DNA of 64,000 nt, taken from contig NC_057719.1 in NCBI RefSeq assembly GCF_004010195.1, forward strand, positions 21,857,895 through 21,921,894, given 5' to 3'. The notes under the pieces are model-generated. The model did no database searches. It was not told the origin of the DNA and was given only the letters and a program-made list of their open reading frames with translations. The translations under genes were made by a program, and so were the position numbers. Position 1 is the stretch's first letter. Every line of letters starts with the position of its first letter. The stretch comes from Chiloscyllium plagiosum. Lineage: Eukaryota. Shown in pieces: positions 1-64,000 of this stretch.

Positions 1-261
1 GTTTGGGTCGGTGGGGGGTGTGGATCTGACAAGGGAGTCGCGTAGGGAGTGGTCTCTACGGAAAGCTGATAGGGGAGGGTAGGGAAATATATCCTTGGTG
101 CTGGGGTCTGTTTGGATGTGGCGGAAGTGACGGCGGATGATGCGCTGTACATTGAGATTGGTGGGGTGGTAGGTGAGGACCAGTGTGGTTCTGTCCTGGT
201 GGCGGTTGGAGTGGCGGGGCTCAAGGGCGGAGGATCGGGAAGTGGAGGAGATGCGGTGGAT

Positions 262-720
262 ACTCCCTTGTCAGATCCACACCCCCCCCCGACCCCACCT
301 CCACTCCCGGCACCTTCCCTTGCAACCGCAGGGGGTGCAACACTTGCGCCCACACCTCCCCTCTCACTTCTCTCCAAGGCCCCAAGGGAAACTTCCATAT
401 CCGCCACAGATTCACCTGCCCCTCCACCCACATTATCTACTGCATCCGCTGCAGCCGGTGTGGCCTCCTCTATATTGGGGAGACAGGCCGCCTACTTGCG
501 GAGCGATTCAGAGAGCACCTCTGGGCCACCCGGACGAACCAACCCAACCACCCTGTAGCACAGCATTTCAACTCCCCCTCCCACTCCACCGAGGATATGC
601 AGGTCATTGGACTCATCCACCGCCAAACCACAACAACGCGACGGTCGGAGGAGGAGCGTCTTATCTTCCGACTGGGAACCCTCCAACCACAGGGGATGAA
701 CTTGGACTTCACCAGTTTCT
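262..720 (+). pseudogene. PLE GIY-YIG endonuclease C-terminal fragment, frame open
   Basis: Within ORF 183..1031: GTFPCNRRGCNTC...IIYCIRCSRCGLLYIGETGR..ERFREH...VAQHFN...EEERLIFRLGTLQPQGMN. This gives GIY/YIG-type motifs, Cys motifs and a terminal G-x-N. The RT part is missing. Confidence 0.88.
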
Positions 721-932
721 TCATCCCCCCTCCCCCACCTTGTCTCAGCCGGGTCCCTCCCGCCCGGCACCGCCTTCCTGTCCTGCAGTCTTCTTCTTGT
801 CCTCTCCGCCTCCATCCTACTCCGACCTATCACCCTCACCTTGACCTCTTTCCACCTATCACATTTCCAACTCCCCTCCTCCAAGTCCCTCCTCCCTATC
901 TTTTATCTTCTCCTGCTGAACACTCTCTGCTC

Positions 933-968
933 ATTCCTGAAGAAGGGCCTGTGCCCGAAACGTCGAAT
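933..968 (+). ncRNA. Minimal type I hammerhead ribozyme motif
   Basis: ATTC-CTGAAGA-A-GGGC-ctgt-GCCC-GAAA-CG-TC-GAAT: helix I, CUGANGA core, helix II, GAAA, palindromic ACGT helix III, GUC cleavage triplet. Confidence 0.8.
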
Positions 969-1218
969 CTCCTGTTCCCTGGATGCTGCCTGACCTGCTG
1001 TGCTGTTCCAGCAATAAAGTTTCAACTTTGATCTCCAGCATCTGCAGACCTCACTTTCTTGCAGTCTTCTGCAGTCTTCTTCTTGACCTCTCCGCCTCCA
1101 TCCTACTCCGACCTATCACCCTCACCTTGACCTCTTTCCACCTATCACATTTCCAACTCCCCTCCTCCAAGTCCCTCCTCCCTACCTTTTATCTTCTCCT
1201 GCTGAACACTCTCTGCTC

Positions 1219-1254
1219 ATTCCTGAAGAAGGGCCTGTGCCCGAAACGTCGAAT
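1219..1254 (+). ncRNA. Minimal type I hammerhead ribozyme motif (second pLTR)
   Basis: Identical to 933-968. Confidence 0.8.
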
Positions 1255-3876
1255 CTCCTGTTCCCTGGATGCTGCCTGACCTACTGTGCTGTTCCAGCAA
1301 TAAAGTTTCAACTTTGATCTCCAGCATCTGCAGACCTCACTTTCTCCTGTAAGTATTTGGCTCTATCTTCTGGAAGAAAAGTCTTTGAAAAATTTAAAAG
1401 AGGATAGATAACTTCTTAGTAAGCAAGGGGATGAAATGTTGTCAGGATTAATTGGGAATGTGAATTTGAGGTTGCAATTATCCGAATTTTCTTTTCATTG
1501 GCAATGCGACACAAGGCATGAGAAAGTCTTGCCACAATTATTTATTTATTAACTGAAGGAACCTAGCTGATTATTCTTTTTATCTGATACTGAGTTAAAT
1601 ACATGTTAATTTATTTAATTGCCAGTATCGTTACCTTTTTTAAATTCAACCTCTGTTGTGATCAGTGGATGAGTGAAACAGGGAAAGGAATCAATCTGTC
1701 CTTTACAACTTGGTTGTAATAGTGTCTTCATAAATGAAACACTAAACATTAGCATGCAGGTTCAGAAAATAATTAGGAAAGCAAATTAAATTTTGGCCTT
1801 ATTATGTCATCACAATAGATTAAAATCCTAAAGCACCTAATGGCATTTTGAATATGTAATTACAGCATGTGTTCTTTCAAAGAAAAACACATTTAGCCAA
1901 AAGATAACAGCAGGTGTAAATTCAGTAGCTGTCCTGTGAGGGAACACAGAATGTCACACTCGAAGGTGCCAAGGAAATTTCATGTGTCAACCTTTCAAAA
2001 GGAAACAAGCATGTAAAGCGAACTGGACTGTGATCTGTTGTGGTTTAAAAGGTGACAAGGGACTGACTACCTCCCACCACTATTCATCTTAACAAGCAGA
2101 AAACCATCTCCTATGAATTATGATCCAATTACAGACATATTTATGTTTACTCCTTTCAAAAATACACAAGAACTGGACACAAGAGCCACATTGAACATTA
2201 GTCTGCTTGTGTGGTTGGACTGGTGGGCTCTGAATGTCACAGTTTGCGGATAGTTATTAAACACCCTTGCATTGCTGGTAAAAATAGAAACAGTCTTCTA
2301 TCATTCTGATTGCTGAAAATGAAACCACAATTGGAAAGAAATAAAAGCCTTGCAGCTGTTATAAATCCAAACATTTTGAAATGAACTGCTCACTTACCAA
2401 TGTTAGTGGTACAATTATCATCTGATGTAATATCCTCAATATACCATTGTCTACTGTTCACGGAACTCAGATATTGATTTGTACATCTTCCTTCAACTGT
2501 TTTTTTTAATAATCTCTTATTTCTCAATATCTGTGTTTGCGTTATTATTTCTTCTTGTGTTTGGTATATTTTAAAAAAAACACACATTTTCAGTAATTCA
2601 AGAGAACTTGCTTAAATTGTCTCTTTTTAAAAGAAAAGTTCATGTGGTCTGGGAGAAAGGTATCCAGAAGGGAAATGATCCTTTTTTTTAAATTAGTTTT
2701 GTTTTGACCAACAAAGGAATTGTGAATAAAGAAGGGGAACAAATTATCTTCCTCACCTGGGAACTTGACACTTTGAATGATCCCATCTGGAAATGTGGTG
2801 ATTTGAGGAACTTTGTCCAGGGACTGATCATAGCAATTGCAAAGGGGTGGAGTATAATGAGGGATGTCTTGCAACAAATGAGCATGTCATTGGTGAGTCC
2901 AAGTGCATTCTTCTTATTTGATGAGGAATATATCAACATCATCAGCAATTCTTGGAAGGTCAAATAGATTGTTTCTTGGGCTGAAGGTGTTGTCATAAGG
3001 AGAAAGGCTGAATTGGCTATGCCATGACTCAATAGTGTTGGAAAGAAGCAAAAGTAACCCAACTGTAACATTAGGTTCCGAAGTGGATTTGACAGGTTAG
3101 ATTCTGAGAAGTTTTTTTTTCCTTTATAGGGAATTTAGAACTAGACAACACTGTTTCAGAATAAGCAATTGTTTCATACAGCAGGACTTAAATATTGATG
3201 AAAAGAGAGGCTGTGATAAGAAAGAGATTTCTTCTCTCATTGGGGCATCAATCTTTGACATTGTCTACTGCAGAGAACATTGGAGGCTAAATCAATGAAT
3301 ATATTTAAAACTGTTGTGAACAGATTCTTGAACTATTAGATGATAAGGGGTTATCCCTAAGGCAGAAAAATGGAATTGAGGTCAACATCCAATACCAAAC
3401 AACCCAGATGGCCTCCTCCTTCAAAGACCACAATTTCCCCCCAGACGTGATCGACGATACTCTCCACCGCATCGCCTCTATTTCCCACTCCTCCGCCCTT
3501 GAGTCCCGCCCCTCCAATCGCCACCAGGACAGAACCCCACTGGTCCTCACCTACCACCCCACCAACCACCATATACATCGTATCATCCGCCGTCATTTCC
3601 GCCACCTCCAAACGGACTCCAGCACCAAGGATATATTTCCCTCCCCTCCCCTATCAGCGTTCCAAAAAGACCACTCCCTCCGTGACTCCCTCGTCAGGTC
3701 CACACCCCCCACCAACCCAACCTCCACTCCCGGCACCTTCCCCTGCAACCGCAAGAAATGCAAAACTTGCGCCCACACCCCCCCCCTCACTTCCCTCCAA
3801 GGCCCAAAAGGATCCTTCCATATCGATCACAAGTTCACCTGCACCTCTACACACATCATTTACTGCATCCGCTGCA

Positions 3877-4056
3877 NNNNNNNNNNNNNNNNNNNNNNNN
3901 NNNNNNNNNNNNNNNNNNNNNNNNNNNNNNNNNNNNNNNNNNNNNNNNNNNNNNNNNNNNNNNNNNNNNNNNNNNNNNNNNNNNNNNNNNNNNNNNNNNN
4001 NNNNNNNNNNNNNNNNNNNNNNNNNNNNNNNNNNNNNNNNNNNNNNNNNNNNNNNN
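3877..4056. other. Assembly gap (180 N)
   Basis: Run of N. Confidence 0.99.
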
Positions 4057-4173
4057 CCACTCCGGCCTATCACCCTCACCTTGACCTCCTTCTACCTATC
4101 ACATTTCCAACGCCCCTCCCCCAAGTCCCTCCTCCCTTACCTTTTATCTTAGCCTGCTGGACACACTTTCCTC

Positions 4174-4210
4174 ATTCCTGAAGAAGGGCTCATGCCCGAA
4201 ACGTCGATTC
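4174..4210 (+). ncRNA. Minimal hammerhead motif
   Basis: CTGAAGA-A-GGGC-tcat-GCCC-GAAA-CG-TC; helix I imperfect. Confidence 0.7.
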
Positions 4211-6454
4211 TCCTGCTCCTTGGATGCTGCCTGACCTGCTGCGCTTTTCCAGCAACACATGTTCAGCTCTGATCTCCAGCATCTGCAGTCCTCACTTTCT
4301 CCTCAACATCAGATCAGCCATGATATTTTTGAATGACGGAGAAGGCTTGAGCAGCTTTTCCTTTCTATTTCTTGCACTCTTACGTTCAATGGAGCAGGGG
4401 AAAACTACCATGAAATCACTCAACATGGTATCATTTCTGCCACTTCTACACAATTGCAGTTCCGGCTTGGTGACTTATTCCAGAAGCAACTTGGAGACAT
4501 AAATATCCTCCATCAGATCAATGTGAGCAGTTAGCAGATAGAGGGACAGATATTCATCTCCCTAAACTGAGCAAGCACATCTCCTTCCTCCTAATACTAC
4601 TTTCAGTACTCTGCCGAATGTTTTCACTTTACTTCAAGGGAAAATGCATTAATTTGAATAGTCAATAATCATTAATACTATGCAACATTCTATTTTTAGA
4701 GTTGTTCTTATATCCACTACTCATCATGTCTGGACTTTGACAATTTCACTGAAATTGTGACTACACAAAAATACCTATTGCTATTACAGTCTTTACTGAA
4801 AAAATGTAAATGAGGCACCATTTTCTATGATTTATTAACATCCAGATGCACTCAGAAACCAACACATAAAGTGGACCACAGTGAGATTGTCAAACAGCCA
4901 GTCACACTGCCTAAGGTAAAACCAGAGTGTAGAAAGATTTTGTTCAGAATATCACAATGGAATAAAATGCTTCCTTTGTTTAATTGTACAAAATACACAG
5001 AGGAAAGGAAGTTATGTGACAGCAGTTAGTTAGATGCAAGTCTGTCTTCAGTAGTAATTCAACTTTATATTTTTCAAAGCCTGCAAATAATATTTCCTGA
5101 AAATTATGCTCAGATTCATAGGAGGTTAGATATTAGTTTCAATGCAGTATGGATATTCTTGAATGTACAATTTGTTGTGTGGATGTAAATCTTCTGTCAA
5201 TTCTTTTTTTCCCAGAAACCATTACTTACATGATATAATAACACAGTGCAGATTTGACATGTACCAATGTCATGGAAAATAGCAACATAAATCTGGCTTA
5301 CATTAGAAAAGAAATAATGCCACACCATGTTTGACTTCTATTATGATGATATTATTTCCTGATTTGAAAAAACAATGAAATATCTGTGGATTACCTCACA
5401 AATGAATTAGAGGTGAACTCTGACACAACCCCTACACGATGAATTTTTTCCAGATGCCTGTCTTCCACCCAGAGTTCACAGATCGCGGTATTAATTTACA
5501 GATCTTACCTTTTTACCTTCAATATCCTGCTGAGTCCAAACCATTAAACCAGAAACTGTTTTTGTCTCCATACCTGAATAACTTGTTGGTGCTCTTTTTC
5601 TTCTGTATTATCCCTCACAGCTGCTATCATGCAAGATTTAAGACTAATTGACACCTTTCTTTTGCTTGTGGGGTTTGCAATGACTCTTATTCATGCATTA
5701 AGACCCTGACAGCTATACTTGGAGTGAATAGCTAGGATGATGTGCAGTGCAGATAAGGCTCTGATGCTTTCTTTATACACATGTTGGAAGTCTCAGGCAT
5801 TGATCAATTGCTTTGTTAATGCAGTATACATGCCCTTGCAAGGTATGACATTGTTATATGTAGACATTAATCATATCTGCAGGGACTTACTTAGCTTTGG
5901 AAGTTTGAGAATTCCTTCATTTAATAAAACAGAGAACAATGTCCACCCCAGTATGTTTAAAATGGAACACTAGGTGTAAACCTCTAGTTCTACAAACATG
6001 CATAGGAAGTGGGGTCATTGAGTTACAAGTGAACATACAAAAAGAATGGAACTCAGATAGGTAGATTGATGGGAGGATGGGAGAGTGGTAGGAGGGTGGT
6101 TAGGCTTACAATCAATCACAGATGTTCGAATAGTCCCACTTACAATCTTTGGTCAATGAGGCGTTAACTAATCTCAGGAAAGGTGAATGTGACATTTGAC
6201 GTCAGTGTTATTGTGCTCTGGCAGAGAAAAGAAATAAAAGCATTGTTCCTGTTGTGAATGTTATTTGGAATATCCACTTCTACCAGTAATGGATAACCAT
6301 GATGTGGAGGTGCCAGTATTGGACTGGGGTGGGCAAAGTTAGAAGTCACACAACACCAGGTTATAGTCCAACAGCTTTATTTGAAATCACAACCTTTCAG
6401 GTTATGGCCCCTTCATCATATGAAGTGAGAGAGAAGCACACGGACACAGAATTT

Positions 6455-6547
6455 AAAGTTAAAAATCACACAACACCAGGTTATAGTCCAATAGGTTTAA
6501 TTGGAAGCACACTAGCTTTCGGAGCGACGCTCCTTCATCAGGTGATA
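6455..6547 (-). mobile_element. Family B pLTR stub
   Basis: AAAGTTAAAAATCACACAACACCAGG...CTTCATCAGGTGA; the same text occurs at 6930-7020 and, reversed, at 35400-35490. Confidence 0.75.
6510..6544 (-). ncRNA. Minimal hammerhead motif, family B
   Basis: Minus strand: CAC-CTGATGA-A-GGAGC-gtc-GCTCC-GAAA-GC-TA-GTG. Confidence 0.78.
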
Positions 6548-6700
6548 TCAAGGCAGAGAGATCAAGGACAGACAGATTAAAAGATCATACAACTGGTACG
6601 AGTGGAGTGTTGAATCGTAAGTCTCTGCAGGTAATCAAAACTGTCAGACAGTATAACAAAGATGTCAACAGCTTAATAACAAGCAAATAGATGACCTATA

Positions 6701-7688
6701 CACAGGAACGTCGATTATCCAAACGAGATGGGGGGGCAGTATTTCATTCGGATAATTAATTATTCGGTTAATTGATTTAATGCCTCTGTTCTGGGGCTCG
6801 GAGTTTTCTGAAGTTTCCTTTTTCCTTGCTCTGCCCACCTTGCTCCCTCTCTCTGTCTCAGGGTTTGTTTCTGAGCAGACACACTTGTTTTTAAGGTTTG
6901 GAGATGCCGGTGTTGGACTGGGGTGTACAAAGTTAAAAATCACACAACACCAGGTTATAGTCCAACAGGTTTAATTGGAAGCACACTAGCTTTTGGAGCG
7001 ACGCTCCTTCATCAGGTGATAGTGGAGGGCTCGATCGTAACACAGGATTTATAGCAAAAATTTGCAGTGTGATGTAACTGCCTGTCCCGTCCGCACCCCC
7101 AGCCCTGTCCTCGTCCTCCCCCACCCACTATCTGCCCCTCCATCTGCGCCCCCACCCTCTGTCCAACCCGGCTGCCCTGCCCACCACCCCCATGCATCCC
7201 CACCCTCCCATCAGCCACTAACCCCCCCAACCCTGGGGCAGCTGGACTGGACACCAACAGAAAGACTGCTGCTGCCTTTGGGGGATGAGGGGGGTGTCGG
7301 GGATGAGTCTCAAAGTAACACACACACACTTTTTTACTGCAACTTTTTGACAAGTTCCACCTTTGCCCTGTACAGGACAAGGTAGGAGAGATTATCTGGG
7401 AAAGGGAGGTTTAGTGTACACCCCTGAGCAGAACCCAGGGAAAGTGTGGGGAGAGAGAGAGGGTGGGAAGTCAGTCATTTGGAGACGGTGCCTGGGCTCC
7501 CATCAATATCCAGGACCGTTCTCGGCAGCATTTCAGTAAGCTGAGTTCATTTTTAATCATTGTAAACAAAAGATGCGATCAGTGTTGGAAACACCTCTTT
7601 GATGTAATGTTTTTATCGGGGCCTTGAGTTCTTCTTCGGATAATCTGAAATTTGGATAATTGATGTCCGGATAATCGAGGTTCCTCTG
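6701..7688. mobile_element. Non-autonomous Tc1/mariner (pogo/Tigger-like) element
   Basis: Imperfect TIRs: CACAGGAACGTCGATTATCC on the left and CAGAGGAACCTCGATTATCC on the reverse complement of the right end. TA flanks both sides (6699-6700, 7689-7690). Confidence 0.75.
6895..7079 (-). mobile_element. Family B pLTR inserted in the TIR element
   Basis: Matches the reverse complement of 35340-35525; hammerhead-like motif at about 6985-7018 with a G12 change. Confidence 0.75.
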
Positions 7689-8969
7689 TAATCTGATTAA
7701 ATGAAGCGGACAGATAATCCCAAAAAATTAAAAATAAGATAGTGTTGGAGACAAACCAAATGACTGGAATAACATGATAGGTATAAGAGTCACATGCTGA
7801 GAGTCTAATCAAAGTAATAAGTAATCCAAAACTGTATAAACTAATTAAGGTAGAAATATCCTCACAATTTATCAAGGTGATGGTGTCAAAACAGGACAGT
7901 AAGGAAGATTTTATACAGACACAGAACAGTATGGTGGGGTCACATGTAGCATGACATGAACTCAAGATCATGGTTGAGACCGTCTTCATGAGTATGGAAC
8001 TAGACTGTCAGTTTCTGCTCAGCGATTCTGCATTGTTGTGTCTCTTGAAAGCCTCCTTGGAGGACGCTTGCTCGAAGATCAGAGGTTGAATGTCTGACCA
8101 CTGAAATGTTCTCTGACTGGGAGGGGAACATTCCTATCGGGTGCAGTGACCATTCCTCCCTTTTTGTAACATCTGCATGGTCGCCAATATACCATGCCTC
8201 GAGGTATCCTTGTCTGCGGTGTATGCAAAAGACTACATTAGTCGAGTCACATGAGTATCTATTGTGTACGTGGTGGGTGGTGTTCCCATGTATGATGGTA
8301 GAATCCATATTAAGGATCTGACATGTCTTGCAGAAGTTGTGTGGTGTTGTGGTCAATGCCATCCTGAAGGCTGGGTAGTTTGCTGCAAATGATGGATAAA
8401 GACAAGATGAATAGGACACCACTTCTTACTCAGGATGCTGACATCGAAAGGGGAGCCATGTGAGTAAGGAATTGTTCCTGAGCTAGCAGCTGAGGAACTA
8501 TCCTCACTGACTTCAAGGAGGATTACAGGATTGGGGGGGGGCAGGGGTGGGAGCAGGAAGAAAACAATATTATTGCTCTGAAATCTGAGCCACATCTGTA
8601 GATTTCAAAACTATTGCCAAAAAGATTGAACATGAACTAGTTTATAAAATTGATTGGGAGCCCAAAGTTTGCTAACAATTACAGGCAGATTTGTACTTTA
8701 TATCACTATGTTGTTCTCTATGCCAATTTAACTTAGTGGTTTTAATTCTGTCTGGATACAACAAAGATGGCTTCCAAAGGCTGTGTATAATGAAGTAGCT
8801 ATGTCTGATTTGGATAGCATTCAGACTTGGGCCAAAAAACACATATCAATATGGTAGACAAGTATCAGGCAATAAACACTTCCAACCTAAGGAAGTTTAA
8901 TCAACCTCCCTCAATTTAATGACTGAAACCCTTACCATTATTAGCTCGGGGTTGCCAATGAACTCCACT

Positions 8970-9660
8970 ACTTTTTGTCATTTATATAAATGATTTGGAT
9001 GTGAGCATAAGAGGTATAGTTAGAAAGTTTGCAGATGACACCAATATTGAAGGTGTAGTGGACAGCGAAGAAAGTTACCTCAGATTACAACAGGATCTTG
9101 ATCATCTGAGTCAATGGGCTAAGAAGTGGCAGATGGAGTTTAATTCAGATAAATGTGAAGTGCTGCATTTTGGAAAAGCAAATCTTAGCAGGACTTATAC
9201 ACTTAATGATAAGGTCCTAGAGAGTGTTGCTGAATAAAGAGACCTTGAAGTGCAGGTTCATAGCTCCTTGAAAGTGGAGTCGCAGGTAGATAGGATAGTG
9301 AAGAAGGCGTTTGGTATGCTTTCCTTTATTGGTCAGAGCATCGAGGAATGATGTTGGGAGCTCATGTTGCAACTAGAGGGCATTGGTTTAGGGTGAGAGG
9401 GGAAAGATGTAAAAGAGACCTAAGGGGCAACTTTTTTGCGCAGAGAGTGGTACGTGTATGGAATGAGCTGCCAGAGGATGTGGTGGAGGTTGGTACAATT
9501 GCAACATTTAAAAGGCATTTGGATGGGTATATGAATAGGAAGGGTTTGGAGGGATATGGGCCGGGTGCTGGCAGGTGGACTAGATTGGGTTGGGATATCT
9601 GGTCAGCATGGACAGGTTGGACCGAAGGGTCTGTTTCCATGCTGTACATCTCTATAACTA
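8970..9660 (+). mobile_element. CR1/HER1-like LINE 3' fragment with internal deletion
   Basis: IYINDLD...KFADDT...WQMEFNSDKCEVLHFG; RGHWFRVRGER...WNELP. Confidence 0.88.
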
Positions 9661-11534
9661 TGTCTGTAAACAATATCTGTGGATTGGAGCAGAGAGATCG
9701 AAATTTAAAATAATAAGTCACTTCTCAAAGACTGAGACTTAAACAAATTGACAACTATTAATTTGCATCATTCTGCATATGCTTATGAATAAGTTGTTTT
9801 CTTCCAAATCAAATGTAGCAGGATAGAGAGTACCACATTGGTGAAGAAATGTCTTCAGAGAGCTTATAAAACCGAATGTTGTTGCTATCATTTTAAACAG
9901 CATTGTAATTTTATTTGAATAATTATTTTGCTTTAGGCTTGTGTCTCACATATCAGTAAACAAATAATAGGTGATTGTGGAAAAAAGAGGACACATCAAC
10001 AACAAAATGTAACGTGTGAAATTTTCTGCATAACAAGTATTTGACTTCAAAATAAAACAAAACACAGTTATAATCTTTGTAAATACAAATTTTATTCAAT
10101 TCTCACTGAAACTATGTGTTTGAAATCCAAATAATTTGCATCAGATCATTTGAAACCAATGAACCTCTTATTGCACAACTGAAATCCAGAATGACTTTGA
10201 TGGATCCACTGGGGTTGTGTGACTTTTTTTATGTCAGTTAAATAAATTCAGCATGCTTAACCTAGAAATAGGGCCTTGAACTGTTTGACCTAAAACAATG
10301 TTAAATTAAATCAGCTCACTTTTCCATAAAGTTTTGAGAAACATTAAATAAAATGTAAATCAGAGTCTGATTAGCAAATCTGAGCTAAGGGTTGGGCACT
10401 CATTAAGTCAGTTGGCTGTATGGCTTGAATGTGATGAAAAATGATGCCAATAGATTGTATTCAATTCCCACATTGGCTATGAGAGCTGGAAATGTTTATC
10501 ACAAAAATTCAACATTTTTAATGAGAGCGTATCATTCTCCTTTATGGCAATCAAATTTTAAAGCATTGAAGGTGACTTTATAAAATATGTAGAACTATAT
10601 AACTGATGTATATTAATCATTTTCTTATTTTGTTTTAATGTGTAAATTTTTTCAAATGTGATTAACAAGTCCCTATGTGTTTAAAAACCAGCAAAATTTG
10701 AAGAAGCTCCTTAAATGGCTGCAGCTGGGTACAATTGATGGAAACTGGCCACCTTCATCATTTCAATATTGGAGCATGACCAAGTTTGAGGTAAGGTTTG
10801 CTTCTCGTGTAAGACGTTTAAGCCAAAGTTAAAGATCAGAGAAATTCAATTGACAATTGATGTAACTTACAGTTAAAATCCCTTGACTTCTATGGTAGTT
10901 TGACCAAATATGATCAGATTGCACAAGTTTCCATGTCCAGATAAGGACAACCTTTGACACAGCTGATACCTTTGTGCAATGCACCAATGTTCAGCAGCGA
11001 AAGGAAACATATAAGCATGACCATCTTGAAAGATATGTTAAAGGGCTGTTAAAACCTATGGCTGTCCTGAAAGACTACTGAAGAGAGAATGAATAAAACA
11101 GTTTATGTCCACACATTAAATATTATCTTTTAATAATCTCGCAAACAGCAACAGCTATTTATTTACTTGGTGATTTCTTTTTGATTGAAGTGCTGAAAGA
11201 ATAATTGGTTTCTGGTTTAAAGATTCACTAAATGACCAAATTTATCTGTAGCCCCTGATTTAAGACAAAATTTCTTCTCTGCTGAGTTATATTTTGAACA
11301 GTTGCACCCAGAACGTAGTTTTCATCTGTGCTCATGATGAGTGAGTTAGTCAAATACAAATTGATTCAGCAAGTTATGTTCGGTGAAAGTATTCCACAGA
11401 AAAAAACTATTCAAAATGCTCATGTTATGATGCTTAAAGATGGAAATGTCTTTTTCATGAAAGCGATTTAATTCTTTTCTCTATGCCATTGTTGAGAATG
11501 AATAGGCCTTACATTATGCTAACGGCTGAGGGAG

Positions 11535-11640
11535 CAGACATAGGGAGAACATGCAAACTCCATATAGTCAATCACCCAAAGTTGGAATCAAACCCAGATC
11601 CCTGCTAGTGAGGTAGCAGTGCTAATCACTAAGCCACAAG
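11535..11640 (-). mobile_element. HE1-like SINE 5' fragment
   Basis: Reverse complement resembles the tRNA-like head of the copies at 47616 and 56072. Confidence 0.55.
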
Positions 11641-11657
11641 ATATTCAAAGAGCTGTT

Positions 11658-12470
11658 GATAGGCAGGCAGGAGGCTGGAAGAACCTAGCAAGCCAAACAG
11701 CATCAGGAGGCGGAGAAGTCACCATTTCGGGTTGGGCCAATGGGCTGAGAAGTGGCAGATGGAGTTTAATTCAGATAAATGCGAGATACTGCATTTCGGA
11801 AAAGCAAATCTTAACAGGACTTAGACACTTAATGGTAAGGTCCTAGGGAGTGTTGCTGAACAGAGACCTTGGAGTGCAGGTTCATAGCTCCTTGAAAGTG
11901 GAGTCGCAGGTAGATAAGATAGTGAAGAAGGCGTTTGGTATGCTTTCCTTTATTGTTCAGAGTATTGAGTACAGGAGTTGGGAGGTCATGTTGCAGCTGT
12001 ACAGGACATTGGTTAGGCCACTGTTGGAATATTGCATGCAATTCTGGTTTCCCTGGGATCGGGGAGTCCAGAACTAGAGGGCATCGGTTTCGCGTGAGAG
12101 GGGAAAGATATAAAAGAGACCTAAGGGGCAACTTTTTCACGTGTATGGAATGAGCTGCCAGAGGATGTGGTGGAGGTTGGTACAATTGCAACATTTAAGA
12201 GGCATTTGGATGGGTGTATGAATAGGAAGGGTTTGGAGGGATATTGGCCGGGTGCTGGCAGGTGGGACTAGATTGGGTTGGGATATCTGGTCGGCATGGA
12301 CGGATTGGACCGAAGGGTCTGTTTCCATGCTGTACATCTCTCTGACTGTATGACTCTAAGCTTTCTTCACCCAAAACGTTGACTTCTCTACCTCCTGATG
12401 CTGCCTGTGTTCTTCCAGTCTCCTGCCTGCCTACCTTTGATTCCAGCATCTGCAGGGTTTTTTTGTCTCT
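11658..12470. mobile_element. Fold-back pLTR-like element (family D) split by a CR1 insertion
   Basis: 11658-11732 is the approximate reverse complement of 12368-12435; the element ends TCCAGCATCTGCAG like the other pLTRs. Confidence 0.6.
11733..12357 (+). mobile_element. CR1/HER1-like LINE 3' fragment
   Basis: DLGVQVH...LYRTLVRPLLEYCMQFW; ends in a (TATGACTC)-type tail. Confidence 0.88.
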
Positions 12471-13359
12471 ATTTAGAGAGCTGTTGGCTAAGTTTACCTT
12501 AGTGTTATTTGGTTACACTGACTTGCAATTACTCACCAGCTCTTCTGTATCAGGGAGTACTGGCCAATGTAGTATTATTATGAGGTAAATTTCTCCCAAG
12601 TACATCCAAGTCTGGGACCAGGAAAGTGGTATGATATTTTCTCCTAAATGTTTTCCCTAAGTTAATACCTGAAGGACATCAGGACAAAGGAACTGTGACT
12701 CTGGAAGAAAATAAAAATGATCTGAAGTTCTATTCAAATATTGACTGACTTGTTTGCCATTGGCATTAATATATTGCCCTGGGGGTAGAGAAGAGCCTGA
12801 GAGTTTAATGCTGAAGATATAATTGCATAGTAAATGTATTTTCCTTAGCCCAATAGTTTTCTAATTCCACTGCAATCTTGCTATTTTATTTGCTGAATGT
12901 TTTTCTGTACCTTCAAGTTGTATACTTTGATCAACTTACTGTCTTACATTACTTGGTTCAGTTCAAATAACATCAAGGTGGTTAGCACAAACAATAAGAG
13001 CACTAAACAAAACCTGCATTCCTCAGTGTCTGTGAAAGCAATATAGCCACTGGCTCTTTCACAGGTAAGAATTGGAATTGTATTTCAGCATGTTTTGAGG
13101 GCAATCCACAGCAAATTTACAATATCCCAGCATGCCAAGGGGAATGCTACGGAACTACGGAAGCTTCACCAAGAATCGTTGCAAACAACATGAAGTGGCA
13201 GTTCTATAGGCCTCTGCGTTGACCTCACAAAAGACTGTTTAGAACCACTGAAGTCGATGAAATTATTCGCAGCATAGACACATCTGAATCATGAAGGTTA
13301 CCATCCCATAGCAACAACCACATTCTAAATTGAATGACTAATCTAAGTTGGCAAATTTA

Positions 13360-13860
13360 AAGCAAAATACTAGGGATACTATAAATCTGAAATGAAAGAC
13401 AATATGCAGGAGAAACTCAGCAGGTCTGATAGCATCTGAGGAGATAGAAATAGACTTAACATTGTGAGTCTAATATAGCTCTTTGTCAGAACTGAAAGGG
13501 GCTGGAAAATGATGGATGTTATGCTGTTAACAGAGGGGGGAGGAACTAGTGGTGGAACAGATGGTGAGGGTGCCCAGACCAAAAGACAAAGGGAGTGCTA
13601 ATGATAGTAAAGGAGAGGCAGAGTTTATGTAAATTAGTTTGCATTGTGAGTAGCGAATACAGTAATCCAGATTGAAAGTAGTGCAAGCAAAACACAGTTT
13701 TGCCTGGAAGGTGTATTTGGGACCTTGAATATTGAGGATGGAGGAAGTGAAAGGGGAGATGTTCAGCCTTCTGTGATTGTGTGGGAAGGTGCCATGGGGG
13801 AATGAGGAAGTGTTAGGAGTGAAGGAGGAGTGGACCAAGATGTTGCAGAGGGACAGACTT
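13360..13860 (-). mobile_element. Old PLE remnant (family E pLTR plus endonuclease fragment)
   Basis: ORF 13527..13838(-): HGTFP...IQGPKYTFQ...YCIRYSQCKLIYI, homologous to the 262-720 peptide. Confidence 0.7.
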
Positions 13861-15289
13861 TATTATTTCACATCAACCGATGTCATAGTAATCTTATGCA
13901 TTAATGTCTTCACATTTAGATGCATTGGTTGACTTGGGAGTGGTGTAAACCATTTTAAATTATGTGACTGAATTTGAACCACTGGAACCTTCAGAAAGCT
14001 GTTACCTCAACAGGCAAGAGAACAGAATGTTCTGAATGTTGTCACAACAGATTGACCTTTGACATTGTCATTGAAGGCTATTGCCTGCTAATGTCTGTAG
14101 AAATAACTCTATGTTAAGTTAAAACAAAAACACAGGGAAAGAAAAGAGAAAAAATACTTATGGAGATCATGGTTTGTTACCAATAAATGCTAAAATATTT
14201 TTCAGATTATTAAAGTAATGTTAGTCATCAGGGCATTTTTAGAGTACTATACTCTTCCATGCAACATTTTGTTTTCTAAAACTGATTGTTTCTTTGGCTG
14301 ATAGCCACATTAGAGAGAACTTATACTGGTTCTTCCACATTACAAACAGACATTTGATGCCTGAGAGGATTTGATGAGTTGCTTTGAGGATCAGTGTTTG
14401 ACATCAGAAAGTGATCATATCACAAAGCCTCTTTGTTATGCACTGCTTCAGTAATATTTAACACTTTATAACAATGCAAAGTTCATTTTATTCAAGATTG
14501 TACATTTAGGATTCAATGATGGATGTTATTATACACTACATACTTTTGCATGGACCATTATGAAAAAGCACGCTGCTATTGTACATATGGCAAATGATGT
14601 TATGAAACAAAATTATTCAGTTAGCATATCTTTTCCATCCATAATGATATGGTGCATTTTGTTCCAATGAACCTTATCATTTTCTGACATCTGACAGGAA
14701 GTATGGTTGTAATGATAATACAAATCATAACCTGAATAACAAAATTCAAATGGGGTCTCACAGAAAATAAAAATTGTTCTTTTTACTCTAAAATAGCAGA
14801 GACCTTGAGGGGTATTATTTGAGGCATTTACAATAATAAAGAGGCCAGACTGTACCCACGTGGATAAACTGTTTAAATTGGATAAGTTGCAGAAAATGGG
14901 GGAGCATATGTTACATGAGAATTAAATCAGGTTAGGTGGCAGGAGGCATTCTCTTTCAGGTGTATTGTAAACCTCCGGAAAAAATTGTTAGCTTGTGGGC
15001 TAAATTCACATTCACTGCAAACTTTGCTTGAGTCAATTTGGTCAACTGCTGAATCCATACAGAGTCTGGTGCTATTTGTTTTCAGAATATGCGTCACATG
15101 CATGGCAATTGTCGTCTTAAACTTGGGGAGCTCAATCAGATGATTTCAACCCTGATCATATTCTCCAGGAAAATCTTTAACACCTCAAAAATCTCCTCAC
15201 AGATCAAACCCTATTACACTGCCCTTAAACTAGGCAGTAGATCACTGTGATTTTTTTTAAAAAGAGATATTTCATTGTTGAACTTTTTT

Positions 15290-15590
15290 TTTCTCATTCC
15301 TAGTTCCCTTGAACTGAAAGGCTTGCTAGGCTATTTCAGAATCAACCACATTACTGTGGGTCTGGGATCACATGTAGCTTTGATCAGGTGTGGATAGCTG
15401 ATGTCCTTTCCAAAAGAAGCATTAATAAATCAGCTCTTATCCCTCTGTCAATTGATAATGGTTTTGAGTATCTTTAAATTCCAGATCTTTTTACATTTAA
15501 ATTCCACCATTTGCCATTTGAACAGGTTTCTGCAAAGTAGTAGACTGAGGTTCTAGACTATTTGACCAAGTGCATTACCACTGCACTGCC
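15290..15590 (-). mobile_element. Old tRNA-type SINE (same family as 18090)
   Basis: Reverse complement resembles 18090-18425. Confidence 0.5.
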
Positions 15591-16349
15591 ATCCTTTCCC
15601 TTTGGTAATCTCAGTACTTCAAGGTTTCAGTTTTGACTTAAAGATTTGCTATTCAATGCAAAATTACTTAATTTCTATTAATTCTCCAGATTGTGGCATC
15701 TTTAGCAAAGCTAGCAATTATTACTTATCCCGAGCCTTTGAGAAAAAAAGTGACAGTGAGTTTTTTTTGTCTTGAGCACATAGTAAGTGGAGACCATTCT
15801 CGCACATTCCTGACTTACGGCTAATAATGGTTCAGTCATCACGCTGAATGTTAAGAGAGGTTGATTTGACTCCTTCAGGTTTGAAATGGATATTGACTAA
15901 AACTTTTCCATCTTGCTTTTTAGCCCAAGTCTGAATGCTATCCAAATCAGACATGGATTATTTCATTGTATACACCCATTGGATATATATCTTTGCCCTC
16001 AGGATATTGGAGAGTTTTTATGGAGTCAGGGAGTAAAAATGGTAAAGCTGCTGTAATTTACTGGACCATAGGGCTTCTCCCCTCAATAGAAAGAAGGATG
16101 TTTGGAGGTAGTTTAACCTGAGGGTTGCCATGCCTCAGATGGTAACAGAGGTTGAGAAGGAACACCCTTCATGGCAAACTCAGTCAGTGCAGGAACTGAG
16201 CCTGTGCTGCTGGCATCATACTGCAGTGTCAGTCAGTTTCCCAACAAACTGAGCTAGCCATTCTCCATATTAACTTAGAATAAAAGACGAAGCCTTTGAT
16301 CTACTCTTGTAGCTATTACAAATATACTTAGCTGGTCCAGTTACATTTC

Positions 16350-17088
16350 ATAGAGTCATAGAGATGTACAGCATGGAAACAGACCCTTCAGTCCATCTCG
16401 TCCACACCGACTCGATATCCCAACCCAATCTAGTCCCACCTGCCAGCACCCGGCCCATATTCCTCCAAACACTTCCTAGTCATATACCCATCCAAATGCC
16501 TTTTAAATGTTGCTATTGTACTCACCTCCACCACTTCCTCTGGCAGCTCATTCAATACACATTCCACCCTCTCTATGAAAAAGTTGCCCCTTCGGTCTCT
16601 TTTATATCTTTCCCCTCTCACCTTAAACCTATGCCCTCTAGTTCTGGACTCCCCATCCCCAGGGAAAAGACTTTGTCTATTTATCCTTTCCATGTCCCTA
16701 ATGATTTTATAAACTTCTAGTAGGTCACCTCTCTGCCTCCGACACTTCAAGAAAAACAGCCCCAGCCTATTCAACCTCTCCCTCTATCTCAAACCCTCCA
16801 ACCCTGGCAACATCCTTGTCAATCTTTCCTGAACCTTTCAAGTTTCACAACATCTTTCTGATAGGAAGACCAGAATTGCATGCAATATTCCAACAGTGTC
16901 CTAACCAATGTCCTGTATAGCTGCAACATGACCTCCCAACACCTGTACTCAATATTCTGACTAATAAAGGAAAGCATACCAAATTCCTTCTTCACTATCC
17001 TATCTACCTGCAACTCTATTTTCAAGGAGCTATGAACCTACACTCCAAGGTCTCTTTGTTCAGCAACACTCCCTAGGATCTTACCACC
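16350..17088 (-). mobile_element. CR1/HER1-like LINE 3' fragment
   Basis: ORFs 16819..17025(-) and 16430..16774(-) encode CR1 ORF2 C-terminal motifs. Confidence 0.88.
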
Positions 17089-17204
17089 TAACCATCGTGC
17101 TGTTGGTGACTTTCTCTCCCTAGAGCTCCGATATTTCCTTTTACAATAAATTCTGTCATTGAACCCTGATTCTGACTTCGAGGCTGATGATTTTCCCCAC
17201 AACA

Positions 17205-17513
17205 CCTAGGATGGAGGATTTCAAGTCTAGGGGGCACAGATGAAAGGAGAGAGATTTAAAAAAGATATGAGGAGCAAATGTTTTACACAGACAGTGGTTC
17301 GCATGTGGAATGAACTTCTTGAGGAAGCGGTAGATATTGGTACAATTACAACAATTAAAAGGCATTGGATAAGTACAGGAATAAGAAAGGTTTGGAGGGA
17401 TCCAGGCCAGGAGCCAGCAAGTGGGACTGGTATAGTTTGCAATTATGTTTGGCATGAATTGGTTAGACCAAAGAGTCTGTTTCTATATTGTAAGACTCTG
17501 TGACTCTATGACT
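17205..17513 (+). mobile_element. CR1-like LINE 3' end
   Basis: GERFKKDMR..FTQTVVRMWNEL; GACTCTATGACT tail. Confidence 0.75.
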
Positions 17514-17871
17514 AAGAATGAGATGACAGAATGCCACCCAATCCATTAATTTTCTGATACTTTGGTCATTCAACTAACACTTCTGTGAGCACTGACTCAA
17601 CACTGTCTCATGGTTAAGCAACAACTTGATTTTGAAGTAATCATACCTGTTTTCATATCTCTTCTTAGTCTCATCACTTCCTTTCTCTGTCATCTCCTCC
17701 TTTCCACAAACTATCTGATTTTCTGTACTCCTCTAATTCTTTGAATTGTGAACATTCATGTTTTTAATCACTCTATTGTTGGTGGCCATGCCTTCAGCTG
17801 TGTTGGCCCTAAGTATTGAAAGCCCTCCTTAAACCTTTCCACCTCACTTTCCTTTCCTTCGACCTTATTTC

Positions 17872-18008
17872 TGAGAAAGTGAGGACTGCAGATGCTGGAG
17901 AGTCAGAGTCGTAAAGTGTGGCACTGGAAAAGCACAGCTGGTCAGGCAGCATTAGATGAGCAAGTGAGTCGGCGTTTCGGGCATTAGCCCTTCATCAGGA
18001 ATTCCTGA
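17872..18008 (-). mobile_element. pLTR stub with hammerhead-like motif
   Basis: GAGAAAGTGAGGACTGCAGATGCTGG...; minus strand CTGATGAAGGGCtaatGCCCGAAACGCC. Confidence 0.75.
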
Positions 18009-18089
18009 ACACCTACAAATGTGTTACGAAACCTTTAAGAAGGCATCATTGGCCATTCAAGGGCCTCAGTTAGTACTGAAGTGGGGAGC

Positions 18090-18425
18090 AGGGGAGGTAG
18101 CAACATAGTGATGTTAGCCTAGACTGTTAATCCTGGGAATCTGGGTTCAAATCCCACCACAGCAGATGGTGAAATTTGAATTCAATTTTAAAAATTGGAA
18201 TTATAATTCTAATGATGATCACAAATCCATTGATGATTATCTGGAAAAAAATTCTGGTTCACTAATGTCCTTTCGGAAACTGCCATCCTTACCTGATTTG
18301 GATTACAGGTGACTCTCAAACCACAGCAATCTGTTTGACTCTTAACTGCCTTCTGGGTAATTAGGGATGGACAATAAATGCTGGCTTAGCCAGTGATGGC
18401 CTCATCCCATGAATTAATTTCATTA
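18090..18425 (+). mobile_element. tRNA-derived SINE with a LINE-derived 3' tail
   Basis: B-box GGTTCAAATCC. Tail GG(A/G)CAATAAATGCTGGC..AGCCA matches the LINE 3' end at about 40000-40050. Confidence 0.6.
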
Positions 18426-18524
18426 AAATACATCTTGCATTTACTGCCAAAGACTTAATCAGATAAAGTGGGGCACCTTATCCTGCCTCATTACATGCCT
18501 GTTACCTCTAAAGCCATTTCTGAG

Positions 18525-18775
18525 CTTTGATTGAGGAAGTAATATTGGCCAGAGACACAGGATAACTCCACTGTTCTTTGTTTGAAACAGAGCTTTGGGA
18601 TATTTTATATCCACCTGAAAAAGGCCTTAGTTTAACATCTCAACTCTTAACAGTGCATCGCTTCCTCAATATTACACACCCATCAGTCTAGATATACTAA
18701 GTCTCTGGTGTGAGACTTAAGCCAGAATCTCCAAACTCAGTAACAAGAGTGCTACCAACTGATCTATGGCTGATA
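18525..18775 (-). mobile_element. Deu-domain SINE remnant (SacSINE1/AmnSINE-like)
   Basis: GGCCTTAGTTTTAACATCTCA resembles the reverse complement of the Deu core as I recall it; related text at 30260-30500 and 51770-52045. Confidence 0.5.
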
Positions 18776-20814
18776 TCAGACTGATATAAGAGTCATCCTG
18801 TTTGGCCTAGCTCCCCAGAACCTTTGTAACTTTTGTTTTCAAGAATATGTTCATTTTCCTTTTGCAAGTTACTGTTGAATCAGTTTTCACCAGCCTTTAA
18901 TGTAATACATTCTAGAATGTAATAACTTACTGCATAAATGAAATTCACCTAAAAGAATAAGCACTGAATTACTTTCATGCCTCAGTGCATGCATCATTGA
19001 GCGAGAACTCATCTTCACAGGATGCCCTGTGAATTTAGCATGGATTGCACAGAATAGAATAAACATTGACTTATGTGGTTGCACATGACTGGTTAAAATA
19101 AGTGAAACTAAAGATAAATTTCCTTCTAATCAGTGTCCGACAGGAAGTTATGTATATTTTTAACTGTGTCCATTGTTAACTCAATGTAAAAGAGATCTGT
19201 CATTGCAACCCAATTTCTGTGGATAATCAGTGTCAATAAAGGTTACATGGAGATTGCAATTAATAAGCGTAATTTAACTTTGTGTACATTTCTTTAATTC
19301 ACAATTACATGACCATTTGACATTGAACTGGTTCTGGGACTACCGCTTCCTTCTTTGACTAACCACAACTCATTGGGGAGGTTGAAGGAAATGGCATCAG
19401 GATTACAAAATATTTGACTTTTGAGGGTTAAATTAAATGCAGATTTGATGTTAGAACAACTGTTAAGTTTGCTGGTTGAAGCAAAACAGACGCAGGTTAC
19501 AGAAAATGATGGAGAATCACATTGCCTTTTTAAGTATTCCTTACAAAGTGGGAAACATTGGTCCTTGAAATGTTCATTGTTCACATGAAAAATGGATGTA
19601 AAAAGGAACAACTTCACATGGCAAGGCACCACACTCGGAGGGACTGCTGAAGAATATTTAACGCCATGTTTCAAGAGATACCTTTTCAGGCCATGAAAGC
19701 CAAGGTTGTAATCTTCGTAAATGAGATGCTTAGTGCTTGCTTAAAGAACTTGCCTTCTTTCATGACCTGGGTACAGGAGAGCAATTTTTGCCTCAGGAAT
19801 CTTCATGCCCCTGCAAACAAACAAAAGCCCGTGGCAAAGAGATATATGTTGTTTTGAAAGATTGAGCCAATTGGACAAGGCAGGACAGAACACTTTTCGT
19901 CTCAGCAGCAGCCCACAGTCACTGACCCCTTGATGTTACGAAATCCCAACTTACCAGAAATCATTGAACAGTGTACGGTAAGCAACCTTGATATTCACCC
20001 TTAAGAAACAACAGCTTACCTAACTTATCAAAATAAGTTTGGAGGCCCAATTTTGGGTGAGCCTTTAAGCTGGCTGATTAAGAGGTGCACTCTCTCTACC
20101 CTACCTTTATGCATCTGAAATTCGCCAAAACCAATTTCCACTGCCACAGTTTTTGATGTTTAATAAATCTTTTACCTTATCAGAGCCAAGTGATGTAACA
20201 TTTTATTGGGCAGTTTTCAGATACCATTTCCTGAAAGATTTATTATTCTCTGTATGTTTTCTGCTCATCCATCATCTAATATTGGACAACATCTTTACTC
20301 AGGCACAATCCAATTTTCCAGTTGGAAAACTGGCACAAACTACATGCCCAATCAAATGCTTTGAAGTTTTGATTTCTAATTTTGCCACTGTTTTGTTCCA
20401 CACATAATTTTAACGTTCAACATACTTTAAATTGCAAATAAACAGCTTCAAATATCAATTTTTACTTTGTTTAGTAAAGCTGCTAGTTTTGAATTATGAA
20501 GAGCATTTTATTTTAATGAGTCGAAGGATAATCCAATTTTTTTTTCCTAAATAGTTCATTCATGGTCCTAAAATCATATATTGTGGAAGCTCTGTTAATC
20601 ATTAGGCAGATGAAACAATTGTTTATGCCTTACAGAACTTTTTCATCTTTGATAAGGAACATGGGTGAGCTGTTATTAATGATCAAAACTAATAAATTTA
20701 ATTGCACAGACTGCACAGGCAAACTCAAAAGTTGATGATTCTTCTGTTGGCAGAAAAAGCCATTTTGAGTAAAGAGAAATGGAGTAGTGCGAACTATTTT
20801 TCAAACTTACATTT

Positions 20815-22250
20815 TTTAATTCACTCCTAGGATATGGGTGCCACTGGCTGGGCCAGCATTCACTGCCCATTTCCTGTTCCCCTTCAGAAGGATGTGACAA
20901 GCTGCCTCCTTAGAGTCATAGAGATGTACAGCATGGAAACAGACTCTTCAGTCTAATTCGTCCATGCCAACCAGATATCCTAAATTAATCTAGTCCCATT
21001 TGCCAGCACATGGCCTATATCCTTCTCAACCCTTCCTATTCATATACCCGTCCTAATAACTTTTAAATGTTGAAATTGTACCAGCCTCCACCATTTCCTC
21101 TGGCATCTCATTCCATACATGCACTATCCTCTGTGTGAAAAAAAAAATTGGTCCTCAGGCCCCTTTTATATCTTTCCCCTCTCACCTCTAATCTATGTCC
21201 TCTAGCTTTTGAGCCCCCTACCCCAGGGAAATGACCTTGTCTATTTACCCTACCAATGTCCCTCAGCCTCTGATGCTCCACTGAAAACAGACCCAGCCTA
21301 ATCAGCCTCTCCCTATAGCTCAACTCCTCCAACCTTGGCAACATCCTTGTAAATCCTTTCTGAACCCTTTCAAGTTTCATAACATCCTTCTGATAAGAGG
21401 GAGACCAGAATTGCATATACAATTCCAAAAGTGGTGTAACCAGTGTTCTGTACAGCTGCACCATGACCTCCCAACTTCTATACTCAGTGCACTGTCCAGT
21501 AAAGGAAAGCATACCAAATGCATTCTTCGCTATCCTATCTAGCTGCAATTCCATTTTCAAGGAACTGTGAACCTGCACTCCAAGGTCTCTTTGTTCAGTA
21601 ACACTCCCTAGGACCTTACCATTAAGTGTATAAGAATGCCCTGTTTTGCTTTTTCAAAATACAGCACCTTACATTTATCTAAATTAAACTCCATCTGCCA
21701 CTCCTCAGCCCTTTGGCTCCTCTGATCAAAATCCCGTTGTAATCTGAGTTAACCTTCTTCACTGTCCACTACACCTCCACCTTTGGTGTCATCTACAAAC
21801 TTACTGCTGCATTTCATTTGGTGTCATTTGACTTATAATGCCTTCGGGAGGGTATTCCAGGATTGTGACCCAGCAACACTGAAGGAATGATGATATATTT
21901 CCAAGTTACAATGGTGAGTGGCTTTGAGGGGAACTTGCAGTGGGCAGTGATATTCCCATGTGTATGCTGCCCACATCCTTCTAGATGGTAGTGGTCATGG
22001 GTTTTGAAGCCTTGATGAATTTCTGCAGCCTAACTTGTAGCTAGTGCACACAGCTGCTGCTGAGGGCCTGTAGTAGAGAGAATGAAAGTTTGTGGACGTG
22101 GTGCTAATCAAGCTAATATCGATGTTTTGCTCTGGATGGTGACAAACTGCTTTGTTGTTGTTGGAGCTGCATTCATCCAGAAAAGTGGGGAGTATTCCAT
22201 CACACTCCTGACTTTTACCTTGTAGATTGTGAACAGGCTTCGGAGGACTC
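20815..22250 (-). mobile_element. Older LINE (same family as 38320-40050) interrupted by CR1
   Basis: 3' tail at 20815-20910; body resumes at about 21840-22250. Confidence 0.6.
20910..21805 (-). mobile_element. CR1/HER1-like LINE 3' fragment
   Basis: ORF 21108..21578(-): LYRTLV.PLLE..MQFWSP...LERVQ.GFTRMLP. Confidence 0.88.
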
Positions 22251-22254
22251 ACTG

Positions 22255-23270
22255 GAGGTGAAGGGTCGATTTGGTGAAGGGTATGGAAGCAGTGGTTATT
22301 GTTTACTTGGACTTCCAGAAGGCTTTGGATAAGGTCCTACTGAAGACATTAGTATGTAAAATCAAAGCATATGGGATTAGGTTTAGTGCACTGATGTGGA
22401 TAAAGAACTGATTGACAGAGGAGGAATTAACTGTTCTTACCCAAATGGCAGACAGTGAATAGTGGGATACCACTGAGATCGTTGTGTGGACCCCAGCTAT
22501 ACACAATAAACATTCATCATTTAAACTAAATGTAACATCTCCAAGTTTGCAGACAACAGAAAGCTAGATGGGAGACAATGTAAAGATGCCTGTGCGTGAT
22601 TTGGACAAGTTGAGTGAATGGGAAAATGCATGGCAGGTAGTATGGATAAATGTGAGGTTACCCACTTTGGTAGCAAAAACAGGAAGACATTATTATTTGA
22701 ATGGCGATAGATTGGAAAATGGGGAGGCATAATGGGATCTGCTGTTCTTGTACACCAGTCACTAAAATTATGCATGCAGCTGCAGCAGGTAGTCAAGTGG
22801 CAGATGGCATATTGGCCTTCGTAGTGAGGAGATTCGACTATAGGAGCAGGGATAATTGTACAAGGCCTTGGTGAGACCAAACCTGGGGTATCATGTGCAG
22901 TTTAGGTCTCTTTAAGTGAAGATGAATGTTCTGGCTATGGAGGAGAGCAATGAAGGTTTACCAGACTGATTCCTGGCATGGCAAGGCTGATGAATAAAGA
23001 GAGACTGGATTAGTTAGGACTATACTCACTGGAGTTTCAAAGAATGAGGGGAATCTCATGGAAACCTGTAACACACTCACAGGACTAGATGGGATAATTC
23101 AGGAAGAATCTTCCCGATGACCATGGAATCCAGAAGCAGGGATCACAGTGTTTAGACCCGGGTTAAGCCATATGGATCTGGGTGAGAAAAGGCTGAAGAA
23201 TGTTTCAGTGGAGTATAAATGGCAGCATGAACTGAATGGGCCAAATGACCTATGTCTGTGTTCTGTATGC
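22255..23270 (+). mobile_element. Old CR1 RT remnant
   Basis: VYLDFQKALDKV at about 22300, ISKFAD at about 22535; many frameshifts. Confidence 0.7.
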
Positions 23271-23617
23271 TATGAATCCTACGTATGCAGAATCTGGATG
23301 TGATGTTTAGTTTTACTGCCTTTAAAACATGTGGTCACCACAAATTCCCATTAGCTCTGTGTCTAAAAGTTTCATAATTTTAAAGGCCTCTATTTGGTGA
23401 GTCCTCCACCTTCTCTTTTCAGGAGGCAGAGACCCAAACAATGCATCCTTTCCTGATAATTATACTGATACATTTCTGGAATCATCTTTGTACTCCAGTG
23501 CCTTTATACCCTGAATTGAAGACAGTATAATTAGACCCTGACAGCCACTTCTCTCCACTCCTGCTCTCCCATATTTGGGAAAGGGGAGATTGAAGAAGGA
23601 TGGTTGATCCATATGAA

Positions 23618-24030
23618 AATACAATTTTATCTTTCCAGAAATCAGCCCTAGTGCTTTGCTTTGTTTACATCCTCAATTTTTTATTCATTCATGGGATGTG
23701 GTCCGTGCTGGCTAGGCCAGCATTCATTGCCCAGAGGGCAGTTAAGAATCAAACACACTACTGTGAGTCTCGATTCACACGTAAGCCAGACCAGGTAAGA
23801 ACAGCATTTTCCCTCCCAAAAGGTTTATGAATCAGACAGGTTTTACAATAATTGACAGTAGCTTCATGGTCAACATTAGACTCTTAATTCCAGATTTTGT
23901 TTTAAGAAACTCAAATTCCATCTGCTGTGGTAACACTAACTGCTATGGCAAGATTGAAACACAGGTCCCCAGACCATTACCTGAATTTCTTGCTTCATAT
24001 TCTAATGATAATATCAATAGCCATCATCTC
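23618..24030 (-). mobile_element. Old tRNA-type SINE (18090 family)
   Basis: Reverse complement of the tail and body of 18090-18425. Confidence 0.55.
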
Positions 24031-24277
24031 CCCTTTATAGGGGAGGGTCTCACCTCTCACTGTTGATCTGTGAGCTATCTTTAGTGATTTGTGCATTGTA
24101 CTTGCAAGTCTTTTTTTTGCATTATTGAATGTACATTCTGTTGCGATTAATGCAGAAGGCTTTGTGTTGTTGTAATAATATTTGTGAGTTATATAAATGC
24201 AACAGAAATGTGGTAATGTGCATCCTATTGATTGAAAAACCTTTGTGGGTTTATTTACAGAAAGCTTGCTAACACAC

Positions 24278-24710
24278 AGTGGCACAATGGTTAGCACTGC
24301 TGCCTCATAGCACCAGAAACCTTGGTTCAATTCCCACCTCAGGCAACTGTCTGTGTGGAGTTTGCACGTTCTCTCTGGGGGCTCTGGTTTCCTCCCACAG
24401 TCCAAAAATGTGCAGGTTAAGTGAATTGGCGATGCTAACTTGCCCTTTGTTAAAGCTAAAAAGCAACTTGAAACGTCAGCTATTTTCTCTCCTTACAGAT
24501 GCTACCAGACCTGCTGAGATTTTCCAGCATTTTCTATTTTGGTTTCAGATTCCATCATCCGCAGTAATTTGCTTTTATGCTAAATTGCCCGTAGTGTTAG
24601 GTGAAGGGGTAAATGTAGGGGAATAGGTCTGGGTGGGTTGCCCTTCAGAGGGTCGGTGTGGACTTGTTGGGCTGAAGGGCCTGTTTCCACACTGTAAGTA
24701 ATCTAATCTA
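24278..24710 (+). mobile_element. HE1-like SINE carrying a family E pLTR insert (24446-24576)
   Basis: tRNA head GTGGCACAATGGTTAGCAC...GGTTCAATTCC; CR1-like tail; ATGCTAA(C/A)TTGCCC duplicated at 24432-24445 and 24577-24590. Confidence 0.85.
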
Positions 24711-26509
24711 AATAGAGTATGGAATAATGGCAGACATAGTCTGTGCCTCAGGCACAACAGAGCATCAAGCCTGTGGTAGTGGTCCTGGAGCAACTTGCAG
24801 GTAATTGACCTATTTACATCCTGAACTCTTAGAGTGGAATCACTCCAAAAATTATAACACAACAGTTCTCATTGGAGATGGACTTTAGAATTCTGACAAA
24901 TAGCAACATGGAATTTGATGTCAATACACTGAACTGGCTTGCTGGGTTTTCTGGGTGTCTGTATTGTATGCACTTCCTTGTGTAATTGGACTGTCCCATA
25001 TGTACAAATGTCGTTGTTACTGTTTGTAATGCTTGAAACTGGGATTTGAGGTTTGTCCTCATTTCCCTGAAAACTGGTTGAATGTCGGGGTTTGGAGCTT
25101 GGCTTTGCCATTCCTCTGCCTTGTAAAATTGTTGTTTCTCTGTATACAGCTGTAAAGTTATTTGTTTTGTAAACTGTGAATTGTTTAATAAAATATAAAC
25201 AAGAGAAAAAAAACACTGAACTGGATTATGTGCTTGGGTTCAGAGGCGGGGGCTTGTATATTTAGTCGTGAGCCTACCTGATGCCCGGCCACCAAGCACC
25301 AAGCTGTCTTCAGTTTTCTGTGAGTAACTGGAGGCATTAGCAACTGCACCTCCCCCTCACCATCCCTAGATTTACTGAGGTCCTTAAGTGGCTTATTAAT
25401 GGCCACTTCAGAGCCTCATCGCTTGTGCTGCCATTACATTCCCCACAAGGTTGGAGACACATGTAATGACGGAAGCCTGACAACTTTAACTGCGTGGGCT
25501 AATGTTTAGCCAAGGGTAGGGTGCTACATTTATAGGACCCCTGGGCCAATTGGAGGCATCCTCCCCATCAAGGTCATCACCGCAATCCCATTAATCTCTC
25601 CACTGGCTTCTTGAATCAGTTCCACCTCTCGTTTGCACACCTCTTGCCAAACTTACCTGTGCTCCTCAGCATGGTGGGAGTTCCTGAAATCCCAGCAGTG
25701 GTTGTAGAACTACAGAAATGTTGTCCACCTGATCAACATTTCTGAGATGGAACTTCTTCATGAAGATAGGGTTGAAATCCCGCCTTAAGGAAATTAGTGC
25801 AGGGCAGCCATTAGGATCATGGGCAGCAGTCTCTCCCACCCAACACTCTTGACAGAGATTGGTTGCCTTCCAAACCCAATCCTTTGATTGCATAGCAGAT
25901 ATTTGGAAGATCGAATTTAATGGAGAACCATGTGAAGTTATATATTTTGCATTGTAAAGTTGAACAGGGAAGTATATCCAAATTATAATATTTTAAATAA
26001 AGAAATGCTTGGGGATGAAAACTCAAACTGAACCTTCAGCTTGCATTCAAGTGCAAGGTGTGGAACAGCAAAAATACAACATTGAGGTTGTGCAAGATTC
26101 TGGATAAACCAATGTCGGTGTCCTATGTATTGTTTTAAATAGCCCCTGTTACAGGAAGGATGAAAAGAAATGGCAAAAATGTCAAACAAATTCACTTAGA
26201 TGTTATCAGAGGGTTGAGGTTGTAGTTATAAAGACAGATTTGATGACTTGTTTTCTTTCATGGAGCTCAGATTTAAGGAAGGCCCAGATGTCAGTTTTCA
26301 TAACAATGAGTGATAGATTTTTTTTATTGAACAGAAAGGCCATGATAAAGACATTAATATAAGATCATTTGAAAAAAAAAGTTGAAAGGTGACCTTAAAA
26401 GATATGTTCACGCAATGTTTACCCTATCTGCCTGGAAAAAAGAGAATGGACTGATAAAGAATTACCAGGGAAACTGCACTAGCACAATTGTACTCTATTC
26501 TTGTCATCA

Positions 26510-26700
26510 GAGAATCATGGAATCCCTACAGTATCAAAGCAAGCCATTCAGCCCATTCAGTCCACACTGAACATCCAAAAAGAATCCTACCCAGACCCAC
26601 ACCTCTACCCTATCCCTGTAATCCTGCATTTCCCGTGGCTAATGCACCTAACCTGTCCATCCCTGGTTACTGTGGACAATTTAGCATGGCCAATCCAATT
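26510..26700 (-). mobile_element. HE1-like SINE 3' part
   Basis: Reverse complement of SINE body and tail. Confidence 0.65.
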
Positions 26701-26719
26701 AACCATTAATTGGTTAACA

Positions 26720-27610
26720 TCTTTGGTTGTCTCTTTCAGCCTTTTCTTAACACGGAGACATGGGTTCTCAGCTAAAGCTGGTGAGGCCCTTCTTTAAATG
26801 TACAAATCAGAGTTGGAAGTCGAAGTACAAGAAGCAGGTTGAAGTATTCAAACTTTCTTTAAAATTTACTTTCTAGCTGCAATGTTCATCCAAACAAGTT
26901 GGGAGGAGAGGGCTCTTAAACCCTGGGACGCCCATTAATGACAATCAATTCTTCAATTCTAACCAGGGATGCTATGACCTCCTATGGCTTTAAGCAATGT
27001 ATTTATCTTGTCTTTTACAAGGAAAGGTTGAGTCACAGGTGATGAGTAGTCTACTCGATGCCAATAAAGTAAACAACTTGTCAGGCCTTAGGTCTTTTTT
27101 TTTTGACGTTAGAACAGTACAAACACCCTTAATGGGTGGCGTTAGGCTCCCACAGAACCAAGATTTAAGTTTTAGCTTTCATCAGCTGCTGGGGTCTTGA
27201 AACCGGATGTGGAAGATTTTATTCCTCTCTCTGTTACAGCTAAAAGCTGGGTTTCTCCTCCTGCTCCTTGAATTGTATGTGAGACGATCTACTTTACTGA
27301 ATTTGCCTTTGTGAAGGGTGCATTTATGGGATTCTACTGTATTGGAACAGTTAATTAGTAGTAGTTAATTTATATTAGTTTATTAAGCATTTTGATAATG
27401 TTACATTTTAGCCAATTCTTTTTTATTTTAATTTTGTCAGTATTTTAACTGTCGCATAAAAATAAATGTGTTTCACTTAAAGTCAAGTAGTTTTGCCAAT
27501 TGAATCGCATCTGGAGCACAATGCTTACACTTCTCTTTAGAATAAAAAAAAGTTAGGTACTAGGCTATCTTTAAATTGTATCTTGAAGGGATTTGTTCTG
27601 GTCCATAACA
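26720..27610 (+). mobile_element. Possible solo LTR
   Basis: AATAAA followed by a terminal ...GGTCCATAACA; left boundary and TSD not resolved. Confidence 0.3.
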
Positions 27611-27779
27611 TCATGTGTTGTCCAAAATAATGTTCCTGCCATTTGGTTTCTCAGCACTTCAGCCAATTTGAGCAAGTCAACTGAAAAACATGGAGATGAG
27701 GCCAAACTTCATTTGTTCAAATGGGTTATCTGGGGATAGGGGTATGTGGAGCTCAGGCCCAATCAGATCAGCCATGTAA

Positions 27780-27920
27780 AACCAAAAGACTGCAGACTCT
27801 GGAGACCTGAAACAAATAATAAAAAAAACTAGAAAGTGCAGAGAAAATCAGCAGGCTTGGCAGCATCTGTGAAGAGGGGAACAGAGTTAACATTTTGAGT
27901 CCTGTGATTCTTCTCCAGAA
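27780..27920 (-). mobile_element. Family E pLTR stub
   Basis: CTGCAGACTCTGGAGACCTGAAAC...GCAGCATCTGTG...GAGTTAACATTTTGAGTC; similar text at 31050-31230, 40830-40940 and 49250-49470. Confidence 0.55.
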
Positions 27921-29048
27921 CCCATGAAATCAGAACTTATTCAGTGATTTTAGTAATTTAATGATTGATAAAGTGGGTTTGAGGGCTGCATGACCTATTC
28001 ATGCTTCAAAGTCATACATATGTGCATATGTTCAACAGATAAAATCAGTCACATGTCTTTACTTTCAGTAAACATCTATGTATAGGCTGCATTATTTTCT
28101 ATACATGTATAATATATGTTAAATATATTAAACTTGTACATGGATATGTATTTTAGACTGTTGCTTTCATACAAAGAATAATAATTCCTATTGAAGAATT
28201 GTAAAGTATTGCATTTGTGATGGTGCAGTTTTGGTATTTCTGTAACCAAGGCAACATTTTTCACAGAATTCAAATCCAATAAAAACAGCCATGTCAGTTG
28301 ACAAGTGCAGTTCAGAATATCCAGTTTCAATTTATGTCTACATGTAATGTACCGTTTTACAGTTGTGGGGTTTATGCTTCACTAATTCATTGCTATTTCA
28401 TATCTGATAAAAGTTCAAAGCTGATTGAAAGGAAAAGGTTACTCACTGTTGTAACCTTTGTTCAATCAACTAAGGGGGAGAAGTGCACGCCCATACACTT
28501 ATGCTCCCAGTTTATTTTAGTGATTGCTCTTGAGAGTTAAGATTACACACTGCATGCATAAATCATACTTGTGGAATGTTAAATTGATTGCAACCCAACC
28601 CACTACCAAACCTTCCCAGGATTAGATGGCGAGAATGGGAGTGACTGAGATGTAAGTGGCAAAAACAAATGAAGGCTGAATCAATGCATGCAATCTTTGT
28701 TGTTTCAAGGATTCCTCCGTAGATTCATCATAATTTCATGGGAAAGAGAGCTTTCACTTTGTCACCATCTCCAGTGTCATTGAAGGAAAGAGCAAAAATC
28801 AGCAGAAGTTTGTTTATACTTCCTGGTTTTTAGCAAAAGGTGCCTTTTTTAGTCACTTGCTTAGCTACAAAGTTCACTTTTTGTAAATGGTGCTCCCAGT
28901 CTAAACATTATTCTTGGTCACAGTGGGATACAATATCCACAATTAGACAGTAATATCAATGAAGGCAAGAATAGAGAATCTCACATTACTGCAAAAAGAG
29001 CTACTGCTGCACCCAGTGAAGGAACCCCCTCAGAACCTATCATATCTA

Positions 29049-29257
29049 GAACATAGAACATAGAACATAGAACATAGAACAATACAGCACAGAACAGGCC
29101 CTTCGGCCCACGATGTTGTGCCGAACTTCTAACCTAGATTAAGTACCCATCCATGTACCTATCCAAATGCCGCTTAAAGGTCGCCAATGACTCCGACTCT
29201 ACCACTCCCACGGGCAGCGCACTCCATGCCCCCACCACTCTCTGGGTAAAGAACCCA
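29049..29257 (-). mobile_element. Young CR1-group LINE 3' end with (AGAACAT)n tail
   Basis: Clean heptamer tandem tail; CpGs retained; 5'-truncated at 29257. Confidence 0.75.
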
Positions 29258-30027
29258 AATTGTAGCTATTTAAAACAGTGGCTTTATTAGCATCCGAAAG
29301 GGTAGCAGTTAAGCATCACGGTCACGTGGGGTTAACGGTAATACAGATCCGATGATTCAATCATTTCCTGGTACATGCTAAGCATGCAGATACACAGATG
29401 CTGAAATTCTTTTGCCTGGCAGGTAAATGACAATGTTAAATGTCATCACTGCTGAGCTTACCATGCTGGCTATAATCATTGGGTAAAGATCTAATGGCCC
29501 AGCATTCTAAAAAGTTTTCTTTGCTCATTTGTGAGGTGTGAATGTCATTGGCCAGGTCCTTTATTGGAGGAGAAAGTGAGGTCTGCAGATGCTGGAGATC
29601 AAAGTTGAAACTTTATTGCTGGAACAGCACAGCAGGGATGCTGCCTGACTTGCTGTGCTGTTCCAGCAATAAAGTTTCAACTTTGATCTCCAGCATCTGC
29701 AGACCTCACTTTCTCCTCCAATAAAGGACCTGGCCAATGACATTCACACCTCACAAATGAGCAAAGAAAACTTTTTAGAATGCTGGGCCATTAGATCTTT
29801 ACCCAATGATTATAGCCAGCATGGTAAGCTCAGCAGTGATGACATTTAACATTGTCATTTACCTGCCAGGCAAAAGAATTTCAGCATCTGTGTATCTGCA
29901 TGCTTAGCATGTACCAGGAAATGATTGAATCATCGGATCTGTATTACCGTTAACCCCACGTGACCGTGATGCTTAACTGCTACCCTTTCGGATGCTAATA
30001 AAGCCACTGTTTTAAATAGCTACAATT
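29258..30027. repeat. 770-bp palindrome (377-bp arms, 16-nt spacer)
   Basis: 29258-29634 is the reverse complement of 29651-30027; mirror ORFs 29542..29724(+) and 29561..29743(-). Confidence 0.95.
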
Positions 30028-31459
30028 ACCTGGATTTGCCTATTTATAACAGGCAGAGTAGCAGAGGACAGTTATAATTGGTCAGGTACTGGCTTTATGT
30101 GCAGCTCAGATTATTCTGTCATTAACAGATAGTAATACAGTACGTGCCATGAGTCAGACATGTACTGCAATATTGTCAGTACCTAGACAAGCAAGATGAA
30201 TAAACTGGCAAATTGCAGTGGAATTGGTTGAAAACTAACAGACTTGAATTTATACATTGCCTTTCACTTCCTGAGGATGCCCCAACACCTTTTAAAGCAT
30301 ACTTCTGATGTCTACTCACTGCTGTAATATAGGAAGTGCAGATTGCACACAAGCTGCTCCCACAAACAGCAATGCGATAATGGCCACATCATCTATTTGT
30401 GATGTTGACTGACAGACTGGCCCAGGACACCTCCCAATATCATGGTGGAATCATTTACGTCCATCTTGAGGTTTGCAGATTTGGTCTCCGTTTGACAGTG
30501 TGGACAGATTTTCTTTTAAATGTTGACACTTCTAAACTTCGGAGTACAAGGAGCACAAAGTGAGCATGCAGCTGCACTAAGCAAGGAATGCAAATGCCCC
30601 GTTAGCCTTTGGTGTAATAGAATTAGAGCATGGGGGAGCTAATGATATAGAAGTAATGCTACTGGACTAGCAACTGAGGCAGCCCAGGACACTACTATGG
30701 GGAATAAACACTAAGCACTGGAGCTTTGAATGAGAGTCATACAGGGCTCAAGATATTAACCTGCTCCCCCTCTCTATACTCCACCAGGTCCAACAGGTTT
30801 ATTTTAAATCACAAGCTTTCAGAGTGCTGCTCCTTCATCAGGTGAAATGACTTGTGTGGTGGAGGCAAGTACAATGGAAGTAAGTTCAGTCAAGGCATGA
30901 ATTATTTCAAGACGATTATTTGAAGAGAAACAACTGGAGGAGAATAGAGAGCCAACATGCACACAATGGGCTTAATGGCCTCCTTCCTTGCCCTAATAAT
31001 TGTGATTGTTTTATTATACGTAGAACCATTCAAATAAAGGCACACTACTACAGCTGCTGGAGATCTGAAATGAAACAAAGTCTGGCAGCATCTGTGGACA
31101 AGGAAACAGAGTTAATGCTCTGAATCCAATGACTCTCCTTTACAAGTCATATTTAGACTTGAAACTTTAACTTCCACTCCACATTTGCTCGAAGACCTCC
31201 TGAGTTTGTCCAGCACTTGCAGCTTCTGTATAGCAGCATTGCAGCTGCGATTTTACGTGTAATTAGGGTAAAGTGATTCCTCTTTCGTTTAAGTAAGACC
31301 TCTCCCTTTCTTTTCCAAAGTCCTTAGGGCTGGAACCCTCAAGACACAAAATTTATTAGGATATGCAACTAATGGTTAGGAACTAGCATGTGAGATCAGA
31401 TAGATAGCTCTTTTCTTGGCTGACACAAATAGGCCAAGTGGTTTCCTCCTGTACGATAA

Positions 31460-31760
31460 ATCATAGAATCCCTACAGTTTGGAAACAGACCATTCGGCCC
31501 ATTGTGCCCACTTAAACCCACCACTCTATCCCATCCCTAACCCTGCATTTCCCAGGGGCTAATTCACCTAGCTTGTACATCCCTAGGCACAATGGGCAAT
31601 TTATTACTGCCAATCCACCTTATCTGCACATTTTTGGATTGGAGGAGGAAGCTGGAGCGTCCAGAGAAAACCCACACAGACATGGGGAGAATGTGCAAAC
31701 TCTACACAGACAGTAGCCCAAGGGTGCAATCGAACCCAGATCCCTGGCGCTATGAGACCA
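31460..31760 (-). mobile_element. HE1-like SINE
   Basis: Reverse complement of the SINE seen at 47616. Confidence 0.8.
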
Positions 31761-32469
31761 TGTTTTATGATTCCCAGACAATCTCTAATGGAACAAAGGC
31801 CAATTCTCCTGCTCATGTCCTGATCTAATTTTGGCAAAAGAAAACGAGTGAATTTGTCATTGATGTAGTTTGTTTGCTAAATTCCTCCTAATAATTTTAA
31901 ATGGTAGATTTTCTGGCAAGAAAAACCTGAAAGTTGTACAGCACCTCAGACTATCCAAAACAGCTTTAGTATTATATCTAAAATGCCATAATTGATCTGG
32001 CAAAAGCAGCAACTTTAAATTCTAGCTACTGTTATATCCTCCAGTTTACCAGCAAATCAGTAATCTTCACAGATGTGCTACATGGATGAGTCACCCTGGA
32101 CTCTCTCCTTACTCATCGAATTTTCCATTGTTCTCTTTATCACCTTATCCAAACTCACTATTAGCACCTCCTTAGGTACAATCTTATACTATCGAAATCA
32201 GCCACTGTTAATTACTGTTGACACAACAGTCTGGAAGTCAGAAAGATTTCAAAACTGTTTGCCTTTGCAGAACATTAATTATACGTGCATCTTGGGCAAA
32301 ACTACTAAATTTGCTCAACATATGACCAGTTAGCATTCTGGGCAATCTTCAAGAAAACAGCATGGACATTCGAGACTACATTTCCTTCCTGACTGGTGTC
32401 AATGGTGACCTGCATTTGGGTGGCAGGAAGCTAAACAAAAGAGCTTGGCCATCTTTAGTTTCGAGAATT

Positions 32470-32550
32470 AGTTTAAACCCCCCCGAAGAGTGCTAGCAAA
32501 CCTACCCCCCAGGATATTGGTGCCCTTCTGGTTCAGGTGCAACCCAACCC
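32470..32550 (-). mobile_element. CR1 ORF1 esterase C-terminal fragment
   Basis: Minus strand translates GLHLNQKGTNILGGRFAS..., an SGNH (D)GLHL-type motif. Confidence 0.6.
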
Positions 32551-33279
32551 GAGCTGCTGTCCTCTTTTGTGACAATCATTGTTTATTAGTTAAATTCTAT
32601 TTCACACCCTTACTGTAGCTTGCAAATCTCTGCAAGCTTTACTCTGTATTGGGAGAATGTAGAACATTTGTCCCCCATGAAAGCAATCTTATTTAGCTCA
32701 AATCCAAAGAACAATTACTTCACAATTGGATTTTGAGTATCTTGACAATGCTGCCCTGTCCCAGTGGTGATGAAACTGCTGTCCATCACATGGAATATGT
32801 TACATTGCTGCACGAACCTTGTGTGACCATTGATTGCAAGACCTAATTATTTGAGGATGTACATGTTGATAAGAAAAAAGTGTTGGATGTTTTGAAAAGC
32901 ATTAAGGTACACTAGTCCCCGGGACCTGATGTAATCTACCCCAGAAAACTGAGAGAGGGGGATAAGGAAATTGCTGAGACCTTGTATGAAATCTTTGTAT
33001 CCTCTTTAGTCACGAGAGAGGATCCAGAGAACTGGAAATAATCAAAAGTTTTCCTTCATTTAAGAATGATAAGAGAGATAATCTGGGAAATTACAGGTCA
33101 GTGAGCCTTATGAAAATGGTAGGACATTATTGGAGAAGATTCTTAGGGACAAGTATTTTACTCACATTTGGGAAAATATTGACTTTTTAGCAAAAGGCAA
33201 CATGGCTTTGTGTGGGAAGGTTTTGTCTCACAGACTTGATTGAGTTTTTTGAGGAAATGACTAAGATGATTGATAAGGT

Positions 33280-34115
33280 CAGTGAAATAACTATCCTGTC
33301 ACGAAGTTGCCTTTTATTTACACATGGAGAGTCCTTGACACTGATCAAGCTCCCTTAGAGCCAGCTCTCAGAGTGAACAGAATGTCTGACATTTTTGTTC
33401 TTCACTGCTAACCAGGGCTCCCTAATTGGACCAGATTAACAGCCCCAGTAAATGAACTCATATTCCATGAGCTGAAAGTGTGTTGCTGGAAAAGCGCAGC
33501 AGGTCAGGCAGCATCCAAGGAGCAGGAGAATCGACGTTTTGTGCATGAGCCCTTCTTCAGGAATGAGGAAAGTGTGCCCAGCAGGCTAAGATAAAAGGTA
33601 GGGAGGAGGGACTTGGGGGAGGGGCGTTGGAAATGCGATAGTTGGAAAGGGTTCCTAGGTGGAAGATGAGGCGCTCTTCCTCCAGCCGTCGTGTTGCTAT
33701 GGTCTGGCGATGGAGGAGTCCAAGGACCTGCATGTCCTTGGGAGTGGGAGGGGGAGTTGAAGTGTTGAGCCACGGGGTGGTTGGGTTGGTTGGTCCGGGT
33801 ATCCCAGAGGTGTAAACCCTCCGGCCTATCACCCTCACCTTAACCCTCCAGCCTATCACCCGCACCTTAACCTCCTTCCACCTATCGCATTTCCAATGCC
33901 CCTCCCCCAAGTCCCTTCTCCCTGCCTTTTATCTTGGCCTGCTGGGCACACTTTCCTCATTCCTGAAGAAGGGGTCATGCTCGAAACATCGATTCTCCTG
34001 CTCCTTGGACGCTGCCTGACCTGCTGCGCTTTTCAGCTCTGATCTCCAGCATCTGCAGTCCTCACTTCCTCCTCATATTCCATGAGGACAACCTGGCTAA
34101 ACTCATTAAAATCGC
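33280..34115. mobile_element. Unclassified, possibly solo-LTR-like insertion hosting a PLE
   Basis: Interrupts the CR1 frame and is itself split at a 15-bp TSD. Confidence 0.4.
33472..34071. mobile_element. Fold-back PLE derivative (inverted pLTRs around endonuclease scraps)
   Basis: TSD CTCATATTCCATGAG at 33457-33471 and 34072-34086; minus-strand AQHFNSPSH and RLEEERLIFHLGTL. Confidence 0.85.
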
Positions 34116-35147
34116 TATGGGCAGGGCGGTGGATGTTGTCTTGATTTTAGCAAGGCTTTTGGCAAGGTTTCTTTCAGGCATTGCCCATTTAACACAAAAG
34201 TTGTAGATCTTCCCCAGCACTGAATCCAGCTTGCTACATCATTAGATGCTTTGAAGAGACTTATGTGCTTATTGAGAGAGGTAAGGAAGGAAAGAAAAGC
34301 TTCAATTTCTTTGGCAACTTTCATTACTGCCAGCTATCTCAAAAACTTTAGAGTTAGTTATGTACTTATTGAAGCATACTATTTGAAGCTGAACATTTCT
34401 GAATTAGTTACACTATTCAGAAAGGCATGGTTCAGTAGGTCCCCATTAGATCCTTCCCTCTGGTTAGAATTCCATGTAACCTAATAACACTCTAATGGAC
34501 ATTCGATTTATTAACTATCTATTTTTTGATTTCACTGCAGTCCAAGTTGAGGGGTACAATTATGATTGTGAGCCAAGTTGGCAAAATCTGAAACCCATAC
34601 CTACAGGAAACAGAAGTTACTGAAAAGCTGATTAATCTGATTGCAAAGCATCATTGTGTCAGGGTGCTTCCACAATGTGTGAATCCCTGTCTAGCAGAAT
34701 CTAGCAGAATCATACTGCATAAAATGAGTTAATTTGACACATTTACCCTGGAGCTGGCCTTTAAAAAGTAGCTGTCCAGTTATTCCCACATGTAATGCTC
34801 TGTCCCCAAATTCCTATCTTTTTTCTTTCATAAGCATCTACCCAACTCACTTTGTAAAGGTTAGTGTTACATTTATTTCAAACACCCTTTCAGGCACCAT
34901 CTTCAAGACCTTAACAACTTGCAGTCTTTAAAGAAAGGTCCTTACCTCTTCCCTGATATTTTCTTTGTTAGCAATTATCTTAAATGTATTCCATGAGGCA
35001 AGTGCTGGGAAAGGAGCTCTGATTTCCTGTACATGATGATGAAACATCATGGGTTGCATGCCTGAAATTTCTTGAAGTGAGCTTGCTGCAGACACCGTTC
35101 CCCACTGAAAACCCAGGATAGGTGAAATATACCTTTCTAAACATCAG

Positions 35148-35525
35148 GTCATAGACAGAGAACACAGGGGGCTAACACCTTCAACATATTGTCTTGCGAT
35201 CACCATTGTTAACAGCTCACCCGAGAATGCAACTTTTAAAAAAAGGTTTTGTGACTTACACATGAAAGAAATGAAACTATCACTGTATTCTAACAGATGA
35301 AAGGCTTAACAGAAAATCAATGTTTCAATGTATAATTTCAGTTACATCACGCTGTAAATTTTTGCTATAAATTCTGTGTTACGATCGAGCCCTCCACTAT
35401 CTCCTGATGAAAGAGCGTTGCTCCGAAAGCTAATGTGCTTCCAATTAAACCTGTTGGACTATAACCTGGTGTTGTGTGATTTTTAACTTTGTGCACCCCA
35501 ATCCAACACCGGAATCTCCAAATCA
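35148..35525 (+). mobile_element. Family B PLE 3' end/pLTR
   Basis: Contains CTGATGAAAGAGCgttGCTCCGAAAGCTA at 35404-35432. Confidence 0.78.
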
Positions 35526-38500
35526 TTGTATTTCTCTGTGAAGCAAAGGGCAGACTGGAATTATCTGAAAGACATCTCAAGATGTTTTAGCTGCAATGCT
35601 TTCCTTCCTGATAAATAATTGGGGTGTTGTTTTTATATATTGTTTTCTTTGAATTATACAAAATAAATGTCTTTCATTTTCCAACCAACAAACAGAATTT
35701 TTTATTGAACAAACCTAAATCAAAATAATTATAGACTGCCGCGTATTGTAAAGGGGAAAGTTAATGCCTGCCATTGCTTTGTAATGCATCTTTGTTGTGT
35801 TTATTTCAAAATGATTGACGTGATTAATGCCATATGCCACACTTTGCATTGAGTCACGCAGACAATAGAGGTCTAAGTGATATTATGCTGTTCCCAATTG
35901 TGCGACAATGAGAATCAGCCACTACTGTGGAATTGATGTGTTCCCCTCTAACCCCTCACCTCCCTCACTTCCAGTCGACCATCAACTAGACCAGTGAAAC
36001 ACATTAAACTCTTAAATAAAAAAAGTAAGATCTGCATGAACACGCGAAGGGCTTCTGAACTTTGGGTGAACTAAACCCTTCCCTCAGTCAACAACTTCAG
36101 AAGAGTGAAAATAGATTGTTGTTTGGGTGCAGAGTTGAATGCACTTGCATGAGAAAAATCATTGAACACTCATCCAAACTGTTAGAAACAGTGAGAGACT
36201 TGCATCGGCAGCATTCTTATTGGCTCAGGAAACTATGGATTCAAGACACGATACAGAAAATACAAACCAAATTGTTACTTTAGTGCAATACACAAGAGGG
36301 CACATCCTTTAGATGAATCATTGCACTGTCTGTATTCTGAGGTGAATCCTATATATTCATTTTGATTAAAAGAAAAGTGGACTTCTCTATATACTTATTC
36401 TTAAATCAACTCCACTTAAACAAATTATGTCATTATTAACATTGTGCCATTTGTGGGAGTTGGCTGTTGTTTCCTATATTACATTAGTTAGTACACTTTG
36501 AAAAGTACTCCATTGGCTATAAAGTGCTCTTGGATATTCTGAGGTCACCAAAAATGCTGTGTAAGTTTGAGATTTTGTTATAAACATACCAAATGTTTTG
36601 GCAATTAATGAGAGAACAGTGACAGGATTGCAGTTATTGCAGGTAGAACGTTCTAGTCGTGTAGAGTGGCTGAGTGTGAAAAGGTCATCGATGCAAGATC
36701 ATTTATCTCGGTCTATATATCACTGAGACTCACTTTTCCTGATTTAGTAAAGCCTATGTGGAGTCAGAGAAAAGTAAACAAACTGCAGAAGGTGTTAAAA
36801 GTGTGAGAGATCTGTAAGCATGGGGCAAACATTGTAAAACACTGTGAATAAAACCTGCTACACGCATAGAAACTTGTATTATCTCTGCATATTGCCAAGG
36901 CATTAAATACAGCACAGTAGTATACGGTGGTCTGTTTACATTGGTTAACTGAAAAGGTTTACATAGTGGTGGTTTGAAAGAAGTATTGATTCAGAATCTT
37001 TTGACAGTCAGAATTTGTTTTAGTTATAATGGGGATGTTCATAAATGAAAGAAACACTGCATAGTTTAACCTTCTTATTAATATCAAAATAAAGTTATAC
37101 TAAGAAGAGAGGGTTTCATCATTGGCAATGCTGGTCAAAAACAAGCAATTGGCATTATGAGATTGTGTATAGTCTGCTTTCTCTTTCACCAACTATATGA
37201 CAGCTTGGCTTGTACTTAATGCAGCTTAAAGTACTCTTTGAGAAGTGGTGTACAAGATTACAAATGTTCCATGTGGTTACCATTTACCAGCATAGATGCC
37301 GCAGGCTCCTTCTTTTGAAAAATGAAACATAATTATGGAATTTTATTTGAGGATTACATAAGTTAAACAATGATAGAGTTTAGCCTGACCAGAATTCGCA
37401 TTAAGTAATCGTGAATGGAAAATATTGCATTATGTATTTTTCTCTGGCCAATCTATGTTGCCAGTGAGCAAGGATCCATATCAGTAGGATGTAAGTGCAA
37501 AATTGACTGTATTAACTTTAGGTTTTTCGAGGGCTGAATTTCCAAGCTTGCTTTATTTTTAGCAGGTCATTTATTTTTAGGTTTGCCCAGACGTATAACA
37601 ATAAGATTTAAAAATTTCTGCTGAGACCAACAAACAATGAGAAATTCCAAGATACATGATTACCTCCAAATGTTTCCAGATTGTGCATAAACAATATAAA
37701 GCTGATTATTAAAAAAAATTCTGTTCAACAGTTTTTTCACTTCACTGATATTTTGCATTCTTCACAGTTTTTTAGGGTTTTAACACTATATATTTCACTT
37801 AAATCCAGAGATTTCAATTCTAATGCATATGCTCCAGAATATCAGCAAACACAGCGTATGATTTATCACAACAAGAGTCAAAAGTCCTGCATATGGCAAT
37901 TTCTAGTGGTGATTCTTTCCTTTTAATTCCTTTCTTGTAATTGTGGGTCTCATGTCAGGTCCACATCAAAAGATAATGGTCAGATAAGATTTCTTTTAAC
38001 AGCTTTTATTAGCACAGGGTTAGTCTATGTGTAACATACAAGATATGATTATCTTTGAATATGTAATACATAATGGTCAGTTTCTGAAACTAAAGAGCTT
38101 TTTAATTAAGGAGCATTTTTGGTTTGTTTCTGTATTAATAATTAAGGAACTCCAAAGTTTTTAAGAGCAAGAAACAGGGGTGTATTCCGAAAAGACTCAG
38201 TCTTTAATGTAGTTTTATAGACGGAACATAAATCATTAGCAAAGCAAAAGTAGATGGTAAATAAAATGTTTCCATTATTAAAAGTCGATGTGGGAAAATG
38301 ATACTGTTCGCTGATTGGAGTCATACCTGGCATCCGTCAAGTGGCAAATAACATTGTTGCCGCACAATTGCTTGAGAATGATTATCACCAACAAGAGAGA
38401 ATCTGCACAATGCACTTGACATTCAGTGGTATCATCATCACTGAGTTCCTCCATTATCAACATCCTGGAGTTACCATTTACAAGAAACTGCACTAGATAT

Positions 38501-38552
38501 TGGTACTGTGGCTACAAGAGCAGGTCAGTTGCTAGGAGACATGCAGTGAGTG

Positions 38553-39510
38553 CAATCCTTGAAAGTGGAGTCGCAGGTAGATTAGATTACTAACAGTGTG
38601 GAAACAGGCCCTTCGGCCCAACAAGTCCACACCGACCCGCAACCCAATTCCCCTACATTTACCCCTTCACCTAACACTACGGGCAATTTAGCATGGCCAA
38701 TTCACCTAACCTGCACATCTTTGGACTGTGGGAGGAAACCCACGCAGACCACAGGGAGAATGTGCAAACTCCATACAGTCAGTTGCCTGAGGTGGGAATT
38801 GAACCCGGGTCTCTGGCGCTGTGAGACAGCAATGCTAACCTCTGTGCCACCATGCTGGATAGTGAACAAGGTGTTTGGTATGCTTTCCTTTATTGGCCAG
38901 AATATTGAGTACAGGAGTTGGGAGGTCACGTTGCAGCCGTACAAGACATTGGTTAGGCCACTTTTGGAATATTGTGTGTTAATCTGGTCTTCTTCCTATT
39001 GGAAGGATGTTGTGAAATGTGAAAGGGTTCAGGAAAGATTTACAAGGATGTTGCCAGGGTTTGAGGATTTGAGCTACAGGGAGAGGTTGAATAGGCTGGG
39101 GCTCCCTGGAGTGTTGGAGGCTGAGGGGTGACCTTATAGAGATTTATAAAATCATGAGGGACATGGATAGGATAAATAGAAAAAGTCTCTTCCCTGTAGT
39201 GGGGGAGTCCAGAACTAGAGGCCATAGGGTAAGAGGGAAAAGATATAAAAGAGACCTGAGGGGCAACGTTTTCACACAAAAGGTAGTACTTGCATGGAAT
39301 GAGCTGCCAGAGGAAGTGCTGGAGGCTAGTACGATTGCAACATTTAAAAAGCATCTGGATGGGTATATGATTAGGAAGGTTTTGGAGGGATATGGGCCAG
39401 GTGCAAGCAGGTGGGGCTAGATTGAGTTGGGCTAGCTAGTCGTTGTGGATGAGATGGACCAAAGGGTCTGTTTCTGTGCTGTGCATCTCTATGAGTCTAT
39501 GACTCTATGA
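38553..39510 (+). mobile_element. CR1/HER1-like LINE 3' fragment interrupted by a SINE
   Basis: YKTLVRPLLEYCV..W...ERVQERFTRMLPG; CTATGAGT/CTATGACT tail. Confidence 0.88.
38580..38855 (-). mobile_element. HE1-like SINE
   Basis: Reverse-complement SINE splitting CR1 text GCAGGTAGAT|GGATAGTG. Confidence 0.85.
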
Positions 39511-41359
39511 GTAACTCACATCCTGACTCATCAAAGCCTGCCTAACAAGTCCAAATCAAGAGTGTGATAGAATGCTCCCCACTTGTGTGGATGAGTGCAG
39601 TTCCAACAACACTCAGTAAGCTTGACCCCATTCAGGACAAAGCTTGATTGACATCACATCCACAACTTTCACTCCCTCCACCACCAAACCTCAGTTGCAG
39701 CTGTGTATACCAGCTACAAGTTGTTCTGCAGAAATTCACCATGGCTTCTGAGACAGCACCTTCCAAATCCATGATCTCTACCATCCAGAAGGACAAATTC
39801 AGTAGATACCTCCTCCTGCAATTTTCCTTCCAAACCATTCACCATCCATACCTGGAAATATATTGCCAATTGCTATTCCTTCAATGTCACTGGGTCAAAA
39901 TGCTGGACCTCACTTCCCAACAGCATTGTGGGTGTACCTACATCAAATGAACGGCAATGGTTTGAGAAGCCAGCTCACCTTCTCAAGGGCAACGAGGGCT
40001 GGGCAATAAATGCTGGCCCAGCCAATGACACTCGCATTCCATGAGTGAATGAATCAAGAAAATCAGGTTCATCATTTACTGAAGTCTATCATTTCATTAT
40101 TCAATTAAAATTGTGTGTTGACTGAATTTAAGTTATGATAGAATATACAATGCTCCACTCAGCCCAAGATGCTGGCCATTCTAAAGGTGCACACTTGCAT
40201 TGTATTATCATAAAAATATCACTCTAAGTAATAACATCGCACCTGTTTATGGTTTCATAAAACAGATGCAAGTTATTAAAATAGCATATAGTGTATTTTT
40301 GTCATAGTCATAAGCTTTATAAGGGGAACAGACAGTCACGCAATCTACTTGAATTTTTATTGGTTGATTCTTCGTTAAAATGAATGGAATAATTTAGTAC
40401 ACCGTTATTTCCTTTCTACTAAAATAAAAACAAAAAAAGCAAACAATGAACTAGTTAGTGTGTATGGCACCAGATTTGTACACACACAAAGGAACATTCA
40501 ACTTAATTAGAGTTCACTCTGTTAAATAGCTCTACGAATAATTTGAGCTAAGAATTGCTGCCTAAAACCACACAGTTACATCTTTCTAAGTAATGGAACC
40601 CACTTCATTGAAACATACCAATGAGGAAATTAAATGTACTTTATTCTCAAGAAACAAGAGGCAGTGTTGGTGTTGAATTCAATTGTTTCAGGCTGGTTTT
40701 ATTTGCTTTACTCTATACTTATGTAATTTAATCATGGTTAGTTAAGATTTGGACCCACTTTCTGCTAAGATCCAATCTCTGAGGCTCTAAATTTCTTGGC
40801 AAATTTGACACAAAGCCATATTTAATTACAAAACTAAAATATTGCAGATGCTAGTAATATGATTTTTAAAAAAAAAAACCAATAAATACTGGAAATGCAG
40901 CAAGTCAAGCAGGATCTGTGGCCAGTCAAATAGATTTAATGACGGAGATTTTCCAGGTTGGGCCTCAATCCAGAAGTTGGCCGGAAATTCTCAAATAGGA
41001 ATCCAGATGGCCATAGCAGGACATCACTTGCAATTCTCTTGGATTTGGTCTATTAAATACTTATGTGGAATATATTTTTGGCTGAGATTGACTGAGGAAG
41101 AGCTAGCAAAAGGAGGATAAAAAGACAATTGGCATCAGTGAGAAGAGTGACCCTGAGGCAGAGTGCTGTCAGTTTGGAATTCTTTCATTCTTAGTCTACT
41201 ACTGTGAAAGATACAAGCTGCTTTGTGAGTGTTATCTGTTTAGGGTGTATTCCTAATTTTAAAGTAGAACAGGAACAGGTGGAAGAGTTAACAGAGAAAA
41301 ATGATAAGAAATAAGTGAATAAATGAAATAAGCAATTCATAAAAGAATCCCATGAAAGT

Positions 41360-41600
41360 TGACAGGGCAGGTGATGTGTCACAGCTGCAGCATGTAAGAG
41401 CTCCTGGATGTCACTGTGATCCAGCATAAACACATTTGTAAGGAGTGTTTGCAACTCAAGCTGCTTCAGCTCAGAATTTATCACCTTAAGGCCGAACTAC
41501 AGATATGACAACACATTAGGATTGGAGAGAATTATGAATGTTTCATATGAAGAGGTGGTCATATCCCTTAAGAATGGGTCTTCTGGTTTAGTCAATGGAC
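41360..41600 (+). mobile_element. CR1 ORF1 N-terminal zinc-finger/leucine-zipper remnant
   Basis: Translates VMCHSCSM*ELL......HICKECLQLKLLQLRIYHLKAELQ. Confidence 0.6.
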
Positions 41601-42454
41601 AAGGAATGGAGCATGTGAGCATAAGTGAGGTGGTGTGTGGACCCAGAGATTTACAGTACATGAACCTCAGTTTTATCAAATATTGAACATGTTTGAGATT
41701 CTTCCTGATGGTTAGAATGAAAGTGAGCACTGTAGGGTAGATGACTATCTGAGTGGTTAGGTATGCAGAGGCGGTAAAGACTAGTTTAGTAGGTGATGGT
41801 ATTGCAGCCCAGAGACTGGGCCATGTTCAGTCCAGCAGGTGAACTCAGTCCATGGATTTCAGGTAATTCAGTGTGCAAGCTGTGGAGTCGTCACACTGGA
41901 ATCTTGAGTTGGTAAGTCTCTATCAACCTGGTTTCAACTGAAGGCCACTGCATTACTATCTTAGACATGGAAGTGTGGTTATCATGGACTGAGGGAGAAA
42001 ATTGGGAGACCAACTGTCAAATAAAAGGTTTTGGATGGGAAAGAGGGAAGCCTGAAAGTTGATGGTTTTGGTAGGGACAGCAACCTGAAATAACCTAGAA
42101 TCGGAACATTAGTGGGGTGAAAGGGTGGGGGTGGGTGGGAGTGCTAATCCTGGACCCTGTAACTTACTTGTAGGGGTGCAAACTGGATATAAGTGCCATC
42201 TCGGAAGAAAGCTGAACACATTTACCATGGACGGAATAAGTTTCTTTTTTGTCTGTCGGGGCGGGTTGGATGTGGGTGGTGCTATGAGTCAAAGTTTGGT
42301 TGTGAATTGAGCTTTGGACATTAGCATCCTTGAATGAGCATGTGCTTCCTTGTCAAACACAAAGATAGAATGAACTTTTGCCTCCAGACAAGTGTATACA
42401 TATAAATGAAAATGCAGTCCCAAACACATGGTGGCTGTACATGTGGGACATTAG

Positions 42455-42597
42455 AGCTGAAAATGTGTTGCTGGAAAAGCGCAGCAGGTCAGGCAGCATC
42501 CAAGAAGCAGGAGAATCGATGTTTTGGGCATGAGCCCTTCTTCAGGAATAACACATTTTCAGCTCTGATCTCCAGAATCTGCAGTCCTCACTTTCTC
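42455..42597. mobile_element. Mini fold-back pLTR insertion
   Basis: TSD CATGTGGGACATTAG at 42440-42454 and 42598-42612. Confidence 0.85.
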
Positions 42598-43549
42598 CAT
42601 GTGGGACATTAGCACAGGCAAAGTCCTTTCACTAGACATTCCATTACCTTTGGCCTCAATACCCATCTCATTAAAGTGCTAAGACTAAGATGTCATAAAT
42701 AAGAGGTTTGAATGATCCCTAACTTCACTGCTATCCAGAAAGCTTCTCAGAAATGGACAATGCCTTGCTCATATAACTACTACCACTATTGGGATATATG
42801 AAGAGGGTGGTTAACTCTGAGGTGGTAGCCAGTCAATCAGATCCTCCAATTATCATCACAATCAATCAGATCCACAATGATTGAAAATGCCTATTTATTC
42901 ACAGAGAAGAAAAGGTATTTACAAAGAATTATCACCTGTAGTACCTAAATGCTGTCAAAACAGTTTATTTCTTTATAATTCCACTCTATCTTTGTGCATT
43001 CCTGTGATTCCCAGCTACGGAGGAAGGAGCCTGCACTATAGTTGACCTGGAAGATTTAGGCAGACAACTTCAGGGGTATTAATGGCTATAGACCCCAGAC
43101 ATGGCAATAGTATCATGCCACGATATAGGCTCACCTTCCTTGGTTGCAACTTGTACAAGGTTGGGGACAGAGTGAAGGTCTTCAAGCCTGACACCTGTGG
43201 AGTATAGGCAAAAGTGAGGACTGCAGATGCTGGAAACCAGAGAAGAATAGCATTACCCTGTCTCCTTCCAATGAAAGAGCACCTGAAGTAAAATTGAGGT
43301 CTCGTGTCCCCTTTCTTGCCATGATTATGATTAGCACCAATGGCTAAAATTATCAAATGCAGGTCTGCATTCATGAAGATGGCCACATGAAAGCATGCTG
43401 GAATCAACATGCGCTAATATTTAGAGGTTAGTTAACCAACCTTTAATTCTATTTCCTGAGTGCCTCTGATGACCTGACTGCTGTTCCTGTGTCTGTTCCT
43501 ACATTTGCACAAAGTTATTAATGGTCAACACTATGCAATCATTTTCTGC

Positions 43550-44830
43550 CTAGTACCAGGTCTCCAGATGTTCTCTGACTGCAGTGACCTGGATGTGCCA
43601 GAGATGTGTCAGTGATGTGCTCACGAAATTGTCCCACCGAATCTAACCGCGATAGAGTACCCGCCAAGGTGAATGTCTCTGAGCTTGTGGAAAATGCAGA
43701 AGAAAGTTTTGCAATCTATGAGAGATCTGTGGTTTCTTCCTCAGAGGTGGCGGAGGATCTGATGTGTCGAGGAGCCGGACACTCCAACAAGTTGGTTCTG
43801 TGGATGCTTTTGGTGCTTGCACCAGAGAGGTCATTAGTTAGTGCAACTGGGATAGATGTTTGAGCATCTTAAGATTACGTTAACAGAGGTGGTGATGGGA
43901 GAGGCGTCTAACACCACATAATGAGCTTACCTGATTCCCTGGACATCGAAATCTCAGTATCCCCACATATTTGGCTTTGATACTTTCCCGCCATCCTGTA
44001 GATATCCTTCTTAAAAGGAATGAGGATAAGAATGTTGATGACATCACTGTGTCATTCTCTTCTCTTCCCAGTTGAGTTATTTTCTCCTGCACTGAAACAA
44101 TAGGAAGGAATGAGTGTGATTGAAGGCTAATAGAAGACAAATAGTGATAGTGCAGGAGCAAGAGAGGTGTGAGGTACCCCCATTATTTGAGTGGGAAGTG
44201 AAGAGTGAAGGAAAGGTTACTAGCTTGGGAGTTCAGTAGAAATGCTGAATGCAGTGGAAGGTGACAGACCATAACCTTGGCAATATTATTGTGCAGTAGT
44301 AGAGCTTGAGTGAGTGCGTATATAGCAGTGAGAATGGTGACAGTTATCCTTGCAAAGTGTGCAGAGAGTCAATGATCTTCTTCCTGCATTGCTAATGTGT
44401 AACTTGGCTCAGAAAATGGCCCATGACTCAGGCAGCTCTCTGTTGGCTAAGTGCGTGACTTTGCTTCCTTTGCCTGTGTGCAGGAAAGAAAAAGAGCCTC
44501 CTTCTCATCCATCTCATCCTCAAATACCTCCAGGTCCCTGTTGGTGAAGTTGGGAGCAGATTTCCCTTTCTGGAATATGTAATTTCACTGATGGTCCCCA
44601 CGAGTACCATCCAGTGAAGGCCAGTTTGTGACTGCAATGTTCAAAGAGGTGCACAGCTGAGGTTTAAATATAGCAACAGTGGTATGAACAGTGTAAGTTT
44701 CAGCAATGGTAAGTAGTTTTATCTCTGCTCCAAGATGATGGCATGAGATGGGAGCCATGGACCTTGATAAAAAAAAATTAATAAGAAACATCACATGATG
44801 AAACAGCCACCACAAAACTCTCTGCAAATA
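43550..44830 (-). mobile_element. PIF/Harbinger remnant with Myb/SANT-like gene relic
   Basis: Minus strand: KGKSAPNFTNRDLEV... and QCRKKIIDSLH, then an acceptor-like TGCAG|GAGAAAATA (EKI..RE). Confidence 0.55.
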
Positions 44831-44859
44831 CTAGTAACCCTAGAAATGAGAAAATTCAG

Positions 44860-45600
44860 CCTTAAAAGAGGAAGAAAATAAGAGGAGCTAGCTAGAAATA
44901 TAATAACAGAAAGCAAGAGTTTCTAGAAATTCTTAAAATGGCAAACAGTAAATAAAATGAGTGTTAGTCCTCCAGATATTGTGAATATGGTGTTAATAAT
45001 AGGTAACAGGGAAATGAACAAATGCTTTGCTTCTGTCATCACTATATAGGATGCAGAAAACATTCCAGTATTAGGTCTACGTCAGGAGGGTGGAAGTGTG
45101 AGTGGAACTTTGGAACTTTACAATCGCTACTGAGTACTATTGAATAAACTGATAGAACTGCAGGCTGTCAAGTACATGGTTTCTAATGGACCTCATCCCA
45201 GTGAATTAATAGAGGTGACTCATGAGTTAGTAAGGTAAAAACAATGACTGCAGATGCTGGAAACCAGATTCTGGATTTTCGAAGCTCCTTGGATGCTGCC
45301 TGAAGTGCTGTGCTCTTCCAGCACCACTAATCCAGAATCATGAGTTAGTAACTACGTTGATGTTAATTTTCTAAAATTTGCTAAATTCTAGAAAAGTTCT
45401 GTCAAGCTAGAAATTGGAAAATATAACACCTCTGTTCAAAAAAGGGAATAATGGGTCAGTTAGCTTGATTCTGTCATGGGGAAGCTTATTGGAGTTGATC
45501 ATTTAGAAGGTTATAAATGAACACTTATAAAGTGGTAATGGGAAAGAGTCAGCATGATTTTGTCAATGTAAAATCATGTTTAACCAATTTATTGGAGCCC
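44860..45600 (+). mobile_element. Old CR1 ORF2 remnant
   Basis: Degenerate FASV, G.HP, NITPLFKKG and SQH.F...KSCLTNLLE motifs. Confidence 0.6.
45234..45337. mobile_element. Mini fold-back pLTR insertion
   Basis: TSD TCATGAGTTAGTAA at 45220-45233 and 45338-45351. Confidence 0.82.
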
Positions 45601-47615
45601 TTTAAATGAGTAAATGAGTAATATTTGCATTACAGCATCTCTGAGTAGAAAAAAAAGACATAGTATAGGGGTCTGGTTGAGAAGACCTGGGTTAAAGCCC
45701 CTTTCTGGAACATGATGGTCACCATGAGTAGCATCATGTGAAAGCCAGTTTGAGCCTGAAATATTCAAAGAAGTGGACAGCTGAGATTTAAATGTAGCAT
45801 CAATGCTATGAATGGTGGAAGGTACTAGCAGTAGTCAGCACTTTTACCTTTGCTCCAACATGATTGCATGAGCTCGGAGCAACGGGGATTGAATGCACAA
45901 TTGATGAGGTGAGCAGTGGAAATTTGCATTTGTAATAATATCTCTGAACAGGTTGGCTAGAAAATATCTAAAGGAATAATATTTGCATAAAAGCAGCTCT
46001 GGGCGAACGACAAAATAAAGATATAGCAAGGGGCTCTTGTGGCACAGTGGTAATGTCCCTTCCTCTGGGCTTGATGGCGCAGGTTCCAATCCTCTTTGCT
46101 TCAGATGTATGCTATAACATATTTGACCAGGTCAGTTAGAAATAAACAACAGAGTACATTCATTGCGAATAAAAGGAAGTCTGTAGATGGACTGAATTGG
46201 ATTTCTAGACATAAATGTTTTCTAAATCTAAAGCTTTTCACATTTGTGACATATCTGCAAATAGTGGGGCTTGATTTTCCCAGTAGGTTGTGACAGTAAG
46301 TAGATTCTTGTTATACAAGAGAAGCAAATTTTATTTAGGGTAGATGGGAATGTAGAATTTAAAACACAAATGAATCACCAATGATCATATTGAATGGCAG
46401 GACAAGCTCAATGGGCTGATTGGCCAGCTTCTGCTCTTTAGGTTGTGTGCACATTCAGGATCAGAAATTTAGGCAGAAAGGGTAAATGTTTAGGCACAAT
46501 CTTACTGATTGATGGAGTTCACTTGATGGGCTTGAGTCTATTCCTGTGTTTTCTTCTTCTTCTGTAGCTTTCTGTGGACCTGGATTATAAATCTGCAGAA
46601 GAACTACAATAAGCAATGTTTAAGCCTTGGAACCAGGTCAGCCATTGTGTCAATTCCAAAGTAATTCAAAACAGCTGTGGAATCCACCTCTAAAATCTGA
46701 ACAGTGCAACACATGAGTCAGAATTAGCATCACAATGGCAGGTGATAGTGCATAGAAAGCAACGTGCAACAATTCAAGTTATGCAATGTTGGTATAAAAA
46801 TATCCTGTCAGACAATGTCGTTAATGAAGAACAGCAATGGTTATTGATGTCACATCAGCCAGATGATGACAAACATAAAGCTAAGGTCACCTTTGCTAAT
46901 CATAAATTTTCATATTACTATACTTACTTCACTCCAAACGTACTCCATTTATTGTAAAATATTTGGGACATGCTGAAATTGTTTAAGATACTATACAAAT
47001 GCATTCCTTTCTTACTCACTCGTAGATTTTAATATGTGAACATAGGTAGCTGGCCTTCTATTAAACTGCGTCTAAAATTGTTTTTTATTTTCTGTACAAT
47101 GAAGACTGCTTTGAATTAGTTTATTGATGCCTGGTAACTTTAATATATATATAAGGCTTTAAATAGCATTCTTTTGAGTTAATCTCTCTTGAAACACAAC
47201 ATGTTAACTGCTTCCTTTGTTCAGTGAGTGCATAATTAGTTTCAATAAAGTTATACATGCATGGGTGAGATGAAAACCTTTGGCACTTCAGGGAGAAACC
47301 CATGAGCCTACAGTTATTCTCTTGTGCTTTTATTTACATAATTTGAGTCTAACTTTATTTTTAAAGATGCATTTTTAATTTGCCATGTACTGGTTTGAGC
47401 TTTATTTGTCTTGTTGTAAAAATCTTATGTGTTATGTAAAGAGCATAATCTTTTTATTTCCATTATTTTTGAACTGTGGACTAAAAGTCAAAAATATGGC
47501 TTTAAGCAACTGTAAAAGAGATGGCTGTAGTTTTTAAAATCATATTTACAGGAGCACCTTGTAGAATGTATACAATGTTGTACCTTTTTGGGACAGTGAG
47601 GACAAAAAACATTAT

Positions 47616-47950
47616 GGGCGGCATGGTGGCTCAGTGGTTAGCACTGCTGCCTCACAGCGCCAGGGTCCTGAGTTCAATCCCAGCCTTGGGCGATTGTCTG
47701 TGTGGAGTTTGCACATTCCCTCCGGGTCTGCGTAGGTTTCCTCCGGTTACTCTGGTTTCCTCCCACAATTCAAAGATGTGCAGGTTAGGTCAATTGGTCA
47801 TGCTAAATTGCCTGTAAGGATGTGTAGATACATTAGTCAGGACAAATATAGGATAGTGGAATGAGTTTAGGTGGGTTACTCTTTGGAGGGTCGGTGTGGA
47901 CTTGTTGGGCTGAAGGGCCTGGTTCCACACTGTAGGGAGTCTAATTCTAA
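47616..47950 (+). mobile_element. HE1-like SINE, full length
   Basis: A box TGGCTCAGTGG, B box GAGTTCAATCC; 3' end GAAGGGCCTG..TCCA is shared with CR1. Confidence 0.88.
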
Positions 47951-48799
47951 CAAAAGCAGACAGCACTGAACTGATGGCTTCTGACCTGAGGACAACTAAC
48001 TGATTATCATGCTTTGATTGGCTCCTGATCAGATGAGCATGTTTTATGGGAAGGAAGTGAAGCAGATAGCTATTCAATCTGCACAAGAGAAAGCATAGAA
48101 TGACTGTCTGTATCTCTCTCTCCCCCTCTCCTTCTTTTGTTGAGGTACAAGAAAGTCTCCAAAAACAGGTTGCTATCTCCATCCACCTTTATTTGAAAAT
48201 CCTCTGTTGAAGGTTAAATAAGATTCAAACAAATGGAAAGGATAAATTTGCAGCAGTGAGTGGAAGAGAAAATCATTATAACAACAGCCTTGTATCAATT
48301 GCAAAATGAACTGAAAGTACGAGAAAAAATCAAATCTTGTGGTGTAAACTGGTATTACTGAATTGTATTTCACTTTTTTTCCCCCTTTTCCACCCTAGAT
48401 GTGTATCTTAGGGTAACTATCTGCTAGAAAAGAGGAATTTACAAAGGGATAAAGTTCAGTTATGGAGGTATAAATTAGCAATTCACACTTCATTTTTGCC
48501 ATTGGTTAAAGACAATTTATTTTTAATGAACAGTTACTTTCTTGTTAAGTTCAAAAACTTTGAGTGATTTATTTTATCCTGAGTTTATCACTCAGATAAA
48601 TTGAAGACTTTAATGAACTTGACTAAATGTTTTATATTTTTGATGACTTTGGGAATAGTGTGGTTTGATTTCAGGGCATTTCTCCAGGGAGTAATGGCAT
48701 GTGTTGAATGAAGATTAACAGGAGTTTTTACAATGAATTCAGTGATAATTACCAATGATCAACCTTGCTGACTTGGAACTACTTATTTCATATTTGTAG

Positions 48800-49075
48800 A
48801 GTGCCAAATTCAGGCAGAAGATACAGAAGTTTGAACACATGCAGCAACAGGTTCAAGAACAGCTTCATCCCTGCCGTTATTAGATGGATGAATAGATGTC
48901 TGACTTCAAATAATGTTGATCTTGCTAATGTTTATCCTGCTCCTGTTGTAAACTGTTTGACTCACCGTGTCTTAGCACTCTGATCCAGATGTCCTTGTTT
49001 GCTATGATTTGCCTGTAGTGCTTGCAAACCAAAACATTTTACTGTATTAGGTACATGTGACTGCAATAAATCCAA
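48800..49075 (+). mobile_element. Rex1/Babar-type LINE 3' end
   Basis: SGRRYRSLNTCSNRFKNSFIPAVIRWMN C-terminal motif, followed by AATAAA. Confidence 0.7.
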
Positions 49076-49806
49076 TCAAGACAGATCGTTGAAAATACAG
49101 TAAAAATCTTGAAATGATAAATTGTGTTTAAGTTTATGATTTTTCAGTCTCTACCTTTTTCTCAGGCATATGTCCCAATTTTTATCTCACTCGATATAAA
49201 TTGAGTAAAAAGTGATAGACAATCAGTGTGTTTTTTCACTCCCATTAAGAAATAGAAAGAGCTGGAATAATTGAGCAGAAGAGAGAAATAGGGTTAATGT
49301 TTCCATTTGAAAATTATTCATCTTCAGAACATTCAAAACATTTCTTAAAAAGTCAATGAAATATATTAACCCCTTTCTGTTCTCTCAAAATATCCTGTCA
49401 GGCCTGCTTGAAAATTTCCAGCACATTTTATTTTTATTTCTCATTTTCAGCACACCATATTTTTTGATACTATTTTACTTCTAAATTTGCTGCCTGTGAG
49501 AGTTGTTCAACATGATTCATTGTTTATCCTGCTTGATGAGATTAGTGTGTTTGAATGCTGAAACTGGTACTAAAATAAAATTAAGATTGGCAAAGGTGAA
49601 ATGCATATCAAAAGGTTTGCTAGATCTTGGTAGGCAGCTATCTCAAACTTAATGGGCAAGTAACATTGCATTACTGTTAATAGTAAATTTTTTATTTCAG
49701 GATCACTAGTTTTTGGAAAGTATAAAAGAAGACTAAAGACTGTGAAGACTTTGCTTTGCTTATTGCTTTCTGAACTTAAATTATTAGAATAGGTAAGTAT
49801 GGTAAA

Positions 49807-49988
49807 TGTTGAGAGTATGGTGCTGGAAAAGCACAGCAGTTCAGGCAGCATCCGAGGAGCAGGATAATTGGCATTTCAGGCATGAAACGTCGATTTGCCT
49901 GCTCCTCAGATGCTGCTTGACCAGCTGTGCTTTTCCAGCACCACACTCTCGACTCTCATCTCCAGCATCTGCAGTCCTCTCTTTCTTC
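49807..49988. mobile_element. Mini fold-back pLTR insertion
   Basis: TSD AAGTATGGTAAA at 49795-49806 and 49989-50000; inverted arms. Confidence 0.82.
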
Positions 49989-50540
49989 AAGTATGGTAAA
50001 CGATTGTACTCTGCCTTATTGTCGCTCATTTGTCAGTCTGTAGCTTGGCCCTTAAAATTAGTATTACAATGTTTTGCAATACCTAGCAGCTTGCAAGAGT
50101 ACTGATAATATCTCCAGTGAGATGAAAACAGTAATACAAGTTCCTACTCATCAAAATACCAAATCCTAACCATTGAAAGGAACAAGATATTGAAAACAAG
50201 AAGAATCTGCAACATCAAACATGAGATCCAAACAAAGCTTAAAATCCCAACAATGCAATGATAGAAATCATAATTTTGAGGCATCCACAGACTAGCTTTA
50301 ATGATTGCAGTTTTATTGTATTGAATAGTCCAAGTAGGATGCAAATAGTCATTAGCAGAAGGTAATGGTAAAATGGTCTTTGGGGTTGATATCAGCGAAT
50401 TAATTGCAGTGTATCAAGTTAATTACATCCATTTTCATTGGGTCCCATTTTCCTCTTGCAGCACAAGGTAGTTTAATAACATAGTGAACTTTTGGATTAG
50501 AAATACATAACATTGCATTAAAATGTTAACCAATACACTG

Positions 50541-50885
50541 CCAGTGAAAGTTAAGCATTTTAAGAGGTTATAATCATCACAAATTATCAGACACAGTCTC
50601 AGTAGCCTGTCAATATTTGAAATGAAAATATATAGGATTGTAAAGGATTCACAGAAATGAATTTGAGGTCCTTAAAGAAACAAATGACAGTGTCAACTAA
50701 GACACTAAACCCTGACAAGTAGAGCCTCCTCATAATTCATGGCTGATTGCTCTATAGTTTATTCTAGTGCAAATTGAGCTGGAAATCTGACATTATTTTG
50801 CAGCAGTCATACCATTTTTCCTGAATTGTGCTGAAATAGAGAATGCAAAAGCTCAAAACATAAGTGCTTGTTCATTTGCAGCTGA
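50541..50885 (+). repeat. Copy 1 of a diverged direct duplication
   Basis: Aligns with 60885-61562; 50611-50676 vs 60955-61020 differ at 6 of 66 positions. Confidence 0.85.
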
Positions 50886-51189
50886 AGACTGGATTACTGC
50901 TTGAAGCATACTTACTAATGAATCGCTATTTGGATTGTACTTACGTATTGCATGTGTTTACTATTCCTTGTGATATTTTTAGCTTTCATTTAAATAAATA
51001 ATTGTAGTAAATTCTGGATTCTCACCCTTCTCCTGACTTGTCTGCATCATCATGCCGCAATTAACCATCATCTACAGAGGTTATTAGGACAGGCATGGCT
51101 TTGATAGTTTTCGGGACCAATAAACAAAAGCAAGGACTAGCTGCTGGGTTACTACTATATATTAGCCCTCTGTGGATTCAGTCGGCTTC

Positions 51190-51700
51190 TTTTTATTTGT
51201 TCACAGGATGTGAGCTTTGCTGGCGAGGCAAGCATTTATTACCCATTCCTAATGCCTTTGAAGAAGTGATGAGTTGCTTTCTTGAACTGCCTCGGTCCTT
51301 GGAGGATTGGATCGACTCACGGAACAATTTGGAAGAGAGTCCCAAGATTTTGATCCGCAGACTGTACAGAGATGATGATATAGTTCCCAGTCAGAATGGT
51401 ATGGTACATGGTACACAAGTATGGTACACTTGTCCATGCTTGTGGCCCTTATTTGCTCCCCCTGGTCTTTCTGGATGGTAAATGAAAGGTGCTGCCTAAG
51501 GACCATAAATGAGATGTTGCATTGTGTCCTGTAGCGTTATGTGGCGATTGAAGGAGTGAATGTTGAAGTTGGTGGATTCAGTGGCAGTCAAGCAGGCTGG
51601 TTTGACCAGGATGGTGTCAAGCACCATGAGTGTTGTTGGAACTGCGCTCATCCAGCCGAGCAGAGATCAATCCACCATACTGCCGAACTGTGCTGCACAG
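51190..51700 (-). mobile_element. Older LINE 3' end (38320 family)
   Basis: Reverse-complement similarity to 39550-40050. Confidence 0.55.
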
Positions 51701-52199
51701 GCTTCAGTAAGTTGGTCTAGTTAAATTAGTGAGGTTGAAAGAAAAACTGAAAATAAGTATATCTATATAAGCCTTTGCAAGACCACAGCCTTCCCAAGTC
51801 CTTTACAGCCAATGGTATTTGGAGAAATGTAGGCACTATCGTAATCAATGTGGGCACAGCAAGATCCCACTCACAGCAATATGATAATTACCAATCAATT
51901 TTTCAATGTATCATATTGATCAAGGAATAAATATTGGCCAAGACACTCCTTTTTTTCAAAATTGTGCCATGGAGTCTTTTATGCCCACTTTGGAAGGGGT
52001 CCGGGTGCACAGAGCCTCAGTTTAAATGTCTTCTGAAAGATGCAGTTGATTTCTTAACTGACCCTTACAGTGGTGCCAAGAGGGATTCATGCCATCACAT
52101 TCACACTGTGGCCCATAGGTTCTCCTGATCCATGCCCCACCTACAGAATCTGTGCTGAGGCCTCAAGTTTTTACACCTTAAATCATCGTCATTGACGAG

Positions 52200-53050
52200 G
52201 AGGGAAAAATCCGTATTGAAAAAGTAAGGTATATCGAAAGGTTTGTCAAAAGAAGGCACAAGGAGATTGCAGATGGATACAGATGTGTTAACTCTAGCAA
52301 ATAGAGTATAATATGGGAAAATGTGATGTAGTTCACTTTAGCAAGCAGAAGAAAAAAGGGGGAGTCTATTAAAATGCAGAATGACTGCAAAATTGTGGAT
52401 TGTTTCCAGTGTTCTAGTGGGTGAGTCACAGAGCTTATATGCATGCAGGTACAGCACATAATCATGAAGGCTAATGCAATGCTATCCTTTACTGCAGGTT
52501 GAACTAAAAATAAAAGTAAGGATGTTATCATCCAATTATAATCTTGAATACTGTCTGCAGTTTTGGTCTCCATACTTAAGGAAGAATGCAAGCGCATTGG
52601 AACTGGTTTAGAGGAGGTTGAGTAAATTGATGCCTGGAGTGAGTGTATTGCTTTACAAGAACAGGTAGGACAAGCTGGACTGGTTTTCACTGCAGTTTGG
52701 AAGAACGGGAGGTGATCTAATTGACGTATATATATATATGGTCTTGACAAGGTGGTTGTGTAAAGGATGCTTCCTCTTGTGGGTCAGTCCAGAGATAGGG
52801 GGCACTGTTTTAAAATTAATCTTAAATTTAAAAATTAATAACCTCTAATTTAAGATCAGCGATGAAGAGATTATTTTGTCTCAGTGGTTTGCATGACTTT
52901 AAAACTCTGCGTCAGTAGAGGAAGATAGATTCCTGTTCGGCAAGTGAATGAAATGTTATTGAGAGTAGTTGGGAAAGTGGAACTTGAAACACAAATAGAT
53001 CAGCATGATCGCATTGAATGCTGGGTTCAGGGGGCCCAATGATCTACTTC
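52200..53050 (+). mobile_element. Old CR1 3' remnant
   Basis: Degenerate KCDVVHF, KANAMLSF and QFWSPYLRK. Confidence 0.6.
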
Positions 53051-53194
53051 TTCAACTACTTTGTATGTGCATATGCCCGACACTTATCTCTGTGCCAGCT
53101 GGGCATCCAAGTCCGCCCAAGTTTGAAGGGTGCCCTATGTGGGATGTTTGAGTTATTCCTGTGTGGCCTATGAATGAATTTAGAATGATGAGGA

Positions 53195-53575
53195 GTTGTT
53201 GTACTGGGGTGGACAAAGTTAAAAATCACACAACACCAAGTTATAGTCCAACATTGTGATGCTGGAAAAGCACAACTGGTCAGGCGGCATTCAAGGAGCA
53301 GGAGAGTCGACGTTTCAGGCATAAGCCCTTCATCAGGAATGAGGCTTGGGGACCGGATGGTTGGGGAGTGGGGGGGGTGGGAGAGCGGGGGGAGTGAGGA
53401 AGCTGAGAGATAAATGGGTGGGGGTGGAGATGAGAGGGAAAATAGCTGGGAACATGATAGTTAGATGAAGGTGGGGGGGAAGGTGATAGATCAGAGAGGG
53501 AGTGGAACAGATAGGTGGGAAGGAAGATGGACATGTCAAGTGGGCTATAACCAGGTGTTGGGTGCTTTTTAACTG
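53195..53575. mobile_element. Composite of family B ends around a family A-type pLTR
   Basis: AAAAATCACACAACACCAAGTTATAG at left; inverted CTATAACCAGGTGTTGGGTGCTTTTT at right; hammerhead-like motif at 53305-53340 (minus). Confidence 0.65.
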
Positions 53576-55489
53576 AACTTAGAATGATCTTCATGCCTAT
53601 CTCTTCAGGCAGGTGAGTTCAGCGTACTGACCACCTTAAACCTTTGGTTGGGAGCTATCAAATAGAGATCCAACTCAATCTAAATATTCTTTTATATGAC
53701 CAATTGCTTTAAATATTATCTTTAAAATATTGACAAAACAGCTGTGCATTTTTTACTTTGAAAATTAGTTGCTTTATTTTAAAGTTCAGGTCTATATTAG
53801 ACATCATTATGTGTTAGAATACATTCCCCTTGGAGAGACATTTAGCTAAGCATAGCATTATTTAGCTGTCCTCCAATGTGACAAGCAGGTATTTTCCATT
53901 ACAATAGCATCACCGAGATGTCCTTTTTCTGTCAGCGTCCTATATAATTGTTTGCCCAAGAAAGAAAACAATTGAGATATAATTAGGTGCTGTTGAATAA
54001 GATAAAATGCACCTATTCACCATGGCTGGACTTTACAAAAGGTTCGAAATGAGTGTAAAATCCCATGTATCTAGTTTCATGACATCTGTGAATTAAATTA
54101 CCTACATCACTTATGAACCAGAAGCTTCAGACTTAGCAAGGTTTTCTCAAACAATAAAAAAGCACGGGAAATTCTTCTCCAATCATTCAAGGGAAATGCG
54201 TCTGAAATGTCAATGTGCTCAGTGGCAGGTTTAATTCAGGATGTGCAAATTCTTTATTTACGATGGAGAAGAGCCAGAAGAGTTACATATGCTTTTACAG
54301 GATCTGCTCTTTGTACCACAAGACTGGAAACACGAGACAATGAAGGGAAATTTGTGAGGAAAATATAATGAATCTTTTCTTGCATAATTGCAATTACATT
54401 GGAGAAACAACCAGGGCAAAATTTCAAAGCACCTTCTTTAGTATTTACAGCACACTGAAGGATGCAACGGTAACATATGTTTCTCAGTGATTAAGTGATT
54501 AAAATAAATATAACAGCAGCTGCAGCAGTTCAGGTGACAGCTGATAACAGCACTCGAACCCTGCTTTACAAACTCAAATGCTGACTATCAGCCATATCCT
54601 CTAAATTACTGCAGTGTTCAAATAGCAAACAAACCGATTTGAATAAAGAAAGTCAGCCAGATTGGGGTATTAATGACCAGCTTACTTGCTCATAGTTTAG
54701 ACGATTTGAAGTAATTAATCAGTCCCAGCCTCTGCTCAATGCCTGCTTCTCCATTACACGGAAGTCTGATATAACTAGTTAGGAATTTACAGGTTACCAA
54801 ATCTTTGACTTCTGATTACAGATGGGAAGTCTTGTCTTAAATTGCAAGGGGAGACTGAAGTCCCTGGGTTGTCTGTTTCTTAAATTCAAAGATCATGAGG
54901 ATAATTGTGAATGAGGAAAGCAATCTTACCTGATCCATCTGGAAAAAAATCCTCCTGCAGTGTTGCAGCTAAGTTTATTTTACAATTTTCACTAAGTTTT
55001 CTTATGCTACTTAGAAGTCCACTCTGTAAACTATTTCATTTTCAGCAAATATCTCCCAGATCTAAGTTATAAACTGTATATTCTGGTTCTGCTTTCACAA
55101 ATTAGTTTAACATACTATCCTGGAATTACCTTCTCTTGGTTGTTTGTTAACTTATATCCACCTCCGCTTTTGCTAAATTATGAGATGGCATGTCTGACAT
55201 CCAATACTGGAAAAGACATTTGGTACAATTTAACACTGGCAAAACCATTGTTTTTATGGTTCCTGCCACAAACTCCATTTCTAAGCAACTCCATTTCTAA
55301 GCAACTCCATTTTTTGCTCTGGCAACTAACTTTGACCCTGAGATGAGCTTGTAACCATATATCTGCATCCACATTATGTCCACTTATTCCCACCTCTGTA
55401 ATATCTTCCAATATCTTCCAGTTCCACCACAATGTCAGCTCATGTCTAATCTATCCTTCTGTTAACACTAGATCAAACTATTCCGTCTT

Positions 55490-55805
55490 AGTTAGAGTCA
55501 TAGAATTACACAGCAAGGAAACAGACCTTGGGTCCAAATTGTCCATACCGACCAGATATTCTAAACTGATCTTGTCCCATTTGTTCATGTCCCTCTAAAC
55601 CCTTCCTATTCATGTTCGCTTCCAGATGCCTTTTAAATGTTGCAATTATACCCACTCCACCACTTTCCCTAGCAGCTCGTTCCATTCACACACCACCCTC
55701 TGTGTGAAGAAATTGGCTTTCAAGTCCATCGTAATTCTTTTCACTCTCACCTCAAACCTATGCCCTCTAGTCTTGGACTCCCCACTTTGAGGAAAAAACA
55801 TCTTC
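55490..55805 (-). mobile_element. CR1 3' end inside an L2-like remnant
   Basis: GESKTRGHRFEVR...FFTQRVV..WNEL. Confidence 0.75.
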
Positions 55806-56071
55806 TTGATAGTCTTCCACATTCCACCTTCTATTGACTTGAGATCATCCAAAACTCTTCTGCCAATATCATTCTATGCCCCTGTGTTCCCTAACTTATG
55901 TTGGCTCCCAATCAAGAAATGCCTCCGTTTTATAGGTTCTATCTTTATTTTCAACTTCTCTAAAGGTTTACCTCTGCCTATCTTTGAAATCTTCTCCAGC
56001 TCTACAACTTACTAACATATACACATTACCCTAAATTTGGCCTCTGAAGCATCTCTGATTTTAATTGCTTA

Positions 56072-56398
56072 GGGGCAGCACAGTGGCTCAGTGGTTAGCA
56101 CTACCGCTTCACAGCGCCAGGGATCCAGGTTCGATTCCCATCTTGAGTGACTGTCTGGAGTTTGCACTTTCTCCCTGTGTCTGTGTGGGTTTTCTCCAGG
56201 TGCTCTGGTTTCCTCCCACAATCCAAAGATGTGCAGGTCAGATGAATTGGTCATGTTAAATTGCCCATATGCTAGGTGCGTTAGTCACAGGTAAACATAG
56301 GGTAGGGGAATGGGTCTGGATTGGTTACTCTTCAGAGGATTGGTGTGGACTTGTTGGCCCAAATGGCCTGTTTCCATACTATAGGGGATCTAATCTAT
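56072..56398 (+). mobile_element. HE1-like SINE
   Basis: tRNA head with A and B boxes; CR1-like tail. Confidence 0.85.
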
Positions 56399-56832
56399 AT
56401 CAGTGGCTATGCTGTTAGCTGTATTATCTTTAAACTTTTCAATTTCCTCCCTCAGCCACTTTTCTTTCCTCCTTTAAGAAGCTCCTTAGAACCTAAGTCT
56501 TTTGCCAAGTTTTTTGCTATTTGACCAAATATTGGTTTGATGTTCAAATCTGCTTCATAGTATTCTTCTGGAGCACCTTCATATGTTCTTATTATATTGC
56601 CTTATCACAATTCATCTTTTAGATATGCTGTTAAAAATCTGCCCAAATTACATCAAATAAGGAAGGAGAAAATCTTTGTGAACTTGGGTCTGAAAGTGAA
56701 GTGCATTTAGGAATAAAGAGTTTATGTTGTAATTCTCCCCTTTCACTCCTAACAATTTTTTAAAACCATCTTCTACCTTATTTTGCCAAACCTACTTTGA
56801 CATCAGGTAAATGTCTACTGTTTTAAAAAAAA

Positions 56833-57093
56833 ATGGCTCAGTGGCTCAGTACCGGGGTCCCAGGATCGCTTCCAGCATTGGGTGACTTCTGTGTGGAGTT
56901 TGCACATTCTCCCATGTCTTCTTGGGTTTCCTCCCACAGTCCAAAGCTGTGCAGGTCAAGTGAACTGGCCATGCTAAATTGCCCATAGTGTTAAGTGCAT
57001 TAATCAGAGGGAAGTGGGTTACTCTTTGGAGTGTCGGTGTGGACTGGTTGGGCTGAAAGGCCTGTTTCCACGCTGTAGGGAATCTAATCTAAT
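56833..57093 (+). mobile_element. HE1-like SINE (internally deleted)
   Basis: SINE body plus AATCT tail. Confidence 0.8.
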
Positions 57094-58321
57094 CCAATTT
57101 ACCTGATATCAAAATAGATCTGGCAACATAAGGTAGAAGGTGGTTTCATAACGCAAGGTGACTATTTCATTATATTATAAGTGGCACTGAGAAGATTCCT
57201 TGATTCCAAGGAATACTCACTACTGATTTGTCAAATACCTCAGCAGCATCCAACTTGATGGATCTTCCTGAAAAGAGCCAACCGTGGGCTCTTGCCATCT
57301 CTCCAGTTGATGGATGAGATCCTTGTCCCATCCATTAAATACCACCCACTGTTTCCAGTGGCAAAATGACCAATATACAAAGGAGCAGGTTTCAGTAACT
57401 AGCAAAAGAACTGCAGACAATGTGAGGATAACATTGTTATGCTCCTATTTATTACAATCCAGAATGTAATGGTTGACAAGATGAGGGAAGCAGATTTAGT
57501 GGTAACTTTCAAAAGAGCGTTGTATAAAATATTCAAAGCAGGGCTATGATGAAAAAGCAGGTTTAGGAGCCAACATAGACATGGTGGGCCAAATGCTCCT
57601 TTCTGCACACAACATTCAACAAGCTTATGATTCTAAATGTCGTAATTTGGGCCCCAGTCAAAAATGAGAGTCGGTAACTCCCCCATAAGCCAAAAGAAAA
57701 ATTCAGAGACTCATTGACTTGTCAGGGAAAAAAAGAACTAGCACTGGACTCTAACATTCTAATTTTGCAATGTTTAAATGGTGTTAATCCCCATTCTGTC
57801 AAACCGAAATGGGGCAGAGATCCAATTACCCCAATTAAAAATGAAATAAGCTGAGTCAATTGATGGCCTTATACCTATTCAAATGAACATTCCGCATGTT
57901 CTTACAAGTAAAGCGTAGTAAGGTTTGGACTTTTGTTCGGTACAACGATTTGTACGAGCTTTAGGTGTGTTGCCAAAGCTGAACAGGAGGTAATTATATC
58001 AACCTCTGGTCCACTCACAAAATCAATGAAAACCACAAACAATTGTTTTATGTATTTAAGAAAAGTCATTCCCGCAACTTGTTTTGACTTTTTTCACAGA
58101 CTTTCTAAATTTAGCTACTAAAAGTAGTTGTTGGGGAAAAAGGTGGAGATTATAGTACTTCCATGCATACAAGGAGAAAACTATATGTGGAAACTCTGCA
58201 ATGGTAAAATACTCAAGTAAACAAGATATTAGTAAAGAGAATCGTATCACTAATATTGATTTTTTAAAAACAAATTCCAACTTTTAATTCCCCACACTCC
58301 TTTTGGGATCTAAGTTCTACC

Positions 58322-59127
58322 GCTCACACTGTGAGTGCTATTGAGAGATAATTGTGTCTCATGTGCATTGCACTATTGCTCAAAGTACAATATCTTTGAG
58401 TTCTGCTGGATCAATAACAATTTAGAACAAAGCAGTCAATCTACAGTCTAGTAGGAAAGCAGTTGTTGCCATTGGCTATCTTCACTGAAGGATGACTGAA
58501 CAGAAAGAATCACCTTCTATATTGATGTTCACCTGTAGAAGCCACTGTGATGTAGAATGACTACATGGATGGATGGTGGTCAAGGCAGGCATGTGCATAC
58601 TAAGATGCAGAGGAGCAATGATAGTGAAGAGAGGCAACTTCATGTATAAAGGTGAGAGTCTGTAGAGCATTGCAGGACAGGGGTTTAGTGAAGGGTGGGG
58701 GAGGGAAAGTTGGGGGGGTGTCATCAGTGATCACAACAATCTTGGCTTTGACAAATGACCAGCATGTGGGGTCAGAGCTCAGGGTATGAAGTTGATTAAA
58801 TAGTTGGATGGGAATGTGTGGAAACTCAGTAATGATCGTGCTAATGGGATGTGTAAGAAATAATGAGAATGAATGATTGGAGTCTAATTACCACAGCTCA
58901 CATGGTGAGTGCTATTGAGAGATAATTGTATCTCATGTGCATTGTACTGTTGCTCAAAGTACAATATCTTTGAGTTCTGCTGGATCAGTAACAATTGAGA
59001 GCAAAGCAGTCAATCTATATTCCACTCGTGGAGCAGTTGCTGCAATTGGCTACATTGACGGATGTAGTAGAGTCACTGGAGGATGATTGATTGGAGAGAA
59101 TCATTGATGCCCACCTGCAAAAGCCAT
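58322..59127 (+). repeat. Direct repeat of about 230 bp (58322-58546 and 58896-59127)
   Basis: Cores 58331-58422 and 58905-58996 differ at 4 of 92 positions. Confidence 0.88.
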
Positions 59128-60108
59128 TATTAGAATACAGATTTCCAGCCTGGCTTGTGACTCACAGGATATCTTCCTCTGCGATGTCTTCCATTTTCAT
59201 ATGAATGCAAATGCGCAATAGAAATGGAAAATGGATGTGACTACATTCAGAGTGAGATGAGTAAGTGTTTGCTTTTGTATCTGAGCACGAGGACTCAAAG
59301 TGTGAGGGATGTGAGTCCTTCCAATGGGAAATTGCTTCAATCCAGCATCTTACTGACTATAATTTGAAGACATCTGGAATCATCCTGCTTGGGAAATGCA
59401 ACTGTGTGGGTTCGGATTACAGTTTACAAGCAATCTGGACCCTGTCATTGGTCACAACAGATTGATCAGAGTCATCTCTGCGAAGTAGGAATAATCACAG
59501 GTGATCTTATCACCAGGGAATCACAAACAACAAAGACAATCCAAGATGCCATAGGCTGCATGGAACTGACTTTTTCTCATCTTGGACTGTATTTATTCAG
59601 AAACATACTCTTTTACACAATGCTGCCTTTCTTGGTTGAATTGGGGGCTGGAGTGAATATGGGAGAGCAATACATCAATAATTATGTTGAATGTATAATC
59701 CCCTACTGTATTCCCATGATGTGGTTTGTACTGTATACATCAGAATAAGGCCCTCCATGTCATAGATACATGTAGCAGCATTCTGTGGCCCTCCTTGTTG
59801 GAGTTGTCCATGTCCCACTATACGGAAGACTACACTGAAGCCATCATGTGAATGCTGACTGATCACTTTACAATGAACCTGTTCTGTTTCTGAAATTCCC
59901 CTAACAGGTTAATTGAAACCATGCTCAATAGACTCATCCAAGGTAGGGGTTATTGTAGCTCTGGCCATGGTGTTGCAAATTTGCAGAGAGATCAAAAAGA
60001 GACAAATGCATCAACCAGCCTAGAATCAACAAGATCTCCCAACAGTCTCCACATGAAGAAGTTGTGGCTAGAGGTTCTTGCAGGATGCAAAGGAGGTTCA
60101 GAGGGGCC

Positions 60109-60870
60109 AGAGTCAATCTTCTTCAATGTCATTTTCTCCAGATGATTAAGGTGCAGTGTCACAGACTGCGAATGTCTTGGGGCACTATCATAGAAGTATG
60201 CCATCTGGTAGAGTGGGACTTATGACTTGAAATGGTGGATGGCCATCCTATCACAGTGGTTTAGTTGACATTGAGTTGATGGCCACGCTAAAATTTTATG
60301 TAAATAATTGTTTTCAAGGATGGATAGATAATTAGCAAGTTATCTCACAACAATTAACCCACAAATGTATTAGATTTGTTACTAATGCAATTTGAGCCAG
60401 ATCATGCTTTCAATTTTCTGAAGAAGAGTCATACCAGATTCGAAACATGAACTGGTTTTCTCTCCACAGAGGCTGAATTTCTCCAGGGTTCTCTGTGTTG
60501 TTTCCGATTTCCAGCTGTATTTTTGCTTTCATCTCATTTCTCCCTGATGAGGTCAGTGCTGCAGCCTGGGCAGTAGGCTTTGCCAAAATAGCTCACTTTC
60601 CCCATGGTTAAGGGTGCTTTAAATGGCAGCAGACTTCATCAACAGAAACGGTTCACGTTCCATCAATGTACAAGTCATCTCTGTTTATTGGTACCACATC
60701 TTAGGAGCCTGTACCAGACATCATGCAAGTTACCATGATATTCTTGAGAACTCTCAACTTCCAGCTTTGCTTCAAATTCTAGATTCTTTACAACAATGGC
60801 TGCTGGGGAAATAGGGCCATCCTTGAAATCATGGCTGATGACTGCATTATGCAAGGCCATGGCTAAGTCT
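60109..60870 (+). pseudogene. Decayed PIF/Harbinger (HARBI1-like DDE) transposase
   Basis: FLQM...QC.RLRMS..., ATLKFY...FQG...ISQ...HKCIR.VTNAI, GF..IA.FP.V.GA, FINRNGSRSINVQ...HD...SQLP, WLLG..GHP..WLMT; stops and frameshifts; pLTR scrap inserted at about 60412-60523. Confidence 0.78.
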
Positions 60871-60884
60871 GAGCCCATGCATTC

Positions 60885-61562
60885 CCATTGAAAGTTAAAT
60901 ATTTTAAGAGTTGATAATGATCACAAAGTTTCAGGTGCCTTAACAGTAGGCCATCAATATTTGAAATCAAAATATATAGGATTATAAAGGATTCACTAAA
61001 ATGAATTTGATGTCCATAAAAAAAAACTCATAGAATCCTTACAGTGTGGAAGCAGGCCATGTGGCCCATAGAGTCCACGCCAACTCTCCAAAGAGTCTTC
61101 CACCCAGATCCACTTCTCTACCCTATATTTCTTGTGGTTAATCCACCTAACCTTCACATCTATTGTCACTATGAGGCAATTTACCATGGTTAATCCACGT
61201 GACCAGCGCATCTTGGGACTGTGGGAGGAAACCCATGCAGACACAGGGAAAATGCACAAACACCATACAGACAGTTGCCCAAGGGTGGAATCAAACCCAG
61301 GTCCCTGGTGCTGTGAGGTAGCAGTGCTACGCACTGAGCCACTACATGACAGTGTCAAGCAAGGCACTAAATCCTGATAAGTAGAGCTTTCTCATGATTC
61401 GTGATTGATTGACCTATGGTTGGTTCTGGTGCAAATTGTACTGAAAATTCTACATTACTTTGCATCAGCCATACAATTTTTGGCAGAGCTGTACTGAAAT
61501 AAAGAATGCCATTAAGCTAAAACTCAAAGTATTAGTGTTTTACATCTGTCATTTGCAGCTCA
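60885..61562 (+). repeat. Copy 2 of the diverged duplication, split by a SINE
   Basis: Alignment with 50541-50885 resumes at ATGACAGTGTCAA after the SINE. Confidence 0.85.
61027..61345 (-). mobile_element. HE1-like SINE
   Basis: Reverse-complement SINE; absent from the paralogous copy. Confidence 0.85.
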
Positions 61563-62105
61563 GATATAGATTGCAGATATATTGTGGCTTGTTCTTCAAC
61601 CAAGGCCAGTGATAGAGCAGATGATAGACCTCCAGAAATTATAAATTCTCCATTTCTCACTGAAAGGGACCAATATTTTTTCTCTTTACATACCTGTAGA
61701 AACATTTACAATCAGTTCTTATGTTCCCCACAAGCTTATCTTATACCCTGTTTCCCTTTCCAAATCAATCGCTTGGTCCTCTTTTGCTGGTTTCTAAACT
61801 GTTGCCACTATTCAGGTTGATTGTTCTTTCTGCCATTTGCATAAAGCTTACATACAAGTGCAGCAGATAATAAAAAGGCAAATATGATATAACACAATAC
61901 AACATAGGAACAGGCCTTTCGGCCCACCAAGCCTCTGCCAATTCTAATCCTGGTTTAGACCTACCTAGTTATTGCCAATCTGTGGTTTCTATTCCTCTAT
62001 TTGCCTCCCATTCAAGTGTCTACCAAGATGCACCTTAAATGTTACTAACATGCCAGTTTCCATCAGCTCCACTGGCAGTGTGTCCCAGGCACCTACCACC
62101 CTCTA

Positions 62106-62286
62106 GGAGAAAGTGAGGACTGCAGATGCTGGAGATCAGAGCTGAAAATGTGTTGCTGGAAAAGCGCAGCAGGTCAGGCAGCATCCAAGGAGCAGGGGAA
62201 TCGACGGGCTCATGCCTGAAACGTCGATTTCCCTGCTCCTTGGATGTTGCCTGACTTGCTGCGCTTTTCCAGCAACACATTTTCAA
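62106..62286. mobile_element. Mini fold-back pLTR insertion
   Basis: Inverted arms; degenerate flanking duplication CCACC..CTAGGA. Confidence 0.8.
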
Positions 62287-62510
62287 CCCACCACCTAGGA
62301 CCAGTGAAAGACTTTTCCCTGCACTTTTCCCCTAAACTGTCTCTCTCTCACCTTGAAGCTGTGCCTAATTGTAGTCAACCTTTCCATCCTGAAAAAAGCC
62401 TTTAACTATTCACCCTATCTATGCCTTTCATAATTTTGTAGACTGCTATGATGTTGTCCCCTCAGCCTCTGACGTTCCGGTGAAAACAATCCGAGTTTAT
62501 CCAACATCTC

Positions 62511-62835
62511 AAGGCGGATGGATAGGGGTAGTAGACAAAGTATTTCCCTGGGGTGTGGGAGTCCAGAACTAAAGGGCATAGGTTTAGGGTGAGAGGGGAA
62601 AAGATTTAAAGGACCTAAAGGGCAGAAGGTGGTATTTGAGCTGTCAGAGGAAGTGGTGGAGGTCAGAACAATTACAACATTTAAAAGACATCTGGATGAG
62701 TATATGAATAGGAAGGGATTATAGGGATATGGGCAAAGTGCTGGCAAATGGGATTAGATTAGGTTAGGATATCTGGTTGTCATAGACAAGTTGGACCAAA
62801 GGGTCTGTTTCCATGCTGTACATCTGTATGACTCT
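62511..62835 (+). mobile_element. CR1/HER1 3' end
   Basis: Same 3' text as 12060-12357. Confidence 0.8.
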
Positions 62836-62921
62836 CATAACTAAATGCTCTAGACCAGGAAACATCCTGATAAACCTTCTCTGCACCCTCTCCAAAGCAT
62901 CCATGTCCTTCTGGTAGTATG

Positions 62922-63176
62922 AAAATGTGTTGCTGGAAAAGCGCAGCAGGTCAGGCAGCATCCAAGGAACAGGAGAATCGACGTTTCGGGCATAAGCCTT
63001 TCCTGAAGAAGGGCTTATGCCCAAAACGTGGATTCTCCTGTTCCTTGAATTCCTGAAGAAGGGATCATGCCCGAAACGTCGATTCTCTTGTTCCTTGGAT
63101 GCTGCCTGACCTACTGCGCTTTTCCAGCAACACATTTTCAGCTCTGATCTCCAGCATCTGCAGCCCTCACTTTCTC
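62922..63176. mobile_element. Fold-back pLTR insertion with tandem hammerhead segments
   Basis: TSD CCTTCTGGTAGTATG at 62907-62921 and 63177-63191. Confidence 0.85.
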
Positions 63177-63389
63177 CCTTCTGGTAGTATGGTGACCAGA
63201 ACTGCAATGCAATATTCCAAATGTGGTCTAATTTAAGTTTTAGACAGCTGTAACATAACTTGCCAACTTTTAAATTCAATTTCGCAGACGATGAAGGCAA
63301 GAGTACTATATGTCCTTCACCACCTTACCCACCTGTTTTGCCACTTTCAGGGATCAGTGGACCTTTACGCTCACATTCTTCTATATGTC

Positions 63390-63950
63390 AACATGTTGAC
63401 CTATATTTCAAAGGGAATGGAATGTAGAAATAAGGAGGTCTTGTTAAAACAATACCAGCCATTAGTCAGACCAGACCTGAAATATTGTGAACAGTTTTGG
63501 TCTGCTTATTGAAGAAAAGACATGAGAGCTTTGGAGGCAGTACAGAGAAGTTTTATTATGTTGGTCCTGGGTATGGAATAACTATCTTTGAAAGAGGTTG
63601 AGTATGTTGGATCTATATTCATTAGGATTTAGAAGAATGAAATTCTTCAATTATTAGGTGCAGAAAGGTTGTTTCCCTTGTGAGAGTCTAGGACCAGAGG
63701 GCATCATCTCAGAGTAAAGGGTCACCATATAAGTCAGAGATGAGGACTAATTTCCACTCTCAGAGGGTGGTGAATTTGTGGAACTCTTTACCATAGAGGA
63801 TTGCAGAGTTTGGGTCGTTAAGCATATTCAAGGCAGAAATAACCAGATTTTTAATCAGTAAGGGAATTAAGACAGAAATGTATAGTTGAGGATTATCAGA
63901 TCAGCCATGAATAACAGAACAGAGTCAGTGGCCTGTGTCTTATTGTCCTA
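63390..63950 (+). mobile_element. Old CR1 3' remnant
   Basis: LVRPDLKYCEQFWSAY; SQRVVNLWNSLP. Confidence 0.7.
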
Positions 63951-64000
63951 TGGTGATGTTCCCACATTGAACAATGAAGAGATGCTATGTTAAGCTGGTA

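Follow-up and report, generated by a model that had tools for sequence, protein, structure and literature searches.

How did a series of short inserts come to consist of two opposed copies of one retroelement end? The window (the whole 64,000-nt stretch analysed, from Chiloscyllium plagiosum contig NC_057719.1) contains several such inserts, most of them 100-260 nt long and without an ORF, which the original prediction had read as a ribozyme-defined non-autonomous class made from short ribozyme-processed RNA. Positions are numbered back from the pLTR 3′ terminus, with -1 at window 4302, and the reference pLTR for arm alignment (window 4059-4302) lies within the first copy below. Statements on PMC3846280, PMC8557442, PMC11167929, PMC4209133 and bioRxiv 10.64898/2026.07.22.740005 refer to the available excerpts of those papers.

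3392..4310, plus strand: 5′-truncated single-arm copy of a Penelope-like element (PLE), ORF end plus pLTR, with an N gap within and an 8-bp target site duplication (TSD)
4174..4209, plus strand: predicted match of the reference pLTR to the minimal type I hammerhead motif, from a descriptor scan
1..1347, plus strand: parent-type PLE copy, with an inverted ORF piece (3-260), GIY-YIG endonuclease coding region, pLTR and partial tandem pLTR

Alignment of the insert arms to the pLTR that follows the ORF piece gives 85-98% identity. The Pfam GIY-YIG match (E = 1.6e-4) scored 22.3 bits, just below the 22.6 cut-off, and the motif is visible in the translation. An RT core is absent from the window; among longer homologues (44-52% identity), 6 of 11 had a precomputed RT domain, and in the three rescanned RVT_1 was found below cut-off, followed in two by GIY-YIG. 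In both ORF pieces CX4CXXC precedes the endonuclease, which fits the Neptune clade as well as Nematis: in these two a zinc-finger-like CX2-5CxxC linker joins RT to endonuclease, whereas Penelope/Poseidon are without it. Judged from sequence, the inserts are insertion products of an EN+ PLE, and the PLE RT/endonuclease origin first proposed for them is supported.

The predicted hammerhead comprises a CUGAAGA core at -125, a 4-bp stem II, GAAAC-GUC and a self-complementary ACGU, and is predicted to cut after -98. With the minimal type I hammerheads of PLEs it shares the CUGANGA core, a short helix I, an unpaired base before stem II and palindromic positions 15.2/16.2 (PMC4209133). It had no Rfam match; the five Rfam matches obtained were to microRNA models, all below threshold and all located on the hairpins, and microRNA genes were rejected as the identity of the inserts. 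The minimum-energy fold of the pLTR RNA was not better than those of shuffles (z from -0.68 to 0.70).

The inserts and related copies are as follows.

42440..42612: fold-back 42455, 15-bp TSD (42440-42454 / 42598-42612)
42455..42549, minus strand: its tail-less arm, pLTR -129..-35, 95.8% identical to window 4059-4302
42550..42598, plus strand: its tailed arm, pLTR -49..-1, with a blunt junction to the tail-less arm
43205..43242, minus strand: tail-only stub, pLTR -36..-5
45220..45351: fold-back 45234, of another subfamily, 14-bp TSD (45220-45233 / 45338-45351)
45234-45277, minus strand: its tailed arm, about -44..-1
45274-45337, plus strand: its tail-less arm, from about -97, with 4-nt microhomology at the junction
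49795..50000: fold-back 49807, 12-bp exact TSD
49808-49885, minus strand: its tail-less arm, to -113
49883-49988, plus strand: its tailed arm, from -106, with 3-nt microhomology at the junction
62095..62300: fold-back 62106, inside an old LINE, degenerate TSD (62095-62108 / 62290-62300)
62106-62206, minus strand: its tailed arm, -1..-101
62206-62285, plus strand: its tail-less arm, -117..-38
62907..63191: fold-back 62922, 15-bp TSD
62922-63001, minus strand: its tail-less arm, to about -119
63000-63048, plus strand: its extra unit, -128..-81
63049-63177, plus strand: its tailed arm, -129..-1
33457..34086: longer fold-back 33472, 15-bp TSD
33472-33812, minus strand: its tail-less arm, to -546, with an internal deletion and endonuclease-coding sequence inside
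About 33815-34072, plus strand: its tailed arm
53176..53588: fold-back from another hammerhead-bearing family (the second family), one mismatch in its 14-bp TSD, absent from the original prediction
53190-53253, minus strand: its tailed arm, second family
53541-53574, plus strand: its tail-less arm, second family
24432..24590, plus strand: older-family stub 24446 within a SINE, 14-bp TSD with one mismatch, second arm not clear
17873..18002, minus strand: single tailed arm ending at -129; a search for a TSD found none

All of the elements first listed are present as pLTR insertions with two opposed arms. In five of them and in 33472 the arms lie head-to-head. As had been claimed, only one arm of each of the six extends to the terminus, at -1; its partner ends between -34 and -40. 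The 34-38 nt that are always absent from the "truncated" arm correspond to the "tail" described for PLEs. A tailed arm is paired with a tail-less one in 7/7 TSD-flanked fold-backs analysed, from two families (p = 0.008 if each side is independent at 50%). The tail-less arm extends further 5′ than the tailed arm in 5/6 first-family inserts (p = 0.11, not significant alone). In five of these six each arm has private sequence, and therefore neither arm is a copy of the other. The arms overlap by about 70-190 nt in 49807, 62106, 62922 and 33472; the overlap is only 17 nt in 42455 and 11 nt in 45234, and these two are inversions rather than real hairpins. At the junctions there are either 0-4 nt of microhomology or some filler bases. 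Each of the six first-family inserts has a junction of its own, so that within this set no unit has been amplified. An identity as MITEs was rejected, the arms being retroelement 3′ ends with unequal termini.

Exact TSDs flank 42455 (15 bp), 45234 (14), 49807 (12), 62922 (15) and 33472 (15); 24446 has its one mismatch and 62106 a degenerate TSD, all as originally recorded; the two copies at 62106 match at 11/14 positions with a 3-nt gap. Among 5000 random position pairs from the window, an exact match of at least 11 arose once. In most TSDs, as read directly from the sequence, as many as about 1-4 bases on either side agree with the element end as well, so that the real distance between the nicks may be roughly 10-15 nt rather than strictly the 14-15 first inferred; the narrow TSD range stands.

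Were the inserts short from the beginning? For 45234, the related organisms B and C have an empty orthologous site with one TSD copy; another sample of organism A has the insert, with only its left junction visible. It is a clean insertion that postdates the split from organisms B and C, and this site, with the differing junctions, bears out the view that the inserts were built at or near integration. At 62922, the host LINE is uninterrupted in a paralogue at about 21380-21420 (about 70% identity), and the TSD motif of 24446 occurs once in each of four SINE paralogues; with the exception of the SINE case and one LINE stretch, gapped LINE-paralogue alignments were too noisy, and 62106 yielded no usable paralogous empty site. 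At 42455, contigs cross from flank into arms in organisms A, B and C. The 43205 stub is probably a deletion remnant, because its locus has at least 84 additional letters in organisms B and C. Per genome, 535, 818 and 1057 contigs depart from the element at exactly -1 and continue into mixed flanks.

Where the arms end bears on the template. The sample comes from one window and 20 arms that are non-independent within an insert, with bins picked after the data were seen. Ten of the 20 ends fall within the hammerhead (rate ratio about 7). The sharpest pile, with four ends, is at -128/-129, the hammerhead 5′ edge, with the cut site 31 nt further downstream; one end is within 2 nt of the cut, and none lies between -130 and -254. 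The tail-less arm of 42455, for example, contains the whole hammerhead and stops at the 5′ base of helix I. The originally noted turn-around near the hammerhead, varying between copies, thus survives, but not at the cut site. The five elements comprise 11 pLTR segments, nine of which reach the predicted scissile bond, and seven of these clearly carry the bond and upstream sequence. The left segment of 62106 passes the bond by 4 nt on a mismatch-free parse or ends at the cut with one mismatch, and the right segment of 45234 is the sole one able to start at the bond (-97). Because seven or eight of nine run through the bond and the pile lies at the 5′ edge, the template appears to have been mostly uncleaved RNA, contrary to the short ribozyme-processed RNA first supposed.

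The A of an initiator-like YYANWYY falls on -129, although such motifs are frequent in the window (12 per kb), and in the second family a TATAAA precedes a matching stop point by 33 nt. In a polyA single-cell RNA run, of which about 2% of reads were covered, there was no pile of molecule starts or ends. In the read comparison a truncation at -129 is inseparable from subfamily differences, because the reference ends there; loose read ends at 42460-42465 and 42549 likewise mix subfamily differences with real termini, and artefacts from the fold-back used as reference dominate among the read junctions listed.

Do the inserts nevertheless form a family of their own? They show the inverted pLTR, one-ended tail of 30-40 bp and TSD of EN+ PLEs in 7/7 TSD-flanked fold-backs, and by descriptor scan the predicted minimal hammerhead of such pLTRs. 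Retrozymes have at least two head-to-tail hammerhead units; the arms here are head-to-head, and only 62922 has a tandem hammerhead unit (50 nt, once). A ribozyme-defined non-autonomous family would have copies that start at the cleavage site and one internal structure amplified as a unit; the single end near the cut and the six junctions in six inserts agree with neither. Furthermore, 33472, described at first as ORF-less, has about 170 nt of endonuclease-coding sequence in its inverted arm, and the copy at 1..1347 is a long fold-back with its junction within the ORF. Because such ORF-containing arms share the layout and no two junctions match, the inserts are not a separate non-autonomous class, and that part of the original prediction fails. 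They represent a known PLE insertion pattern at stub size and, as an element class, are ordinary. Pattern scans of viral contigs and a first scan of metagenomes gave no match; all 48 loci of a second metagenome scan were dropped as chance, since none extends beyond 34 nt of similarity.

We consider it probable that the inserts are dead-on-arrival, heavily 5′-truncated insertions of a Neptune-type, EN-bearing PLE, produced by priming at both nicks on uncleaved RNA and by end-joining. First, the element protein would nick both target strands about 12-15 nt apart. Second, each 3′-OH would prime RT on uncleaved RNA, one at each of two fixed start sites that bracket the tail. Third, the two cDNA 3′ ends would be joined head-to-head by end-joining. 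More speculatively, the short arms might reflect RT primed on a pLTR copy near the RNA 5′ end and running off where the RNA ends, at about -129, which is probably where transcription starts, with ends between -100 and -128 perhaps due to trimming or pausing inside the hammerhead. In favour of this explanation we counted the 7/7 mixed tails, the private arm sequence, the 45234 empty site, the contig exits at -1, the 4/20 ends at -128/-129, the initiator-like motif and the second-family TATAAA. In Drosophila Penelope, the transcript starts inside the upstream pLTR (PMC2377424).

A biochemical parallel is PAc, a Poseidon element of the lizard Anolis. Its protein, a predicted dimer, nicks and extends both strands, two internal RT start sites bound the tail, and hammerhead cleavage is dispensable in vitro (PMC11167929); two tail-bounding starts, extension of both nicked strands and an uncleaved RNA substrate are thus common to PAc and our scheme. 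However, PAc belongs to another clade than the parent element here, with its CX4CXXC linker, and this we counted against the scheme. In the excerpts on PAc the starts are not linked to strands and no strand difference is reported, whereas the genomic inserts here are mixed 7/7. Also counted against the scheme were 29570, both of whose arms are tailed, and the large arm overlaps, which require strand displacement or two RNA molecules.

A wider reading, which we hold tentatively, is that the inserts are a fossil read-out of PLE integration, in which one complex, nicking about 14 nt apart with one start site per strand, would yield inverted pLTR, one-sided tail and TSD length in a single event. 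A run-off cDNA primed on the 5′ pLTR, like a retroviral strong-stop product, would end at the transcription start before the hammerhead, and would be sealed as a stub or make a template jump. Partial tandems (62922; 1069-1347) would result from such jumps, and so would chimeras (53176-53588, whose junction contains about 290 nt of first-family pLTR on the minus strand, starting near -40).

Other routes to the same anatomy must be weighed against both-nick priming. It is unlikely that longer elements (an inverted pLTR with pLTR-ORF-pLTR) lost their ORF after insertion by direct-pLTR recombination or microhomology deletion. Erosion does occur locally, as in the longer 43205 locus of organisms B and C and the internal deletions of 33472, and microhomology deletions and solo pLTRs have been reported (PMC3846280); but tailed arms of 44-49 nt offer little direct-repeat homology, 45234 postdates the split from organisms B and C and is short in the window, the TSDs are intact, and the -129 pile would be left unexplained. 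Slightly less credible still is self-priming, in which one cDNA or antisense transcript folds back and copies itself into the inverted arm, a route suggested for PLEs of rotifers with an antisense transcript as template (PMC3846280). The palindrome at 29258-30027 resembles such a product, and several junctions have 1-4 nt of microhomology. Yet a copy-back arm must lie wholly inside the first arm, at odds with the private sequences and with the small overlaps of 42455 and 45234, and the 42455 junction is blunt. That palindrome, an apparent perfect one of 377 nt, includes 311 nt of flank.

We give little credence to a template dimer, in which two RNAs pair through the hammerhead ACGU and each nick primes its own RNA until the RTs stall at the interface. 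Two ACGU-bearing pLTR copies do co-fold computationally through this region, minimal hammerheads have been proposed to work as dimers (PMC4209133), and both the large overlaps and the ends within the motif would be accounted for; one 62922 segment also differs from the other two at the stem II loop base, possibly a later mutation. Alone, however, a dimer gives no account of the one-tailed rule, and a stall predicts ends 3′ of the interface (about -97 to -101), not at -129. Least likely, and largely refuted, is the mobilisation in trans of short hammerhead-cleaved RNA, for which the clustering of ends in the motif, the possible start of 45234 at -97, the 62106 left arm ending at most 4 nt from the cut and the relation of vertebrate tandem non-LTR retrozymes to PLE pLTRs (bioRxiv 10.64898/2026.07.22.740005) speak, but which founders on the read-through of the bond, the upstream pile, the unlike junctions, the same layout in ORF-containing copies, the lack of a tandem array of hammerhead monomers and the dispensability of cleavage for the lizard PLE.

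Inverted pLTR, one-sided tail and TSD have already been described for PLEs (PMC3846280; PMC8557442). With the canonical EN+ PLE unit of these papers the inserts share a head-to-head inverted 5′-truncated pLTR, a one-sided 30-40 bp tail, a whole-unit TSD, variable 5′ truncation and partial tandems; by contrast, TSDs are 12-15 bp here and 8-10 bp in the rotifer examples, and the excerpts report no pile of arm ends at the hammerhead 5′ edge, which supplementary figure 2 of PMC11167929, on genomic copy ends, may already display. The hammerhead survey (PMC4209133) records opposite-strand motif pairs 100-700 bp apart and many single motifs from truncated PLEs; insertion anatomy and TSDs, not given in its excerpts, are read here. 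Twin or dual priming in LINE-1 (PMC2837659) similarly involves two-nick priming, an inverted piece within TSDs and little or no microhomology; however, LINE-1 primes at poly(A) and a variable internal site and leaves an internal deletion, whereas in these inserts the arms overlap and the second site is constant, near -35. Non-LTR retrozymes are likewise non-coding, hammerhead-bearing and akin to PLE pLTRs, but form head-to-tail tandem units with a hammerhead each, unlike the head-to-head inserts and their unique junctions (bioRxiv 10.64898/2026.07.22.740005).

Such hairpins also yield false microRNA-like matches, a warning for annotation. The origin of the tandem and inverted structures of PLEs has been named an open question (PMC8557442), and the regular shape of these inserts hints at how a PLE primes both DNA strands. 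Thousands of short TSD-bounded copies per genome would permit three quantitative predictions to be tested without new experiments: that only one arm is tailed, how long the stagger is, and that arm ends stop sharply at -129.

The DNA of the window is repeat-rich and of vertebrate type; its repeats comprise LINEs, SINEs of tRNA type and Penelope-like elements (PLEs). Among the PLE copies are:

1-1347, ORF-bearing PLE piece
3392-4302, ORF-bearing PLE piece
6296-6547, second hammerhead-bearing family (longer stem II, own 3′ tail)
6897-7080, second family
30788-30845, second family
35339-35522, second family

The GIY-YIG match of piece 1-1347 is weak; its homologues are proteins of 545–900 aa, with a precomputed RT domain in 6 of 11. 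In the PLE ORF sequence, the endonuclease is preceded by a CX4CXXC linker, which fits Neptune or Nematis, not Penelope/Poseidon, as characterized in excerpts of PMC8557442. As reference for the first family's pLTR (the PLE 3′ end) we took 4059-4302, numbered from its 3′ terminus (-1 is 4302); it contains a minimal hammerhead with its core at -125 and a predicted cut after -98. In the second family, a TATAAA box sits 38 nt 5′ of the core.

Every fold-back insert named in the original prediction, with two pLTR arms head to head, was present as described. Exact target site duplications (TSDs) measure 15 bp in 42455, 62922 and 33472, 14 bp in 45234 and 12 bp in 49807; an exact match of at least 11 occurred in 1 of 5000 random position pairs. 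The TSD of 62106 is degenerate (11/14 matching, with a gap), and that of the stub 24446 is 14 bp with one mismatch, its motif being single in four SINE paralogues. A nick stagger of 14–15 bp had been proposed; the narrow TSD range holds, but the strict figure may not: the element also shares several TSD end bases, so that the true stagger may be about 10–15. The single-arm, non-inverted copy 3392-4310 has an 8-bp TSD, below the fold-back lengths, and four other single-arm copies examined have none above 5 bp. A local direct duplication (58303-58488/58877-59062; 186 nt, 85% identity) bears no relation to the fold-backs.

Contigs of three organisms (A, B and C) were compared over 42200-45600, covering two of the five elements originally listed. 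In organisms B and C, individual contigs pass from 45219 directly to 45338, so that element 45234 and one copy of its 14-bp TSD are missing there, as at an empty site; in a second sample of organism A, contigs enter the element. At 42455, contigs enter the element from the flanks in all three. At 43205, two related organisms have at least 84 extra letters, and this stub has therefore probably lost sequence: 43205-43242 retains the tail alone, the picture that deletion of a fold-back's paired part would leave.

One arm starts at -1 and the opposite arm at -34 to -40 in each of the six first-family inserts. A seventh, 53176-53588, which belongs to the second family and was absent from the original prediction, follows the same one-tailed rule with a 14-bp TSD. 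Not included in this count (7/7) are 29570, which has a tail on each arm, a duplicated flank and no TSD; 1-1347, whose left end falls outside the window; and, near 49270, an ancient pair. The piece absent from the truncated arm is the published PLE tail. At its junction, 53176-53588 holds approximately 290 nt of first-family pLTR beginning near that family's tail-less start site, which suggests a template jump between families. At 29258-30027, an inverted repeat of 377 nt with 100% identity is centred on a young pLTR fold-back, whose arms are both tailed and end at -67 and -81, and takes in 311 nt of flank on each side; it is either self-primed cDNA copied back into the flank or an assembly artefact. 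Sub-threshold Rfam microRNA matches on fold-back hairpins (29600-29685 and 62956-63053) are likely false.

The fold-back architecture is already published. In the excerpts used here, PMC3846280 describes inverted pLTRs with a 31-bp tail on one pLTR and TSDs of 8–10 bp, PMC8557442 gives the same layout of inverted pLTR, one-sided tail and TSD as typical, PMC8969392 presents inverted pLTRs and short extensions to curators as standard PLE features, and PMC4209133 notes minimal hammerhead pairs on opposite strands, 100–700 bp apart. Excerpts of PMC11167929 place the PLE tail between two RT start sites, and report nicking and extension of both strands and normal insertion by hammerhead mutants. The literature searched, with older PLE papers (Arkhipova 2006; Evgen'ev and Arkhipova 2005; Pyatkov 2004) outside its scope, held nothing linking two RT start sites to two nicks; nor, with supplementary figure 2 of PMC11167929 likewise outside, did it report 5′ ends clustering along the 5′ edge of the hammerhead.

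Do the inserts form a ribozyme-defined non-autonomous class, as had been proposed? First, ORF sequence occurs in the same layout: the inverted arm of 33472 contains endonuclease-coding sequence, and 1-1347 is arranged like the short inserts, its junction lying some 800 nt into the ORF. Second, six inserts have six distinct junctions. Third, the inserts contain no tandem array of the non-LTR retrozyme kind, unlike the retrozymes described in bioRxiv 10.64898/2026.07.22.740005. The proposal of a separate class is thus largely contradicted, and the inserts make up the shortest part of a continuum. Partial tandem pLTR units lie at 1062-1347 and 63000-63048, as a backward jump of RT along its template could produce; in the latter, the restart comes after -129 is reached.

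The proposed link to the hammerhead survives in part. Among 20 first-family-group arms in the window (inverted arm 3-260, the remnant at 43205, stub 24446 and all other families being left aside), 10 end within -129 to -93, about 7-fold the rate elsewhere (p ~5e-5 by arm; by element, 6/10, p ~2e-4; bins post hoc in both). Three ends entered as -116, -120 and -122 realign to -113, -117 (or -120) and -119, leaving the bin unchanged. Of the 20, four stop at -128/-129 and one no more than 2 nt from the predicted cut, while the stretch between -130 and -254 has none. The pile at -128/-129 is seen in window copies; a genome-wide comparison of reads did not confirm it, the reference itself ending at -129. 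Copies of other families at 6541, 30841, 60418, 27925 and ~49297 also seem to stop just before the core, with upstream sequence for the second family only; in what looks like an ancient fold-back (49270-49450), from an older family, the left arm likewise ends just before a hammerhead core. The association of arm ends is therefore real, but a cleaved RNA template is disfavoured: in the five elements, 9 of 11 pLTR segments reach the predicted scissile bond and 7 of these 9 carry upstream sequence too, so that the template was mostly uncut RNA. The left arm of 62106 runs 4 nt past the bond on a mismatch-free parse, and the right arm of 45234 possibly starts at it.

How might the two arms have arisen? 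Simple self-priming, the model offered in the excerpted PMC3846280, would make the inverted arm, but in 5/6 inserts the tail-less arm reaches further 5′ and the tail is confined to the opposite arm; each thus has sequence absent from the other and neither was copied from the other. The arms of 42455 and 45234 overlap by no more than 17 and 11 nt, and together these points argue against it. We favour instead two priming events on RNA, one per nick, which would resemble L1 twin or dual priming (PMC2837659), except that the second PLE site is fixed, unlike that of L1. The arm cDNAs would then be joined by end-joining, the pattern expected from which is seen at the junctions (microhomology of 0–4 nt, or short filler). 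The large overlaps in four inserts would need strand displacement or two RNAs. Most simply, the stop at -129 would be an RNA 5′ end. The A of an initiator-like motif falls at -129, with a T-rich element 32 nt upstream, and in the second family TATAAA lies 33 nt 5′ of the stop point; this support is weak, the initiator motif being common. In Drosophila, the Penelope transcript begins within the upstream pLTR, according to an excerpt of PMC2377424, and RT start sites would therefore lie near the RNA 5′ end as well as the 3′ end. The fold-back inserts are a real observation, which offers a testable hint on mechanism.
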